A stretch of DNA of 64,000 nucleotides from an uncultured virus (IMG/VR IMGVR_UViG_3300042471_001823) (IMGVR_UViG_3300042471_001823), one strand, 5' to 3'. Positions 1-64,000 are shown, numbered from the stretch's first letter. Made by a program: numbers and translations. Notes: generated by a model from the sequence alone, not told the origin.

Positions 1-668
1 GTTTTGTTGATGGAAAACCTGTAGCCAATGATGTTGCTAAGGTTCTGGGGTATGCAGACCCGTCTAAAACCGTTTCGACCAAGGTTGATGCAGAAAACAA
101 AGGTGTTACTCGGATGGTAACACCTGGAGGTTCGCAGTCTGTAATGATCCTAGAAGAGGCTGGCATTTACCAACTCATTTTTGGGTCTAAATTGCCAAGT
201 GCAAAAGCTTTTCAAAAGTGGGTGTTTTCCGATGTTTTGCCAAGCATCCGTAAGACTGGCAGCTATGGAACAGCGCAACCCGAACCCAAAAAAGCGATCG
301 CCCATTATTCTGATCGTTGTGCTGACATCCGCAAAAACTTGGTAAAACCCAAAGGGCATTGGTGTGTCATTGAGAAGTGCAATCATCTTTTGTTGGAAGT
401 CGAAAAGGCTGGTTATCCCATTGACAAGTATGACTTGTTAGATTCGAGCGTAGGGCGGCGGTATGCTCAATACCGTAGAGAGATCGGGTTGGCAGAGGTA
501 ACGCAGTCAGCACACTACAAATTGCCTCACTGTCCCCACCCTGTAGCGATCGCTTGCTATCCTAGTTCTGAACTTGGCATTTTTTCTGATTGGCTTGAGT
601 CAATCTATGAGGAGAAGCACTTGAATAAATATCTGCAAGACAAATACGGAAAATTAGCTAAGATTTAA
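1..668 (+). CDS. Bro-N domain (antirepressor-like) protein, 5' end outside the window
   Basis: Frame is open from nt 3 (FVDGKPVANDVAKVLGY...LEEAGIYQLIF.SKL..AK.FQKWVFSDVLPSIRKTGSY), a Bro-N signature. N-terminal part is close to the paralog at 17514. Hairpin terminator at about 672-712. Confidence 0.88.
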   Translation, partial: FVDGKPVANDVAKVLGYADPSKTVSTKVDAENKGVTRMVTPGGSQSVMILEEAGIYQLIFGSKLPSAKAFQKWVFSDVLPSIRKTGSYGTAQPEPKKAIAHYSDRCADIRKNLVKPKGHWCVIEKCNHLLLEVEKAGYPIDKYDLLDSSVGRRYAQYRREIGLAEVTQSAHYKLPHCPHPVAIACYPSSELGIFSDWLESIYEEKHLNKYLQDKYGKLAKI

Positions 669-724
669 TCCCCACAAAAAAAACGACCTAATAACAAGGT
701 CGTTTTTTTTGTAAAAGTATTTGT

Positions 725-1273
725 TTAACGAGCCTTCAGTACAGGCTTAGGCTTATTGGAGCGAATAACAATTGGTTCATAAGGATAACGAGGACACATC
801 GCCCGAATGATAGGAGCGTTAAGAGTGCGAGCAAACATCTTAACCGTGTCAACAGGAATATCACAATCTTCATTAGCAGCGGTGGAGGCAATCTCTACCA
901 TGATCGTTATTAAAAGCGTTGTAGAGAAATCCCACTTGACAGACCGATTTGCATCATGATCGTGGTTAACTGCCTTGTACTCGCATTTTGGCACAACTGC
1001 CAAATAATGAGACTTGATCCAAGTTTCCGTCCCGCACTCAAACTTGACGAGACTCACGTATCCTAAAGTTTTAGTGATACCACCAAAGGGGTTGTAGTTG
1101 TCAATTCTCGGTGGATTGTATGCGTCCCGAATCTGCTTCAAAACAATTCCTTGATGCCCCTTGAACTTCCGTCCCTCTTTAACTTCAACTTTCCGCCCCG
1201 CACTGGGGTTATTCTTGTCCAATGCCGTCGCGACGGCGCAACGGGCATGAATACTTGAATCTGAAATGTTCAT
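725..1273 (-). CDS. Hypothetical protein with a KOW-like motif
   Basis: ATG at 1273 after GAGGAAAGG and a TTGACA promoter near 1330; GRKVEVKEGRKFKGHQGIV segment. Confidence 0.6.
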   Translation of the reverse strand: MNISDSSIHARCAVATALDKNNPSAGRKVEVKEGRKFKGHQGIVLKQIRDAYNPPRIDNYNPFGGITKTLGYVSLVKFECGTETWIKSHYLAVVPKCEYKAVNHDHDANRSVKWDFSTTLLITIMVEIASTAANEDCDIPVDTVKMFARTLNAPIIRAMCPRYPYEPIVIRSNKPKPVLKAR

Positions 1274-1377
1274 TTGCCTTTCCTCTGTTACCTTCAAGAT
1301 TTAGAATAACAAACACACAAAACTTTGTCAAGTGTTTTTGAAAATTTGTTTTTGAAGTTGCCCCAAATTTTTTGTAG

Positions 1378-1668
1378 CTACTCAAAAACCTCAACAACTT
1401 TCCCGTAAACCTGTTTTGTCCATCCGTTGATACTGCCTTTATTGTTGCCAATTTGACATCCGCGCTGAGGGTCTTTTGCTTTTACAATGTGAGTGTAGAA
1501 ACGCCCTGACACCTCGCAGTAAACAATATCGCCAACTTGAACATCATTCCAATTAACGGGAGCTAAGCGGTGCGGTTGCCCCGACTTAATTAAGGGAACC
1601 ATCGAATTTCCTTTCTCTTTGGTGATAAAGGTTTTACCAGATTCTAGCTTCTCTACTTTCCAGTTCAT
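1378..1668 (-). CDS. S24/S26 peptidase-like small protein
   Basis: GNSMVPLIKSG...VQVGDIVYC...YTHIVK pattern resembles the S24/S26 fold. Confidence 0.6.
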   Translation of the reverse strand: MNWKVEKLESGKTFITKEKGNSMVPLIKSGQPHRLAPVNWNDVQVGDIVYCEVSGRFYTHIVKAKDPQRGCQIGNNKGSINGWTKQVYGKVVEVFE

Positions 1669-1994
1669 GCGTCATTCTCCTGAATAGCTTGTTTCTTCGC
1701 TCTATACTTAGCCTGCCTCAGTCTATTACTCTCAGCATAGGCAACTGGATCGCGTTGTTTTAGCCTCTCAGTCCGTTGTTTTTGGCTGTTGGCATAACCA
1801 GCCGGATCGCGCTCTTTCCATGCCAAGCGGCGCTCTTTTGAGGTCTTAGCGGGTGCTTTAAAGCAATCACCAACCTTTGCGGATGTTTTGCACCCACGAC
1901 GACAGCGGTAAGCATTAGCACCTGACTTTAGGCTGTGGCTAAAAGTCATTGGCTTATGGCATGAGGGGCAGAGAGGGGTGTCGGTTTCTTTCAT
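1665..1994 (-). CDS. Zinc-ribbon protein with a basic tail
   Basis: CPSC...YRCRRGC; paralog at 2776-2919; coupled by overlap to neighbours. Confidence 0.65.
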   Translation of the reverse strand: MKETDTPLCPSCHKPMTFSHSLKSGANAYRCRRGCKTSAKVGDCFKAPAKTSKERRLAWKERDPAGYANSQKQRTERLKQRDPVAYAESNRLRQAKYRAKKQAIQENDA

Positions 1995-2248
1995 TGATAA
2001 TAATTCCGTCCAAATGCGTCTTTACCTTTTGAAGCGGGTTTTGCTACCCGCCATTTTTTTACAGATTTTTCATTGAACCTTTTGGGGCTATTGCCATTCC
2101 ATGAGGCAATAACAAAACTTGATTCTAGATGAACCTCAATGATTTTGACTTGATACAAACAATCAAGTTTTGTTGATGTGTTGCCTGCTTTTTTTCTTTG
2201 CAAATCCCAGACGATTTGCCCTGCTTTTAATCGTGAAATTGTTGCCAT
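1991..2248 (-). CDS. Hypothetical phage protein
   Basis: In the tightly packed minus-strand run with a 4-nt overlap. Confidence 0.6.
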   Translation of the reverse strand: MATISRLKAGQIVWDLQRKKAGNTSTKLDCLYQVKIIEVHLESSFVIASWNGNSPKRFNEKSVKKWRVAKPASKGKDAFGRNYYQ

Positions 2249-2267
2249 GCTTTGTTTTTAGCGTTTA

Positions 2268-2783
2268 CTACTTAATAGCTAACCTTTCCATGTGTGCAAT
2301 ATCTTGGGGTGTACCCGCAAAATTAATCCACTGGAACCATTCAATTTTCTCGTCATCAGTTATGGAAGCATTAGATTCGCACAAGCGATAAGCACAAATA
2401 TAATGCCTTTGGATTTGCTGGTAATATTCTTGTGGCAATTGATCAAAGTGATACCCGCAAAAATCAAAACCACCTTGGATATACTCAATAAACGCGCTTA
2501 AACGCTGTTTCCCGTCAATGACTTGGTACACATCATCTAAGGTCAAAACGACGCTTATAGGGGGAATAGAACGGCGTATGATGACACTCTCAATCAACGC
2601 TTGTTTCTGTGCTAAAGTCCAACACAAATCCCGTTGCAGATTTATTCCCCTTGATGGCAAGTACACATCAAAATCAAACTTTTTGCGTAATACGTCTTTG
2701 CCTTGGACAATGCATAGATTGCCTGATCCAATGTCTTGACGTTCCAAAAATGAACTGCGTAGCGGGGGGAGATGTTTAGCCAT
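2268..2783 (-). CDS. DUF262 (GmrS/ParB-Srx-like) domain protein
   Basis: QRDLCW...LIESVI...IPPI...VIDGKQRL motifs. Confidence 0.85.
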   Translation of the reverse strand: MAKHLPPLRSSFLERQDIGSGNLCIVQGKDVLRKKFDFDVYLPSRGINLQRDLCWTLAQKQALIESVIIRRSIPPISVVLTLDDVYQVIDGKQRLSAFIEYIQGGFDFCGYHFDQLPQEYYQQIQRHYICAYRLCESNASITDDEKIEWFQWINFAGTPQDIAHMERLAIK

Positions 2784-2919
2784 ATTGTTCTACCGATATA
2801 GGTTTACCATTGTCAGTGCGACATTCTCGACGGCATCGGTACACATTAACTCCCGATTTAAGCCTGTGGCTAAAAGGCATTGGCTTGTGACATTGTGGGC
2901 ATAAAGGGCGATTATCCAT
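2776..2919 (-). CDS. Short zinc-ribbon protein, paralog of 1665-1994
   Basis: PLCPQCHKPMPFSHRLKSGVNVYRCRREC versus PLCPSCHKPMTFSHSLKSGANAYRCRRGC. Confidence 0.55.
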   Translation of the reverse strand: MDNRPLCPQCHKPMPFSHRLKSGVNVYRCRRECRTDNGKPISVEQYG

Positions 2920-3094
2920 TGCTGTAATCCTCAATAACAATAAAACCAGATTCAACCAGTGCATTGCAAATCACCAATGCGATCTCTCTTTGCACTTCCT
3001 TGGTTTTTGCGTCGGGAATATTCAAATTGTCGAAAGATTGTTCAAGTTCAGATAAAATGCCACATTCAGCTAGTACTGCTTTTAGGCTGATCAT
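2912..3094 (-). CDS. Hypothetical protein
   Basis: GAGGG Shine-Dalgarno; overlaps the next gene. Confidence 0.5.
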   Translation of the reverse strand: MISLKAVLAECGILSELEQSFDNLNIPDAKTKEVQREIALVICNALVESGFIVIEDYSNG

Positions 3095-3242
3095 GTTTCC
3101 CTCGTTTGCTTATTTATTCACTCATTCCTAACAGTAATTAGCATTACCCGCCCCTAACCGCATGGAGGTTACTGTTACTAGGGGCATGAGGGGTGTTATC
3201 CCCTCCAATCGCACTATCGCTAATATTGTTCTTTCTTGGCGT

Positions 3243-3410
3243 TTATCCCTGACTTTGCTCCTTTGCAAGCAACACTTGCATAAGCTTAATCAGATCAGCT
3301 TTAGCCTTTGCCTCAGATTCGCTGGACACTTCATCCCACTCACTAGCGCACTCTTTAAGCGCTGTAAAGGTGTTCTCAAATTTCACGTAACTCATGTTAA
3401 ATCTGGTCAT
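3243..3410 (-). CDS. Small phage protein (55 aa, MSY.KFENT motif), not in the ORF track
   Basis: Translated by hand: MTRFNMSYVKFENTFTALKECASEWDEV...; AAGGA upstream. Confidence 0.6.
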   Translation of the reverse strand: MTRFNMSYVKFENTFTALKECASEWDEVSSESEAKAKADLIKLMQVLLAKEQSQG

Positions 3411-3479
3411 GGCTTTTCCTTTATGGTGGTGATGTAATTGTGAGGGGCGCTACTCCCTCATTAGCGCGTGTCATAGCAA

Positions 3480-3749
3480 TTAAACCGCTACAACTTCAAG
3501 TTCAGGGTCAAGACAGAAATGGACATCAATCTCTCTGTCCACATGTCCAAAGGTGTTAGACTTTTGCTCAACATGGCAGACACCGCAGGCAGTGACAAGC
3601 CCAACCATTGACTGATCGACTGTGTAAATTTGACTAGGAAGTAAAGTGATTTGACATCCGCCTTGTGCGAAGTGGTCACCGCCGCCGATGGTGAAAGGTT
3701 CTGTAACTTGGAACTTGCCACCGTTTTCTGGGATTTGAGATACTTGCAT
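3480..3749 (-). CDS. Hypothetical protein (MQVSQIPENGG...)
   Basis: GGAG SD before the ATG at 3749; the longer track ORF overlaps a better gene in another frame. Confidence 0.55.
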   Translation of the reverse strand: MQVSQIPENGGKFQVTEPFTIGGGDHFAQGGCQITLLPSQIYTVDQSMVGLVTACGVCHVEQKSNTFGHVDREIDVHFCLDPELEVVAV

Positions 3750-3771
3750 TTGATTTGCTCCGTTGTGTGTA

Positions 3772-3939
3772 TTATGCTTCAAAAAACTTGATGGTATCTT
3801 GCAACGATTCCTTAGCGTCATCCAAGATTTCCTGATACTCTTCAATTTCTTCAGGGGTTTGGTACTTTTGCCCGATCTCATCTGCCTTAGCAAACAACTC
3901 ATCAAGCGATAACCCTTCAAACTCATTCTTGTTAACCAT
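3772..3939 (-). CDS. Small acidic protein (55 aa), not in the ORF track
   Basis: Translated by hand: MVNKNEFEGLSLDELFAKADEIGQKYQTPEEIEEYQEILDDAKESLQDTIKFFEA; TTGACA promoter near 3998. Confidence 0.55.
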   Translation of the reverse strand: MVNKNEFEGLSLDELFAKADEIGQKYQTPEEIEEYQEILDDAKESLQDTIKFFEA

Positions 3940-4046
3940 GACTTTTTCTCTGCGTTCTCAGTACTCTTAAACAATAACAAACGCGCAAAAGTTTGTCAAG
4001 GGTTTTTAGAAAAATATTTTGTATTGATTTTTATTGGTAAAAACTT

Positions 4047-4364
4047 TTAACCAATAAACGACTCAACCTCATCCGATCCAATGGTGTGAGGGCGTGAGGC
4101 AAACCGCTTGACTGTACATCCTCTATCTTCCCATTTCCTAGCAAGTGTTTCTGCTAGTATTTTGATGGCAATGCACTCAATTGGAGGGCAGATCCAGATA
4201 ACCCCATTTGATTGCCTCTCAATGCCCCAAAACGTAGGCAAGTCTTGACAGTCTTTGATGCAGTCAGGGTTTTCAGTGTAGACGATTGCAAAATTGCCAG
4301 ACTGATGGATTTTTATATCTATATCAGGAAGTGGCTCATCGCTAAGAGTAAGACGGTAGTGCAT
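4047..4364 (-). CDS. Hypothetical protein
   Basis: AAGGTTAA SD before MHYRLT; TTGACAAATAAT promoter at 4416-4427. Confidence 0.55.
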   Translation of the reverse strand: MHYRLTLSDEPLPDIDIKIHQSGNFAIVYTENPDCIKDCQDLPTFWGIERQSNGVIWICPPIECIAIKILAETLARKWEDRGCTVKRFASRPHTIGSDEVESFIG

Positions 4365-4488
4365 TTGTTTAACCTTGGTTTGTAGGTTCTGTTCTTTTAT
4401 AGTGATGTGGTTTAGATTATTTGTCAACACTAAAACAATCATCAATGACTTGTGATACAATAATTACTAAACAAACAATGAGGTTAAC

Positions 4489-4846
4489 AATGGGAGAAGC
4501 AAAACGCCGTAAAGCTTTAGCCCCTGAGAGCTATGGCAACAATTTAAGGCTAAGCCTAGGCTATCGAGAAACAAAGATCGGAAACCATGTCCTTTACTGC
4601 AATCATGCAGATTTTGCTGTAGGCATTGCTGTTGATAAAAATGAGTTGATTGCCTATGAGTCCAAACTCAGAGCGCTTGTACAGCGATTTCCATTGGACT
4701 GCTATAACACTGAATCATGGGTAACATGGCTTGTGCATCACATTTCGGAATTACCAGATATTGATTCATGGGTCACCGTCCGAAAACGTGATGGGGAATT
4801 GGTCAAAATGTTGCTAAGTCAGGCTAGAAGTATTGGACTGATTTAG
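4489..4846 (+). CDS. Hypothetical protein with an MGEAKRRK N-terminus (cyanobacterial DUF2839-like start)
   Basis: GAGGTTAACAATG start context; MGEAKRRK. Confidence 0.6.
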
Positions 4847-4860
4847 GGATTAGCAATTAA

Positions 4861-6414
4861 TCACCCCTGCTTATACCCCACCTTATCCGTAAAAGCTTTT
4901 TGCAACTCAGCGCCTAAGTACATGGCATGATAAGGCAAAATTGACGGGAATCTAGATGCCAGCTTTGTTATGGCATCTTTTACACTACTTGCCTCTATTG
5001 TCTCCAATAACAATCCGTCCTGTGGCAACAAGTGATTGATGGTGACTTTACTGTTATCAGTGTCAATCACGAAATTACCCACAGGATCGGTGAAGCTTTG
5101 TCTTTTGTTTAAGCCTTTGTTTAAGCCTTTATTGGAGCCTTTGTTTGAGTCATTATTGGAGCCTTTATTTGAATAATAATACTCATCAACCACTTTATCG
5201 GCATTATCCCAGCAATCATCATAAATGTGGGCACTTTGGCTGATAGTGATTAGCCGTCCACATGGATAATTAATCGCGTTGGCAACATGACGCTGCAAGG
5301 CATGTAAACCAATCACATTGGCACACCACGCCGCAAACATGTCATTGCTCCTAAATGTGGCAGTCATGGTTAGATGCCCCTGAATCACCCTAAACCAGAT
5401 GTGATTTAGACATGGTGGGTTGCCCTGACCATCAACACTACTGTCCCATAGATTTATGACAGCCCTAGCGCTATCAGGATTAGCCGTCAACGTGTGGATA
5501 ACCTGTTTAACTTGGTCTACCCCAAAGTGTGACCGTAACCGCTGTCCGTAGGTGTATTTAACCCCTTCTCTAACAGGTGCATCATCAATGACTTGGCTAA
5601 TGTAGTTGCCTAAAAACTCATCACTTACTGGCAAATAGTCAGGGATAGCGTAGGTGTCATCATTAATGGGGTTAATAGTTGTTGTAGAACTAGCAGTTGC
5701 CACAGGGTTAATAATCGCCATGAGGTCAATCACCTCTTGCCACTGACTGTCATAAGCAGTTTTCCTGATAATGCCTGATGCCCTAATCCGCTGTAAGACC
5801 TTTAGCCATGTTTCAGCCAAGCTATTACCTTCGATGCGATGCCCAAATATTTCGCCACATACTGCCTTGACCTTGTGATCAACTTTTGGGTAAGTCAGAG
5901 ATTGCCTGTTGCTGTGTCGTGATTCTTTAGCAAAGTGTTGCACCAAGGTGATGGCATCATTGACGCTAGAAACGGTCTTAACCGTCAAACTGTGGCGTAA
6001 TAGCTCCAATGCCTCTAAGGGAATTTCACGGTCAATATAACCCTCGATAGGGCTATTGATTCGATGGTTTTCTACTGACGGGCTATTGATTTGATGATCG
6101 CTTGGCAATAACAAAGGGTTGGTATCCGCAATCACCCCATTAGCAAAGAAATCAGCAAGGCATTGGCAACTGCCAGAATTGCGATCCTCTTTTGTGGCAT
6201 TGATGATAACCAAGTGGGTTATATAGTCCATGTGTAGTAAATTTCTTACCACAAAGTCAATTCCCCTTACCGCACTATATAACTGCCCTATCACTGCGTA
6301 TTCATGCTTGCCAAGCTTGTTAACCACAAAATCCTTGACAGTCCATCCCGTGACTATCGCTACGTGTCCATGCCCTGTGATTAATTGGTTTGGGGTGTAT
6401 AACGGCTCTGTCAT
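4861..6414 (-). CDS. thyA: Thymidylate synthase-like protein with N-terminal and C-terminal (DUF4346-like) accessory domains
   Basis: YTYGQRL, PPCL (catalytic Cys), RSNDM, AWCAN and SAHIYD motifs; C-terminal DPVGNFVI...HAMYLGAELQKA. Confidence 0.82.
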   Translation of the reverse strand: MTEPLYTPNQLITGHGHVAIVTGWTVKDFVVNKLGKHEYAVIGQLYSAVRGIDFVVRNLLHMDYITHLVIINATKEDRNSGSCQCLADFFANGVIADTNPLLLPSDHQINSPSVENHRINSPIEGYIDREIPLEALELLRHSLTVKTVSSVNDAITLVQHFAKESRHSNRQSLTYPKVDHKVKAVCGEIFGHRIEGNSLAETWLKVLQRIRASGIIRKTAYDSQWQEVIDLMAIINPVATASSTTTINPINDDTYAIPDYLPVSDEFLGNYISQVIDDAPVREGVKYTYGQRLRSHFGVDQVKQVIHTLTANPDSARAVINLWDSSVDGQGNPPCLNHIWFRVIQGHLTMTATFRSNDMFAAWCANVIGLHALQRHVANAINYPCGRLITISQSAHIYDDCWDNADKVVDEYYYSNKGSNNDSNKGSNKGLNKGLNKRQSFTDPVGNFVIDTDNSKVTINHLLPQDGLLLETIEASSVKDAITKLASRFPSILPYHAMYLGAELQKAFTDKVGYKQG

Positions 6415-6568
6415 AAGGGTTTAAGTTAATCATTATGGTGTATACTAATTATAGCGATTAACGCAACGTTATCACCTTAACTAACTAGCCGATTATTACC
6501 GCCTGATTGCAGAGCAAACATCAGCTTAGCCACAAGACAAACATCACTTCAACCACAGAACAAACATC

Positions 6569-6697
6569 ATGGATAAAGACTTTATCAGAAAAGCCGAAGA
6601 ATTAGAGGCTCAGGCTCACGGTGCTTTTACTAAACCCAAGGAACCCTCTAAGCGAAAACCCGCAACACCTAAAAAATCTAATCCGAAAACCAAATAA
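6569..6697 (+). CDS. Small basic protein (42 aa)
   Basis: Translated by hand: MDKDFIRKAEELEAQAHGAFTKPKEPSKRKPATPKKSNPKTK. Confidence 0.4.
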   Translation: MDKDFIRKAEELEAQAHGAFTKPKEPSKRKPATPKKSNPKTK

Positions 6698-6751
6698 TTT
6701 CACTCTCATACGACAAAGCTAATAGCTTTGTCGTATTTGTTTATATTCTCA

Positions 6752-8352
6752 TTATTTTCATTTTCTTCTCCAAAAATGGGTACTTTTTCGTTAAAAACTA
6801 ATTATCTTAACAATGAATTATCAGTTTATTTTAAGTGAATTTTTCTGGAAAAAGTTAGAGAACTTTTAGCTAAATTCCACATTCTTCCTTGAAATCCCCT
6901 TATACAGATCTTGTTCAAATTTTTTAACTTGGTTTTTTAGTCTGAGGAGTGAGCATTGGTTTTTTGGTCTGAGGAGTGAGCATTGGTTTTTTGGTCTGAG
7001 GAGTGAGCATTGGTTTTTTTTGATTTTGACCAAGGATTGAAATTTAAGGCAAAGCTAAAACCCAAGGATGGCAATCTTAAGTTATATGCAATTAATTGCA
7101 TATTGAGGGTTAAGCCGTCAATAAGGTTTGTGCAACTAATTGCATAAATCCTAGTAATACCCCAATTGCCAGTATGCAATTAGTTGTACAACAATCTTAG
7201 ATAAATTTCACTTTCTTCCTTGAGTTGGTGGTTTAAGGCATCAAAAAACAGGGTGAAAAATATATGACAAGAATTAAAAGTTTTTAGCTAGTTTTCTTGG
7301 AACTTTTAGCTAAATTCCACATTCTTCTTCAGATCTCCCTTATACAGATCTTATTCAAATTTTTTTGACTTGGTTTTTTGGGACTGAGGATCGAACGCGA
7401 CGGAACAAAGAAACTAGGCTTATGCGCTTTGTTAAAGTCATGCACTTTGTTGAATAACTTAGCTTGGAACCAAACCAATGCCCCTGATTTTGATTCGCCT
7501 TGCAAGAGATCGCCCTAAGTTTTAATCACTTGCCTTTAAAATCGCTTCTAACACCTTTGTTTTACCTTTGACCATCTCTTGGTACTTGAAAGTAAATCAA
7601 ACGTCTTTAAGTGCTGGTTTTAAGGCAATAGAGTGTATATCCGTGTTTTTAATCCAAGTGGGTTTGTGGGTTGGTGGCAAAAAACTAACTTACCCTCAAT
7701 TTTTTGATTTTGCCGTCGCCTAGGCTTTGACCAAAAATCGTGGCTTATGCCTCAGTCCCAAAAAAAACCAAGTCAAAAAAAATGAATAAGATCTGTATAA
7801 GGGAGATCTGAGGAAGAATGTGGGATTTAGCTAAAAGTTCTAAGAAAACTAGCTAAAAATCTTTGATTCTTGCCATGTATTTTTCACCCTGTTTTTTGAT
7901 GCCTTAAACCACCAACTCAAGGAAGAAAACGAAATTTATCTAAGAATGTCGTACAATTAATTGCATACCGGCAATTGGGGTATTACCAAGATTTATGCAA
8001 TTAGTTGCATACAACCTCATTGACGACTTAACTCTGAATATGCAATTAATTGCATAAATCCTAAAATCGCCATCCTTGGGTTTTAACTTTGCCTCAAATT
8101 TCAATCCTTGGTCAAAATCAAAAAACCAAGGCTCATGTTTCAGATTAAAAACCAAATCAAAAAACTTGAATAAGATCTGTATAAGGGGAATATGAGGAAG
8201 AATGCGGGATTTAGCTAAAAGTTTTCTAACTTTTTCTGGAAAAATTCACTTAAAATTAGTCGATAATCCATTGTTAAGATAATTAGGTTTTAACGAAAAA
8301 GTACTCGTTTTTAAGGAAGAAAGTGAAAACAACAAGAGTATAAACTTTGAGG
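6752..8352. repeat. Palindromic repeat element copy A (complete): about 600-640 bp inverted arms around a 360 bp core
   Basis: 6752-7389 is the imperfect reverse complement of 7750-8330. Four K boxes (6864, 7304 on +; 7750, 8138 on -), two arrays of three palindromes, central hairpin 7530-7628, and a 26-bp x3 tandem at about 6940-7018. Confidence 0.95.
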
Positions 8353-8690
8353 CAATGTAATGTAATTGGTGGTATCAAGTTTTAAGAGTGTGAAAATGAA
8401 GAGAAAAAAGAAACAGTTAATGATGATGGGTTTGTTAGATCCTAAGATGTGGATTAAGACTGGATTGGCAGAAAGGCTAAGTAAACTTGAGGTGCAAAAC
8501 AAAAAAGACCCTAGGCTAGGGTCTTGATAGTTGGTGATATTTACTCGTCATCGTCTAACCAATTTGACTATCACTTAAGTAATAGTCAGCGGCTGTCAAC
8601 GGGTAGATAATGATTAGGCTTACTCATCATCTAGATAGTACTAGGTTTGTCTATGCTTAGGCTTACTCATTGTCTAGGTAATATTCAGGC

Positions 8691-8927
8691 TTACTCGTCA
8701 TCTAGATAGTACTCAGGAAGTATCGGATTATCAGCAATAATTTTCTTAAGCAACATCCGTAAGTAGTCAGTAGTAGGATAGCCCCTTGCATCGGCTCTTA
8801 AAGTTAGATCGCGGTAGGTTTCCCGTTCGATTCGGATCATCACCCAATCACAGGGTGAAGGTTTTAGTAATGACGGGTTTGAGCCGTATGTCCCTTCTGC
8901 GGGGTGTAGATTTTTCTTTCTTGGCAT
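8691..8927 (-). CDS. Ribbon-helix-helix-like DNA-binding protein
   Basis: WVMIRIERETYRDLTLRADARGYPTTDYLRMLL fits an RHH pattern; start at MPRKK. Confidence 0.5.
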   Translation of the reverse strand: MPRKKNLHPAEGTYGSNPSLLKPSPCDWVMIRIERETYRDLTLRADARGYPTTDYLRMLLKKIIADNPILPEYYLDDE

Positions 8928-8931
8928 TGTG

Positions 8932-9156
8932 TTAATTAATTGAGTTGTACAAGGCAATGGCTTCATCGAGATCGTAGGCAATACCCGATCCGTCCTCAAA
9001 ATCGCATGAACCATCACGAATACGGTCGCAAACAACAAAATGAACATTCTTAGTAACGACATTCACAACGACCCACAGCCTTTTGCCACATGCAGCAGCA
9101 AGTATTTGTGCCATAACAAATCCATTAAGATCTTGCCTAGAGAGTTGGCGAGACAT
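8932..9156 (-). CDS. Hypothetical protein
   Basis: GGAGGTTAA SD; packed operon. Confidence 0.5.
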   Translation of the reverse strand: MSRQLSRQDLNGFVMAQILAAACGKRLWVVVNVVTKNVHFVVCDRIRDGSCDFEDGSGIAYDLDEAIALYNSIN

Positions 9157-9160
9157 TTTA

Positions 9161-9400
9161 TTAGTTAACCTCCTGTCGAATAATTACCGTTAACCTGTCA
9201 ACAGTGACACTGTAGCTTAATACCCCTTTCCCATATTCATTAAACGCAACTTGATTTGACAGCGGGGTTACACTAGAAATATCGGACGGGTTTAACATCA
9301 ATCCGAATTTCTTATTCAGCCAATCAATAAGATGTGGCTTCATTGCATTTACGTCACCTTCACAGCAGGTACTAGGATCAAAATGCCATAATGTTTGCAT
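9161..9400 (-). CDS. Hypothetical protein
   Basis: TTGACA...TATGAT promoter at about 9425-9457 on the minus strand. Confidence 0.5.
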   Translation of the reverse strand: MQTLWHFDPSTCCEGDVNAMKPHLIDWLNKKFGLMLNPSDISSVTPLSNQVAFNEYGKGVLSYSVTVDRLTVIIRQEVN

Positions 9401-9530
9401 GGTCAGTAAAATTTAATAGACATCAATCATACTCCCATAAGCAATGTTTATTGTCAATACAGATAATAGTATTACTTGCCAATACAAATAACCATTGCCA
9501 ACACAAACAATCATTACACAGCGCAAACCA

Positions 9531-10124
9531 ATGGCAACAATCAACGAGCGATTACGGCGGGTAGGGGATAGAACAGCATCAATCCGGCGACGCATGGGCA
9601 ATTTAGAGGCTAGGGTTTATGTCAGGTTGCTAGGCAGTGACCAATGGCAAGAAATTCCAAGTTGGAATATCGATAATAGCGGTGCTGATAGTGGTGGTGC
9701 TGACAGTCAGGGATTTATTGGCGAAAAGTTTGAGTACACCTATACAGTCAAAATCAATCGTGATTGGCTAGAAAACAATCGCAATTATGTCAGACGTGCT
9801 GTGTACGGATTGATGCTTAGACCAGTGATTTGCACCGTTCCACAGGCTAATGTGATTAGGGGTAAGCATCACTTTGTTATAGGCAGTCAGGTAGTGGCGA
9901 TGAAAGGCAACTACGGTTTACCCACAGGGTTAACACATGGCGGTATGTACAATGTAGGTAGTGTTGGTAATGATTGGTTTAGTTTAACCGTGCCCTGTAG
10001 TCAGTACAGCTATCCGTTTATTGTGGGATTGCTCACCCCAGTAACATTGATTGATGTCGTGACTCAGGATCGAGATAAACACGCCGATCTGAAAATTAAA
10101 GAGATCAATATTCTTAGCTCTTAA
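9531..10124 (+). CDS. Hypothetical, possibly virion (neck/tail) protein
   Basis: ORF upstream of the tape measure gene; start at MATINERL. Confidence 0.55.
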   Translation: MATINERLRRVGDRTASIRRRMGNLEARVYVRLLGSDQWQEIPSWNIDNSGADSGGADSQGFIGEKFEYTYTVKINRDWLENNRNYVRRAVYGLMLRPVICTVPQANVIRGKHHFVIGSQVVAMKGNYGLPTGLTHGGMYNVGSVGNDWFSLTVPCSQYSYPFIVGLLTPVTLIDVVTQDRDKHADLKIKEINILSS

Positions 10125-10210
10125 AGCTGTTGTTTTTGTTCTTAAAGACCACTGTTTTAGTTCCTAAGAATTTGACTTGCCCCTCAAACCCTTATTTTCG
10201 GAATCTGATT

Positions 10211-10612
10211 ATGGCTTATAATTTTTCTGCAACAATTGACAATCAAACCTATGACATCAAAGCCAGCGATACTGCTGCACTGGCATTTGTCCGCAAAATC
10301 TACGGTGAAGACTTCAAGGAATTGTCTGAAACCGAACTGATTGACAAGATTATTTCTTTGGATACCGACTACAATCTGTTGGATGGTCTAGACCGGATTG
10401 TAAGCAAGTATTTTGACATCACCTTGAACGGTTCCCCCGCTCAATTGCCTATCCTTGGCAAGCTCGATTTAGCCACTGGCATTATCCCCCTGATTCGCAG
10501 TGTCACTGAGGCTTTTCCTAGTGATGGTGAAGTTGATGAAGAAACTGAAGAAACGGGTGATGAGCCTGAAGTTGATGAAGCTGACGAGCCTGACGAGTCC
10601 GATGAAGAGTAA
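10211..10612 (+). CDS. Acidic protein, candidate tail assembly chaperone
   Basis: Directly upstream of the tape measure gene; acidic C-tail. The function is inferred from position only. Confidence 0.45.
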   Translation: MAYNFSATIDNQTYDIKASDTAALAFVRKIYGEDFKELSETELIDKIISLDTDYNLLDGLDRIVSKYFDITLNGSPAQLPILGKLDLATGIIPLIRSVTEAFPSDGEVDEETEETGDEPEVDEADEPDESDEE

Positions 10613-10740
10613 TGTTTTGCGGTAATTAAATTCGTTGCTAGTCAAAATTTATGTTAGCTAAAAAGCCCGTGATTGCAGTCAATCACGGGCTTTTTAATGT
10701 GTTATTATTGTGAATGATTGATTAGGGCGGGTGGGGAATT

Positions 10741-13700
10741 ATGGATAGTTTTTTTCAGCAAAACGCAATAGATCAACAAACATTATTAGCAGGATTAAAA
10801 GCAGAAGTTCCTGTTTTAAAAAATTTAATTGGACAATATCAGCAAGATATAAGAGCCGCAGGATTATCTGTAGATCAATATCAAATTAGTTTAAACAAAT
10901 TAGCTCAAGCAGAATCGCGATTAGCCGACGTTACCGCCGCACTGCCTAGCCCCATGAATGCAGTCAAAAGCGCACTTGCCAATGCACAAGCCGCTGTGGG
11001 TGGGTTAACTGGATCATTCATGCATTTGGGCTTTGTGCAATTTCAGTTCCAAATGGGTGTAAGCGCTGTCACAGGTACTTTCAACCAGATGGCGGGTGCT
11101 GCTATCAATCTACAGCAGCAGTTATTGACGTTACAAGGGGTTTATGCGTCATTAAATAGGATTTCCATCGATGGCACAGAATTAACAGGTGCTAGAGAGA
11201 AAATTCAAGCACTTGTAGTGCCAATGGAAAAAGCCGTAACGCAAATCCGTCAAATTGCGTTAGAAATTTCGGGTGCGACTTCTCAGCAATTAATCGATGT
11301 ATTTAAGGTCATTGCTCAAAATGCATCAGTTGCCAAGATTTCATTGTCTGATTCAGTAGAATTAACTCGTGGTTTTGCTGCTGCCATGACTACGGCTAAC
11401 ATTCCATTGATACAAGCTAACCAAGAAATTGGCAGTATCTTACAGGGGCAAATCACCCAAAACAGTGCATTAGCCCAACAGCTAGGCTTAAACAATGCTG
11501 TCATTGCCCAAGAAAAAGCAAAGGGGACGTTAGCACAATTCCTTAATACTCGCTTTGCTGAAGCAATTGAGATCCAAAAGCAACATAGTAGAACATGGAT
11601 TGGCGTAACTTCTAACGTTCAAGATTATTTTGAATTGATTCAAGTTGCGCTTGGCAAGCCAATGTTAGAGCCAATGATTCAGCAATTGCTGAAAATATTG
11701 GACATTCTTAAAAAAACGCAACCACAGGCTGAGGCGATCGCCACTAATGTAGCAGGTGTGTTTGTCAGGATTGGCACATCAATCAAAGATATGATTGAGA
11801 ACAATTTTGACGCAATTCAAAACATTGGACGGATTATTAGCGCTACGTTTAGCGGCGTGGCAGATGCGATTAATATCGGCTTGTCTTTTGTTAATATCTT
11901 TGTCACAGGACTAGCAAAAGTTAGCTTAATTACTGGGCTTTTAAACTCTGATTTAATTAAAATTTCAGTAACAACTGGCGCTATTTATACATTACTCCAA
12001 AAAATGAACTTGGAGTTAATGTTAGGCAATGCTAGGGCGCTATTCGTGGGAATGATTGAAAGTGCATCGTTACTGCGATCTCAAATAGCGGCAATAAACC
12101 TTGCAAGCATGACCACTGCTTTAACCAGCGCTGGTACTGGCATCAAAACACTGGCAACATCAGCAATTGGCGCAAACCTTGCATTGTTAGCAGTAGCCGC
12201 TACTATTGCCATAATTTATGCCAACCTAGACAAGCTTGATAAAAAACAATTTGGACAAGGCATGGTTAGCTCTGCCCAAATTGCCTACACATCATTTGAT
12301 AAAGCGTTAGAGCGGCAAAACAAGGAACTTGAGAAACGCAATAAACTAGTTAAAGACCGTGACGGTTTAGAGAAAGAATCCAAGGCATACAAGGATTTAT
12401 CGGTTCAGATTGATGCAAGTAATAACAAGCTAGGGGAATACGCCAAACAAACCACCGAAGCGGCTGCCACTGCTAAAACTGCTGCTGATGCCTTGACCCC
12501 TATTGTGTCCGATGAAGGCAATGAAGAATCGCGGACGGCTAAAGCGGTTCAGGACAGCATTAATAAGGCATTAGAAAAGAATAAAAACATTTCAACCCAA
12601 GGTACAGCAGCTTCATTTGTTGGTGGGATTGGTGAAGCATCAGCATTGAAAGTACGTGAGGCTTTATCTCAGTTTAAGCTTGAACAGGGCGTAAATATTG
12701 AACAGAGTGCCGCTCAAATACTGTCTACCGCTGAAACTGCTTTTGCTGGTGGCGGTGTTGGCTTTGAAGAAATTTATGGCACTGTTAATAGCATTTTAGA
12801 TAGTCAAAGAGCGCAGGTGGAAACACGGTTAAAAGCGCTTGGTGAATTACAAAAACTGTTAGATGAAAATCTAAAAAGCTACTTAGCAAATTTCAAGGCT
12901 AATGCCGATCAATTTGTTTTATCTGCCAAGATGGGACTTGGCGCAACAGAAGAGGTTAGAGACCTTTTTGAAACAGAACCAGGGGATGGATTTGATCAAG
13001 GATTTAAAGCCATTGCTAAAACAATGGAGTTTGAAAAAGAATCCTACGAAAAGCGATTGCACGATCTAAAAGTTTTCTATGAGAGAAGGCAAAAGCTTCT
13101 AGATGGTGAGAACAAAAAAGAAATTGAGAAGTTAATCAACCAAGAAAATGAGATTAAAAAGAAGCTTAGAGAACGTACCCAAAAAAGCAATGAATTTAAA
13201 GCCGATCCTAACTTAATCGCGTCTTTGCAAGGTCAGCTTAACCCTTTAAGTAACGAGCTTTTTAGAAATAAAGCACGAAGCGAGCAGTTGGCGATGCAAT
13301 CCGCTGCAATCGTTAATGAAGGTAGACCAGGGGCAGCAAGAGCAAAACGTGAAATCGAATCTGAGCAAATCCAAATCAGAAACAGAAATATTGCATTATC
13401 TGCACAAATTGATTCAATCAACGAAAGACTAGATAAAGCAAAAGGAAAAGGTGTCATTCTTACTCAAGCTGAGGGTGATCAACTTGTCGAACAATTACGA
13501 AAGACTCAGGATTTACGGGCTAAAGCAGAAACAGGTTTTTTAGAGCGTAAGAAGCGCGATCAAGATGCCAACGACGCACAAGTTAAAGAACTAGAAAACA
13601 AGCGATTGCAAGCCGAAATCAAAGCGGATGAAGACCGTTATAACTTGTCGCGTCAACGATTAGAAGCACAAATAGCTTCTAGAAACCTAGACATTCAAGG

Positions 13701-15324
13701 TGCTGAAAAACTCCTACAAAGAGATATTTTACGGCTAAGAAGAGATGGTTTTGAATCAGAAATAAAACTCAAATTCCAACAAAATGGAATCGAAGAAAAC
13801 TTGTTAGCAGAACGGGTTAAGGTATTAAATGATTCAATCAGGAATGAACAAATCATCTTATCCAAGCGTCGCTTCATGTCTGCTGAAGAGCGAGAAAAAG
13901 CACAGCTAGCAATTTCCCAGAAAGTTTTAGAAGTATCTGAACTGCAAAACAAGCAGTTAGAAATTCAGATCCAAAAAGCGGCGATCCTCAATGAAATTAA
14001 CAAGATTCAGCCATTAGAGCAACAATCCCAAATGCTTGGCTTGATCAACAAGTTGTTAGAGGCTCAAAACAGTTTAAAACTGGCATCACTACAGTTAGAG
14101 ACGGCGATCGCTGATGTGTCAATTAAAGCATCAGAGCGTAAATCCGCACAGCTTAAAGAGGGTCAAGGGATTCTTAGAGAGTTAGGCGGTGAAGCCCGTA
14201 AAGAACAGTTTGAAGGGGATAAACAAGGCAATCAAGGGACGATTGATGCTGAGAAAAAGCGGGTTGCATTGGAGCGCTTGTCAGAAATTGGCATCAGTGC
14301 TGGCATGACTGAACGCCAAATTGCCATGCAGATTTATGATCAAGAGATGAAAACCTTGGAACTCAAAGCGCGGCGCTTTGAGATGGAAGAAAAAGCAAAT
14401 AAGGCAAAGCTAGAGTATGAGCTACGGTCTAAGGATATTGCTGCACAGCAGGAAGTACTACAAGCCAAAATCGCTTTAGCTAAAGCTGAGGGGACAAAGG
14501 ATGAGAGGCAAATCGCCTTAGCACAAGCACAGTTAAATCTTGCTACTGAGGGACTTGGCATTGTTAAAGAGCAAGGCATAGTCCAACGTGACCTAAGCAA
14601 AATCCAAACCGAAGCAGCTAGAGAACAGTTTAACTTTGAGCAAGGCACAGCGGCTTATAAACTAAACCAAGCCGCTCCTGATCAAATGGTGTTTGGTGCT
14701 AGAACCAGTAACAGGGTTTACGCCGGACGGGTCAACGCACCTGAAGGATTCCTAGGCAGTCCTAAAGATGCTGCCGATGTGTTGTTTAGAGGGCAAAGGG
14801 ACAATAATGCAGTAGCAGGGCTAAGGCAAGACACAGACACGGCTTTAGAGCTAATAAATAACAGTGGGATTAACTCAACTACTAATCAAGTGGTTAAGCT
14901 TAAAAGTGAGGTCATGCTCACTACCACGCAATTTGAGAGGCTTAAGGGCAGTATTGAGTCATTCCCTAGCTTGAATATCTCACCAGTGCTTAGCCGGTTT
15001 ACAGGCGGGTTTACGCCTAAGTCAGTGCCAACCTTGGTTAATGAACAAGGACAAGAGGCATGGACTGATCTCAGCAGTGGGAAAACTCAGTTATTCCCCT
15101 TTGGTGCAAGAATTGTGTCCTTGCCTAATGATTCATGGGTGCATAATGCCCAGCAAACCGCGCAAATCACGAATATGACAAATCCTATGGCAATGGTGGT
15201 TGATGAGCTTAGAGCGCTAAAACAATCGCTACTGAGTGAGTCTAGAAACCTTGTACTAAACTTTGCTAACGACCCGCGCCCTGACCTTACGGCTTATCGT
15301 GTGGCTAGAGAGATGTTGAGGTAA
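10741..15324 (+). CDS. Tail tape measure protein
   Basis: 1527 aa, rich in Ala/Gln/Leu. Has a tape-measure-like N-terminal region (QEIGSILQGQITQNSALAQQLG), a hydrophobic segment, long coiled coils and a C-terminal RFTGG...LVNEQGQE motif. Confidence 0.88.
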   Translation: MDSFFQQNAIDQQTLLAGLKAEVPVLKNLIGQYQQDIRAAGLSVDQYQISLNKLAQAESRLADVTAALPSPMNAVKSALANAQAAVGGLTGSFMHLGFVQFQFQMGVSAVTGTFNQMAGAAINLQQQLLTLQGVYASLNRISIDGTELTGAREKIQALVVPMEKAVTQIRQIALEISGATSQQLIDVFKVIAQNASVAKISLSDSVELTRGFAAAMTTANIPLIQANQEIGSILQGQITQNSALAQQLGLNNAVIAQEKAKGTLAQFLNTRFAEAIEIQKQHSRTWIGVTSNVQDYFELIQVALGKPMLEPMIQQLLKILDILKKTQPQAEAIATNVAGVFVRIGTSIKDMIENNFDAIQNIGRIISATFSGVADAINIGLSFVNIFVTGLAKVSLITGLLNSDLIKISVTTGAIYTLLQKMNLELMLGNARALFVGMIESASLLRSQIAAINLASMTTALTSAGTGIKTLATSAIGANLALLAVAATIAIIYANLDKLDKKQFGQGMVSSAQIAYTSFDKALERQNKELEKRNKLVKDRDGLEKESKAYKDLSVQIDASNNKLGEYAKQTTEAAATAKTAADALTPIVSDEGNEESRTAKAVQDSINKALEKNKNISTQGTAASFVGGIGEASALKVREALSQFKLEQGVNIEQSAAQILSTAETAFAGGGVGFEEIYGTVNSILDSQRAQVETRLKALGELQKLLDENLKSYLANFKANADQFVLSAKMGLGATEEVRDLFETEPGDGFDQGFKAIAKTMEFEKESYEKRLHDLKVFYERRQKLLDGENKKEIEKLINQENEIKKKLRERTQKSNEFKADPNLIASLQGQLNPLSNELFRNKARSEQLAMQSAAIVNEGRPGAARAKREIESEQIQIRNRNIALSAQIDSINERLDKAKGKGVILTQAEGDQLVEQLRKTQDLRAKAETGFLERKKRDQDANDAQVKELENKRLQAEIKADEDRYNLSRQRLEAQIASRNLDIQGAEKLLQRDILRLRRDGFESEIKLKFQQNGIEENLLAERVKVLNDSIRNEQIILSKRRFMSAEEREKAQLAISQKVLEVSELQNKQLEIQIQKAAILNEINKIQPLEQQSQMLGLINKLLEAQNSLKLASLQLETAIADVSIKASERKSAQLKEGQGILRELGGEARKEQFEGDKQGNQGTIDAEKKRVALERLSEIGISAGMTERQIAMQIYDQEMKTLELKARRFEMEEKANKAKLEYELRSKDIAAQQEVLQAKIALAKAEGTKDERQIALAQAQLNLATEGLGIVKEQGIVQRDLSKIQTEAAREQFNFEQGTAAYKLNQAAPDQMVFGARTSNRVYAGRVNAPEGFLGSPKDAADVLFRGQRDNNAVAGLRQDTDTALELINNSGINSTTNQVVKLKSEVMLTTTQFERLKGSIESFPSLNISPVLSRFTGGFTPKSVPTLVNEQGQEAWTDLSSGKTQLFPFGARIVSLPNDSWVHNAQQTAQITNMTNPMAMVVDELRALKQSLLSESRNLVLNFANDPRPDLTAYRVAREMLR

Positions 15325-15370
15325 GGGGTGGTATAATAAGTAGTTACACGCAACACTATCACGCATTATT

Positions 15371-15622
15371 ATGAAGGTTAACCTTGACGAGTTTTCGTTT
15401 GATGTTCATAAACTGCCGGATGGTGAATACGCCATTTCGGTGACGGACAGTCTAAGCACTTGGCTACATGGCAAGTATGAAGGCGAAACAATTTCAACCA
15501 AAGAACTTGCCAAGATTGCTGTTCGTGAGGCAATAACTAATGTAGACCCAAAAGCAATTATTATTCTTGCCTCACTAGCTGAGTTCGGACTAGAACAGGC
15601 TTTGAACAATGCTTTTAAGTAA
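15371..15622 (+). CDS. Short antirepressor-like protein related to the 25405/32571 family
   Basis: DVHKLPDGEYAISVT resembles DGLMLPNGDFAIAVS. Confidence 0.5.
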   Translation: MKVNLDEFSFDVHKLPDGEYAISVTDSLSTWLHGKYEGETISTKELAKIAVREAITNVDPKAIIILASLAEFGLEQALNNAFK

Positions 15623-15643
15623 TTGTTGATTGATTGTAAAGCT

Positions 15644-15680
15644 AAACAAAGCGCTTAGGATTTACTCTAAGCGCTTTGTT
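15644..15680. terminator. Bidirectional intrinsic terminator, AAAGCGCTTAG-n-CTAAGCGCTTT family
   Basis: Stem flanked by A and T tracts between convergent genes; related copies at 16412, 18272, 24794 and 26099. Confidence 0.8.
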
Positions 15681-15749
15681 GGTTGTTATTACAATAAATA
15701 CTTTTTAGGCAATTGGCTAAACACGCTTGTAGTAAATATTAGTCTTTGC

Positions 15750-16304
15750 TTAGGATGACAACCACTCAACTTTTATATTAAATTTTGAGCAATGATGTTC
15801 GACCATTTTTTTAAATAATGAATGACAAGCGCCAAACAAAACTAAAATCAACCCATGACTTGGATAATATTCTTGATAAACCAATAATTGCCCTAGCCCT
15901 GATTTCCAACTTTTGACAGTTTTTATTTCGATGATAAATCGTGAAGTAAGCAAATCAATTCGACCAGCAGGAGTGGAAACCTCTATCGATCCGCCCTTTT
16001 TTTTGTGAAGCAAAGATTGAAGTTGTTTTTCTTCGTTAGCTAATTCTTTTTTTTGTATTTTAAGCTTTTCAAAGCAATCAATAGTTAACATTACACAAGC
16101 TCTAGGACGACCAGCCCCAGCGGTTTTAAGGCGGCTGACTAAAAAGTCTTGACCCTCTTCAAAGTTGGATTTGAGCTTGCTGAGACAGTCGCTTTTCTGG
16201 TTATACCCTAGCCACACCCATGCATCATCAAGGTCAATCGGATAAGCCTCATTGCTGTTATAAAAACTGGTTGCAAGTTCTTGGGAGAATGCTATATTAG
16301 TCAT
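15750..16304 (-). CDS. AntA/MSV199-like N-terminal domain plus PD-(D/E)XK-like C-terminal domain
   Basis: YPIDLDDAWVWLGY..KS....L..NF..G.DF, then EVSTPAGRIDLLT..IIEIK..KSWKSGLGQLLVY. Confidence 0.75.
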   Translation of the reverse strand: MTNIAFSQELATSFYNSNEAYPIDLDDAWVWLGYNQKSDCLSKLKSNFEEGQDFLVSRLKTAGAGRPRACVMLTIDCFEKLKIQKKELANEEKQLQSLLHKKKGGSIEVSTPAGRIDLLTSRFIIEIKTVKSWKSGLGQLLVYQEYYPSHGLILVLFGACHSLFKKMVEHHCSKFNIKVEWLSS

Positions 16305-16461
16305 GTGAACAACCCTTGGTAAGTTTACAGGCTTGGGTATTGTCACTACCGCGAAGCCATTAATATTTTACCATTTATTTCTTTGTCGTACAACAATTTA
16401 GCAAATAAACCAAAAGCGCTTAGGACATTACTCTAAGCGCTTTGTTGCTTGTGCGTGTATT

Positions 16462-16960
16462 TTATTTTCGCTTCAATCCGATATGAAGGCAATCAGCATC
16501 AGGATCGAACTTAGGCTTTATGCCAAACAATTCTGTATGATCCCACAGTGCGTAGTACGGGGAATAGTCAAACTCTACTTCAACCACCTCACGAAACGAA
16601 AGGAAATACCCGTCAAAATCCCACTGAGTAATCTTGTTATCGGTTTTGCTCTTAACATGGGCTTTTAAAAGCTTCTTAGCCTTTGCCTCATCATAATCGG
16701 AATCAGGGTCAATGCCGATGTCTTCAACTGACAAACCACTAGCAAAAACCATCCGAGCAATACGCCGCTCACAGACAGCCGCTTGCTCATCCGTGATTTC
16801 ACCATCTAGCTCTAGAGCCAGTTTGTTTAGCTCTTCATCACTCAGGGAGAGGTCTGTTATCTCATCTTGGGTGAACTCATCTTGGGTGAACTCATCTTGG
16901 GTTAGTTCATCTTGGGTTGATCCACCTTGGGCTAGTTCATCTTGCAAGTCCAAATCTACA
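16462..16960 (-). CDS. Acidic hypothetical protein with QDEFT pentapeptide repeats (start uncertain)
   Basis: 15-bp tandem repeats at 16860-16945; ends at the terminator at 16412-16443. Confidence 0.55.
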
Positions 16961-17385
16961 CTTTTGTCCAAAAGTTTAGGCAAGTCATCACACGCAGGCA
17001 AGGTGGCAACCCACAAAATCAAGGCACATGGGGACATCCCGAAGTTGCAAAAGAATTTGAAAGATGGTGTTCTCAATCTGAAATCAAAAAATCAACAAAA
17101 TCTTTTGAGTCTTCTATTAGAGACAGTCTTGCCATTCAGCTAAAAGGAAAGACAGAAGTGCCGTGTAAGACAGGTTTTGTTGACATCCTGACTAATCAAG
17201 AGGTTATCGAAGTCAAGGCAATCAAACACTGGAAAGCGGCTATAGGTCAAGCGCTTGTTTATGCCTGTGAATTTCCCACCAAAAAACCTCGTGTTCACCT
17301 TTTTGGTGAAACTTCTACAGAAATGAAGCAGATGATTGTATCTTTTTGTTCTAAGTTGAATGTTGCGGTGACTTTTGAAGACTAA
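16942..17385 (+). CDS. 5'-truncated KilA-N plus PD-(D/E)XK-like domain
   Basis: QGGNPQNQGTWGHPEVAKEFERW is the C-terminal end of KilA-N; EVPCKTGFVDILT..VIEVK..HWKAAIGQALVY is paralogous to the 15750 gene. Confidence 0.65.
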   Translation: MQVQIYTFVQKFRQVITRRQGGNPQNQGTWGHPEVAKEFERWCSQSEIKKSTKSFESSIRDSLAIQLKGKTEVPCKTGFVDILTNQEVIEVKAIKHWKAAIGQALVYACEFPTKKPRVHLFGETSTEMKQMIVSFCSKLNVAVTFED

Positions 17386-17513
17386 GATACAAGCAAAATA
17401 ACAATCGCTGCTAAGGTTTTTATTGATGATTTACAGCTAAAAATGGTAAAATATTAAAATACCTCGCGATGTTGGAGCATCCGAGGATTGATCAACCTAC
17501 TATACAGGTCAAC

Positions 17514-18257
17514 ATGTCAAATATATCAGTTTTTAACTTTGATTCGCAAGAAATCCGCTTTGTTGATGGGAAACCTGTAGCCAATGATGTCGCTAAGGTT
17601 TTAGGGTATAAAGATCCTGCAAACGCGGTAACTCGAATTGTTAAACCGAACAATCGAAGTGTTTGTAAATTACAAACACTTGACCGAAAGCTCCGTGATG
17701 TAACGGTTCTAGAAGAGGCTGGCATCTATCAATTGATTTTTTCGTCTAAACTGGCTGCTGCCGAATCCTTTCAACAATGGGTGTTTTCAGAGGTACTTCC
17801 AAGTATTCGCAAAACTGGTAGCTACGCCCCAATTCAATCCTTAGCCCCATTCTGGTATCAACGCTTGCTACTTGACCAGAAAACCAATACCGTCCCTAAT
17901 GGCTACTTCTCGATTTTCCGTGAGGTTATCCCCTTGGTTGGTGATTTGGAAGCAGCGGGGTACGTGCTACCTGATAACGCAGTACCAGATATTAGCGTAG
18001 GGTTGCGGTGGGTGGCATACCTTAAAACAATCAATATCGTGGTTCAGGATGTTGCCAGATATTATCCTCACACTTACCCTGACAAGCGCGGTGTTAGAGA
18101 TGTTTACTGCTACCCTGAGTCTATGCTCCCAGCCTTTCGGCAGTGGTTTAGAGAGCAGTATAAGACCGATCACTTGTACCGATACCTCAAGACCAAAGAT
18201 AAGGCATCACTGCCAGCCGTTGACAAGGTGATTCATGCTTTGATGGCAGCGGGTTAA
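17514..18257 (+). CDS. Bro-N domain protein
   Basis: VFNFDSQEIRFVDGKPVANDVAKVLGY...EAGIYQLIFSSKL...FQQWVFSEVLPSIRKTGSY. Confidence 0.88.
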   Translation: MSNISVFNFDSQEIRFVDGKPVANDVAKVLGYKDPANAVTRIVKPNNRSVCKLQTLDRKLRDVTVLEEAGIYQLIFSSKLAAAESFQQWVFSEVLPSIRKTGSYAPIQSLAPFWYQRLLLDQKTNTVPNGYFSIFREVIPLVGDLEAAGYVLPDNAVPDISVGLRWVAYLKTINIVVQDVARYYPHTYPDKRGVRDVYCYPESMLPAFRQWFREQYKTDHLYRYLKTKDKASLPAVDKVIHALMAAG

Positions 18258-18324
18258 GGTATTTGTATTAACAAAAAAACAAGCGCCCTAGATTTGATTC
18301 TAGGGCGCTTGTTTTTTGATGCTA

Positions 18325-18525
18325 CTAACCAGCAGACACCTTAACTAACGGTTCATAGGGCAAATCCCCTTCAAACGGGACTTGAATCTCTTGCTCATCC
18401 ATAAAGACAAGCAACAAAAACGCATCATCATCCGATTTCATAGCATAAGCCAGTTTGGAGTTAGGAATAGCGCCCTCATAGGGTGCTTCAATTTTCCGAC
18501 CCGACTCAAATTGTAAAGTAATCAT
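18325..18525 (-). CDS. Hypothetical protein (MITLQFESG...)
   Basis: AAGG SD; the upstream extension in the track consists of 21-bp tandem repeats. Confidence 0.45.
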   Translation of the reverse strand: MITLQFESGRKIEAPYEGAIPNSKLAYAMKSDDDAFLLLVFMDEQEIQVPFEGDLPYEPLVKVSAG

Positions 18526-18689
18526 ACCTTTGCTACCTTGACGCGGTGAACGCCTAACCCTTTGTGAATTAGGAAATACCACTAGGCAGAATCGAACTGC
18601 CTTCAATGCCCTATTAGTGGTCAGTAATGCCTTGTCAGTAGTCAGTAATGCCTTATTAATGCTTAGCAATGCCTTATTAGTGGTTACAA

Positions 18690-19160
18690 TTAATGATTCC
18701 GAATAACAATCGCGTCATCAGCAATCGCGTGATACGCTTCCCAGTGACTTGCAACCTTACGCCATGCATCCTGAATCACTTCTGCGGGTACATTGCGCTT
18801 ACGCTTGGCATTACGTTGCAAACAGATCGTCATAGGCACGAATACCCAAATCATCTTAACCTTGAAACCAGCAGCACGAGCCGCTGCTACCCGTGCCTCA
18901 ACGTTAGCGCGGGTTTTGCCAGTACCATCAAGGATAAAGGACTCCTCACCTTGTAGCATTGCGTCCCATTGGGTTTCCATCTGCTCGGATGCCCATTCGT
19001 GCAACTCATGGGGTTGCTTAGCACCTGACAAGTAGTCAGGATGAGACTCAATGAAGTTGTCACTGTTAACGATTTTTAAACTCTTGAGGGTTTCATCATT
19101 CTTGATAACGAATGATTTTCCAGAACCACCAGCACCAACCATAAATACTACCGTTTTCAT
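18690..19160 (-). CDS. P-loop kinase, AAA_33/zeta-toxin-like family
   Basis: Walker A GAGGSGKS, ILDGTG, RNAKRKRNVPAEVI. Confidence 0.85.
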   Translation of the reverse strand: MKTVVFMVGAGGSGKSFVIKNDETLKSLKIVNSDNFIESHPDYLSGAKQPHELHEWASEQMETQWDAMLQGEESFILDGTGKTRANVEARVAAARAAGFKVKMIWVFVPMTICLQRNAKRKRNVPAEVIQDAWRKVASHWEAYHAIADDAIVIRNH

Positions 19161-19396
19161 TGCTTTGTACCCGCGCTTTGTTTTTTGTGTATGGATACAA
19201 TTTAGCGTGATACTGAATTAATGTCAATACGTTAATTAGTTATAGGTCAATTATGTATTGATAATAAAAACTTATGTTTGATGTTTTGGGGCGTTTGTGG
19301 CATAAATACCCACTACTAATACTTGTCAACAACAATGATTAACTATCGTTAACTACCACTAATACTCATCAACAAACAATTATCAACCATCGACAA

Positions 19397-20872
19397 CTAC
19401 CACTGATACTCATCAACAAACGACTGTGCTAAAAAGTAATTAGCATAATCCCCTTGTACATCACAATGCCTTAGCCAATCACCTGTGGTGCGAATAATAG
19501 GCAATTCAAAATCAGCAATTATCCGATGCATCACCGAAAAGTACTCATGCTGTGGGAAGTTAGGCGGTTGCGTTGCGCTGTAGGTGGTTACGGTATCGCC
19601 TGACTGTTCAACGCCGTCCATAGAGCAAATAGTTAATAGTGGTACGCCGTCCCTTTGGCTATCAAATGTAAAGCCAGAGGGTTGGTAAGGGTAGGGAGTA
19701 AAGATCAAGTCATTAAATGAAGCAGCTTTATGCGCCGATGGTCTGTAATCGCCCAAATACCTGACTTGATCAATATATTTTAACGGCTGATTGGGAAACC
19801 GTTGTAGCCACCTAGTACTAGTCCTAAATTTAGTTTGATTAGTAGTAGTGCATGACACACCCATGAACGAACTTTGCACGTTCTGAGTCAATGCTTGATA
19901 ATCATTAGTCCAAATCGCAGTAGTATCATCTGGATAATCATTAGTGCTTGTAAAATCTGGCTTACCCCAGCTATAAAAACCAGCATAAATCCTGCTACCA
20001 TCGCTTAAAGTTGGTTCGATTGCCACAGGATAAGTCGTATTATTTGCTGATTTTGTGCTTATTTCTGATGTATAATAAACATTTATAATGTCTTGTCCGC
20101 CTGAGATTGATCCCAATGCATTGATAAAATTACTTCCAAAATTAGGATGTAAAGGCATTTCCCATATCGCGCCGCTACCGCCCTGAGATACAAAATCTTG
20201 AGTCACAGTAAAATATGAAGTTGTAGAAGTATGGGTAACGTCCCAAAAAAAACTAAGCGGTAAGTGAATCACAGCATAATCACTAGCTGTCACAGGCAAT
20301 TCATAGTTGCTATCCAAATAATCAACATCCCACCCGTCTACTGGGATTGGCTCATCAATTTTTTTAGTACTTGACACCAAGTAATCAGGCATTCCCAATG
20401 CTTTCCAGATGTTAACAATTTCGCTTTTATTTTGGCTGCCAAATGGGGTGTAACTACCATCAGTGTTGTAGTAATGGAAAAATTTCACATCCTGATGATT
20501 TAGGTATTGCCAGTAAGTCAGGTCTTTGTACTTCTCTGGAATCAGGGTTAACACCCCTTTACGCTTAAATGCCCTGCTACGCCTTGGAACGATAAGCTGT
20601 GGTGCTTTGCGGTGATGTAAGCCAATGGCATTCTCAGCGGGGTTAACTGATGCCGAAACAAAGCGATCCGGTGGTGCAACCCCTTCAAATGTTTTCACGC
20701 CATTTGTGCCTACACCACCATCTGGATACCAAACCTCAAACCGTCCTGTCATGCCTACGGGATTACCAATGCGATAGCGCTCTGATTGTTGGATTTTTCG
20801 TGCTTCAACATTAGCCTGATAGTTGGCTACGGCTTTGATTTCATTAAGTCTAGAGCGCTCGTCCGGTTCCAT
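19397..20872 (-). CDS. Hypothetical, likely virion tail-associated protein
   Basis: 491 aa, rich in Tyr/Thr/Ser/Asp. The function is inferred from composition. Confidence 0.55.
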   Translation of the reverse strand: MEPDERSRLNEIKAVANYQANVEARKIQQSERYRIGNPVGMTGRFEVWYPDGGVGTNGVKTFEGVAPPDRFVSASVNPAENAIGLHHRKAPQLIVPRRSRAFKRKGVLTLIPEKYKDLTYWQYLNHQDVKFFHYYNTDGSYTPFGSQNKSEIVNIWKALGMPDYLVSSTKKIDEPIPVDGWDVDYLDSNYELPVTASDYAVIHLPLSFFWDVTHTSTTSYFTVTQDFVSQGGSGAIWEMPLHPNFGSNFINALGSISGGQDIINVYYTSEISTKSANNTTYPVAIEPTLSDGSRIYAGFYSWGKPDFTSTNDYPDDTTAIWTNDYQALTQNVQSSFMGVSCTTTNQTKFRTSTRWLQRFPNQPLKYIDQVRYLGDYRPSAHKAASFNDLIFTPYPYQPSGFTFDSQRDGVPLLTICSMDGVEQSGDTVTTYSATQPPNFPQHEYFSVMHRIIADFELPIIRTTGDWLRHCDVQGDYANYFLAQSFVDEYQW

Positions 20873-21017
20873 AGTTTTTAGTACTGCAAATTAACCCGCT
20901 TTAACATTGTAAAGTTTTCACAAACCACTAATCAATCCGCTTTAGCATCATAGAGTTTTTGTGCTTTACTAATTAATTCACTTGCTTTGACATTGTAAAA
21001 TTTTCATGAACCACTAA

Positions 21018-21476
21018 TCAATTAATCAACTCACCTTGCAAAGTCACCGGAAAATCATAACTATGCTTCTTTTGTAATGGCTCTGGGATATTTAGGTAAT
21101 GACAAATTGTTTGCATGGTGTGGAACCAACCATAACAAAACTCAACCCTATACCCTTGCGACCTTAACGACTCAGCTAACATCTTTTGCTCTGGTGAGAT
21201 GCGACCGCCTTTAACTTTCTTCATCTCAATGTATAGTCCGTGATAACCAGACTTAGGGACTGATAAGAAATAGTCTGGTACACCCGCTCTTTGTCCCTCA
21301 GCATTTTTCCTTGAGTTTTCAGCCCTGCTATCACTGCCATTGAGGATCGGAAATAACAACCTTAACTCAGGGTATTGGCTCCAATAAGCATGAACAAAAA
21401 ACTTCATCAGCCAAATCTTTTCTTGATGTTCAGTGGGAATTGTGCTTTTAACGCTGGGGTTTGGTGTTATTGCCAT
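21018..21476 (-). CDS. VRR-NUC domain nuclease
   Basis: TEHQE...EGQRAGVPDYF...GLYIEMK..KGGRISPEQK...L..QGY.V. Confidence 0.9.
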   Translation of the reverse strand: MAITPNPSVKSTIPTEHQEKIWLMKFFVHAYWSQYPELRLLFPILNGSDSRAENSRKNAEGQRAGVPDYFLSVPKSGYHGLYIEMKKVKGGRISPEQKMLAESLRSQGYRVEFCYGWFHTMQTICHYLNIPEPLQKKHSYDFPVTLQGELIN

Positions 21477-21620
21477 GCTATCTATTGCCTCATTTTAATA
21501 ACACCATTTTACCACAGCGCCCCCGTGCTGCCCACACTATTGCATTATACATCACAGCACCTTGAACCGCCATTATAGCCCTTTGAACTATATCACCTCT
21601 AACTGTTGTGGCATTTGGCA

Positions 21621-21920
21621 TCACAACACCCTACTAGGAAACCTTGCTACTAAGTCAGGAAATTCCACTTGGAAATCACGATCACTGCCATAGCGCTCTG
21701 TCCCTTTGATGTAGGCATCGTTCTGTTGCTTTAGACTGGCTAAATCTATTGGCTTAGAGGTGATTAATTCGTAATCGGTGGACATGTCACCATCGGTTAA
21801 GCCTAGCATTGTGACCAAATGGCAACTAGCAGCGGATGAGTACATCTGGCAACCATAAGATTTTTTGTAATCACCAGAATAATACGGGCAGTCAATCGCC
21901 TTGCATACAAAAGTTTTCAT
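21621..21920 (-). CDS. Hypothetical Cys-containing protein
   Basis: AAGGA SD; clean ORF. Confidence 0.5.
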   Translation of the reverse strand: MKTFVCKAIDCPYYSGDYKKSYGCQMYSSAASCHLVTMLGLTDGDMSTDYELITSKPIDLASLKQQNDAYIKGTERYGSDRDFQVEFPDLVARFPSRVL

Positions 21921-22029
21921 GGTTGATTTTCCTTTGCTGTTATGACTATTTTAGCAAAAACGCAACCATTTAGACAAAAAAGCGTAGGGAGAAACTACGC
22001 TTTTTTGTTACCTTAAAATGCCTTGCTTA

Positions 22030-22311
22030 CTATTTTGCGTTAACCCGCTCTTTAATGGTCTTACTTGGCTTGTACTTAACCACAATCTGACTTGGCACTA
22101 AAACCGTGTCTCCAGTGCGTGGGTTGCGCCGCTGTCTTTCTTTAACTGGCTTGGTATGAAACACCCCAAGGCTGCCAAGACGCGCCACACCATTAACCGC
22201 CAATGCATCACCAATTAAGTCGAACGCTGTTTCCACAACGTCTTTGATTTGGGCTAAGGTCAACTGCTCTTGCTCTTGCCAGATTTTCCGCACTAGTTCA
22301 CTTTTATTCAT
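22030..22311 (-). CDS. hup: HU/IHF family DNA-binding protein
   Basis: MNKSELV...LGVF...RQRRNPRTGDTVLVP...VKYKPSKTIKERVN. Confidence 0.92.
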   Translation of the reverse strand: MNKSELVRKIWQEQEQLTLAQIKDVVETAFDLIGDALAVNGVARLGSLGVFHTKPVKERQRRNPRTGDTVLVPSQIVVKYKPSKTIKERVNAK

Positions 22312-22420
22312 ACGATCATCAAACGCTATAGCAATTTATTGTACTTATTGCCTCTTATTGTTGTGCTTACTACCTCTTATTGTTGAACTTGTTACCTCTT
22401 ATTATGGTGCTTACTGCCTC

Positions 22421-23808
22421 TTACCTTAAAGTTTACACTCTTGCTATTTTCGTTTTCTTCTTCAAAAATGGGTGCTTTTTCGTTAAAACCTAATTATCTT
22501 AACAATGGGTAATTGACTGTTTTTTAAGTGAATTTTTCTAGAAAAAGTTAGAAAACTTTTAGCTAAATCCCACATTCTTCCTCAGATCTCCCTTATACAG
22601 ATCTTATTCAAATTTTTAAACTTGGTTTTTTAATCTGAGGGGTGAGCCGTGATTTTCAAGCTAAGGGTTGAGTGACAGTAAAACTTGGTTTTGAGTTTAA
22701 CCTAGGGCTTGAAACTTTAATCAGGTTTAATCACTGGCTTACAAGATTCACTCTTAAGCATGGATTTTTCCACAAACCCGCAAACCCACTTGCATCAAAA
22801 ACACAGATATACGCTCTATTGCCTTAAAACTAGCGCTTAAAGACGTTTGATTTACTTTCAAGTACTAAGAGATGGTTAAAGGTAAAACAAGGGTGTTAGA
22901 AGCGATTTTAAAGGCAAGTGATCGAAACCTAGGGTGATCACCTTGGAAATGCGCTAAAAAGTAAACCGAAATCACAAGCCTAGGTTTTGAGATGAGTCAA
23001 GATCACAGGCTCTTGCCTTAAAACTAAACCAAGTTACTCAACAAAGTGCATAAGTCCCAACAAAGTGCAAGTGCATAAGCCTAGTTTTTTTGCGTCGCCG
23101 CTTCACACCCTCAGACTAAAAACCAAGCTAAAAAACTTGAATAAGATCTGTATAAGGGAGATCTGAAGAAGAATGTGGGATTTAGCTAAAAGTTCCAAGA
23201 AAACTAGCTAAAAATCATCGATTCTTGTCATATATTTTTCACCCTGTTTTTTAATGGCTCAAAGCACCAACTCAAGGAAGGAAATGAAATTTATCTAAGA
23301 ATATGATGCGGTTAATTGCATGTCATGAACTGAGCTATTGCTAGGGCTTGTGCAATTAGTTGCATGTCAAAGATCAGGTTATTGTCAAAAGTTATACAAC
23401 TAATTGCATACTAGAGATTAAGTTATCACTAAAGCTTATGCAACTAATTGCATATAAAACAATTGGACTTCACCTTTTGCCTTGATCGTCAAACCATCGC
23501 CTCAAACTTTTTGCCTAGGACTTTCTAGACAAACCACGCCACCCCTCAAACAAAAGCAACCCACCCTCAGATTAAAAACCAAGTTTAAAATCAGACCAAA
23601 AAACCAAGTTTAAAAATCAATACTAAGATCTGTATAAGGGAGATCTGAGGAAGAATGTGGGATTTAGCTAAAAGTTTTCTAACTTTTTCTAGAAAAATTC
23701 ACTTAAAATAAACTGATAACCCATTGTTAAGATGATTAGGTTTTAGTGAAAAAGTGCCCATTTTTAAGGAAGAAAGTGAAAATAGCAAGAGTATAAACTT
23801 TGAGGTAA
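22421..23808. repeat. Palindromic repeat element copy B (one internal unit missing)
   Basis: Terminal inverted arms 22421-22640 and 23565-23808. K boxes at 22557 (+), 23109 (-) and 23565 (-); central hairpin 22819-22917; four palindromes at 23306-23453. Confidence 0.95.
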
Positions 23809-23876
23809 GGGAGTGAAAGTTAAAAAGAGGGTGGTTACTATACTGGATTAGACAGATTAAATTTTGTGAAACAGGT

Positions 23877-24776
23877 ATGGAAAACGAGAATTTACCAGAT
23901 AGTCAGGTAGTTGATGTTGTCAGTCCAGAGGCTCCGGTAGCATCACCCGTAACCCCAGAATTGCAATCAACTATTGAACGGATTATTTCAGAGCAAATTG
24001 GCAATGTGGTTAGCCAGCAAATTAAAACCGTATTCGCCCCTATTCAAACAAAAATTACAAAGGCGACCGCACCGCTAGACCAAAAGTTAGCAAGTCTTGA
24101 ACAACAGATTCAGGCATTGGTTACCCAAAAGCTTGAACCACAGGATCAGCGTCAACAGCAGCAACCACAAGACCAGCAAGAGCAACAATCTGAGGCAAGT
24201 GACGACCTTACCCGTCAACTTCAATCGCTTAAGTCAAAGGTGGCTGAACAAACCAAAACCTTAGCACTGTTAGAGCAAGCCAAGCAGGAAGAAGCAAAAC
24301 GAGCTAGAGAGAGCCGTCATGAGGCTTCATTGTTCAAAGCCCGTAGTGAGTTCAATCGGACTACTGACTTGCTGGTTAACACTGGTTTAAAGCTTGCTGA
24401 TGGTGTAACCCCTGATGATGTGCTTGCATCGCTAGAAAAGCGCAATGCTATCAGACTGGTAAAAGACTCCAATGGCGATCCTCAGCACTATGAGATCCTC
24501 AATGAAGATGAGTTTGGGGTAACGGACTATGTACGGCTTGACCCTAATACCCTGAGTAAAGCACTCAAACCTATCAGTTTTTTGGTCAACAGCGGACGCG
24601 CTGGTAGTGGTGCTGGTGTTCCTACTAATACTGCACCAACCCCGTCACAATCGCCGTATAACTCTCAAGCGGTTTTGGATACGGTTAATCGCATGAGTGA
24701 GGCTGAATTAGACCGTAAGCTGTCTACCGATGAAGCTTTTAGATCGGCTTACTATAAGGTGTTGGAAATTGGGTAG
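23877..24776 (+). CDS. Probable capsid scaffolding protein
   Basis: Acidic N-terminus, long coiled coil, SGRAGSGAG linker and short C-terminal helix, as is typical of scaffolds. Confidence 0.65.
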   Translation: MENENLPDSQVVDVVSPEAPVASPVTPELQSTIERIISEQIGNVVSQQIKTVFAPIQTKITKATAPLDQKLASLEQQIQALVTQKLEPQDQRQQQQPQDQQEQQSEASDDLTRQLQSLKSKVAEQTKTLALLEQAKQEEAKRARESRHEASLFKARSEFNRTTDLLVNTGLKLADGVTPDDVLASLEKRNAIRLVKDSNGDPQHYEILNEDEFGVTDYVRLDPNTLSKALKPISFLVNSGRAGSGAGVPTNTAPTPSQSPYNSQAVLDTVNRMSEAELDRKLSTDEAFRSAYYKVLEIG

Positions 24777-24839
24777 TATGTGATTTTTGTGTAAATCAAA
24801 AAGCGCTTAGTCATGAGAAACTAAGCGCTTTTTGATTGG

Positions 24840-25100
24840 TTATTGTTTTAATTTCTGGTATTCAGCCTCAATGCTAGGCTCTTCACAGTTAGTCCATCTA
24901 CGGCTAGCCAGATCCTTGTTTCGCCATTGATTGTTTTTCTGCCATTGGTTATTTTTCTTAGAGCATTCAAACAACTCAACCAATCCAAGCGTAGTGTAAC
25001 AACCCCATTGAATCCTATCAACTGTTTCTACCCGTTGCCAGCTTTTGTCCTGAAACTCAATTGTTTCTTGTATTAGAAAAATCTTACGTGTTATAATCAT
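24840..25100 (-). CDS. Hypothetical protein
   Basis: ORF between a TTGACA promoter and the terminator at 24794-24837. Confidence 0.5.
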   Translation of the reverse strand: MIITRKIFLIQETIEFQDKSWQRVETVDRIQWGCYTTLGLVELFECSKKNNQWQKNNQWRNKDLASRRWTNCEEPSIEAEYQKLKQ

Positions 25101-25404
25101 GCGCTTAATTCTTTAGTGCGTTGATCACAACTTTAAAACAAAACTGCTTTTATGTCAACACATAAAACATGGATCAGCCAATCACTTGGTAAAAAGCTTG
25201 GTTGAGGTCACCTTGCACTAATGCTACCAACGAAAAAATGTCCATAGTTTTAACAGCTTATTGATTAAGTTATTATAGCTTATTTCCAATTAAACGTAAG
25301 CACAAAAAAGTGAATATAGGCATAAAAATGTTATAATAACAAAGCGGTTGCATGGATTCAAGATACAACCGCTAATCATAATCACCTAGAACAGGTAGGC
25401 AAGA

Positions 25405-26097
25405 ATGACAAACAATATTGTAAAGGCTGTTGTCGCAAAAGTCCAGATCGGACATATTGAGATAGATGGCTTGATGATGCCAGATGGTAGTTTTGGGATT
25501 GCTGTGCCTCAGATTGCTGAGTTGTTTGGTACGAACCGCAACACAACTTCGAGAGACCTCAAACGCTTACTAGGAGAGGATTTCCGTCCATCCAAAATAT
25601 CCACAGAGATCGGGAATCAAAGTGTCAACGTAATTAGCCTCACAGATTTTGAGCAAGTGATGATCAAGCTTGATCGCGCTGGGAACGTCAAGGCACAAGA
25701 TTTTAGAGATGACTTGGCAGGACTGGCATTGCACCAACTGTTTTGCAATGCGTTTGGAATCAAACTCAAGGAACTCGATCTCCAGAATTGGCTAAAAGAG
25801 CGTCAAGAAGGCAAATTTTACAGACGGTCTCTGACTGATGCTATCAAGCATTTAATCGACAATGGTAATGATATTAATTATGGGCTTATCACGTTGCGAA
25901 CCTATAAAGCTTGTGGACTTGAAGCTAGTTATAAGGACTATAAAGACAATCACAAGGATCACAATTATCGAAATACCTTGACCGATCTAGAGCTTCGTAA
26001 AATTGCCAAGTTTGAGGAGCTAACAGCAGATTTTGTTTTGGTTGATCAATTTGACATTGAAACTGCTATGCAAAACGCATCGCGATATATCCGTTAA
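25405..26097 (+). CDS. Antirepressor-like DNA-binding protein, paralog of 31879-32571
   Basis: Both are 230 aa and colinear (IVKA...DGLM.P.G.F.IAV.Q.AELF...WLK.RQ.GKFYRRSLTDAIKHLI...RYIR). Confidence 0.75.
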   Translation: MTNNIVKAVVAKVQIGHIEIDGLMMPDGSFGIAVPQIAELFGTNRNTTSRDLKRLLGEDFRPSKISTEIGNQSVNVISLTDFEQVMIKLDRAGNVKAQDFRDDLAGLALHQLFCNAFGIKLKELDLQNWLKERQEGKFYRRSLTDAIKHLIDNGNDINYGLITLRTYKACGLEASYKDYKDNHKDHNYRNTLTDLELRKIAKFEELTADFVLVDQFDIETAMQNASRYIR

Positions 26098-26148
26098 AAC
26101 CAAAAAGCGCTTAGTCACAAGAAACTAAGCGCTTTTTGGTATTTTAAA

Positions 26149-26421
26149 TCACGGCAACCGCTTCAACCACTGCCCCACTGCCAACCCAATCAGTCCATTA
26201 GCAAGGCATGACAGCGCCATTTCTTGGATACTGCCATGAGGCAATAGCAGATAGACTACTACGCTTGCCTCAATGGTTTGACAGTAGATGCACTCAGCTA
26301 GGATTTGCCCTAGCTTGAATCGGTTTAACAGTGATTTTACCCAGATTCCCGTGTGTTTGTACTGGAATATAAACCACTGTAAACCGATGGAGTAGATTAG
26401 GTGGGTACAATAATTATCCAT
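26149..26421 (-). CDS. Small membrane protein
   Basis: Hydrophobic segments; overlaps the stop of the upstream IPQMTI gene. Confidence 0.5.
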   Translation of the reverse strand: MDNYCTHLIYSIGLQWFIFQYKHTGIWVKSLLNRFKLGQILAECIYCQTIEASVVVYLLLPHGSIQEMALSCLANGLIGLAVGQWLKRLP

Positions 26422-27661
26422 TGTTAAATTGTTTTAATTGTTCTAATGCTTTCGTGTTTTTTGCCTTAGCCTTTTCTACCGCTTGCTGTGCAGACTTACT
26501 ATTAGGAGGATTAGCCAACTTCTCATTAGCCCGTTTCAAAGCAACTTCACTGCGATCAACAGCGGCTTTTAATTCCCGTTGCTTCCTGAATGCTTCGTTT
26601 TTGGCTAGGTTGGGTGAGGGGTTGGTTGTTTCACTGGCTTTCGCCATTGCGTCTTTAGCGGCTAGCTTGCCTTCTTTTATTTCTTTTTGCTGATCTTTTA
26701 GTTTGTCAATTTGTGTATACATCTTTCTTTCACGCATTCTCGCTTTACTCCTGACAGCTTTTGCGTTTGCCATTTCTTCTTTGTTTCCACGTTGAGACAC
26801 ACCAAGGGGTACAGCATTTTCAGCGATCTCCCTTTGTTTGCGAGCTTCGTTTTCCAGTGCAGTAATTTTTCTGCCAATTACCATTTCTTGAGGAGTTCGT
26901 CCGTGCCGATCTGCCATTAATTGAATCCCTTTTTCATTGGGGTACGCTTTTGAATCAATTAAATATTTGACGGCTTTTTTTGGATCTTTTAATATTGCCT
27001 CACTCACGACAGATTTAACAGCACTAGCAGCCTGTTTTGCTGCATTAGGAGATGGCATTTCACCAGCGGCATTACTCACAACTTCTTTAGCCGACTTACC
27101 AGACAATCCAAGCCTTGAGTTTGTGGCTTTTTGAGTCTTGCCAACCCGCCTCGATTCAGCGGATGGCTTAGCCCTTAATGACTTGGCAGCGGCTTTAGGG
27201 CTAGGCATTTCATCGACCTTAACAAGGTTGCGATCAGTGAAGGCTCCATAGAGTTTATCCTTGTTTGCGCGTTCATCCCGTTTGTGTTTGTTACGAGCCT
27301 TCATGCGTTCACTTTGGGCAATCCTGTTAGCCTCTTTGCGCCTAGCTCTATCGCCTAACATTTCTTTCCTAGTGATAGCGGCTTGTTTACGCATGGCATT
27401 AACCGCTGGTTTGAAACTGTTAGCATCAACAAAGTGTTGACCATCCTTTTCAACGGTTGGAACCCCTTTTTTGTTGAGTTCAGCGGCTTCTGTACCTGTC
27501 AATGGAGCTACACCACTAACAATATCTTTTGTGCCCTTGTGCTTAGTTATCTTGGCTTCTGCTGTTACGCCACCTTTTGCTACTAAGTTAATTACCCCAT
27601 GAGATGCAATTGTCATCTGAGGGATCTCAATACCAGTAATTTCACTAATAATTTTTAACAT
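26414..27661 (-). CDS. Basic IPQMTI-leader protein 1 (candidate internal virion protein)
   Basis: Starts MLKIISEITGIEIPQMTI; very rich in K/R/A. Confidence 0.8.
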   Translation of the reverse strand: MLKIISEITGIEIPQMTIASHGVINLVAKGGVTAEAKITKHKGTKDIVSGVAPLTGTEAAELNKKGVPTVEKDGQHFVDANSFKPAVNAMRKQAAITRKEMLGDRARRKEANRIAQSERMKARNKHKRDERANKDKLYGAFTDRNLVKVDEMPSPKAAAKSLRAKPSAESRRVGKTQKATNSRLGLSGKSAKEVVSNAAGEMPSPNAAKQAASAVKSVVSEAILKDPKKAVKYLIDSKAYPNEKGIQLMADRHGRTPQEMVIGRKITALENEARKQREIAENAVPLGVSQRGNKEEMANAKAVRSKARMRERKMYTQIDKLKDQQKEIKEGKLAAKDAMAKASETTNPSPNLAKNEAFRKQRELKAAVDRSEVALKRANEKLANPPNSKSAQQAVEKAKAKNTKALEQLKQFNNG

Positions 27662-27807
27662 AACTTTTCCCACCCCTAATCAATTACTACAAACCTAGTT
27701 AACTATTCCCTAAGTCAGTCATAGTTGACTAACCTAATCAACTATCACCAATCTATCATAAAAACACCAGCTAACAAATATTTGTTAGCTGGTGTTTCGT
27801 GATATTT

Positions 27808-27936
27808 CTATTTCTTCTTTTTTGGTGGCATCGTGTCATCACAATCGCCATCGTCATCATAATAAGGTTTAGCAGGCTTTTTAGGAGAACTAGCAGGCTT
27901 GGTTTTGACTGGCTTTTTAGGTGCTTTGGTTGGCAT
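27808..27936 (-). CDS. Small Lys/Pro-rich protein (42 aa), not in the ORF track
   Basis: Translated by hand: MPTKAPKKPVKTKPASSPKKPAKPYYDDDGDCDDTMPPKKKK; TGTATAAT upstream and a hairpin terminator at 27764-27797. Confidence 0.55.
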   Translation of the reverse strand: MPTKAPKKPVKTKPASSPKKPAKPYYDDDGDCDDTMPPKKKK

Positions 27937-28069
27937 AATGTTGATTGATTAATGGATATTTGAATTATACATGAGGGTAAATAGCTAATAGCAAAACATG
28001 ACGCAAAACCAAGACATAATCACAAAGCCAAAACACAATCACAAGTCAAAAAACACGCTTACAAACAAA

Positions 28070-28264
28070 TTAACCAGACTTCTCAATAATCGTCTCCAAT
28101 GTCTTATAAAAGAACTTAGTCAGCATTTGCATTTGAGGTACAGACATGGTGACAGTACCGCCAAAATCATCAGCAATAGTCACAGTTTGTTTGTCTGTGT
28201 CAACATCGATTGTGGGGCAACACGTTGTTTGACAACTGGCAATATAGCGGTAGATAGGCATCAC
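28070..28264 (-). CDS. Small hypothetical protein (CxxxCCP motif)
   Basis: Coupled to the upstream gene by overlap; CCPTI...V.IADDFGG.V.M. Confidence 0.55.
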   Translation of the reverse strand: MMPIYRYIASCQTTCCPTIDVDTDKQTVTIADDFGGTVTMSVPQMQMLTKFFYKTLETIIEKSG

Positions 28265-28722
28265 ACATACTCCAAATCAATCGTAATATAAATCGCACAA
28301 ACCCAATTAGTAGTCACAATACTATCAGAAATATTACAAACCTGTCTTAAAGCCGTTGCCGCTGTAGTGTCTTGATAGATTTTGTGATTACCAGACAAGC
28401 CTTTAACTTGCCTAATTCCAGTGGCACAAGTTAAAAACCAATCAGCCAAAATACCAACTACATCTGTAATATATTGCGCTGCGATTATCGAAGCACCTTG
28501 AATGTCATTATTGGCAATTACAAATAGTTTCCCAATATACCATTGAGTTGACTTAATCTTTGACACAGGGTTGTAATTGACCCCGCCAATCCGCAAACCT
28601 AAAGTTGATGACGGCTGACTGACAAAGTTATAAGGCTTCATGCTTACCCCTTGGTAATCACCCGCTAACCCATTGCTGATTAGTAGTGATTCTAGTTGGC
28701 TTGATAAAGTGAGGAGATCCAT
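28261..28722 (-). CDS. Hypothetical, possibly neck/tail-completion protein
   Basis: 153 aa, divergent from the coat gene. The function is inferred. Confidence 0.45.
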   Translation of the reverse strand: MDLLTLSSQLESLLISNGLAGDYQGVSMKPYNFVSQPSSTLGLRIGGVNYNPVSKIKSTQWYIGKLFVIANNDIQGASIIAAQYITDVVGILADWFLTCATGIRQVKGLSGNHKIYQDTTAATALRQVCNISDSIVTTNWVCAIYITIDLEYV

Positions 28723-28869
28723 ATTGTTTTTACGCTTTAAAACTCAATGTTTCACAAACATGAAACATACTGTATAATAATAGCAAATGTCTGGGCATAG
28801 CCCTGTATTTACCGATTTGGTAAAGCCGTTACGTTTCAAGAAAACCAAACTAATACAGGGTAATTAAAT

Positions 28870-30210
28870 ATGCCTAGAGCCACAGTGCCAGAGTTGCGCG
28901 TTGCAATGCTGGCTAAAGAGTCTTTAACTCAGTTGAAGTACAATTCTGTTATTCCTTTGACTGGTGTAATCGATTACGAAAAGGGCAGCTTTGTCCTTGA
29001 TGACAGTGTAAAAATCCGCCGTCCTAAGCGTCGTATTGCTGTAGATTATGACCCTCGCGAGGGTGGTGGCATCAACACTGAAGCTGAGTTCTTTGGTGGT
29101 ACGCTTAGCCTTGAAAAGCTGTGGCGTGATTCCTACCCCGTCTACAGCAACACACCTGATCGCAGTTTTGAGTTATATGTAACTGAAACCGCTACTCAGA
29201 TTGCCGATGCCATCGGACGCGCTAATGACCAGTATTTAGCCGCTAAATTACGGGCTTATACCGCCACCAGTGGTAATGTACCTGTGTACTTAGGCGATCA
29301 CCCGTTCATCGCGATGACTGCATCGGTAGACCCTACCACTGGACAGCTTGCCAAGTTTCGTTCTGATGCACTGCTAAGCGCACGTACCACGCTAAAGAGT
29401 ATGGACGTACCTGACAGTGACTTGTATGGCGTGTTATCCACCGCTGCTGAGGGTGCATTCATTGGTGATGCTACTGAATTGAACCGCTATGTGGCTGCCC
29501 AAATCCCTGGCGCTAATGGTGGTCAAGCCATGTATCAGCAAGGGATTCGCCGCGCCCAATTTATTGACCGCTATGGTATCAAGTGTACTGGCAGTAACAG
29601 TATTTATGGACAAAGCGCTGTAACCGCCCTTGACGCTGCTAATGCCGCTGTGTTGCCTATTGCGTCCGTTGCCGAAGATACTACCAAGTTCTTTTATGCT
29701 GACATGATGGGCAATGTCCCCATCGGATGCTTAGACATCACCTTAACGGCTAACACGGCTTTAAGCCCTACCGTTGGCATCGGTCACATTGTGCGAATCG
29801 GACCTAGCACAAGCAATGCACAGCCCAAGGGCTTTGGGGTAATCCTACGAATTAACAACGCTGCTACCACCGCGCCGATCATTACGATGGCAGTCTATAC
29901 CCCCGATGGTCGTCAATTACGGGCTGGTGAAATCGTAGCTGGTACTGATGTGTTTAGCATCCCCTTAGTGCCATCGGTTAACCCTGTTTACCACCGCGAA
30001 GCATTGCTGATTGCTAACCGTGAATTGCGTACCGATAACGCTCAAAACGTGTTGGTTAAGACCGTTGTTGACCCTGACACCAAGCTGACCTTGCAACTGT
30101 TCCAAGGGAACTTTGATATTGACCGTTTGCGGTCTATCAATGCTGCCTACTGCCTCACTGGTGCTAAAGTCAGTGACTGGCGTAAAGGTTGCTTTGTCTT
30201 GTCTCTGTAA
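28870..30210 (+). CDS. Major capsid protein, P22 coat-like (HK97 fold)
   Basis: DSVKIRRP motif, AxQIADAIGRANDQYL helix, ARTTLKSMDVP, C-terminal GAKV; biased codon use; followed by a terminator at about 30220-30259. Confidence 0.8.
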   Translation: MPRATVPELRVAMLAKESLTQLKYNSVIPLTGVIDYEKGSFVLDDSVKIRRPKRRIAVDYDPREGGGINTEAEFFGGTLSLEKLWRDSYPVYSNTPDRSFELYVTETATQIADAIGRANDQYLAAKLRAYTATSGNVPVYLGDHPFIAMTASVDPTTGQLAKFRSDALLSARTTLKSMDVPDSDLYGVLSTAAEGAFIGDATELNRYVAAQIPGANGGQAMYQQGIRRAQFIDRYGIKCTGSNSIYGQSAVTALDAANAAVLPIASVAEDTTKFFYADMMGNVPIGCLDITLTANTALSPTVGIGHIVRIGPSTSNAQPKGFGVILRINNAATTAPIITMAVYTPDGRQLRAGEIVAGTDVFSIPLVPSVNPVYHREALLIANRELRTDNAQNVLVKTVVDPDTKLTLQLFQGNFDIDRLRSINAAYCLTGAKVSDWRKGCFVLSL

Positions 30211-30300
30211 TTGTTTTTTAACCTAGTCTAGGCACATAAATTAATAGCTAGACTAGGTTCGATTTCATTCAAAACGCTATTTTTAGCAAGGTAACAACCC

Positions 30301-30864
30301 ATGCCATATATTCCAAACACTACAGGGGCTTATACTCCTGCTATTACGATCCCGCCTGAAGCGTCGCGATTACAGCATCCTGAAGTTTTACGGGCTTTTC
30401 AGAACTATGTCGCTCGTCAAGGTGCATCCTATGATGTCCGTGCTACTGCCAGTTTTGAAACCGATGTGATTGACGCTCTGTTGGCACTGAACAACGGCTT
30501 AGGTGTCATCAACAGCACTGCAACCATTACCATCAGCAATGCAAGCGCTAGTGTTGCCACTGGCATTGTTATTCCCGCTGGTGTACGGGTAATGAGTGCG
30601 GTAGCTAAGATTAGCACCGTAGTCACTGCTACGACAGCGGTTAAGGTTGGTTTAGGGATTTCCAGTGACCCTGACAAGTACAACTTAACCTCAGCACTGA
30701 CTGTTGCCACCTATGGCGGTTTCTTGGCTAGTCCAGTCATTACCACTGCTGCTGAAACCCTGTTGCTCTATGCCTGTGATACTAGCGGTGCAGCGGCTGG
30801 TACGATTAACAGCGGCGTGGTGACGGTTCAAGTTGTGTATCAGACTTTGCCTCCATTGCCTTAG
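30301..30864 (+). CDS. Probable capsid decoration/cement protein
   Basis: Directly after the coat gene; Ala/Thr/Val-rich beta protein with IPAG.RV motif. Confidence 0.6.
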   Translation: MPYIPNTTGAYTPAITIPPEASRLQHPEVLRAFQNYVARQGASYDVRATASFETDVIDALLALNNGLGVINSTATITISNASASVATGIVIPAGVRVMSAVAKISTVVTATTAVKVGLGISSDPDKYNLTSALTVATYGGFLASPVITTAAETLLLYACDTSGAAAGTINSGVVTVQVVYQTLPPLP

Positions 30865-30995
30865 ATTTGACTTATGGCGGTAAGTTATTACCGCCATAGC
30901 AACCAGTCACAAAACACCACTAACTAGCCATAAAGCATTATTAATTAATAACAGAACAACACCAATTAATCATAAAACTAAGAGGTTATTTATCT

Positions 30996-31358
30996 ATGTC
31001 TGATTCAGTGCCAATGCGTCACCACACGGGCGTAACCGTGATTGTCCCTACTAATTTGCAACAAACCTATCAACGACAAGCCTACGCCCCTATCCCTCAA
31101 TATCGCGCACCTATTGCGGTTCCAGTGCCAGTTGAAAGTCAATTGCCCCTAGCTGAGGTGTCTGCACCTAAGATCAAAATCAACGACGGCTCTGTGACCG
31201 CTAAAACGTTGGTAGACAGCCTCAAGCTACCTATGGCTACTGCTAAGCAAGTTGTGGCTGGGAAGCCCTACGATTCGCTAAACACCTTATCTGAAAAGGT
31301 TAGTGATTATCAATGGAGCGCCTTTACTGAGGTGTTTGATTTTAGTCCAGCAAGTTAG
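30996..31358 (+). CDS. Hypothetical protein with an HhH-like C-terminus
   Basis: IKIND...L...ATAKQVVAGKPYDSL; GAGG SD. Confidence 0.5.
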   Translation: MSDSVPMRHHTGVTVIVPTNLQQTYQRQAYAPIPQYRAPIAVPVPVESQLPLAEVSAPKIKINDGSVTAKTLVDSLKLPMATAKQVVAGKPYDSLNTLSEKVSDYQWSAFTEVFDFSPAS

Positions 31359-31451
31359 TTGGTTAAAATTAACCCAATAAATAATGCCCTGTAAACATTT
31401 ACAGGGCATTATTTATTGTATAATAATAATTACCATTTATTTAGTAAGTTT

Positions 31452-31718
31452 ATGAAGTTTTATGAAAGTCCGTTTCATGCTATTGAACCTGATGCATCAA
31501 CAGCCAAGAAAATAGCGGCAAAGGCGGATACGGCTGTTTCCCTGAGAAATATTGTTATCACAAAAAAGATAACCCCGCAAATGTTGCATGAAAAGTTTGA
31601 AGACATTTCTGAAGATTTTGCGGAAAGTATTATTGCTGATATTTTGGCTGGTAATATCCATCTGTTTGCTGATGGTGTACTGGAAAATTTGCTTGAAAGT
31701 TATCTTTCACAGTTTTAA
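31452..31718 (+). CDS. XRE/HTH_37-like regulator (degenerate)
   Basis: YESPFHAIE.D...A..IAAKAD....LRNIV pattern. Confidence 0.45.
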   Translation: MKFYESPFHAIEPDASTAKKIAAKADTAVSLRNIVITKKITPQMLHEKFEDISEDFAESIIADILAGNIHLFADGVLENLLESYLSQF

Positions 31719-31878
31719 TTGACTTGAGGGATTAATTATTTATTTAATAGCAAAGCCTATAGTTTGACCTATAGGCTTTGTGGTGTTTTAGGGGTTAACC
31801 TGAGATAAGTGCTTTGACGATGCGATCAACGGCGGGTAGTGAATAGTATCATTTTTAAAATGATACTATTTTAGTCAA

Positions 31879-32571
31879 CTAGCGAATATACCGCGCCGCT
31901 TTAGCCATAGCTTGTTCTGGTTCCATGTCATCAACCATAATATAATCAGCAACCAACTCTTCAAACTTGGCAATGTTTCTCAGTTTTGCTGAATCCAATG
32001 TGTTACGAAAACCAGCGTCTTTATGGGTTTTGCGGTAGATTGCGTATTCAGATGACAGCTTACAAGCCGAATAGGTTTGCAATGTCATCAACCCGTAGTT
32101 AAGCTGTTGACCACGCTCAATTAAATGCTTGATAGCATCAGTCAAAGAGCGTCGATAAAATTTGCCATCTTGACGATCTTTAAGCCATTCTTGACGATTG
32201 ATCTTTTCAAATTTAAGCCCAAAAGCATCGCTAAACAATTGAATCAAAGCCAGTCCAATCATGTCCCGCTGGAAAGCGATCGCTTTTTCGTTGCCGCGCA
32301 ATGCAAGTTCAAGGGCTACAGTCTCAAACTCAGTCAGGGACAAAATGTTAACCGCTTTTGGGTTTAGCTCAGATTTTACCGTGTCGAACTGAAAATCCTT
32401 GCCTAGCAAGGATTTGATGCGTCTTGAGGCTTGATTGAGGTCGAATTGAAACAACTCAGCAACTTGAGACACAGCGATCGCAAAGTCACCATTAGGCAAC
32501 ATCAAACCATCAACAATTTGATGTCCGATGTCCACAGGAGCGACAATAGCCTTTACAATATTATTTGACAT
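31879..32571 (-). CDS. Antirepressor-like DNA-binding protein, paralog of 25405-26097
   Basis: Colinear with the 25405 protein over 230 aa. Confidence 0.75.
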   Translation of the reverse strand: MSNNIVKAIVAPVDIGHQIVDGLMLPNGDFAIAVSQVAELFQFDLNQASRRIKSLLGKDFQFDTVKSELNPKAVNILSLTEFETVALELALRGNEKAIAFQRDMIGLALIQLFSDAFGLKFEKINRQEWLKDRQDGKFYRRSLTDAIKHLIERGQQLNYGLMTLQTYSACKLSSEYAIYRKTHKDAGFRNTLDSAKLRNIAKFEELVADYIMVDDMEPEQAMAKAARYIR

Positions 32572-32778
32572 TCGTTTACCGTTTTGGATGTGTGTTTTTT
32601 ACCTCAGATGGCTTAACATCTGGGGTATTTTAATATTTTACCATTTTTGACTAAAAAATACTAGAGTTGTTTAAGCAAATCCCGTTACCAGTAAATGGTT
32701 TTGAGTGATGACTGCCTACTCAAGCAATTGCCATCACTCATTAAAAAATCACCATTCCTTTAGGCGATAGTCACCCAC

Positions 32779-33996
32779 CTATTTAAACGAATAACTAGTA
32801 CGTCCCAAAAGATCCTCATTCCTAGCGAATCGATTCAAGTTCTTAGTGGCAGATTTAAGCCGTCTAGACGCTTCTAACCGCTTTTCATTCATTGCCTTAC
32901 GCTTTGCAGTAGCGGCGGTTCTATCTGCCAATTTCTTACGATTCAGCATCTGTTTGCGTTCAGCGGCTTGCCTTGCTTTGTTGGCACTGATTTGTTTAGC
33001 TCTGGTTTCGGCACGGGCTTTGTTGATTGAACCAGAGATGCTAGAAGCCTTATTGCTTAATGCTTTGATAGCATTACTACCAACTGCTTTAACAGAAGAG
33101 CCAATGCCTGTGATTTTATCCCTAGCCTCATACCCCGCGTTTTTGATACGGTCAATCATTGAGGCTCTGTTGTCATTGAATCCAAAGCTGTTGCCATAAT
33201 TGCTAAGGATTGGGCGTGGGGGATTTACCATCGTAAAACCTTTGGACTTAGGGGATGGTGTCACAATAGGCTTACCCCGTCCAGCAATTTGCCTAATTGC
33301 TACTAAACCCTGAGCATTGCTAATCTTGCCTTGGTCAACAGAATTTCTAATATTAGCAATCACCGCCTTGATGTAGTCATTAGACCCTTTACGCATGAAT
33401 TGACCACCGATCTCAGGCGTACCCTTTGGATACCTAGGATGTAGCAATGATTGGGGAATACCTAGGCTTTTACCCGTCAAGTGCTGAGGTGAAGTGAGTA
33501 CCCGATACGGCTTGTCACCTGACATTTTTAGGGTAGCTTTTTTGGGCAATACCCTAGCACCCTTCATGTAATTCTTGTTAGAGGGTGGTAGAGCATTGGT
33601 TGCTTGTCCCCTTTGCTTAGCCAAATAGTTTGCAGCGTTTTTGACCAAAGCACTAGGATTTGCTTTGGCTAGATTTGATTTAATTCTTGATAGGATGTTC
33701 CCAGCGCTTTGAGTTTTAGGAGGTTTAACAAACAATCGACTCGCACCACGAGTGATATTTTCTTTGACTTGTTGGACATTAATCCCTTTGTCCCCAAAAG
33801 TGAATAATGGTTGCTTGTTTTTGGGCTTGTTTTTATCTATAATCACCCGCCCTGATGGTGTCACATCAATGGTTATAGGCTTTGCTTCACCAAACAAACT
33901 GCCTTTTCCGCTTACTGTGCCACTTATTTCTTGTTTTTTGATCGTCATCTGAGGGATGGCAATTTCAAAGCTTTTTTCTATTAGAATTTGTAACAT
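32779..33996 (-). CDS. Basic IPQMTI-leader protein 2 with an HPRYPKGTP module
   Basis: Starts MLQILIEKSFEIAIPQMTI (ATG at 33996 after GGGGA); very basic. Confidence 0.8.
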   Translation of the reverse strand: MLQILIEKSFEIAIPQMTIKKQEISGTVSGKGSLFGEAKPITIDVTPSGRVIIDKNKPKNKQPLFTFGDKGINVQQVKENITRGASRLFVKPPKTQSAGNILSRIKSNLAKANPSALVKNAANYLAKQRGQATNALPPSNKNYMKGARVLPKKATLKMSGDKPYRVLTSPQHLTGKSLGIPQSLLHPRYPKGTPEIGGQFMRKGSNDYIKAVIANIRNSVDQGKISNAQGLVAIRQIAGRGKPIVTPSPKSKGFTMVNPPRPILSNYGNSFGFNDNRASMIDRIKNAGYEARDKITGIGSSVKAVGSNAIKALSNKASSISGSINKARAETRAKQISANKARQAAERKQMLNRKKLADRTAATAKRKAMNEKRLEASRRLKSATKNLNRFARNEDLLGRTSYSFK

Positions 33997-34106
33997 TTTT
34001 AGATCCCCGTGTAATAATAGAAATAATAACACGATTAATTCATGGCAAGCTAATTTAATTAATTGGCTGATTAGCTCATGTTTTAACAATTAAACCCTTC
34101 AACACC

Positions 34107-36125
34107 ATGCTACAAATTTTCAGCATTACAAGCGATCAAGCTATTCCCCAAATGACTATTACTCACCATGTGATAGGTGAGTTGGTTAATACTAGGGGTA
34201 TTAAAACTGATGGAAAGTTTACGAAAAGTAAATATATTAAAGGGGTTTTGGTTGGTGAAATTCCGATCAAAGATGCAATCAAGCCTTATGTTCATTTAGA
34301 ACATGATTCCAAAGAGTCTAGGGTTTTAGTGCCTACTGAAACTAGAAATGGTCAACTATTTGTTGATAAAAAAGTCATGGAGCCTCAGATTGAGAGTGCT
34401 AAAAACATGGCTAAGGAATGGATTAAAATCAAAGCTGAGGTCAAGAAAGCCCAAAATAAAGCCAAGTCTGACAGGATGAAACGGGAATATGCTGAGGCTA
34501 CAAATAAAGTAAGGGAACTAAAACCGTTTGAAATTACAGTGGGTAAGGTGATCCACAAAATACCCGCTGAGGGGAAAATTGTATGGGCAAAAGATGATAG
34601 CTTATTGTCTGAACTCTCAGGGGCTAGACCTTATCGAGTGATGCCTGAGACTGCAAACCGTGACCACACTGGCTACGTTCGCACTGATCCTAAAAACAAC
34701 AGTCAGCCAGAATTAACTTTCAAAACCAAAGAGCAAGCTCAAAGGTATGCTGATAAGCTGAATCGTGCTATTGATAAAGCCAATAAAACTGCTACAAAAG
34801 TTGAGAAAACCAATAAGACTAGTACAAAAGTTGACAAGCCTGACTCAAAAGGCAGTAGAACTAAGCCAAGCGAACTAAAACCGTTTCAGGTCACAATGGG
34901 GAACAAAATCCATTTAATTCCCACTGATGGAAAAATTGTGGTTTCTCCCATACTTGATCCAATAGGACGGTATCCTTATAGGATTGAAACTATTGGCGCT
35001 TCTGATATAAGTATCCGCACCATTCAAGGCAATAGCCAACCAGTTTTAAAATTTATAAGCCAAGAGCAAGCTCAAAGGTATGCAGACAAGCTAAACCGCG
35101 CTATCGAACGGGCTAACAAACCGCCGTCACCAAAGAAGGCTAAAGCTGTAATTACCAAAAAAACTGAATTGAAACCACTAGAAACCTCAGTTGATGCATC
35201 ATCGCCAATTCAGACCGATTTATTTGGAAATAATGAAGTTTTGCCAAATCCAAAACTTACTAGTCCCCAAAATATCGATCAAAAAGATATTAAAAACACA
35301 GTTTTTTCCAAAGAAATGAAAGCTCATGTAAACAATGTTTTAAATGAAGCTGAAAAGCAGTTAAAAAAGAAGCAGCCAGAAGATTTCAGGAAATACAATA
35401 GATTGAAAAACGAAAAAGATATATTGAATGGTAAATTTAAGTATATCCCTGAAGAATATCGATCCAATCAAACGCAGTTGAATGGATATGGAGTGAAAGA
35501 ATTAAACCGAGAAAAGAAACGTTTAATCGCTATAGAATCAGACAAACCTAACGATTCTGGATGGGTTTTATACGATCCAATTAAAGAGGCGAAAACAACA
35601 AAATCTAAAATCAATGAATTATTGGTTGCCGACGGCAAATCACCTCAGTTTAAGCCAAATGAAACTGACGGCAAAAAATATTATGATGATAATATCAGTA
35701 AATACACCAGACCTACACTTAACGAAAAAGGCAAAAAAGCTTTGGCTGAAGTAACAAAACAACTTAACTCATTGCCATTCCATGAAACCCCTACGGTTCA
35801 AATCGATTTAAGTCGTTATGGTGGCGGCATCCTTGAAGTCAACAAATCTCAAGAAGCTTTTAATGAAATCAGGAAAAACATTAATAACGCCCCTGAAACT
35901 GTTTCTTCTATAACTCCTAATCCGTTAAAAAACATCCCTTATGGAAAAAGAAAAGAATGGAACTCAGCGCTAAAATCGGGTCAAATCGATCAAGCTACTT
36001 ATGATTTGCTGGTCAATACCACGCCAAAACCCGTCAAGATTAACAAAGGTCTAACCGCTGCTAAAATAGCGCTAGATTCTGGCAAAAAGACCGCCAAAGC
36101 TTTATCCCCTACACAGAGAAATTGA
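34107..36125 (+). CDS. Basic IPQMTI-leader protein 3 with an internally duplicated domain; probably continues into 36148-36537
   Basis: Starts MLQIFSITSDQAIPQMTI; two copies of ELKPF...EQAQRYADKLNRAI..ANK. Confidence 0.8.
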   Translation: MLQIFSITSDQAIPQMTITHHVIGELVNTRGIKTDGKFTKSKYIKGVLVGEIPIKDAIKPYVHLEHDSKESRVLVPTETRNGQLFVDKKVMEPQIESAKNMAKEWIKIKAEVKKAQNKAKSDRMKREYAEATNKVRELKPFEITVGKVIHKIPAEGKIVWAKDDSLLSELSGARPYRVMPETANRDHTGYVRTDPKNNSQPELTFKTKEQAQRYADKLNRAIDKANKTATKVEKTNKTSTKVDKPDSKGSRTKPSELKPFQVTMGNKIHLIPTDGKIVVSPILDPIGRYPYRIETIGASDISIRTIQGNSQPVLKFISQEQAQRYADKLNRAIERANKPPSPKKAKAVITKKTELKPLETSVDASSPIQTDLFGNNEVLPNPKLTSPQNIDQKDIKNTVFSKEMKAHVNNVLNEAEKQLKKKQPEDFRKYNRLKNEKDILNGKFKYIPEEYRSNQTQLNGYGVKELNREKKRLIAIESDKPNDSGWVLYDPIKEAKTTKSKINELLVADGKSPQFKPNETDGKKYYDDNISKYTRPTLNEKGKKALAEVTKQLNSLPFHETPTVQIDLSRYGGGILEVNKSQEAFNEIRKNINNAPETVSSITPNPLKNIPYGKRKEWNSALKSGQIDQATYDLLVNTTPKPVKINKGLTAAKIALDSGKKTAKALSPTQRN

Positions 36126-36147
36126 CGCTAAATACGCTAAAGGCAAG

Positions 36148-36537
36148 ATGGCAACAAATCACTACTTGGCTAAGGAATATGGCGGTAAATGGTCTGGTAG
36201 AGAGGGTGTTTACATCATCTCACCCGCTGGGGCCAAGAAAATGAAAGATGAACTCAGGGTAAAGCGAACACCAGTGTATCAACGCACGGTTAAGGAGTAT
36301 TTAGCTAATGATGGTGCAGCCCGTTTATTTGAAAAAGAATCAAAAGAATTAAGAAAGAAATACAAAGATGATCGTGATTATGAATATGGAATGGAAATTC
36401 AAGGGACAAACGGTTTATTGCCTTATGTTAACGAACTTAAGGGGCAGCACCGTCAATCCGTAGTTGATGCGTTGGCTAAGGGGTTAAAGGTTCCTGCTAA
36501 GGTGCTGAAGGATTATCCTGAGTTGAAAAATCAATGA
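36148..36537 (+). CDS. Protein ending in a polyvalent-protein-like motif; likely the C-terminal part of the 34107 gene
   Basis: HRQSVVDALAKGLKVPAKVLKDYPEL; its frame is open from 36076. Confidence 0.6.
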   Translation: MATNHYLAKEYGGKWSGREGVYIISPAGAKKMKDELRVKRTPVYQRTVKEYLANDGAARLFEKESKELRKKYKDDRDYEYGMEIQGTNGLLPYVNELKGQHRQSVVDALAKGLKVPAKVLKDYPELKNQ

Positions 36538-36614
36538 TTAAAATTATTGAGTTAAAACCAAAAAGCACATGATTTATTTCATGTGCTTTTTGGTTTAATT
36601 ATCTAATCAATCCG

Positions 36615-39404
36615 CTACTTACTCCCACTAATCAAACACTTATCACTATCACACCCAGCAGGACCCGCTTCAACGATATTGCCACCGTCATCATATTTCA
36701 TTAGAGCCTCATGGAAGTCTAACTCTTTACGACGCAACAGCATCTCAGCAAACAATCGATCATAGGTGCGTTTGTCAATCGGTTCAAATGGCAATCGAGG
36801 GAATGTCTGCAAGTCATCAAACCGTGCCAACAATGCCGATGAAATGTAGCCTTCATCATTTTGGATAGCATCATAGATTCGCTTGGCTAGCGCTTCGATT
36901 TCGTGCTGACGTAGCTCAATAGTACTTGAAGTGTTATGACTGGTATAATACTTCTGCACTTGCATATAGAAGTCAAACTGTGCCAGTGCTGAGAATCTGC
37001 TAATATCAATCTTGTCAGCACCATCAAGGTTAGCCCAAGGCACTTCTACTGGGATTTCCACTAGCCATTCAGTACAGCGTGGATCAAACGGATCGTCAAG
37101 TAAATGTCCGTTCTCATCCTTGTCTGATTGCGACGGAATTACGTTATAGCCGTAGTCGATACAAGCTAATGCCACAGGGTCATTCTTACGGAATGTGATC
37201 CGACGGATAAAGCGCTGTGCTTTAGGGGGATGCCAACCAGGGGACGCGCCGGTGAGTAAGCTCTTGCTACCACTAGGTTGAACCGTAGTACACCGGCTAG
37301 GCGTTTTTAACCCATGATGCTCACAGTAACCCGCCACCGTTTCAAAGGTGATCATTCTCCAGTAACTCAGGTAATGGCGCTCTAAGTCACGGTACAACTG
37401 ACTACAGCTATAGAACACCCGATCATCAATCATGCATTGATAAGATTCTAAGTCGATGTCAAATTGGGTCAAGATTTGATTGTCAGGGCAGATGGCAACA
37501 AATTCTGACCATTTCAAATACCAGTCGCATCTGCCATCTGCCCACCATTGCAACCAGTTCGCACCAAAAGCATTAACAAAGAAGTCAAACAAGCCAGTGA
37601 TTGACACGCCAACAATAGGATCGGCTTCACGGCTTTCTTTATACCGCTGGTCTACAAACTGGTGATTAAGTAGCACTGATACGGACAGCGCACCCGCCAT
37701 AAATGCTTTTTCTTGATCAACAAAATCCGTCGGACTGATTTGGTTTAAGTGGATTTCGGCTAGGTTGCAAAAGAAGTTTGATCCGATGATTTCACCGCAG
37801 GGATTCAAACCATATCTCTGAAACCGATGCTCCAACTCTCTCTCTGTCAGTGACGGAAACTGACTGACTAGCCATTTTTTAGCGGCTTCGATACCGTCCT
37901 CATAGGCTTTAAGGAATTGGGTCTTAGCATCACTATCGATTGGCAGTAAGTCAGCATTAGCCCTAGCCACTGCCTCTGGTGCATACTGAATTGCGCCTTC
38001 ACCCGAAAAGTATTGCTTGGTTACGGATGCGATGCACTCATCAAGGCTTGGCTTATGGTGAAATACACGGGTATGGTTTGCCATCCGCAATGCATCGCGT
38101 TCAGGGTCAATCTGCCATTTGCCGGTAACAGCGTTCTGTTGCCATAGATTATCCTTAGCAGTCATGCCTAACGTGTCGTTTTCGGAGAACTGCCTCATGC
38201 CTGCTGAGTTTGAAACTAGCAAACCGTTACAGACAAACTCATGAACCGTTGAAACCTCAATATCAAAAGTGTGATCGGTTCTTACGTCATATTCAATGGA
38301 AGTAATAGCCACTCGCTTTGATTTGCCCGTAGTGGCATCAAGTGCTAAAAGGCGATCGTCGGTTGTGGCATATTGAGCTTTGATCATTTGATACCTGTCG
38401 CCACTAATATCAATCGCAATCTTGTGATCCTTGGTGCATTCCAAAACGTGACCTTCAACGGTTTCAATCCGACACAGTGCCTGCTCACCTTGATCAAAAA
38501 AGTCAGTCACGGGATAAAACCCCTTGCTGGTTAACACCATGTCACCAATCCGCATTTTTTCGATAGGCACTAAACCAGATTGAGTGTGAACCAGTGAGCC
38601 TTTGGGCAAACATCGCCTAATATTCCCAGCTACCACCACCAAAGCCGCTTCATCGATCAACAAGCAACACTCAACGGAATTGAGCTTGCGCCCTACGGCT
38701 TTACTTAGAATTTCAGCACAGCGGGTATACAGCGATTCAACCTTTACGGGATTAGCCACACCACCAAAACCCTTAAGGGCTTCACCCGACGGACGCACGT
38801 TTGATAAGTCTACTGTGACATGAACCACATACTCAGGATCGAACTTGGCATCAGATGACAGCTTTAAAAAATCTTCATAGGATTTGACCCAACCCTCTCG
38901 ACTGTCCCCAACTTCAATTAGTACATCGTTCCAAGGGTAGTCAATAGTTGTGCGGGTTTGTTGCAATCGCTGATCTGCGGGTTTGTCACCAACATTACCC
39001 TTAATTGTCACCTCAAACCGATTAACAATCACTGGCAACTGCTCAATATATTGAGGCTCTAGTACTGCACCAGTACCACAACCTTGCATGGCTAAACCCA
39101 TCATCAATCCAAATGAATGCCAGTCCACAATATTGGTGCTACTACAGTTATAACTGCCATAGTAGTTTTCGGGCTTGTTACTCCAATCAGTACCACCAAC
39201 CCACAGCCATCGTCCTGATGTCAATGCCTTGAGGCTCTTTTGCGCCTCATCAATCAGGCGAACTTGATCCTCAGTCAGATTGCCAATGGATTGCAAACCC
39301 TTAAGCGTCCGCAAACATACTTCATCCCAATGCTCTCTAACCCCATTGACTTTCCGGCTGTACGTCCGGTAGAAAACTGGATACGCTGTTGCTGCTGATT
39401 GCAT
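36615..39404 (-). CDS. nrdJ: Class II (adenosylcobalamin-dependent) ribonucleotide reductase with intein
   Basis: PVFYRTYSR, SGRWLWVGGT, YNCSS, VVAGNIRR/SAGMRQ, GLNPCGEI, TTVQPSG, C-terminal GPAGCDSDKC. Confidence 0.95.
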   Translation of the reverse strand: MQSAATAYPVFYRTYSRKVNGVREHWDEVCLRTLKGLQSIGNLTEDQVRLIDEAQKSLKALTSGRWLWVGGTDWSNKPENYYGSYNCSSTNIVDWHSFGLMMGLAMQGCGTGAVLEPQYIEQLPVIVNRFEVTIKGNVGDKPADQRLQQTRTTIDYPWNDVLIEVGDSREGWVKSYEDFLKLSSDAKFDPEYVVHVTVDLSNVRPSGEALKGFGGVANPVKVESLYTRCAEILSKAVGRKLNSVECCLLIDEAALVVVAGNIRRCLPKGSLVHTQSGLVPIEKMRIGDMVLTSKGFYPVTDFFDQGEQALCRIETVEGHVLECTKDHKIAIDISGDRYQMIKAQYATTDDRLLALDATTGKSKRVAITSIEYDVRTDHTFDIEVSTVHEFVCNGLLVSNSAGMRQFSENDTLGMTAKDNLWQQNAVTGKWQIDPERDALRMANHTRVFHHKPSLDECIASVTKQYFSGEGAIQYAPEAVARANADLLPIDSDAKTQFLKAYEDGIEAAKKWLVSQFPSLTERELEHRFQRYGLNPCGEIIGSNFFCNLAEIHLNQISPTDFVDQEKAFMAGALSVSVLLNHQFVDQRYKESREADPIVGVSITGLFDFFVNAFGANWLQWWADGRCDWYLKWSEFVAICPDNQILTQFDIDLESYQCMIDDRVFYSCSQLYRDLERHYLSYWRMITFETVAGYCEHHGLKTPSRCTTVQPSGSKSLLTGASPGWHPPKAQRFIRRITFRKNDPVALACIDYGYNVIPSQSDKDENGHLLDDPFDPRCTEWLVEIPVEVPWANLDGADKIDISRFSALAQFDFYMQVQKYYTSHNTSSTIELRQHEIEALAKRIYDAIQNDEGYISSALLARFDDLQTFPRLPFEPIDKRTYDRLFAEMLLRRKELDFHEALMKYDDGGNIVEAGPAGCDSDKCLISGSK
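38208..38612 (-). mobile_element. Mini-intein (135 aa, no homing endonuclease) in NrdJ
   Basis: IRR|CLPKGSLVHT...TKDHKI...FDIEVSTVHEFVCNGLLVSN|SAGMRQ: Cys1, block B TxxH, terminal Asn, +1 Ser. Confidence 0.92.
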
Positions 39405-39548
39405 ATTTATTAGGTATAAACGTTTTTATATTATACACTAATTCGATGGTGCTGCGCTAATTTAATGGCATTAAAGCAGTTCGATGCTATTGCATTAATT
39501 TGATACCACCAAATCAGCTTGATACCACCAAAGAAAAGCGTTTTTATA

Positions 39549-40377
39549 TTATTTTCACTTTCTTCCTTGAAAATAGGTGTTTTTTCGTTAAAACCTAATT
39601 ATCTTAACAATAGATGGTTGACTGTTTTTAAGTGAATTTTTCTGGAAAAAGTTAGAGAACTTTTAGCTAAATCCCACATTCTTCTTCGGATCTCCCTTAT
39701 ACAGATCTTATTCAAGTTTTTAAACTTGGTTTTTTTGGACTGAGGGTGGCATGGTTTGACTTGAAGTTTTAGGCGGGTTGATCCAATGCCTTGGAAATCA
39801 TGGTTTTTACGATAGGACGGCTTTTATGCAATTAGTTGCATATTTTGGATTAAAGCCTATGCAATTAATTGCATAAATCTTAGTGATGAGCCGGTTCGTG
39901 ACATGTAATTAATTGCCTAGACTTTTTATATAAATTTCACTTTCTTCCTTGAGTTGGTGGTTTGAGGCATCAAAAAACAGGGTGAAAAATACATGATAAG
40001 AATCGGTGATTTTTAGCTAGTTTTCCTACAACTTTTAGCCAAATCCCACATTCTTCCTTGAAATCCCCTTATACAGATCTTATTCAATTTTTTTTGACTT
40101 GGTTTTTAATCTGAGGGTGCGAGCCACGATTTTCAGGCTAAGGTCTAGGTGACAGTAAAACTTGGTTTTTTGGACTTAACCTAGGGATTGGTTTTAACCA
40201 CTGGCTTATAAGATTCACCTTTGAATTTGGATTTTCCCATAAATCCACCTGCATCAAAAACACGGATATACGCTCTATTGCCTCAAAACTAGCGCTTAAA
40301 GACGTTTGATTTGATTCCAAGTACTAAGAGATGGTTAAGGGTAAAACAAGGGCGTTAGAAGCGATTTTAAAGGCAAT
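39549..40377. repeat. Palindromic repeat element copy C (half element)
   Basis: K boxes at 39661 and 40033 (+), three palindromes at 39826-39918, central hairpin 40278-40376; then it ends. Confidence 0.93.
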
Positions 40378-40467
40378 CCCACAAAAAAGACGCATGATTT
40401 TTTGCGATCATGCGTCTCTGGTGCTTGTTAGCAGTCTCTGGTGTTTGCTGACAGGCTTTAATGATTG

Positions 40468-41841
40468 CTAATAGTCACTGCCAATCCATTGCCGGAGTTT
40501 GCCAACACGGGTGTTAAAGCGTTCGTTTAGATCCTTGTCTTTGAACTGGAGATGTACAGTGCCTTTTTTGAACACCTTGATGTGAAAGAAAGTAGATTCA
40601 ATCGTGTCCGTTCTTTTGTGTACCCAGCTAGATAACGCGCTGTCAATGGTTACAATATTTTTGATGTTGGTTCCGCTTAGGATGCACATTGCTTTGTCAA
40701 TGTCGTTGTAGTTGCTAGTCCGATGGTGGCAAGTTGCAAAACCCCATGAACTATGGTTGATACCCCGTTCAATAATCATTTTGGTGTTAAGCTTTGAGGC
40801 TTTGTTGGTTTTCCATCCTTCACCAACCACGCAATTGGCATGATTGCGGGTCAAATAATCAAAAACATGGCACAAGGAATCATCATCAATTTGTGATTTA
40901 TTCTGCCAAAACATCAGCAGCATTTCCTTAATGTTTGACTCAGTAAAAGCTAGTTGAACCTGATCATTAGCCCAATTAGTAAACTTTTCCTGAAAGTCAG
41001 AGGTTGCGCGAGATTGCAACTCAGTTTTAATAAACACAGTCCGCCAAAACCTTGCTTTTAGTTCTGCAAGCATTTCAGGATAGGTAACGCGAGACGTTAA
41101 AGGCTCTTTGTTTGATTCACCAACATAAACCGCAATGCCTTGCAAGGCAAAGTTTAACTGTTCTTGTGCTACAAACTTTTGTCTAAGCGCTTCAACTGCC
41201 AATTCATACTGATGCACCAAGGTTTTGATTACATCGTTTTTGCCAAGTGTGGCAGTCTTGTTTGTGGAGATCGCCGCTTCAATATTTTCAACGGTAAAAT
41301 CATCAATCGAAAAGTTAAAGCCACACTGCGTTTTAGGCTTGTCAAGGGTGATCATTACCACTTCAACTGAGGTTTTACGCTCGGCATCAGCAAAGCAATC
41401 ACCTAGATTTTCGACACTGCCATGAATCTCGATTAGTTGGCTAAGCTTAGCCTTGGTTTGATTGCCTTGGTTTAATACAGTCACTGGCAACAAACAAACT
41501 ACGCGACCACCATCACTTAAAATCTCCCATGCATGAAGCAGGTGATCAATGCCATCGCTAAATGGCGGATTCATGATGATTGAATCAAATGACGATTTCT
41601 CATTAAATTCTAAGAAATCGCTACCGATGACTGCGTATTTTTTACCTTTGAGTGTACTGGCTAGATCAGGGTCTAGCTCAATCGCCTTAACTTCAGACGC
41701 ATGATAACGGGACACATCCAACAAGTCCCCTTTACCCGCGCTAGGATCTAGCAATCTAACAATGCGTCGATCCCGCTTCAAGGCTTCAATCATTCTTAAA
41801 GCAATTGCTTTAGGGGTGGGATAAAACTCAACACCAAACAT
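40468..41841 (-). CDS. Amino-methyltransferase fused to a DUF4942-like domain
   Basis: FYPTP, LDPSAGKG, IIMNPPF motifs; C-terminal GWKTN...STFFHIKVFKKGTVHLQFKD. Confidence 0.85.
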   Translation of the reverse strand: MFGVEFYPTPKAIALRMIEALKRDRRIVRLLDPSAGKGDLLDVSRYHASEVKAIELDPDLASTLKGKKYAVIGSDFLEFNEKSSFDSIIMNPPFSDGIDHLLHAWEILSDGGRVVCLLPVTVLNQGNQTKAKLSQLIEIHGSVENLGDCFADAERKTSVEVVMITLDKPKTQCGFNFSIDDFTVENIEAAISTNKTATLGKNDVIKTLVHQYELAVEALRQKFVAQEQLNFALQGIAVYVGESNKEPLTSRVTYPEMLAELKARFWRTVFIKTELQSRATSDFQEKFTNWANDQVQLAFTESNIKEMLLMFWQNKSQIDDDSLCHVFDYLTRNHANCVVGEGWKTNKASKLNTKMIIERGINHSSWGFATCHHRTSNYNDIDKAMCILSGTNIKNIVTIDSALSSWVHKRTDTIESTFFHIKVFKKGTVHLQFKDKDLNERFNTRVGKLRQWIGSDY

Positions 41842-41996
41842 AAATAAACTTGAAATCGATACTAGCACACTCCCATGATTAATATTATTTGTCAATACAT
41901 TAAATAATAAGTGTTATTGATTAAGTTTTAGTGTTTTTGGTAGGTTGGCTTATGGATTAGTTTTAGCTAATAGCATTATTACTGATTAGGCTTTAG

Positions 41997-43211
41997 CTAA
42001 ACATACCCATATTTTTCTGCCAACTTTTTAGCGGCACTAGCGGATAAATGCATGTATCCGTTTTTGTCAACATCTCCAAGCCCTAAATGCTTGTAAAAGG
42101 GGATGGCTTCTTTTAGGGGCGTGAGATGCAGTGCCCCTTTAAACCCTAACTCTTTGCTCTTTTTAGACGCTTCTAGAATCGCTGTAGCACCCGCACCCTT
42201 GACCTTTCTTTTGTTCTCATGGATATTCCAAGGTGCGGTTGCCAACAAGTCAACATAGAAACCATGATCGGGATCTATGCTGTAAAGCATTGCTGCTTGC
42301 ATAACTTTTTTTCGATCTCTTACGATGATATTCGGGTAATCGCCATTGTTTTCCAACATAAAATCAACAACACCCCGATTGTTTTTTAACTGCCTATTTT
42401 CTTCTGGGGTAATACTTTCGGTCATCGGATGAGTTGAAAACAATGTTTTTTGCAAATGGGTTTCCCACTTGTTTAATTCTTTATCAAAAGCCGCTTTAGA
42501 CAAGTTTTCTTGGCTATGGAAACCTAGTTTGGTGTTAGGTATTGACAAGCTTTGAATCTCTTTGGTTTTCTCAGTAAGTTTCCTTTTTTGCTTTTGCAAG
42601 TGTTTGTTTTTTCTGACTTGCTGAGAGATGCCTTCAAGTTGTTTTTGAGCATCATTGACTAGCCGTCGTGATTTTGCCAATGCATTGCGATTACCCGCAG
42701 ATTTGTGATCCTCTTGCGCTTCTTTTTCTTGTTCAATAACTGCCTTTAAATCTCTTTGCTTAGCAGTCAAACTTCTGATAGACTCAGTAGATGCAATCTT
42801 TTTCTTAACTGTTTGTAGTGCATTACTAACCTGTGGAACGCCTGTTTTTAACTCATCATTGAACTGGACAATCTTTAACTTTTGAGCCGCTTTTTGAGCA
42901 TCAGCTAATGGTATCCGTCCTAGTTTTACAGCTTTAGCCAAATTAGAAGCAACTGCTACTTTGTAGTCATTACTGCCTTTCTTCATGAATTTACCACCTT
43001 TTCCGTTAGGAGTTCCTTTGGGGTATCTAGGATGGGCAATATTAAAAGGAATAGCAGCACCAGTAACATTAGAATGAGTGGCAGTAACATCAGAAGGAAT
43101 AGCAGTGCCGGTAATTTGAGATTTCTTGTTTGACAATGGCGTATTTTGACTGCCTACAATTGTCATTTGAGGGATAGTAATAGGGCTTTGAATTGTAAAA
43201 ATTTTTAGCAT
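41997..43211 (-). CDS. Basic IPQMTI-leader protein 4 with HPRYPKGTP module and C-terminal GNAT acetyltransferase
   Basis: Starts MLKIFTIQSPITIPQMTI; C-terminal YVDLLATAPWN...KGAG...GFKGALHL.PL.EAIPFYKHLG. Confidence 0.82.
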   Translation of the reverse strand: MLKIFTIQSPITIPQMTIVGSQNTPLSNKKSQITGTAIPSDVTATHSNVTGAAIPFNIAHPRYPKGTPNGKGGKFMKKGSNDYKVAVASNLAKAVKLGRIPLADAQKAAQKLKIVQFNDELKTGVPQVSNALQTVKKKIASTESIRSLTAKQRDLKAVIEQEKEAQEDHKSAGNRNALAKSRRLVNDAQKQLEGISQQVRKNKHLQKQKRKLTEKTKEIQSLSIPNTKLGFHSQENLSKAAFDKELNKWETHLQKTLFSTHPMTESITPEENRQLKNNRGVVDFMLENNGDYPNIIVRDRKKVMQAAMLYSIDPDHGFYVDLLATAPWNIHENKRKVKGAGATAILEASKKSKELGFKGALHLTPLKEAIPFYKHLGLGDVDKNGYMHLSASAAKKLAEKYGYV

Positions 43212-43317
43212 AAATTTTCCTGATTATCGCAACCAAGAAAATTGTACCAGATTTTTTTATGTTTTAATTATTGCTGTTTTTTTAGGATTGGGTGTTTAGT
43301 TCCTTGTTAGTTGATGT

Positions 43318-45033
43318 TTAATTAGGTGACGCTTGATCCGGTGACGCTTGATCAGGTGGTACTTGATCCGGTGACGTTTCATCAGGTGGCGTAGCACCAT
43401 CACCACCGCCCAACAAAGCTGCAATATCATCAGCGCTAGTGCCATCATCTACAAGGCTAGGGGTGATGCCGATGATTGGCAGCATTTGAATTTTTTCGTT
43501 ATCGTCAATTTCTTTAAAGATTTGAGGCAACAAACTATCATCAATGTCGTAGGTAGAAGCGGCTTTTTTGATGACGGACTTGATAACAGCTTTAGCAAAA
43601 ATACCAGACGGGATCTGTTGCTGTGCTAGGTTGGTAACACCTGATAAATATTCAAGCAAACCTTCCTGTAAGAAGTCATTAAACCCTTGAACTTCCCAGT
43701 CAAGTAATTCGCCCTTGACGATGGCAGCGCCATCTAAAATCTGCTTTGCAAAGATTCTGAATAATTCCCCAAAATATTCCATCAGCAAAGCTTCAGGGCG
43801 GCGATCCTCTTGTTTGCTGACAGCCGATCTAGAAATAGCTGATGGCGTGTCCCCCGCCGCTAATGCCATTTGCTGTAATACAGATAAGATATTTTTCTGA
43901 ATAACACGGTTAATAATATCTACAGCAGTATTAATAAAATGTCCACCTGTTTGCAGTGAGGTGATTTGCGTCCCCTTGGGTAACACGATGTAATACCCTT
44001 CACCTAGCTTTTGCTGAGATAATGGGTCATCACCGCCGTCATCAGTAGCATAGGACTTGTCATCACCACGAATAAAAACAGGGACTTGGAACAGGTTATT
44101 TTGGATAGAGTAGGCAATACTGGTTTCTAGGTTAAACTGCCATTTTTGCTGGTCAAAAATCTGATCGGCAATCCAAAACTCTGAGGGCACAGATACCGTA
44201 AAAACAGGGAATACGAAATTATTTTGATAACTAAATAATTCTTTCTTCTCGAATTTTGGGGTTAAAATAGCATTGTTTTCTGTAGCTGTATGCACATCAA
44301 AGAACGTATTCTTTTTGTTAGCAGGGGTAATCTGGTATTGACTGAACAAAATCCGATTATCAACCCTTTCATAGATGAAAATATTGTAGGCAGTGCCATT
44401 GTCATCATCCCATGCGCTACGATTGCTAACAGGGAAGCAGATTTTAGCAAATGAAAAACCTTTGCCATTGGGATCGATACCCCAATCCCATAGATTTTCC
44501 CTAGGCACTAAGGAGACGCTAGGGGTGTTTAAATCCATCTTTGAGATGACATCATCGCTTAAACCAGTGGTATCTACAGCTTTAGAATCAAGTACGGCGA
44601 TCGCCTTGCCAGTGACCACCAACTCAGTACAAGCATTTCTAAGCAATGATAAAAAGCTGGTACGTCCATCATCATCACCTGGAATAATTGAACCAGATGC
44701 AAGGAATGTGTCCCAATCTTTTATATTTGCTTTAGAACCGGATTTGCCATTGGCTTTTTTGGCAGAGTATGAGGCATCTTTAGCGAATAGTTGTGACACT
44801 AACCGCTTAATGGGCACGGCTGAAACATTGGTGTAAACCGATAGGTTTAGCCGCTCTTCGATGACTGCTGACGGTCTACCATTAGGATTGGTGAGCAATT
44901 TAGCACGGGCATCACGATCCATTGCGCTACCACCTGATACCATCTTTCGGCATAGTTCCCAGCGTTCATGGTACTTTTCCCACTCAGAGTGCTTGGCTAT
45001 AATTTTAGAAAGTTTACTGGTTGGTTCTGCCAT
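43318..45033 (-). CDS. Portal protein
   Basis: About 571 aa. N-terminal KH.EW..Y.ERW...R...GG...ERL..SVYTN pattern, SRSAVSKQEDR segment and acidic repetitive C-tail. Confidence 0.75.
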   Translation of the reverse strand: MAEPTSKLSKIIAKHSEWEKYHERWELCRKMVSGGSAMDRDARAKLLTNPNGRPSAVIEERLNLSVYTNVSAVPIKRLVSQLFAKDASYSAKKANGKSGSKANIKDWDTFLASGSIIPGDDDGRTSFLSLLRNACTELVVTGKAIAVLDSKAVDTTGLSDDVISKMDLNTPSVSLVPRENLWDWGIDPNGKGFSFAKICFPVSNRSAWDDDNGTAYNIFIYERVDNRILFSQYQITPANKKNTFFDVHTATENNAILTPKFEKKELFSYQNNFVFPVFTVSVPSEFWIADQIFDQQKWQFNLETSIAYSIQNNLFQVPVFIRGDDKSYATDDGGDDPLSQQKLGEGYYIVLPKGTQITSLQTGGHFINTAVDIINRVIQKNILSVLQQMALAAGDTPSAISRSAVSKQEDRRPEALLMEYFGELFRIFAKQILDGAAIVKGELLDWEVQGFNDFLQEGLLEYLSGVTNLAQQQIPSGIFAKAVIKSVIKKAASTYDIDDSLLPQIFKEIDDNEKIQMLPIIGITPSLVDDGTSADDIAALLGGGDGATPPDETSPDQVPPDQASPDQASPN

Positions 45034-45436
45034 GATTTCTATAAAAAAACGACTGCTTATAATTTTAGCTTGTGCATTACCTCTCACCGCTTGCACCCCG
45101 CCAAAAGAACCGATGACGCTTGTGATTAAGGTTACAAACACGAATGTAATATGCAGTATCAGTGAAAAAGCTTCGGTGAACGATGCCTTTGAAAGGCAGC
45201 CAATTACTGTAAAGAACCAGTATGAAACAGTTTTAACCGTCAAAGAATTGGAATCATTTAAACAGGAAGAAATCAAAGGCTCTGAGGGTAAGTACAATTG
45301 CTATTGGTATACCTATCCCGTAAACATCTCAAGAACTAGTAGTTACACTGTATCTATTGGTAAGTGGCAAACCATTGCACAGCCAAATAGCGTGATTTCC
45401 GTTGATGCTGAGACGTTGAAAACATTAGCTTTTTAA
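45032..45436 (+). CDS. Lipoprotein
   Basis: MISIKKRLLIILACALPLTAC: basic N-region, hydrophobic core and LTAC lipobox. Confidence 0.65.
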   Translation: MISIKKRLLIILACALPLTACTPPKEPMTLVIKVTNTNVICSISEKASVNDAFERQPITVKNQYETVLTVKELESFKQEEIKGSEGKYNCYWYTYPVNISRTSSYTVSIGKWQTIAQPNSVISVDAETLKTLAF

Positions 45437-45580
45437 TTGACAATGTAATGCTGAAACATTGAAAACATTGGCTTTTTAATTGACAATGTGATGCTGAGAC
45501 GTTGAAAACACTGGTTTTTTTGGTTGACAATGTGATGCTAAAACACTGGCTTTTTAACAGGCTTGCTTACAATAAAATTG

Positions 45581-45610
45581 TTGACAAATAATTAACAACT
45601 TGAGATAATT
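45581..45610 (+). promoter_or_regulatory. Sigma70-type early promoter, TTGACAAATAAT family
   Basis: Exact TTGACAAATAAT at 45581, 46021, 46440 and 47151 (+) and at 4416-4427 and 52157-52168 (-), each upstream of a small gene. Confidence 0.75.
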
Positions 45611-45653
45611 TGAGTGGTTGATTTTATTAATCAATACATTTTGAGGTTAACAA

Positions 45654-46031
45654 ATGCCTTTAAGTAAATCCGACTTCTTTTCTTTGTATGAGAAGCTGTA
45701 TCAACAGCTAGGCAAAGATCAAAAATCTTTATTGGAGCAATACAAAAACGCAAACCAAAAGTATCCTATCGGTTTCACTTTCCCATACAAAGGTGAAACA
45801 GCAAAAATAAATGGGTGTTTTGCCCAATTATTTGAACCTGATGCCGATCGCCTTGATTATGATATTTTTATTGTCTATTCGTGCTACGTTCCAAGGATTT
45901 GCGATCAAGAGATTCAAGACCTTTTAGGGAAAATGACGGTTATAGGTGACCAGAAAAACAGTGGGGTTGTAATTTTTGAGGCTGAAATAGATAGGGTATT
46001 GGAATGCGACAATAAACCTATTGACAAATAA
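45654..46031 (+). CDS. Hypothetical early protein
   Basis: GAGGTTAACAAATG start. Confidence 0.6.
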   Translation: MPLSKSDFFSLYEKLYQQLGKDQKSLLEQYKNANQKYPIGFTFPYKGETAKINGCFAQLFEPDADRLDYDIFIVYSCYVPRICDQEIQDLLGKMTVIGDQKNSGVVIFEAEIDRVLECDNKPIDK

Positions 46032-46076
46032 TCAGTAGGATGAGATGGTTTTATTTATTGACGATGAGGTTAACCA

Positions 46077-46409
46077 ATGACTCTATACCTAATGAATGCC
46101 ATCCCTAATGCCTTAATGCCAGATGTAGGAAATAACATCAAAATTACTGGCATATCCGAAAATGTCGTAAAGGATGTGCTGGCTCACAACCTGCGAACGT
46201 TTGTGAGCGCAATCAGCCACGAATCGACGGCTAAAATGATTGGTAAGCGGCTATGGCTTGATGGCAAAATTCCCTGTAATCCTATCGATGTGCAGCCGAA
46301 AAGTGGTGATATTGTGATCGCAGCATTATTTATGTCGTCACGACGATCAGCGCTGACTGAGGCGGAAATTTTGGATCTACCTATTAAATGGGTTGAAGTA
46401 AGTTTCTAG
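46077..46409 (+). CDS. DUF1874 (STIV B116-like) protein
   Basis: LYLMNA.P.A.M...FVSAISHESTA..I...L...GD...W pattern. Confidence 0.7.
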   Translation: MTLYLMNAIPNALMPDVGNNIKITGISENVVKDVLAHNLRTFVSAISHESTAKMIGKRLWLDGKIPCNPIDVQPKSGDIVIAALFMSSRRSALTEAEILDLPIKWVEVSF

Positions 46410-46537
46410 ATAGAATATTGGGACGTGACAATAAACCTGTTGACAAATAATCGAGGGACTGGAATGATTTTATTTGTTGATAGTGAGGTTAACGTACAGC
46501 CTAAAAGCGGCGATATTGCAATTACAGCATTATTATT

Positions 46538-47032
46538 ATGAGCAAAATTGAACAGGCTGAAATTTTTCAACAAATAAAAAAAGTAGGGTTAACTCCTTAT
46601 TGGTACGCTGGTAGCAACCCAGAAACAGGAGCGTCTGGATACCTTGCTGGCATAAAACAAACGGGTAAACCTGATCGCTTTGTTGATGTGTTAAGTTATG
46701 GAAAAACGTTAGAAGAAGCTTTAAAAGCTGCTTTTTTACGTCAATTTGATTGGTATCGTTCAACAATTGAGGTTAACACGATGTTTAAATTTAATATTGG
46801 GCAAACCGTATTTTTCTTGAAAAACGATAAGCTTTTTCAGGCTAAGATCAGAGTCCGTCAAATCACTGAATCAGACAGTCCTTTACGTGACGAAACAAAA
46901 TCTTTCAGTCGGACAACAGCAGATCGCGTTGTAATTGTTTATGGGGTTAAAGGGCATGATGTTGATGTAAATTGGCAATTCAAAGAGTCTCAGCTATTCG
47001 CTTCTAAGCAGGAGCTAGTTGATTCTTTGTAA
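46538..47032 (+). CDS. Hypothetical protein; possibly two in-frame genes with an internal start at 46781
   Basis: Internal GAGGTTAACACGATG before MFKFNIGQTVFFL. Confidence 0.55.
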   Translation: MSKIEQAEIFQQIKKVGLTPYWYAGSNPETGASGYLAGIKQTGKPDRFVDVLSYGKTLEEALKAAFLRQFDWYRSTIEVNTMFKFNIGQTVFFLKNDKLFQAKIRVRQITESDSPLRDETKSFSRTTADRVVIVYGVKGHDVDVNWQFKESQLFASKQELVDSL

Positions 47033-47206
47033 AAGCACTTTCACAAAAAAACATCCTGTAGTAACCGATAACTACAGGATGTTTTTTTGCGTATAACAAA
47101 ATCTTATACCCACATCCTATTCCACCCCTTAAACTCTAATCTTTTTTGTATTGACAAATAATCTAAAAGATCAGATCATAGGAACAGTTAATCAATGAAG
47201 TGGGTT

Positions 47207-47563
47207 ATGAAATTTGGAACCGTTGGCAAAGCGATTGCACGGGTGTTAAATATCCCCGTCGCGGCAATTGCTGAAGTGCGGTGGTTTGCCGCAGTGTACT
47301 GGGTCAGAATTAATGGCAAGCGTCCCCGCTTTGTCAGTAAGAATGCAGTGAGTATGGCAATTGCCGAAGCTTGTGAAAGTAGTGTTTTTGCCACCATGAG
47401 CGGTGCGGGGCGCTTAGTGCGTCACAGTGAAGCATGGGCAGTGTATGAAGCACCTGCTAGTGTTAGTGAGTTGCTGATCGTCACTTTAAAAGTAGTGTTT
47501 GACGGCGTTTTTTACAATGCCAATGATGGTGTGATTGGTGTGCGTACCGCTGAAATTGTTTAG
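47207..47563 (+). CDS. Hypothetical phage protein
   Basis: After the promoter at 47151; VYWVRINGKRPRFVSK. Confidence 0.6.
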   Translation: MKFGTVGKAIARVLNIPVAAIAEVRWFAAVYWVRINGKRPRFVSKNAVSMAIAEACESSVFATMSGAGRLVRHSEAWAVYEAPASVSELLIVTLKVVFDGVFYNANDGVIGVRTAEIV

Positions 47564-47625
47564 TACGTTTGTACACGCAAGGCTTATTACTTAAAGCCTT
47601 GCATAACTTTTATCAACTCAAACCA

Positions 47626-47895
47626 ATGGTCAAATATTTCAAGGTAACTAGCGATCGCTTTGATTCACCTGCGTATTACGCAGCACACAACTTGAATGAC
47701 GCTAAAGAGGTAGCCTATTCCGATACAAACAGTCAAATGCTGTTGAATTTTGAAGAGGTTCAACTGACGGACATTCCTTCAACGTCAGTTATTCATACGG
47801 CAAAACTTGGGCGTGTTCGTGTTGGCGATTTTATGTCACAACATTCAGCGAATCCTAAAATTACCGTGATTAGCCCTTATCTTGATGGAGAATAA
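47626..47895 (+). CDS. Hypothetical protein
   Basis: Start at MVKYFKV in the early operon. Confidence 0.5.
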   Translation: MVKYFKVTSDRFDSPAYYAAHNLNDAKEVAYSDTNSQMLLNFEEVQLTDIPSTSVIHTAKLGRVRVGDFMSQHSANPKITVISPYLDGE

Positions 47896-47899
47896 AACC

Positions 47900-48127
47900 A
47901 TGAGCATCAATCCTATCATTTCGCAGGAAACAGTTACTACTGTTTCCTCTAAAAATAAGATCAAGGGTGCAGATCAATATCTTTGCAGTACCAGCACAAA
48001 AACGATTGCTACCCATAAATGCGATCACTGCGGACACGAATACGAGCGCAAAGGGATGGCTGGATTCTTTGAGGAAATGTATCAGGGATGCCCGTCCTGT
48101 GGATACGGAAAAGAAGATTGGGTGTGA
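47900..48127 (+). CDS. Zinc-ribbon protein
   Basis: CDHC...CPSC; GGAG SD. Confidence 0.55.
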   Translation: MSINPIISQETVTTVSSKNKIKGADQYLCSTSTKTIATHKCDHCGHEYERKGMAGFFEEMYQGCPSCGYGKEDWV

Positions 48128-48220
48128 CCATGCATTAGCCGAAAGACACTTCAAGCGCCACAGAAGCGCCTCATTTTATTTTCAAGCGCCACAGAAGCGC
48201 TTGAAACCAACACAAAGCCA

Positions 48221-48526
48221 ATGACAAAATCTATTTTATTCCCTGCTATTCACCCCTATACGCTGTCCGTGCTAGAGCAATGGGGCTTTACTCTTGACCC
48301 TGAATACAAAGATGGTAACGGGTTGACAATCCGACTGTATTTTCCCCAAGGATGGAAAATTGTTCGAGGCTATGGATATATCTTTGATTTGGTTGACGAT
48401 CAAGGCGAAATCAAAGGGCATGGAGAAGTGTCAAGTTGTGGCGGGTATTTTATCGTAGAAGAAAAATTTCGGACGTTTAAACGACCGAACAAGCTCAAAG
48501 AGTTTTTAACGAAAAAGATTTTTTGA
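48221..48526 (+). CDS. Hypothetical protein
   Basis: Clean ORF in the plus-strand run. Confidence 0.5.
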   Translation: MTKSILFPAIHPYTLSVLEQWGFTLDPEYKDGNGLTIRLYFPQGWKIVRGYGYIFDLVDDQGEIKGHGEVSSCGGYFIVEEKFRTFKRPNKLKEFLTKKIF

Positions 48527-48601
48527 TTAAATCGCGGAGCCACACGCGATCAATAAATTGGATCATGGCAGATTGTCACAACAAACGAAGGAATTAAATC
48601 T

Positions 48602-48844
48602 ATGAATCCATTACTTAAAGCGTTACTAACAAAAAAGAAGTCTTCTATTTTTTTTAGATTTTTCCGTTTAATTCCTATTGTGATTGTATTGGGACTAATC
48701 ACCTTGCTGTTTTTAATCTCAAACAGTCAATGGCGAGTATTTTTTGCTTTTATTTTTGCGTTTTTTGTTTACCACGCAAAAAGTTGGTTGCTCACGATGG
48801 ATCATTTAATTCTTAAAGCATTACTGGATAACAACAATGACTAA
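48602..48844 (+). CDS. Small two-TM membrane protein
   Basis: Two hydrophobic stretches; AAGGA SD. Confidence 0.55.
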   Translation: MNPLLKALLTKKKSSIFFRFFRLIPIVIVLGLITLLFLISNSQWRVFFAFIFAFFVYHAKSWLLTMDHLILKALLDNNND

Positions 48845-49145
48845 TTCACATCCGTTTCAATGGCACGTTGTCATGGCATCAAACGTAACATCGGGTTATC
48901 CCTATGACGTTTATCCTTATGCTTTGTTTTCACGGCTTCGAGGATGGGATAAAGGATTATATCCAACATTGGAATACGCAACCGCAATAGCTGAATCCCG
49001 CAATCAAGGTGAAAAATGGCACGAACGCTATCCGCCTCATGAAGTAGATAGATGCCTAAAGAAGTATCAAGGCGACATTTATTCAGAGGCAACTTTGAAC
49101 GCCATGCTAAAAGAGGTTGCAATATTCCAAGAACAACAATCTTAA
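48837..49145 (+). CDS. Hypothetical protein
   Basis: Overlaps the previous stop; ends at the hairpin 49155-49207. Confidence 0.5.
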   Translation: MTNSHPFQWHVVMASNVTSGYPYDVYPYALFSRLRGWDKGLYPTLEYATAIAESRNQGEKWHERYPPHEVDRCLKKYQGDIYSEATLNAMLKEVAIFQEQQS

Positions 49146-49204
49146 TAGCAATTTTTGAGCGCTCATTGAGCGCTCATTTTTTTATGTAAGCGCTCAATGA
49201 GCGC

Positions 49205-49897
49205 TCAACTGTTAAGAGCCTCTTTTAGCCCATACAAACAGATCTCAGAATCAGTGGCAAGCCCGTGTAATTCACCATAGGCTTGCCACTGTTTTAGTTG
49301 CTGTTTGTCTAGAGTGATGTTTAAGGCGCGTTTTAGTACTGGTTGCTCTGGAATTGTTGGCTCATCATAGTGATCGTCACTGACATCAACAACAGGACTA
49401 GCTACTGGCATTTGCCCTAGAAGTTCTTCTAGATTGCGGTGAATGTGCCCTGCTAACCATTGCCCATGCTCATCAATATTGTTAAGCACAAACTGTGTTT
49501 TTACTTGATCGTCAATCCCTTGAACTTTTTCATTGTTTAAGCCTAGAGTCATGGCAGCGTGGCTAGACTTATCAAGGTCAACAATGGCACAAGGGACATA
49601 GAGCCAATAATCAGGGGAATAGCGGGTTTTATCCTTTGGCTCAATGGTTTGAGGTGTCTGGGAATCAAACCATGACTGCTCCTGCTCTGATAACCATTTA
49701 GCGGCTAACACACGGTCATGCCCATCGACAATACGCTCTAACCTAAGATTAAGAGTGACGTGTTCTAGCCATCCTAGGGATAGCAGTGAGTGAGCAATCT
49801 TGATAGTGCCCTCTAGCGGGTGATGCACGGGATTAAGCTCATAGAATGCGTTGAGTAGTTCTGGTAATTCTTTGATCAGAGTGTCTGAGGTTGCCAT
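49205..49897 (-). CDS. ParB/Sulfiredoxin-like domain protein
   Basis: NPVHH...SL..LGW...RIVDGHDRVLAA...VP..IVDL; paralog of the divergent gene. Confidence 0.75.
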   Translation of the reverse strand: MATSDTLIKELPELLNAFYELNPVHHPLEGTIKIAHSLLSLGWLEHVTLNLRLERIVDGHDRVLAAKWLSEQEQSWFDSQTPQTIEPKDKTRYSPDYWLYVPCAIVDLDKSSHAAMTLGLNNEKVQGIDDQVKTQFVLNNIDEHGQWLAGHIHRNLEELLGQMPVASPVVDVSDDHYDEPTIPEQPVLKRALNITLDKQQLKQWQAYGELHGLATDSEICLYGLKEALNS

Positions 49898-49928
49898 AAT
49901 AAACCTATAAAATTATGATGATAAAGTT

Positions 49929-50981
49929 ATGACTGGAAAACTAAAACTAAATGTTGAAGCTTCAAAAACAAATCCAAGCGATGAAGGTTCAGCGCCAAAA
50001 CCAAAGCAAGGCAAACGACCAAAACTAAAGCAAGAAATGGGTGTAAAACGTCTTGTAGAGCTTGTCGCTAGACTTGACGATGAAAACCCACGTATTCACT
50101 CTGTTGATACCGATATTATAGGGTTGGCACTCAGACTGCTTCATCATGGCTGGTGTAAGTACCCTACCTACAATGCCAAGCTTGATAAAATTGTGGGGGG
50201 ACATGGTAGGGTTTTAGCCTGTGAGTGGTTGGCACAACAGCCTAACAAGTGGTTTGATGAGCAATGGGCACAATGGGAAAAAGTGCATGGTTCCCAGTAT
50301 TTTAATGATGAATTGCCAGAGATTCAACGGCGCTACCGTAGCGGCTATTGGACTTCAGTGCCAGTGCAGATTGTCTCATTATCCAAAAAACAGCACCGCA
50401 CCGCACTGTTAACCCTAAATCATCGCACCGGACAAGATGATGATAGTGAAATTGCCAAGATGTTGGCTAAGCTGTCCCCTATTGACAGTGCTGATGCTGG
50501 TTTTGATGAAGCCCAAAAGTCTGAATTTTTAGCGCGGTTTAGCCCTGATGCAAGCGCCAATGAAACCTCTTACTATGATGAGATTGCTGAGAACTTAAAC
50601 CGTAAGCTTAGCCCTGCTATGTATGAGCCGGAGCCTGATGATATAAGTGGTGATGGTGATTTTGATGACAGTAGTCATCCTAACGATAGTAGTGAATATG
50701 GCTTTGGAGATGATGACTCTAGCTATGGGGACAGCAGCAATAACTACGATGATTACGATCCAAGCGACTACGACCCTGTAGACGATGAAAATGAGATTGT
50801 AGTACCCCAAGGCGGGTTAAACCATAATGCTGACCCTGATGAGCCTGTACCTAGTCTCTATCCGCTGTCTATTGTGCTTAAGGGTGATGATTTGGCGTGG
50901 TTTGAGGATGCTAAGGCAAATGCTAAAATCAATACTGATAAAATCTTTTTGCTGAGGTTTCATCCGGCTTTTAATGGTTAA
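49929..50981 (+). CDS. ParB/Sulfiredoxin-like domain protein with an acidic linker
   Basis: NPRIH...HGW...KIVGGHGRVLAC...VPVQIVSL. Confidence 0.75.
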   Translation: MTGKLKLNVEASKTNPSDEGSAPKPKQGKRPKLKQEMGVKRLVELVARLDDENPRIHSVDTDIIGLALRLLHHGWCKYPTYNAKLDKIVGGHGRVLACEWLAQQPNKWFDEQWAQWEKVHGSQYFNDELPEIQRRYRSGYWTSVPVQIVSLSKKQHRTALLTLNHRTGQDDDSEIAKMLAKLSPIDSADAGFDEAQKSEFLARFSPDASANETSYYDEIAENLNRKLSPAMYEPEPDDISGDGDFDDSSHPNDSSEYGFGDDDSSYGDSSNNYDDYDPSDYDPVDDENEIVVPQGGLNHNADPDEPVPSLYPLSIVLKGDDLAWFEDAKANAKINTDKIFLLRFHPAFNG

Positions 50982-51041
50982 TTCTCAATCAAAAAGCCCC
51001 TGAGATAGGGGCTTTTTGATGTTTGAAAATGGTTTTGTTGA

Positions 51042-51389
51042 TTAGTTCAATCCCTTAACGAAAGGAAACAAATTTTTAAGCGTAGCCGTTACCTCTTCAA
51101 CTTTTTCAATCGGAATTTCGATGACAATTGCTTTGCAGGTACAAGTTTTTTGCCACTTCTTAAACAAGGTTTGGAATGTATACTCTTTCTCTCCTATCAG
51201 AAAGAATCCAAACGCATTTAGATCATATTTTTTGGACTCTTCTAGACAGAGAATGTCTTCGTTTAAAAATTCAACTAGCTGGATTTCTGCACAATCTGAC
51301 ACGAATACAAAATCTTTCCTGTAAACAAGATCGACCCAGAATTTATTATCATTCCAAAAACTGTTGATTTCTTTGCCTAGTACTTTCAT
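51042..51389 (-). CDS. Hypothetical protein
   Basis: AAGGAG SD; terminators on both sides. Confidence 0.55.
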   Translation of the reverse strand: MKVLGKEINSFWNDNKFWVDLVYRKDFVFVSDCAEIQLVEFLNEDILCLEESKKYDLNAFGFFLIGEKEYTFQTLFKKWQKTCTCKAIVIEIPIEKVEEVTATLKNLFPFVKGLN

Positions 51390-51464
51390 TGATTACTTTA
51401 ACTCCTTTGTTAATACTGTAGTAAAGTTAAGGGGCGTGATAATGAGTAGCGCCCCTTAACTTTA

Positions 51465-51770
51465 CTACATCCGCTTAATCACGTCGTACTGCTCACGGGC
51501 GGCTTGTAAACGGATTGGGTTGCGTTCTGCCAAGAGAGCGTTTTGATTTTCTTTCTTGAGGTAATCATGCTTAGCGGGATCTTTTACCGTTTCAATAAAG
51601 CGCAGATGTAATTGGTGAATACAAGCGCGTTCGGCATAGTCTTGGGCTGAAAGAAAAGACCCTTCGGCAACGTCTTGCTGGTAACGCTTTGCCGCTCGGT
51701 GATGTAGTGACTCTAGGTGCTCTAAACACTCTTCTAGCGCTTGATCTAACAGGAATTGGGGAGAAATCAT
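51465..51770 (-). CDS. Hypothetical protein
   Basis: GAGGTTTAACCATG start. Confidence 0.55.
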   Translation of the reverse strand: MISPQFLLDQALEECLEHLESLHHRAAKRYQQDVAEGSFLSAQDYAERACIHQLHLRFIETVKDPAKHDYLKKENQNALLAERNPIRLQAAREQYDVIKRM

Positions 51771-51842
51771 GGTTAAACCTCTTTGTAAAAAAAATATGTA
51801 ATGCGTTGAGGGGTATAACTTACGCCCCTCACGAAACTAAAA

Positions 51843-52088
51843 CTAACAAGCCAAAAGCTCAGCCCAATTTTGCAGCAAGCCTAGCTTTTGAGCTTTGACC
51901 AAGATCCCTGCTTGAGTGGCAGCGGTCAAATCTAATTGCTTGGACTGTAATTCCGTTACTACATCTAACACGGTCTCAGGATCGACCGATTGAGCAACAA
52001 CAAATCCATCAAAATTGGCGGCAAAACTACCTTCTGGCAAAGCAAGCGCTTCATCGGCGGTGTTTTTTAATGAGTTCCAAATAGCCAT
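51843..52088 (-). CDS. Hypothetical protein
   Basis: TTGACAAATAAT promoter at 52157-52168; AAGGTTAA SD. Confidence 0.55.
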   Translation of the reverse strand: MAIWNSLKNTADEALALPEGSFAANFDGFVVAQSVDPETVLDVVTELQSKQLDLTAATQAGILVKAQKLGLLQNWAELLAC

Positions 52089-52235
52089 AACCGTTAACCT
52101 TTAATAGTAAAATGTGGGTCGCATCCCTCAACGCAATCAATATCGCATACCTTGTTATTATTTGTCAATACACAAAACCATGTCAACCCTATAGGCATTA
52201 ACTATAATTTGTTTAACCACAAATAAGTTATAGTT

Positions 52236-53582
52236 ATGGCAGATAAAAGCACTAGCAAAATCAGCAAGCCCCAAAAAGAAAAGAAAGGCAACCGCTCTCA
52301 ATCATTGTCAGTATATTGGGGTGGTTTTTTATCACTCCCATTGCCCCTAGAATTGTCTCTAAACTGGTGCAGTCATGCCTGTAGTTACTGCTATGCCAAT
52401 TTAAACAGCACTCAGCGCCGTGCTGATTTGATGCAGATACAAACGCAGTTATCCAAGTATCAGACCGCCACAAACATGGAAGCACAGCTATTGAGGCTAG
52501 GCTATCCAATCAACATCTCAGGGCATACTGATGCCTTTGCCACAAGCAATGAAGATTATGCGATCCCATTGCTTAACACCATGATGGAACTTGATATTTA
52601 TTTCACATTATGCACTAAGGGTGGTAAACGGTTCAAGGAAACAGTTAAAAAGCTTAGACCGTCTTGGATTTACTTCACTGTGGAAACCTATGACGATGAA
52701 GTAGCTAAGCGCATTTCGCCTAATGCCCCATTGCCTAGTGAACGGTTTGAGATGATTGATTATGCCCAAAAGTGTGGGCATACGGTTGTAGTTGGCATTA
52801 ACCCCGCTGTGCCTGAGTGGTTGCATGATGACCCTACGCCATTACTGAACAAGCTATCTGAACTGCAAGTTTCTGGGGTGTTGGCACAGCCACTGCACTT
52901 CAATAACAAGCAAGTCTCAAACATGTCTGAACATGATCGCGTCGCTATTGGTGATGACGTGATCCTCAGAGGCAAGCGTCGCAATCGAGATAAGCCAATG
53001 AGGGATTTGATTGCTGACATCAAGGCAATGGCTAATGATTTGGGGATTCCCACGTATCAAGGCGGTCAGGGCATACCTACTGATTTCTTTAAAAACCTAC
53101 CAAACCTTTACCCAGCGGTTTATCCCACTACTCAGGATTTTGTCAATCATTGCTATACCAAGTACAAGGATGGTGACTTTATTTACTGGGAAGAGTACCG
53201 TGATTTCTTTGTCCCTAAACTGCCTAAAGGGGTGTTCCCCCTGAGAAACCACTTGGCAGCCACCCAAAACATGTACTGGTCTGGTCAATGGAATGACACT
53301 ATTCCTAAGCAAATGACTTACGAAACGCTGTTAAATCTAGCATGGAAGATCCATGATATTGCGTCATCGCTGGTTAACACTAAATGCTTTAATTGGGCTG
53401 CTACAGAAGAATCTGAGGGGAAATGGATTAAGTTTGTTGATGATAACAGGATGCCTATTGTGGTGTTTACGACTGACAAAACAGATCCTAACTATGGGTA
53501 TGTGTTGCGCGAAGTTGCCAAAAAATCAGGCATTACCTATGATGCTGTGACCAAAATTACTGATCCTCGAATGAGAGTTTGA
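52236..53582 (+). CDS. Radical SAM enzyme (SPL-like family)
   Basis: CSHACSYC (CxxxCxxC), then GHTDAF, TKGG and SPNAPLPSERF. Confidence 0.88.
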   Translation: MADKSTSKISKPQKEKKGNRSQSLSVYWGGFLSLPLPLELSLNWCSHACSYCYANLNSTQRRADLMQIQTQLSKYQTATNMEAQLLRLGYPINISGHTDAFATSNEDYAIPLLNTMMELDIYFTLCTKGGKRFKETVKKLRPSWIYFTVETYDDEVAKRISPNAPLPSERFEMIDYAQKCGHTVVVGINPAVPEWLHDDPTPLLNKLSELQVSGVLAQPLHFNNKQVSNMSEHDRVAIGDDVILRGKRRNRDKPMRDLIADIKAMANDLGIPTYQGGQGIPTDFFKNLPNLYPAVYPTTQDFVNHCYTKYKDGDFIYWEEYRDFFVPKLPKGVFPLRNHLAATQNMYWSGQWNDTIPKQMTYETLLNLAWKIHDIASSLVNTKCFNWAATEESEGKWIKFVDDNRMPIVVFTTDKTDPNYGYVLREVAKKSGITYDAVTKITDPRMRV

Positions 53583-53659
53583 GTTTAATTGTTGCAAAAA
53601 AATCACCTTAGCGGTAATGTTGCTAAGGTGATTTTTTGTGGTATATCGTTTTTATAGGG

Positions 53660-54175
53660 TTAACGCATCATCTTGTCCGCAAAATGACTCTTGTTGTCAA
53701 AATTTAAGGCATTCCATAAGTCTCGATGAAAGCAAACGTCAAAGCCAATATTTGTTAATCTTTTAGCTTGAAAAGACTGCATCATCTGCAAGAAACCTGT
53801 CGCTGATTCGATGTGAATTTGATTGAAATTTGTTTCCCAAAAAACTTCTGATAGAATGGTTAAATGCATATCATTCTTAGCCCATTGATCGTTACGAACT
53901 TGCCATGCATCGATAATAAGTAATGCCAAAGTATCGTCATCATTAAACAGGAAATTGTCGGTTTTCATTGCCTGCTTCAAAGGTCTAAATTTCACAGGCA
54001 AACGCATTTTGATTTTTTTTGCGACAAGAAAATCTTCAAACTTAACAAGGGTATAAGCCCTCCAAAACCGTTCCCAGTTCTTAACGTCTTGATATAATTT
54101 AAGGTCAAGATGAATAAACAAAGAATATTCTAGTGGCAATTGATTTTGTTTGATGTGAATAACGGGTGGCAACAT
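53660..54175 (-). CDS. Hypothetical protein
   Basis: Clean ORF between terminators. Confidence 0.5.
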   Translation of the reverse strand: MLPPVIHIKQNQLPLEYSLFIHLDLKLYQDVKNWERFWRAYTLVKFEDFLVAKKIKMRLPVKFRPLKQAMKTDNFLFNDDDTLALLIIDAWQVRNDQWAKNDMHLTILSEVFWETNFNQIHIESATGFLQMMQSFQAKRLTNIGFDVCFHRDLWNALNFDNKSHFADKMMR

Positions 54176-54247
54176 ATTTTTTCTTGGTAAATTTACATTA
54201 AAAAAGGCAAAAGTGTAATTACACTTTTGCCTTTTTGCTTTGATTAG

Positions 54248-54634
54248 TTAGATGCTAGCAGCAAAGACTGCCAACCCAATCAAACTATCAAAGTCAAAGA
54301 CTTGGCGTAATTGCCGACCTCCTACCACAGCACGGGCGATAGTTTTGATTACTGCACTACGGACGCTAGCGACAACTTGAATAACCACTAAACTGCCTTC
54401 ACGAATCGCAAACTTTGCGACCGTTTTTACTAAAATGTTTCCTGCCTTAGCAGTTGCCTCAAGAGGCGCAAAAACAGGGGCATCAACCTTTTGAAGTTCG
54501 GCGACAAACAACCCTAACTTAATCGCACCCACTAAAACCAGAACACTGACACAAAGAACAACGGTGGCAAGTACAGCAGCAGTCATAGCGGCGATCGCTA
54601 AACCGAAAAGAATACCATCAATAAACCGTTTCAT
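54248..54634 (-). CDS. Membrane protein
   Basis: GAGGTTAATCAAAATG start; long hydrophobic N-terminus. Confidence 0.55.
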   Translation of the reverse strand: MKRFIDGILFGLAIAAMTAAVLATVVLCVSVLVLVGAIKLGLFVAELQKVDAPVFAPLEATAKAGNILVKTVAKFAIREGSLVVIQVVASVRSAVIKTIARAVVGGRQLRQVFDFDSLIGLAVFAASI

Positions 54635-54772
54635 TTTGATTAACCTCAAGTGTATATTTAACTTTGTTGGAAGCGCTCTCAACACAATCAAACATAACTC
54701 GAAAGCTTGTTTAATGTCAATACGGTAATGATTAGTGTTTTAGGGTGTTTTTAGGTTTGGGCATAAGCAGGG

Positions 54773-55375
54773 TTAATCATCAACTTCAACAAACGCTAAA
54801 TCATTGCACTGTTGGTCGAAAATGCCTTTAATTTCGCCTGAATGAGTAACGTTGCTGGAATCTGAGGCAATGACTGAGTAATCACCAAAACAGATGCCAT
54901 AAGTTGACAAACTGCTTCGATCTATAGTAATAATTGACGCTGATGCCATATTGCCGGTGATTTCAGCCCTAGCGCCTTCCTCTAAACAAACATAGAGGTC
55001 ATTAAGCTGAGCAGTAAGATTCACTTCAGCCGTGCTTTTACCAGTCATCTTCAAATGAATTTTATTGGCAGAAAATTCAGCAGATGCAGTGCCTGACAAC
55101 TCAGCAAGAACACTTGAAAGTACTTGCTGAGATTTGAATTGTCCATTGTTTGACAACATCAATCCAAGGTTGATTTGTGGACAATAAATATTGACGACTC
55201 GCTTTGAACCATTCACAATTGAAACAGTGTCTTCTGATTTACTGATTTCAATGTCGTGATTTTCTGAATCAATGGTGATCGCCCCTAGCTGTTTTTGTGG
55301 ATAAATATTGACGTTTCCATAGCTGGAGATCTTTAAGCGCAAAAAGCTTGGTTCGATGTTAAATTCTGTTTGCAT
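54773..55375 (-). CDS. DUF2807/GIN-like beta-helix protein
   Basis: Repeating L..ELSGTASA / L.MTGKSTA / V.LEEGARAEI.G units. Confidence 0.6.
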   Translation of the reverse strand: MQTEFNIEPSFLRLKISSYGNVNIYPQKQLGAITIDSENHDIEISKSEDTVSIVNGSKRVVNIYCPQINLGLMLSNNGQFKSQQVLSSVLAELSGTASAEFSANKIHLKMTGKSTAEVNLTAQLNDLYVCLEEGARAEITGNMASASIITIDRSSLSTYGICFGDYSVIASDSSNVTHSGEIKGIFDQQCNDLAFVEVDD

Positions 55376-55419
55376 TGTTGTTAACCTTTTTAACCATTCA
55401 TAGATACATAAACAAACTG

Positions 55420-55677
55420 CTATTGCGACGATTCTTGATAAAAAGCTAGCAATAAACTGTACGATTCTTCGTGACCTTTATCGACAAAGCCTTCGATCTC
55501 AAAAATTACGTTAATTTGCTGGCATTTTTCAGCTAAAAGCACTAATTCCTTGGACAAAAGAGCAAATGGAATCAACACCTCACCGGCTTCAATGCGGGAA
55601 AAATTTATATCTGCGTAGTTGTGATCTTGAATTACTTCCCGAAAAATGTCTTTGATTTTGTCGGATGAATATCTCAT
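55420..55677 (-). CDS. Hypothetical protein
   Basis: Clean ORF. Confidence 0.45.
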   Translation of the reverse strand: MRYSSDKIKDIFREVIQDHNYADINFSRIEAGEVLIPFALLSKELVLLAEKCQQINVIFEIEGFVDKGHEESYSLLLAFYQESSQ

Positions 55678-55773
55678 TTAGTAATAACTGGTTTAATTGT
55701 CGTCACTAAATCTAGCATCAATCGTCATTTATCGCAATACAATAAATAAATTCACCTTACTGGCTTATGGCGC

Positions 55774-56466
55774 TTATCCCACCACCTGACAATCAAACGG
55801 GAACTCATTCAAATCCTTTTCGTTGATCAACTTTTCCCAGTGCGAGAATACCCCATTGTTATACACGGCTTTGAATCCATGATCTTTAGCCAGTTCCTTC
55901 TGCTCTTTTGTGACCATTGCCTTGACCCGATACTTTGGTCTAAGGGCATCTGCAAGCAATTCTTCTAGATCGTTGCGCTTGCTAAAAATACTAGCCAACA
56001 ACTGACAATCACCCAATCCATCATGGGCATTAATAATGGGCACATCATGGGCAACTGCCAACCTGACTAGATCTGTGTTTTTAATGGGTTGCCAGTTAAT
56101 GTCTTTGTAGCTGCAAATCCAAGGCATTGCGGGTAGTATTTGTCCATTGATCCATTGACGGTCAAAGCCTGCGTTGTGAGCAACAATTGCGTCAGCATGA
56201 AGTGCCATCACGTCTAAGACCGATAAACCTGTTTTAAGTAGCGATTCTGACACTTCTTGTGACACGTTTGGTTTAATCCGATTAACTCCAATCTGTGGGT
56301 TAATCTCAACTGGCAACAGTGTCGAAAATTGGCTTATAGATGCCCTGTTTTCTACGTTGTACAGGATCGCTGCCACTTGTGCCAACACCCCTTTGGAGCC
56401 GGTCAATCCATTTGGAAAAGCGCTTAATCCTGTGGTTTCCGTGTCCAAAATCAGTACGTTACGCAT
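55774..56466 (-). CDS. DEDDh 3'-5' exonuclease (DnaQ-like)
   Basis: LDTETTGL, VAHNAGFD, AHDGLGDC. Confidence 0.9.
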   Translation of the reverse strand: MRNVLILDTETTGLSAFPNGLTGSKGVLAQVAAILYNVENRASISQFSTLLPVEINPQIGVNRIKPNVSQEVSESLLKTGLSVLDVMALHADAIVAHNAGFDRQWINGQILPAMPWICSYKDINWQPIKNTDLVRLAVAHDVPIINAHDGLGDCQLLASIFSKRNDLEELLADALRPKYRVKAMVTKEQKELAKDHGFKAVYNNGVFSHWEKLINEKDLNEFPFDCQVVG

Positions 56467-56557
56467 TTTTCTAGCCTAGGTTAACCTTCATGGTCACTAT
56501 ATCACGTTTTTTGGCTGCTTAGGTCTAGCCGCTTGCCAAAAAAACCAAGGTCTAAAC

Positions 56558-59500
56558 CTAAGCGATTCTGGAAGCGCCATGTCCAACATAACCAGATAAA
56601 GAATTAGTATTAGGGATATTTGAGGAAGAATGTGAAAAATCGCTTATAATTTGCTGAAAAGTAGCCGAGATTTTATCAAAATCTTTCAACCCTAATTCGA
56701 CCTTGTTATCCCAGTGAGCAAAGGCTTTTTTCACCATATCTTCAGATTCTGTCACGTTGAAGGTCACCGATCTGACAGACTTTTTAACACCATCTACCAC
56801 CTCAACTTTTTTAGAAAGCTTGAATGACACCCCAAATCGGTTTCGTAAAATCGTAATCAAAATTGACAAAGCGGGTTTGTCGATGAGATCGCCATTTTTA
56901 TTGATCCCCTTGGGAGAGATGCCAAACATTTTCTTGAAGGTGTTGGTTTCGGTCGCGTTGATGTACTGCCTTAGTCTCTCAACAATAGGATGCGAATCCG
57001 TATAAACCTCATGCTGATCTGCCATCACCTTGTCAAATCCAAGGTATTGGTAAACATTGGCTAGTACCGCCTCAGTCTTGATGGCAGTAGGCAGATATAT
57101 CGCCATGCCCCTAGAAGCAGCATTAGCAACATTGCTTTGAGCCTTGGATAGTTCGAGTTTTAGCAGTTTTTGCCAGTCTGTCTTGGCTAACCATTGGTGT
57201 CTCCAGTAGTTGTAAGCATTGTCTTCATCACGGGCGATCAGCAACTCTGCTGACACATCTTGTCCAAACAGTTGCTCGGTTTGATAACGCTTAACTTCCC
57301 ATCGCTGATCCTCAGTGACCTTAGTTTTTTTGGACAACTTGTTAAATTCCAGTTCGGAAATTTGCTTAGCTGACAATTCTTTGCTACGCTCCTTTTCTTT
57401 GATCTCAGCTTTGATTGCCTGTGATTCAGTCCGTGCGTTATGCAAATCAACGGGAGAAAACACCTTGTCATCGCGATATACTGAAAATCCCTTTTCTTTC
57501 AGCAAAGCGATGGTATGCGCTTTTAGGTTAAGAATTGATTCGTTGCTCTTAGAAACAATTTTAGCCATGAGGTCAAACTCAGGGGACGTAAAGCCCCAAT
57601 ACATTTCGGATTCATCGGATAACTGAGTCATGACAGACAAATTTTTAAGCTGCCTGTATTTTGCCCAATAGTAATCAATGATTGCCTCTGGCTTTATTTC
57701 ACCACCAGCCATTAATCCGTTAAACGGTAGACTGGCATGGGACGCATAGATGTCTTTTTTGATATACATGTGAATTGGCAATGCATAGCGGATACGCATC
57801 ATTTGCTGACAAATTTCAGGTGCATCGATCATCCCAGCATAAAAGCAAAGTTGCCGATCAAAATGAGGCGTAAACTGACTGCTACCTGTAGCGATTGAGG
57901 TACTAGCAAACACAGCACCATACTTAAGGCAATTGCTGTCAAAAGTGGTGGTTATGCCATCACCACAAAACTCAGCGGCTGGGTGTCCCTCAGTGCTAGT
58001 AGTCTCACTGCACAACAAAATTTTGCGCTTAACCGTATCCCCTAATTCCGGTTTCTCATCCCAGCTAAGATAAGGGCATTGCTCATAAAGCGTTTTTAAG
58101 TATTCCTTGGAATCACCGCAAACATAAACATTCTCTTGATTATCAAAAGCGTCTTGCATTTCCACTAACAATTGTTCACGACTTTCGGCTAAAGTGATTT
58201 CACCACGATTTTTATTAGTGTAAAGATTGTTTAGCGTTAGAAATTCTGGCTTAAGTTGATGTTTATTGCAAATCTGCTGAATGTATTCAAATCCTTCAAC
58301 ACACAGATCGGCATCGAGGCAAAAGATTGTCCCACCAGTGCTAAGCACCCGCAAAATGATTTTATGCAAAGTGTCGAGGATGGCGTAAAAAATCGCATCT
58401 TTGTTAATGATTGTGGAGCTAGTGGTTAACGACTTAAGGGTTTGCATACATTCATCAAGGATTAAAATTGCGCTGTCGTAATCAGCAATATTGACCTTGT
58501 ACAAGCTATTGATGCAAATCCCGAAACCTTCACGCAATGCAATGTGGCGATCGCCTTCTGGTAACGTGTCAACAGAGCGATCGCCCAAATACACCACACC
58601 TAAAGACTGTGCCAATGACTGCCCTAAGCTAGTGCGGTGAGTAACAAATTCAACCTTATAGCCCTGTGAATGCATTGCAGCAGCAATTCTGCCAAGTGTC
58701 ACAGTTTTGCCAGTCCCTTGGACTGATTTAATTCCTACCACTTTTCCTGCAAATTCGTTGTCAAGAGCTAAATTTGCCACATCTTCAACACCAACATACT
58801 TTTTGTTAATCTCACGGTACAGGTGCGAAAATTCAGCAAGTCGCTTATCTGCCGGATTGTAATCAGGGCTTTGCGTTGCTCTGATTTTGTCTTTAATGTG
58901 ATCAGGGGCTTCATTTAAAAAATCAGCCCATTCAATTACCTTGATCTCAGGTAAAGCTTCCCATAAAATAATTTCATCAATATCCCAGCCTTTTAGCTTT
59001 TTGGTTTGTCCGTACCAGAGAAATTGCAAATCATAACCATGACGGGCACAAGCGTGATGAGCCTTAAAATACTGGATCATGATGTGATAATTTTCAACAG
59101 CACCAGCATCCGCAGCAAAAGACAGACTAATCTTTGCACTAGGATTGCAAGCCTGCACCCTATCAATTACATCAATCACTTGCTTGCACAAAAAACCATC
59201 CTTAGTAAAATTGGCATTAGCCGCCCCAACAAACACGTTATCAAAGTGATTAGACGCGATGTCAGGCTTCATATAGCCCTCAGCAAACACAATGTTGTCA
59301 CACTGGATTTCACCACGCTCTAGGCGATCCAAGTTGTAAACACCAATGGGAGTCTCACCATTAATTGCCAATGGATCGCCATACTTTTCATTGGACACCC
59401 ATAGATATTTCTCCACATTAGGCTGTGCAGATGCCAAGCGCCGTTGCATCGCAATAACTTGACCATCGCAATTGACTACGGGAACCAAGATCACGTCGTT

Positions 59501-60118
59501 GTGATAAATGGCTAAAGTGTCATTAGCTAACTTGCCTGGCAACCCTTGGGTAATCCCACTCGGAATAGACTGATATTTGTTTGCGCTCTTATACCTAGCG
59601 ATTGAACTGCCTTTCATGCCCCGCTGTTCTAACAGCCTGCGATGAGACGGGGTTAGTTCAAGACTGTCCAAAATTCGCTTATACTCAGATGCCCTAACCT
59701 CAAGAGCAATCGAAGGTTTTGTTTCAACTACTGGCTTAGCCTTCTTTTGCTGAAACTGAGGTTTTAATGGGACGTAAACATCTTCTTTCTTTTTGGCGGC
59801 TTGGCTCTTTTTCTTTGACCTGTTGTTAGCGTCACTTGATCCATTGCCAGTGCCATTACCAGTGCCATTACCAGTGCCAGTTCTTTCAGCCTTGTACTTT
59901 GCGTTAAAATTATGGTTCTTTGCACTAATAGGCAGAAAACGTCCCCATTGCCCTGACTTGTCATCACCGATGGAAAAATAGCCATTAATCTCATCGCCGT
60001 GAGGTGTGCCCACGCTGTCCATGCACAGGATTAAGTCATCTGTTTGTCTGCACTTGCCACTATCTGAGGCGCAAATCGGACAAGATCCATTTTTTTTGTT
60101 AAAATGAGTAAAAGTCAT
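56558..60118 (-). CDS. Primase-helicase replication initiator (Zn finger + TOPRIM/DUF3854-like + origin-binding-type SF2 helicase; cyanobacterial plasmid Rep-like)
   Basis: CPIC..SGKCR...LCM; AEGYMKP..A...DAGAVEN; KSVQGTGKT, THRTSL, CINSL, LILDECMQ, LDADL, QQMMRIR. Confidence 0.88.
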   Translation of the reverse strand: MTFTHFNKKNGSCPICASDSGKCRQTDDLILCMDSVGTPHGDEINGYFSIGDDKSGQWGRFLPISAKNHNFNAKYKAERTGTGNGTGNGTGNGSSDANNRSKKKSQAAKKKEDVYVPLKPQFQQKKAKPVVETKPSIALEVRASEYKRILDSLELTPSHRRLLEQRGMKGSSIARYKSANKYQSIPSGITQGLPGKLANDTLAIYHNDVILVPVVNCDGQVIAMQRRLASAQPNVEKYLWVSNEKYGDPLAINGETPIGVYNLDRLERGEIQCDNIVFAEGYMKPDIASNHFDNVFVGAANANFTKDGFLCKQVIDVIDRVQACNPSAKISLSFAADAGAVENYHIMIQYFKAHHACARHGYDLQFLWYGQTKKLKGWDIDEIILWEALPEIKVIEWADFLNEAPDHIKDKIRATQSPDYNPADKRLAEFSHLYREINKKYVGVEDVANLALDNEFAGKVVGIKSVQGTGKTVTLGRIAAAMHSQGYKVEFVTHRTSLGQSLAQSLGVVYLGDRSVDTLPEGDRHIALREGFGICINSLYKVNIADYDSAILILDECMQTLKSLTTSSTIINKDAIFYAILDTLHKIILRVLSTGGTIFCLDADLCVEGFEYIQQICNKHQLKPEFLTLNNLYTNKNRGEITLAESREQLLVEMQDAFDNQENVYVCGDSKEYLKTLYEQCPYLSWDEKPELGDTVKRKILLCSETTSTEGHPAAEFCGDGITTTFDSNCLKYGAVFASTSIATGSSQFTPHFDRQLCFYAGMIDAPEICQQMMRIRYALPIHMYIKKDIYASHASLPFNGLMAGGEIKPEAIIDYYWAKYRQLKNLSVMTQLSDESEMYWGFTSPEFDLMAKIVSKSNESILNLKAHTIALLKEKGFSVYRDDKVFSPVDLHNARTESQAIKAEIKEKERSKELSAKQISELEFNKLSKKTKVTEDQRWEVKRYQTEQLFGQDVSAELLIARDEDNAYNYWRHQWLAKTDWQKLLKLELSKAQSNVANAASRGMAIYLPTAIKTEAVLANVYQYLGFDKVMADQHEVYTDSHPIVERLRQYINATETNTFKKMFGISPKGINKNGDLIDKPALSILITILRNRFGVSFKLSKKVEVVDGVKKSVRSVTFNVTESEDMVKKAFAHWDNKVELGLKDFDKISATFQQIISDFSHSSSNIPNTNSLSGYVGHGASRIA

Positions 60119-60534
60119 GTTACTATACTCCTAATTTAAATTTTGTTGTTAAAAGAAATGTTAGCACAGCTTTCGGGCGACTGCCAACATTTTTTTTGTT
60201 TTTATGGGTGGTAGGATCAGCCAAGTGTATGGGTTTGGTTCTAGTGTTAAGGGGCGCTTTATCGGTGATTTGAATGACATTGGCAATTAGGGCTATAAAA
60301 AGCATAGGGGCAACTCCCTTATATGGCAGCAAGTCAAAGATACCACACACCTATCTATAGTGCAAAGTCTTAACAGAATCGTTTCAATCCCCTAAAACCA
60401 TTGCCTAGCAAGCATTAGGCGAAAACGAATGACAAAATCAGAAAAGTGATATTTAAAAATAACTTTAAACGTATTGACAGTAATTTGATGAGATGTTAGG
60501 GTGGTTTTGAGGTTAATAAAGCAATAAAAAACTG

Positions 60535-60744
60535 ATGTCATTCACCGAATTTAAACAACAACTACAAGACTGTGGGTTAACCAAAACCGAAACCAACTCC
60601 CACGAATCTGAGTTAGGTTATTGGTATGGAGCGCCGGATCGGATTCTCTCTATTGGCTATTCGTTAGCTGAGAGTGTGTGGACGGTGAGTACGGTTGATG
60701 CCAAGGTTGAAGGTGAAACACTAAAAGAGTGTTTAATATCATAA
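60535..60744 (+). CDS. Hypothetical protein
   Basis: TTGACA promoter near 60474 and GAGGTTAA. Confidence 0.5.
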   Translation: MSFTEFKQQLQDCGLTKTETNSHESELGYWYGAPDRILSIGYSLAESVWTVSTVDAKVEGETLKECLIS

Positions 60745-60804
60745 AAACGCTATCAATTTAATTTTATTTAAAAGCCCCAATCAGTAATTGATTGGGGCTT
60801 TTGA

Positions 60805-61353
60805 TCACAAACTCAACTTTTTCCGTCTAGCCAAACATTCCTTTAAAGCTGGTATATCGAGCTTGCTGTGTTTCATAGGGTAAGACATGCCAAAATGCAC
60901 AGGGGATAGCAGTAAATTGCGTAGAGTGTAGAGAAACACCCCTTTATATCGATTTCTAAGCCCTGTGTTTAGCTCATAGGTACAAAAGCTAGGGTCAAAG
61001 TGTTTTACGATTGCTTCTACCAAAGTTTCTTGTCTCTTGCCTTTTTCGGTGACTCTAAACAGGTACTCTTTTTTTGAAGACAATCGCCATGACTGCAACC
61101 CAATTTCGTTCATATCAACTTCTTTGTTTACCACAATCAAACATGGCTCAGGGGGGACACGCTGTCTACGAATCATCAGCTTAACCAGCTTTAAATTGTG
61201 AGATGACTCGCAGTTAGGGACAATTAAGCCTAGATTAATTTCATTGATTTTAGTGGTGATTTCCATCAACTCTGTTGACGATGGTAGCCCCTTGAAAACC
61301 GAATTTAATTCAGGTGGCTGAAACAATTTGCTGTCACTAACTGGTCTAACCAT
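60805..61353 (-). CDS. Hypothetical protein
   Basis: GAGGTAAC SD; hairpin terminator at about 60770-60802. Confidence 0.55.
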   Translation of the reverse strand: MVRPVSDSKLFQPPELNSVFKGLPSSTELMEITTKINEINLGLIVPNCESSHNLKLVKLMIRRQRVPPEPCLIVVNKEVDMNEIGLQSWRLSSKKEYLFRVTEKGKRQETLVEAIVKHFDPSFCTYELNTGLRNRYKGVFLYTLRNLLLSPVHFGMSYPMKHSKLDIPALKECLARRKKLSL

Positions 61354-61548
61354 GCTGTTACCTCTAACAATTATCTACATCTTTTGATGGTTCTATTATT
61401 GCTTATAACTTGATTAAGAATGCCTGATTATTCCCCTCTTAAGAACGGATTCTTACAACCCGATCAAAAAACCGACTATCATCCGCTTAAAAGATTGACC
61501 ATTACCCGCTTAAAAAGCTGCCTAGTTACAGGCAGCTTTTCCATTATG

Positions 61549-61707
61549 TTACTTCCAGTCTTTAAGCATTGCAACCGCTTGCTGTTGCGCTAAATACAAG
61601 TGATGCAATTCGATTGCAATTTGCCTTAATTCCTGTGGATCGTCAACTTTGTTAACCATTTGAATAAAAGCAGCGTGAGTGAAATTTTTCTCAAAAGATA
61701 GGCTCAT
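61549..61707 (-). CDS. nblA: NblA-like phycobilisome degradation protein (52 aa), not in the ORF track
   Basis: Translated by hand: MSLSFEKNFTHAAFIQMVNKVDDPQELRQIAIELHHLYLAQQQAVAMLKDWK; AAGGAG SD; terminator at 61513-61540. Confidence 0.6.
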   Translation of the reverse strand: MSLSFEKNFTHAAFIQMVNKVDDPQELRQIAIELHHLYLAQQQAVAMLKDWK

Positions 61708-61768
61708 TCATTAGCTCCTTAGTTTGTAGATCTTTGGTTTTAACGGGCTTTTTGGGTCACGACAAAAG

Positions 61769-62869
61769 CTAACGGATCTGCACTGGCATTAACAAGCAAA
61801 TCCAATCACCATGATCAATTAAGCATGGACTAGTAGGCTCTTGAAACCCAAAGCACACATCTTCCAAGTGCTTAACCTCATTGATAATATCCTTGAGATA
61901 CCGGCAATTAAAAGCAACTTCAAGGCTGCCAATGTTTTGTTCAATCCCTAGGGTTTCATTCCCGTCGCAAACATCTTGGGAGAGCCGTTTAATTTGCAGC
62001 GAGCCGTCACCGAAATTAAACACAATGGGATTGCTTTTATCAACCACAGACAAGCGCTCAATGGACTCATAAAGCTTTTTAGGGTTGATCAAGAATGCTG
62101 AGGTGCTGTCTTTTTTGTGGCGAATCAATGACTCAAGATTAGGGTAAGTGCCATCAAGCAAAGGGGCAATCAAAGTGATGTTGTTTGCCAGAATCTTGAC
62201 GTATCTATCACCAATGTGCAACTCCATCTTGTCTGTAGCATACTTAATTGCCACCTTGACGCATTTACTGGGGATTACGCACTCATCAAACCCTTTGGTT
62301 TCTACCACCGTTGGCTGTATTCCTTTCTTGATAGCAAAGTGTCCGGTAGTCGCACCCAGATCGAAAATGTCATCATTCTTGTGATACTTCAACCTGATGC
62401 CACACAAAATGCGTTTGGTTTCATCGTCGGACACAGCTTGTAAAGCCTGTTTAAATGACTTCCCAAAATCACCAACAATGACATGATCGACCTCAAAGCT
62501 ATCAATAGACGGAAATTCACTAGTAGGCATCACATTAATTTTGTATTCGCCTGATGGGTGGGTTAAAACCACCATACTCTCATCATCATTCAAAGTCAGG
62601 GTGATGTCCCCATTGATTGATGACACAATATCTGCCAACAGTTTTGATGGAATCGTGGTTTCACCAGACCTGACGACATCAACATTTCCATTAATTTCGG
62701 CAATCACTGTTAGCCTGAGATCGGTTCCACAGATCGTGACATTGCCAGTTTCAGCGTTTGCTACGACTTTTACATGGGTAAGGATTGGGTGGCTAGACTT
62801 AGCTCCAATAGCTTCAACTGCGGGTTTTAAACCCTCGATAAAAACTTTACTGGATACGGTAAAACGCAT
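61769..62869 (-). CDS. dnaN: DNA polymerase III beta sliding clamp
   Basis: HPILTHV, GTDL, EFPSI, AVSDDETKRILCGI, ATTGH, LLDGTYP, FNCRYL, LLMPVQIR. Confidence 0.95.
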   Translation of the reverse strand: MRFTVSSKVFIEGLKPAVEAIGAKSSHPILTHVKVVANAETGNVTICGTDLRLTVIAEINGNVDVVRSGETTIPSKLLADIVSSINGDITLTLNDDESMVVLTHPSGEYKINVMPTSEFPSIDSFEVDHVIVGDFGKSFKQALQAVSDDETKRILCGIRLKYHKNDDIFDLGATTGHFAIKKGIQPTVVETKGFDECVIPSKCVKVAIKYATDKMELHIGDRYVKILANNITLIAPLLDGTYPNLESLIRHKKDSTSAFLINPKKLYESIERLSVVDKSNPIVFNFGDGSLQIKRLSQDVCDGNETLGIEQNIGSLEVAFNCRYLKDIINEVKHLEDVCFGFQEPTSPCLIDHGDWICLLMPVQIR

Positions 62870-63043
62870 TTATTAACCTCTTAGTGGTAATGACTTTAGG
62901 CAGTAATAATGACTTTAGGTGATGGCAACGACTTCAGGTAACAAGGTTGCCATCAACCATCACTTGACACAATTATTGTACAACATTTATTGATCTTGCA
63001 ACATTTTTGTGTAATAATAATTCTATCGATTTATTTATTGTAT

Positions 63044-63322
63044 ATGGAATATCGCCAAATTTCTGATCCGTCCGTCAAGGTGTCTATCGTTTCGACAGCA
63101 TCTGTCTATGGGGTGCAAATGCACACGCTGTCCAATGGCGACAAGTGGAGTGAAGCCGCTTTTAATAAAGAGTTTGTGTGTGTTGATGCCGATCTAGCGA
63201 TTGCTGTCAAAAAGAAAAAAGAAGAAATTCTTGAGTTCCATCAAGCCAATAAACCGGCAAATAATGCGACTGTTAAGCCAGTCAGCTTGATAAAACCGAT
63301 ATTGAAGGGGCGGACGCGATAA
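63044..63322 (+). CDS. Hypothetical protein
   Basis: Start at MEYRQI; convergent with the next gene. Confidence 0.45.
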   Translation: MEYRQISDPSVKVSIVSTASVYGVQMHTLSNGDKWSEAAFNKEFVCVDADLAIAVKKKKEEILEFHQANKPANNATVKPVSLIKPILKGRTR

Positions 63323-63330
63323 GGCAAGGC

Positions 63331-63906
63331 TTATTGCTTATTATTCAAATCCCCACGTCTTTCCACAATATTTTGAGCGCGATAGAGGTCACTAATCCTA
63401 GCGCTAAGGTCTTCAAGCTGTGAAACTTGTGCATCGTTGTATTTTTCAACAATCTGCTTAAGGCTTAGCAACTGAGTCTCAATACTTTGCACATGATTAT
63501 CGGTTGCCCCTGACTGTTGGAGACTGCGTTCCATAATGCTTAACGTTGAATTAATTAACTGCTGTAACAGTTCATGTTGCAATGCGTGGTTATCCTTGTT
63601 GGCACTAATCGCAGTCTTTAACAGTTCAGAAGTGATCGCCATTGATGCCTCAGACCGTTTTACTTCCTGCTCTATGGCTAATTGCATTCTTTTCTCTTGA
63701 CTAGCAATCCATGCTGTAGTCCCTTGCTTAAAGAAAAACCCGATAGCAGTTGCCGCTGCCATTGCACCCCATAACAAGTAATTAGTAAGATTGTCAGTGG
63801 GTGGCGGCGGCGGGTAATATTTTTCTGGTTGATGTGGAATTGCAGTCTGCGAAATTAATATGCGATCATCACTAATTGTGGCAATCAAAGGATCGAAGTT
63901 AGTCAT
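63331..63906 (-). CDS. Single-TM coiled-coil protein (possibly lysis-related)
   Basis: Poly-Pro, one hydrophobic helix, then a coiled coil. Confidence 0.55.
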   Translation of the reverse strand: MTNFDPLIATISDDRILISQTAIPHQPEKYYPPPPPTDNLTNYLLWGAMAAATAIGFFFKQGTTAWIASQEKRMQLAIEQEVKRSEASMAITSELLKTAISANKDNHALQHELLQQLINSTLSIMERSLQQSGATDNHVQSIETQLLSLKQIVEKYNDAQVSQLEDLSARISDLYRAQNIVERRGDLNNKQ

Positions 63907-64000
63907 AAAAAATACCTTTTTAAAATGTTGAAGTTAACACCATGAAACTACAATTATTTGATTATCAATTTACCGCCTGCGATGCCATTATAAGCCACAT

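Follow-up and report, generated by a model that had tools for sequence, protein, structure and literature searches.

Four proteins encoded at dispersed positions in the DNA of this uncultured virus begin with the same short peptide, which raises the question of what role a common N-terminus could have on proteins that differ in much of what follows it. An earlier note on this DNA had proposed the peptide as a candidate signal for targeting basic proteins to the capsid and for processing. The question was followed up across the window, meaning the whole stretch of DNA analysed (64,000 nucleotides), and among related proteins from other records.

A leader peptide on four basic proteins

All four ORFs were found to exist as the earlier note described them, with ML[KQ]I-x8-9-IPQMTI as N-terminus (starts at 27661 and 33996 on the minus strand, 34107 on the plus strand and 43211 on the minus strand). 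The leader has a length of 18–19 residues, with the hexapeptide IPQMTI at its end. The proteins and their parts are as follows; leaders were located by pattern and leader HMM.

26414-27661, minus strand: P0001, 415 aa from ATG, net charge +39, no Cys
27608..27661, minus strand: leader of P0001, MLKIISEITGIEIPQMTI
32779-33996, minus strand: P0002, 405 aa from ATG at 33996, net charge +54, no Cys
33940..33996, minus strand: leader of P0002, MLQILIEKSFEIAIPQMTI, with a 9-residue spacer
33397..33441, minus strand: internal header motif of P0002, HPRYPKGTPEIGGQF
34107-36125, plus strand: P0003, 672 aa, net charge +41, no Cys
34107..34160, plus strand: leader of P0003, MLQIFSITSDQAIPQMTI
41997-43211, minus strand: P0004, 404 aa, net charge +29, no Cys
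43158..43211, minus strand: leader of P0004, MLKIFTIQSPITIPQMTI
42987..43034, minus strand: header motif of P0004 (residues 60-75), HPRYPKGTPNGKGGKF
42000..42344, minus strand: predicted GNAT-fold domain of P0004, residues ~290-404 (AlphaFold, Foldseek and homologue P0036)

The back-translated hexapeptide, ATHCCNCARATGACNAT, matched the window four times against a mean of 0.00 expected, with none of 100 shuffles giving a match, and a six-frame regex scan of the window confined the ML[KQ]I...IP start to the four ORFs. A leader HMM trained on 11 leaders scored 35.0-43.3 bits on the four and -0.5 at best on any other of the 55 window ORFs, a separation of more than 35 bits from the remaining 51. 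As had been claimed, the hexapeptide is invariant while its codons vary, and the differences lie at wobble positions only (ATC/ATT, CCT/CCC, CAG/CAA, ACA/ACG/ACT, ATT/ATC); differences in ML.I are synonymous or conservative, the Leu being TTA or CTA. Since four matches were found against 0.00 expected and the codons differ only at the wobble position, the leader is taken to be specific and selected at the level of the peptide. In each of the four genes the reading frame runs open from the ML start, and in P0002 it is open further upstream as far as a TTG at 34089, a possible alternative start. A purine-rich stretch lies 8-14 nt upstream of three of the four first ATGs and of none of the four internal ATGs. 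Signal peptides of the Sec, Tat and lipoprotein types have a hydrophobic core of ~7 or more residues. Hydrophobic runs in the four leaders reach 2-3 residues at most, and there is no Cys, in agreement with the earlier view that this is not a hydrophobic Sec signal; the spacers instead alternate hydrophobic and polar residues (I-F-T-I-Q-S, I-I-S-E-I-T).

The four proteins are K/R-rich, as the note had stated (16-21%). Their net charges of +29 to +54 compare with -32 to +7 for the other 24 ORFs of at least 200 aa, so that the strongly basic large proteins of the window are the four tagged ones only. Their description as otherwise different holds across two pairs and fails within them: P0001 matches P0003 over the first ~125 residues (32% identity, E 3e-13), and P0002 has an HPRYPKGTP..GG.FM.KGSNDY block in common with P0004 (E 2e-8). 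P0001 consists of the leader, an N-domain of ~105 aa in common with P0003 and a K/A/E-rich tail with no family match, while P0003 follows its N-domain with two internal repeats of ~100 aa and a long C-terminal part without assignment ending in ..KKTAKALSPTQRN. P0004 is made up of leader, HPRYPKG header, helical linkers and a predicted C-terminal GNAT fold. Across the pairs the leader is the sole shared part, and a folded domain common to all four, which the note had held would speak against its reading, is absent. Family searches (Pfam, PHROGs, NCBIfam) gave no recognisable domain in P0001-P0003, and the one domain recognisable in P0004 is the GNAT fold.

The C-terminus of P0004 is a predicted member of the GNAT acetyltransferase superfamily. 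AlphaFold modelled residues 290-404 with pLDDT up to 96, and Foldseek returned eight PDB matches at E<=0.001 for this domain, all of them GNAT acetyltransferases (best E 5.1e-5). P0004 itself gave no Pfam match at E<=0.1; its homologue P0036 matched Acetyltransf_10 at 26.4 bits (cut-off 23.6). In the models of P0004 and P0003 the leader is placed outside any predicted fold, unmodelled rather than part of a domain, with pLDDT below 50 at residues 1-51 and 1-41, respectively, and downstream parts reaching 73-96; this low pLDDT does not prove disorder because the alignments are shallow (26 and 6 rows).

Relatives of the tagged proteins and the HPRYP header

When the leader pattern was sought elsewhere, as the earlier note had proposed, nine proteins of relatives were added to the four places in the window, IPQMTI being present in 13 of the 184 fetched proteins. 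It lies 13-14 residues past the ML start in all 13 (past IL in P0128), and the whole leader is kept in frame in the nine relatives, which widens its form to ML[KQES]I-x8-9-IPQMTI. P0128 is, with P0062, an orthologue of P0002, and a close one; it has Ile in place of the leader's Met and a frame that is open upstream, which leaves the strictly N-terminal position of the tag unproven in P0002. The family of leaders is a small one, and the leader turned up neither in IMG/VR and JGI contigs searched with a DNA pattern nor in 401 genomes of the order of G002.

Behind the leader, the modules are exchanged. P0039 matched ADPrib_exo_Tox (1e-12) and ART (1.5e-8) and P0041 matched ART (2.3e-8), both modules being of the R-S-E type of ADP-ribosyltransferase; the ART-PolyVal match of P0043 was below threshold (25.0 bits, cut-off 31.2). 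GNAT (P0004, P0036) and ART (P0039, P0041 and, below threshold, P0043) modules are seen behind the same leader and header. P0033, P0034 and P0035 have the N-domain of P0003 but differ in their C-termini, and leader proteins of relatives also carry domains without an assigned family. The family thus shows a feature of the MuF/polyvalent type, in which C-terminal enzymatic domains are exchanged behind an N-terminal region that stays constant.

The HPRYPKG..GG.F header occurs in two of the four tagged proteins, P0002 and P0004, and in the form HPR[YK]P..G.F it is far more widespread than the leader. The HPRYP header was found in eight IMG/VR loci and, in unrelated phages, forms the N-terminal start of head-module proteins of several kinds. 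One locus (L096) has the gene order TerL, portal, head-morphogenesis protein, header protein of 1275 aa and coat; in another (L094), TerL and portal are followed by an ART whose header is at residue 7, then by three more proteins with ..LHPRDP..G.F starts and by scaffold. Elsewhere the header is fused to a portal (L099), two header ARTs lie ahead of the coat gene (L095), or three proteins are alike only over their first 39-45 residues (L093, 64-78% identity).

It may be suggested, tentatively and with some doubt, that these are two tiers of addressing not described before, HPR[YD]P..G.F being general and ML.I-x8-9-IPQMTI lineage-specific, and both being portable tags in phage heads. The header would mark out for loading, across many unrelated lineages, modules of the ADP-ribosyltransferase, GNAT, Nudix and RNA-ligase kinds, either as the solo N-terminus of several proteins per phage, before each module of a polyvalent protein or fused to a portal. 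The leader of the filamentous-cyanobacteria phages would then extend loading to proteins without a header. If this were true, cargo would be predictable from sequence, and proteins could be sent into cyanobacteria by means of such tags.

Head genes around the tagged genes

The tagged genes are interspersed among those for portal, scaffold-like and coat proteins:

43318..45033, minus strand: portal protein (phrog_145, 4.1e-9; 34% identity to the portal ORFs of loci L001-L003), probable start MAEPTSK.. at 45033
28870..30210, plus strand: major capsid (coat) protein (phrog_283, 1.3e-4, a weak match; homologues adjoin portal and scaffold-like genes in L001-L003)
23877..24776, plus strand: scaffold-like acidic, Gln-rich protein, so named from composition and position only, with no family match
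36148..36537, plus strand: 129-aa ORF just after P0003 in the +1 frame, 96% identical to residues 296-424 of P0033

The P0004 gene directly follows the portal gene, 106 nt downstream and on the same strand, and the P0001 gene lies between the scaffold-like and coat genes. In the relative P0033, the counterpart of the 129-aa ORF is joined in frame with the leader protein into one polypeptide. No member of a prohead-protease family was detected with PHROGs among the 48 window ORFs scanned (the window being 64 of ~119 kb), the coat protein has no propeptide-like extension, and in the distant relative L001 portal, scaffold-like and coat genes adjoin directly, without an intervening protease gene. 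The Q|M cleavage point suggested in the earlier note is not supported by these results, with nothing indicating cleavage.

The coat protein, P0003 and P0004 gave no tblastn match in 50,697 phage records, and there is no cultured relative. Homologues of the coat protein were named from Fischerella, Nostoc, Dolichospermum and Aetokthonos records, which supports filamentous cyanobacteria as the probable host and agrees with the cyanobacterial host assumed earlier.

A proposed tag for loading into the virion

Taking these results together, it is considered somewhat probable that the leader acts at the N-terminus of polymorphic injected effectors as a tag for virion loading, analogous and not homologous to the capsid-targeting sequence (CTS) of T4. 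This reading is favoured because relatives keep the leader but exchange the modules that follow it, because those modules include R-S-E ART (the class of T4 Alt) and GNAT, because the proteins are uniquely basic, free of Cys and situated amid head genes, because the leader is unmodelled by AlphaFold and no folded domain is common to all four, and because the HPRYP header gives an independent head-module context in other phages. Of the earlier proposal, the address tag is indirectly supported by the conserved leader, swapped modules, charge and gene context; its processing half is unsupported, no protease having been found in the 64 of ~119 kb covered, and a T4-style scheme of loading followed by cutting would lack one part for the same reason.

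The leader would act as a portable address on strongly basic, Cys-free proteins, most likely docking them to some part of the procapsid during its assembly (portal, scaffold or shell interior), so that they would be enclosed with the DNA and exit with it at infection. The cargo would be polymorphic, here the predicted GNAT acetyltransferase P0004 and three proteins without assigned activity, and ADP-ribosyltransferases in relatives. The cargo-loading peptides of encapsulins are likewise short linear peptides on diverse cargo, docking inside an HK97-fold shell as docking is proposed here; they are usually C-terminal, in contrast to the N-terminal leader, and belong to bacterial compartments with neither DNA nor portal.

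Other explanations of the leader were weighed against the loading tag. It could be an element of assembly or insertion joining virion-borne proteins, for example as strands of a common beta-structure, with an ejection conduit or DNA-bound complex being formed after release as by P22 ejection or T7 core proteins. The alternating spacer would suit beta-strands, the P0003 model has two short strands at residues 4-5 and 12-13, though at pLDDT below 50, and basic charge and head-gene context fit equally well. An invariant hexapeptide beside a freely varying spacer, however, would rather suggest recognition by a single fixed partner than a self-associating strand, enzymatic cargo such as ART and GNAT is unexpected in a conduit, and the header design involves up to four unrelated enzymes elsewhere; this explanation is held to be unlikely. 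Less likely again is a regulatory propeptide or degron on proteins that act unpackaged in the producing cell, keeping enzymes inactive or timing their transfer to a protease or chaperone of the host or phage. Although sites recognised by proteases or adaptors are also typically short, invariant linear motifs lying in unmodelled regions, this would leave unexplained why the tagged proteins alone among the large window proteins are strongly basic and free of Cys, why they lie among head genes, and why header proteins follow the portal or are fused to it in unrelated phages.

It could also be supposed that translation starts at the Met inside IPQMTI, the upstream part being an optional extension (giving two isoforms) or a nucleotide-level element, either a translation-initiation region or a recombination junction by which cassettes spread. 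Three database gene calls begin at this Met (P0032, P0035, P0078), P0128 is without the first Met, and the internal Met is invariant in 13 of 13 proteins. Against this stand the open frame from the ML start in the window genes, its retention in the nine relatives and the position of the purine-rich stretches, while a DNA or RNA element would not give the synonymous or conservative pattern of differences seen in IPQMTI and ML.I, and an internal start is regarded as very improbable. The smallest probability is given to a functionless leader, the remnant of an ancestral N-terminus copied onto several genes by recombination. Module shuffling is indeed rampant in the family, and P0001 and P0003 are paralogous over 125 residues. 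Nevertheless, the rest of the two pairs has diverged past detection with six residues invariant in 13 proteins through synonymous codon changes, and neutral leftovers would not remain so invariant.

The virion-loading tag has precedents, a shared N-terminal loading signal being an established mechanism in T4 (PMC3012670) and a 30-residue N-terminal signal sufficing for DarB of P1 (PMC9024508). Packaging and injection are also known or predicted for the enzyme classes concerned, namely for T4 Alt, an injected protein of the larger R-S-E-2 ADP-ribosyltransferase clade, and for the GNAT and ART domains of polyvalent proteins, according to PMC5512222. As in the T4 CTS of IPI-III and Alt, a short N-terminal peptide is the sole feature common to diverse proteins (PMC3012670), the proposed cargo includes basic proteins and, in relatives, an R-S-E ADP-ribosyltransferase (in T4, Alt; PMC5512222), and the genes are located with head genes. 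It differs in having a longer tag (18-19 aa) ending in an invariant hexapeptide, a separate scaffold-like gene, neither a prohead protease found in the window nor an apparent acidic cleavage motif, and an unrelated lineage. Descent from the T4 lineage was rejected on the coat protein, with its lack of a tblastn match and weak phrog_283 match.

MuF polymorphic toxins and polyvalent proteins likewise join a constant N-terminal part to exchangeable C-terminal enzymatic or toxin domains (ART, GNAT), and are encoded beside the portal gene with delivery alongside DNA predicted (PMC5576092, PMC5512222). The constant part here is instead an 18-residue leader, with the HPRYP header in two proteins, and not a folded head protein; none of the four matched a MuF (SPP1 gp7) domain in Pfam, PHROGs or NCBIfam. 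Polyvalent proteins are described as having two or more distinct domains per polypeptide (PMC5512222), in contrast to at most one recognisable catalytic domain per window protein, with one domain in P0004 and none in P0001-P0003.

In P1, an N-terminal signal of <30 residues sends the large injected anti-host protein DarB into the head, and it is not described as cleaved in the cited account (PMC9024508). By that account the Dar proteins are without a consensus N-terminus, unlike the four proteins of one phage and nine of its relatives which share one here.

The leader peptide and its translation start

Four proteins of the window share an N-terminal leader of 18–19 residues, ML[KQ]I-x8-9-IPQMTI, which the earlier note had proposed to be a T4-like capsid-targeting signal for injected cargo. 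All four ORFs were found to be present, with the start peptides quoted in that note:

26414–27661, minus strand: P0001, 415 aa
32779–33996, minus strand: P0002, 405 aa
34107–36125, plus strand: P0003, 672 aa
41997–43211, minus strand: P0004, 404 aa

A search with the back-translated hexapeptide IPQMTI (ATHCCNCARATGACNAT) gave four matches in the window versus none in 100 dinucleotide-preserving shuffles, and a six-frame regex scan for the ML[KQ]I...IP start detected no further site in the window. An HMM built from 11 leaders scored 35.0–43.3 bits on P0001–P0004 and no more than −0.5 on the remaining 51 window ORFs. Codon changes within IPQMTI are confined to third positions across P0001–P0004, and Leu2 is TTA or CTA; this purely synonymous variation indicates that selection acts on the peptide. 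As the longest hydrophobic run in each leader is only two to three residues, a Sec-type signal can be set aside, as had been argued. The basic nature of the proteins was also borne out, with net charges of +39 (P0001), +54 (P0002), +41 (P0003) and +29 (P0004), while the other 24 window ORFs of at least 200 aa range from −32 to +7. Cysteine is absent from all four.

The description of the four as otherwise different holds between two pairs, for which the leader alone aligns, but not within each pair. P0001 and P0003 have approximately 125 N-terminal residues in common (32% identity, E 3e-13), and P0002 and P0004 a HPRYPKGTP..GG.FM.KGSNDY block (E 2e-8) lying at differing distances from the leader. 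In AlphaFold models pLDDT was below 50 at residues 1–9 and 11–51 of P0004, with 73–89 in the region of this second motif (56–120), and below 50 at residues 1–41 of P0003 (modelled as residues 1–138). Taken with the restriction of the between-pair alignment to the leader, the low pLDDT indicates that the leader is not the first strands of a domain common to all four; on its own it is weak evidence for a leader outside any fold, since the alignments behind the models are shallow (26 rows for P0004 and 6 for P0003). A further candidate origin, a copy of a scaffold segment, was suggested by eye by the resemblance of IISE..G in the scaffold-like protein to P0001. It was ruled out with the leader HMM, the scaffold-like protein not being among the 15 best domain matches (down to −2.4 bits).

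With regard to translation initiation, a purine-rich stretch lies 8–14 nt upstream of three of the four first ATGs and none was seen upstream of internal ATGs. Against this, three database gene calls (P0032, P0035 and P0078) begin at the Met within IPQMTI, and P0128, a close orthologue of P0002, has Ile for the leader's Met in a frame that is open upstream. The P0002 frame in the window is itself open as far as a TTG at 34089; an extension to this codon would bring P0002 within 17 nt of the start of the divergently transcribed P0003 and contains a Cys, the remainder of P0002 having none. It should also be noted that P0128 is almost identical to P0002 overall, with the differences clustering around the leader (KNLKV for KSFEI besides the Ile, and TPTQKSGTARNKSTI in place of KKQEISGTVSGKGSL) and IPQMTI itself identical.

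Only AT-rich 8-mers were common to the regions upstream of the leader genes when these were searched for a shared promoter or motif. With one mismatch allowed, TTGATTAGGG gave 10 matches versus 4.9 expected, a weak signal, and scans of the window for sigma-70 promoters and terminators gave no more than chance level. Matches to this word include:

27674–27683, minus strand: just upstream of P0001
10718–10727, plus strand: just upstream of a 1527-aa ORF
20926–20935, minus strand: just upstream of a 491-aa ORF

Relatives and exchangeable C-terminal modules

No significant match was obtained for P0001–P0004 in Pfam, PHROGs or NCBIfam, and for P0001–P0003 nothing usable came from Pfam searches of sub-regions or from the ESM Atlas (P0003 residues 1–140 and P0002). 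Neither megablast with 18 kb nor tblastn with the P0003, P0004 and coat sequences matched anything in 50,697 phage records. Searches of IMG/VR with P0003, the coat protein and P0004 singly gave no relatives, and the leader DNA pattern returned 12 IMG/VR and 72 JGI stretches with no family member among them. The leader was not found in three 21-kb head-gene loci of distant relatives (L001–L003), nor P0003 in genomes G001–G003 (0/3), nor its N-domain in the searched genomes of the order of G002 (0/401). The leader family is small; no paper on the literal string IPQMTI was found in the literature. A 108-aa protein beginning MLRISKPLQIKYIPQMTP belongs to an unrelated family (phrog_471, 1.3e-7) and is a chance look-alike, recurring in marine viral and metagenome contigs (L009–L011, L015, L016, L018, L020, L027, L056, L067, L085 and L086).

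The search with P0003 identified four relatives (P0032–P0035), of which P0033 and P0034 start with MLQIFSITSDQTIPQMTI and keep the N-domain before diverging. An exhaustive HMMER search with P0004 gave 152 proteins at E≤0.001, the best 150 of which were examined; among the matches listed, at least seven carry the leader (P0005, P0036, P0039, P0041, P0043, P0062 and P0128). A search with P0004 residues 1–40 alone yielded one match out of three candidates, a relative 97% identical. Overall, IPQMTI was present in 13 of the 184 proteins compared, always 13–14 residues after the leader start.

Behind the leader and the second motif (the header, HPR[YD]P), P0039 shows ADPrib_exo_Tox (1e-12) and ART (1.5e-8) matches, with the YRG, STS and EKE elements of the R-S-E site, as defined in PMC5512222, readable in its sequence. 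In the same position P0041 has an ART match (2.3e-8), P0043 an ART-PolyVal match at 25.0 bits (below the cut-off of 31.2) and P0036 a GNAT match at 26.4 bits (above the cut-off of 23.6). The C-terminal domain of P0004 was modelled confidently by AlphaFold (pLDDT up to 96), and its model gave eight PDB matches at E≤0.001, all GNAT acetyltransferases including the tRNA-acetylating toxin TacT3. Since differing C-terminal modules follow the same leader and header, the family has the architecture of polymorphic effectors, in which the N-terminus stays constant and the enzymatic ends are exchanged.

Several smaller features of P0003 were noted. By eye it contains two internal repeats of approximately 100 residues (34500–35130, plus strand) with the pattern ELKPF.[IV]T.G.K.H.IP..GKIV ... 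QP.L.F...EQAQRYADKLNRAI[DE].ANK, of which P0032 and P0033 carry one copy. A separate 129-aa ORF (36148–36537, plus strand) matches the last 129 residues of P0033 at 96% identity; in P0033 these residues continue the leader protein without a frame break. The window ORF lies in the +1 frame behind the stop following ..KKTAKALSPTQRN (region 36100–36537), with the bridging peptide REIDAKYAKGK still readable in the +1 frame and an ATG at the position of an Ile in P0033. The split is a gene fission caused by a small indel, unless the site is one of frameshifting, which is possible. P0003 (36060–36125, plus strand) and P0032 both end in a junction peptide, ..G(L)..AK..L...KKTAKALSP[TM]; in P0033 this peptide stands ahead of the fused module, and P0034 has two copies with new sequence after each. 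By analogy with the junction motifs of polymorphic toxins, it may mark module boundaries.

The header in head modules of other phages

HP[RK].P..G.F was found in at least 20 of the P0004 relatives (best 150 of 152). In leaderless proteins with a single motif it lies, among the matches listed, at residues 7–43 in nine out of ten, the exception being P0138 (residue 510); P0078, with a gene call beginning at MTI, was excluded from this count. Two long proteins repeat the header: P0175 has it three times, ahead of every GNAT module, and P0184 six times.

A scan of IMG/VR with a nine-sequence header alignment gave eight loci (L093–L100). In L096 the gene for the terminase large subunit is followed by those for the portal, a head-morphogenesis protein (phrog_3517, 3.6e-54), a header protein of 1275 aa and the coat. 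In L094, terminase, portal and a 556-aa ORF are followed by an ADP-ribosyltransferase (phrog_3895, 3.9e-12) whose header stands at residue 7, then by three more proteins starting MSW..LHPRDP..G.F, interspersed with headerless ORFs, and the scaffold protein, thus placing the header at the N-terminus of four different proteins. L093 encodes three proteins (415, 375 and 440 aa) alike only over their first 39–45 residues (64–78% identity). Two header ARTs precede the coat gene in L095, L099 joins header and portal domain in one ORF, and L098 encodes a 2462-aa protein with RNA-ligase and Nudix matches. These contexts show one N-terminal header on several proteins per phage to be a recurrent head-module design, and P0002 and P0004 belong to this wider header-bearing class. 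The header, which starts different head-module enzymes in unrelated phages, may matter more widely. Literal motif searches of the literature found no description of it, and "HPR" has 0 occurrences in the polyvalent-protein paper PMC5512222. The carriers, which include ART, Nudix and RNA-ligase modules, lie in head modules of unrelated phages ranging from 40 to 66% GC.

Head genes, host and a possible role of the leader

The following were also predicted in the window:

36615–39404, minus strand: B12-dependent class II ribonucleotide reductase (phrog_367, 1.4e-137)
4861–6414, minus strand: 517-aa protein with a thymidylate synthase region (Pfam, 1.1e-19) and C-terminal PterinBD-DUF4346 (4.2e-9)
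portal (phrog_145, 4.1e-9)
coat protein (phrog_283, 1.3e-4)
DNA polymerase III beta clamp
methyltransferase and ParB-like proteins

A protein identical to P0003 is on record from a 118,834-base contig, so the window represents roughly half of this phage genome. The coat protein, which begins without an extension, has 26 homologues in a large protein collection, three on contigs of 112–155 kb and some from records named Fischerella major, Nostoc sp., Dolichospermum sp. and Aetokthonos hydrillicola. These homologues support a host among the filamentous cyanobacteria.

The best-supported reading of the leader, by analogy, is that of an address tag for procapsid incorporation. It would direct the basic proteins into the procapsid through a receptor there, and the tagged proteins, some of them putative host-modifying enzymes, would enter the next cell together with the DNA. 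The precedent in T4 is the capsid targeting sequence, described in PMC3012670 as the sole conserved feature among diverse internal proteins. T4 Alt is an injected ADP-ribosyltransferase according to PMC5512222, and in PMC9024508 the first 30 residues of P1 DarB are enough to load a reporter protein. Prediction of a complex of portal, scaffold-like protein and P0004 residues 1–60 gave a score of 0.00 (mark 0.32), which speaks neither for binding nor against it. The cleavage between Q and M suggested in the earlier note gained no support: no protease was detected in the 48 scanned ORFs of the window, itself about half of the genome, and in the distant relative L001 portal, scaffold-like gene and coat adjoin with no protease gene between.

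A shared N-terminal capsid-address peptide is already known from T4. What is new is the lineage, an uncharacterised group of filamentous-cyanobacterial phages in which the scaffold-like gene is a separate one and no protease is visible in the window, and the tag sequence, its pairing with ART/GNAT module swapping and its link to the widespread header. If the tag does load the head, the injected arsenal of this lineage, whose probable hosts are bloom-forming and symbiotic filamentous cyanobacteria, could be read from sequence alone and would include acetyltransferases and ADP-ribosyltransferases. A phage that assembles its head by a different scheme would then have arrived independently at the T4 idea of one label for many cargoes, and the leader, short and portable, could serve to pack foreign proteins into cyanophage particles.

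Some further observations were made on neighbouring genes. Residues ~259–372 of the ribonucleotide reductase show Hint-domain matches under the Pfam cut-offs, and this insert is probably an intein. Two 230-aa paralogues (25405–26097, plus strand, and 31879–32571, minus strand), 56% identical over their full length and with weak "transcriptional regulator" matches (phrog_2657, 3.9e-8 and 1.1e-6), each adjoin a leader gene (P0001 and P0002). Small Arg/Gly-rich basic proteins (MARRG..GGQGFGAP..) lie near the head genes in L002 (3197–3718, plus strand) and L003 (831–1295, plus strand), and a GNAT-like protein without the leader is likewise encoded in L002 (316 aa in L004), its N-terminus containing ..QPRDDHGRW.., a variant of the header.
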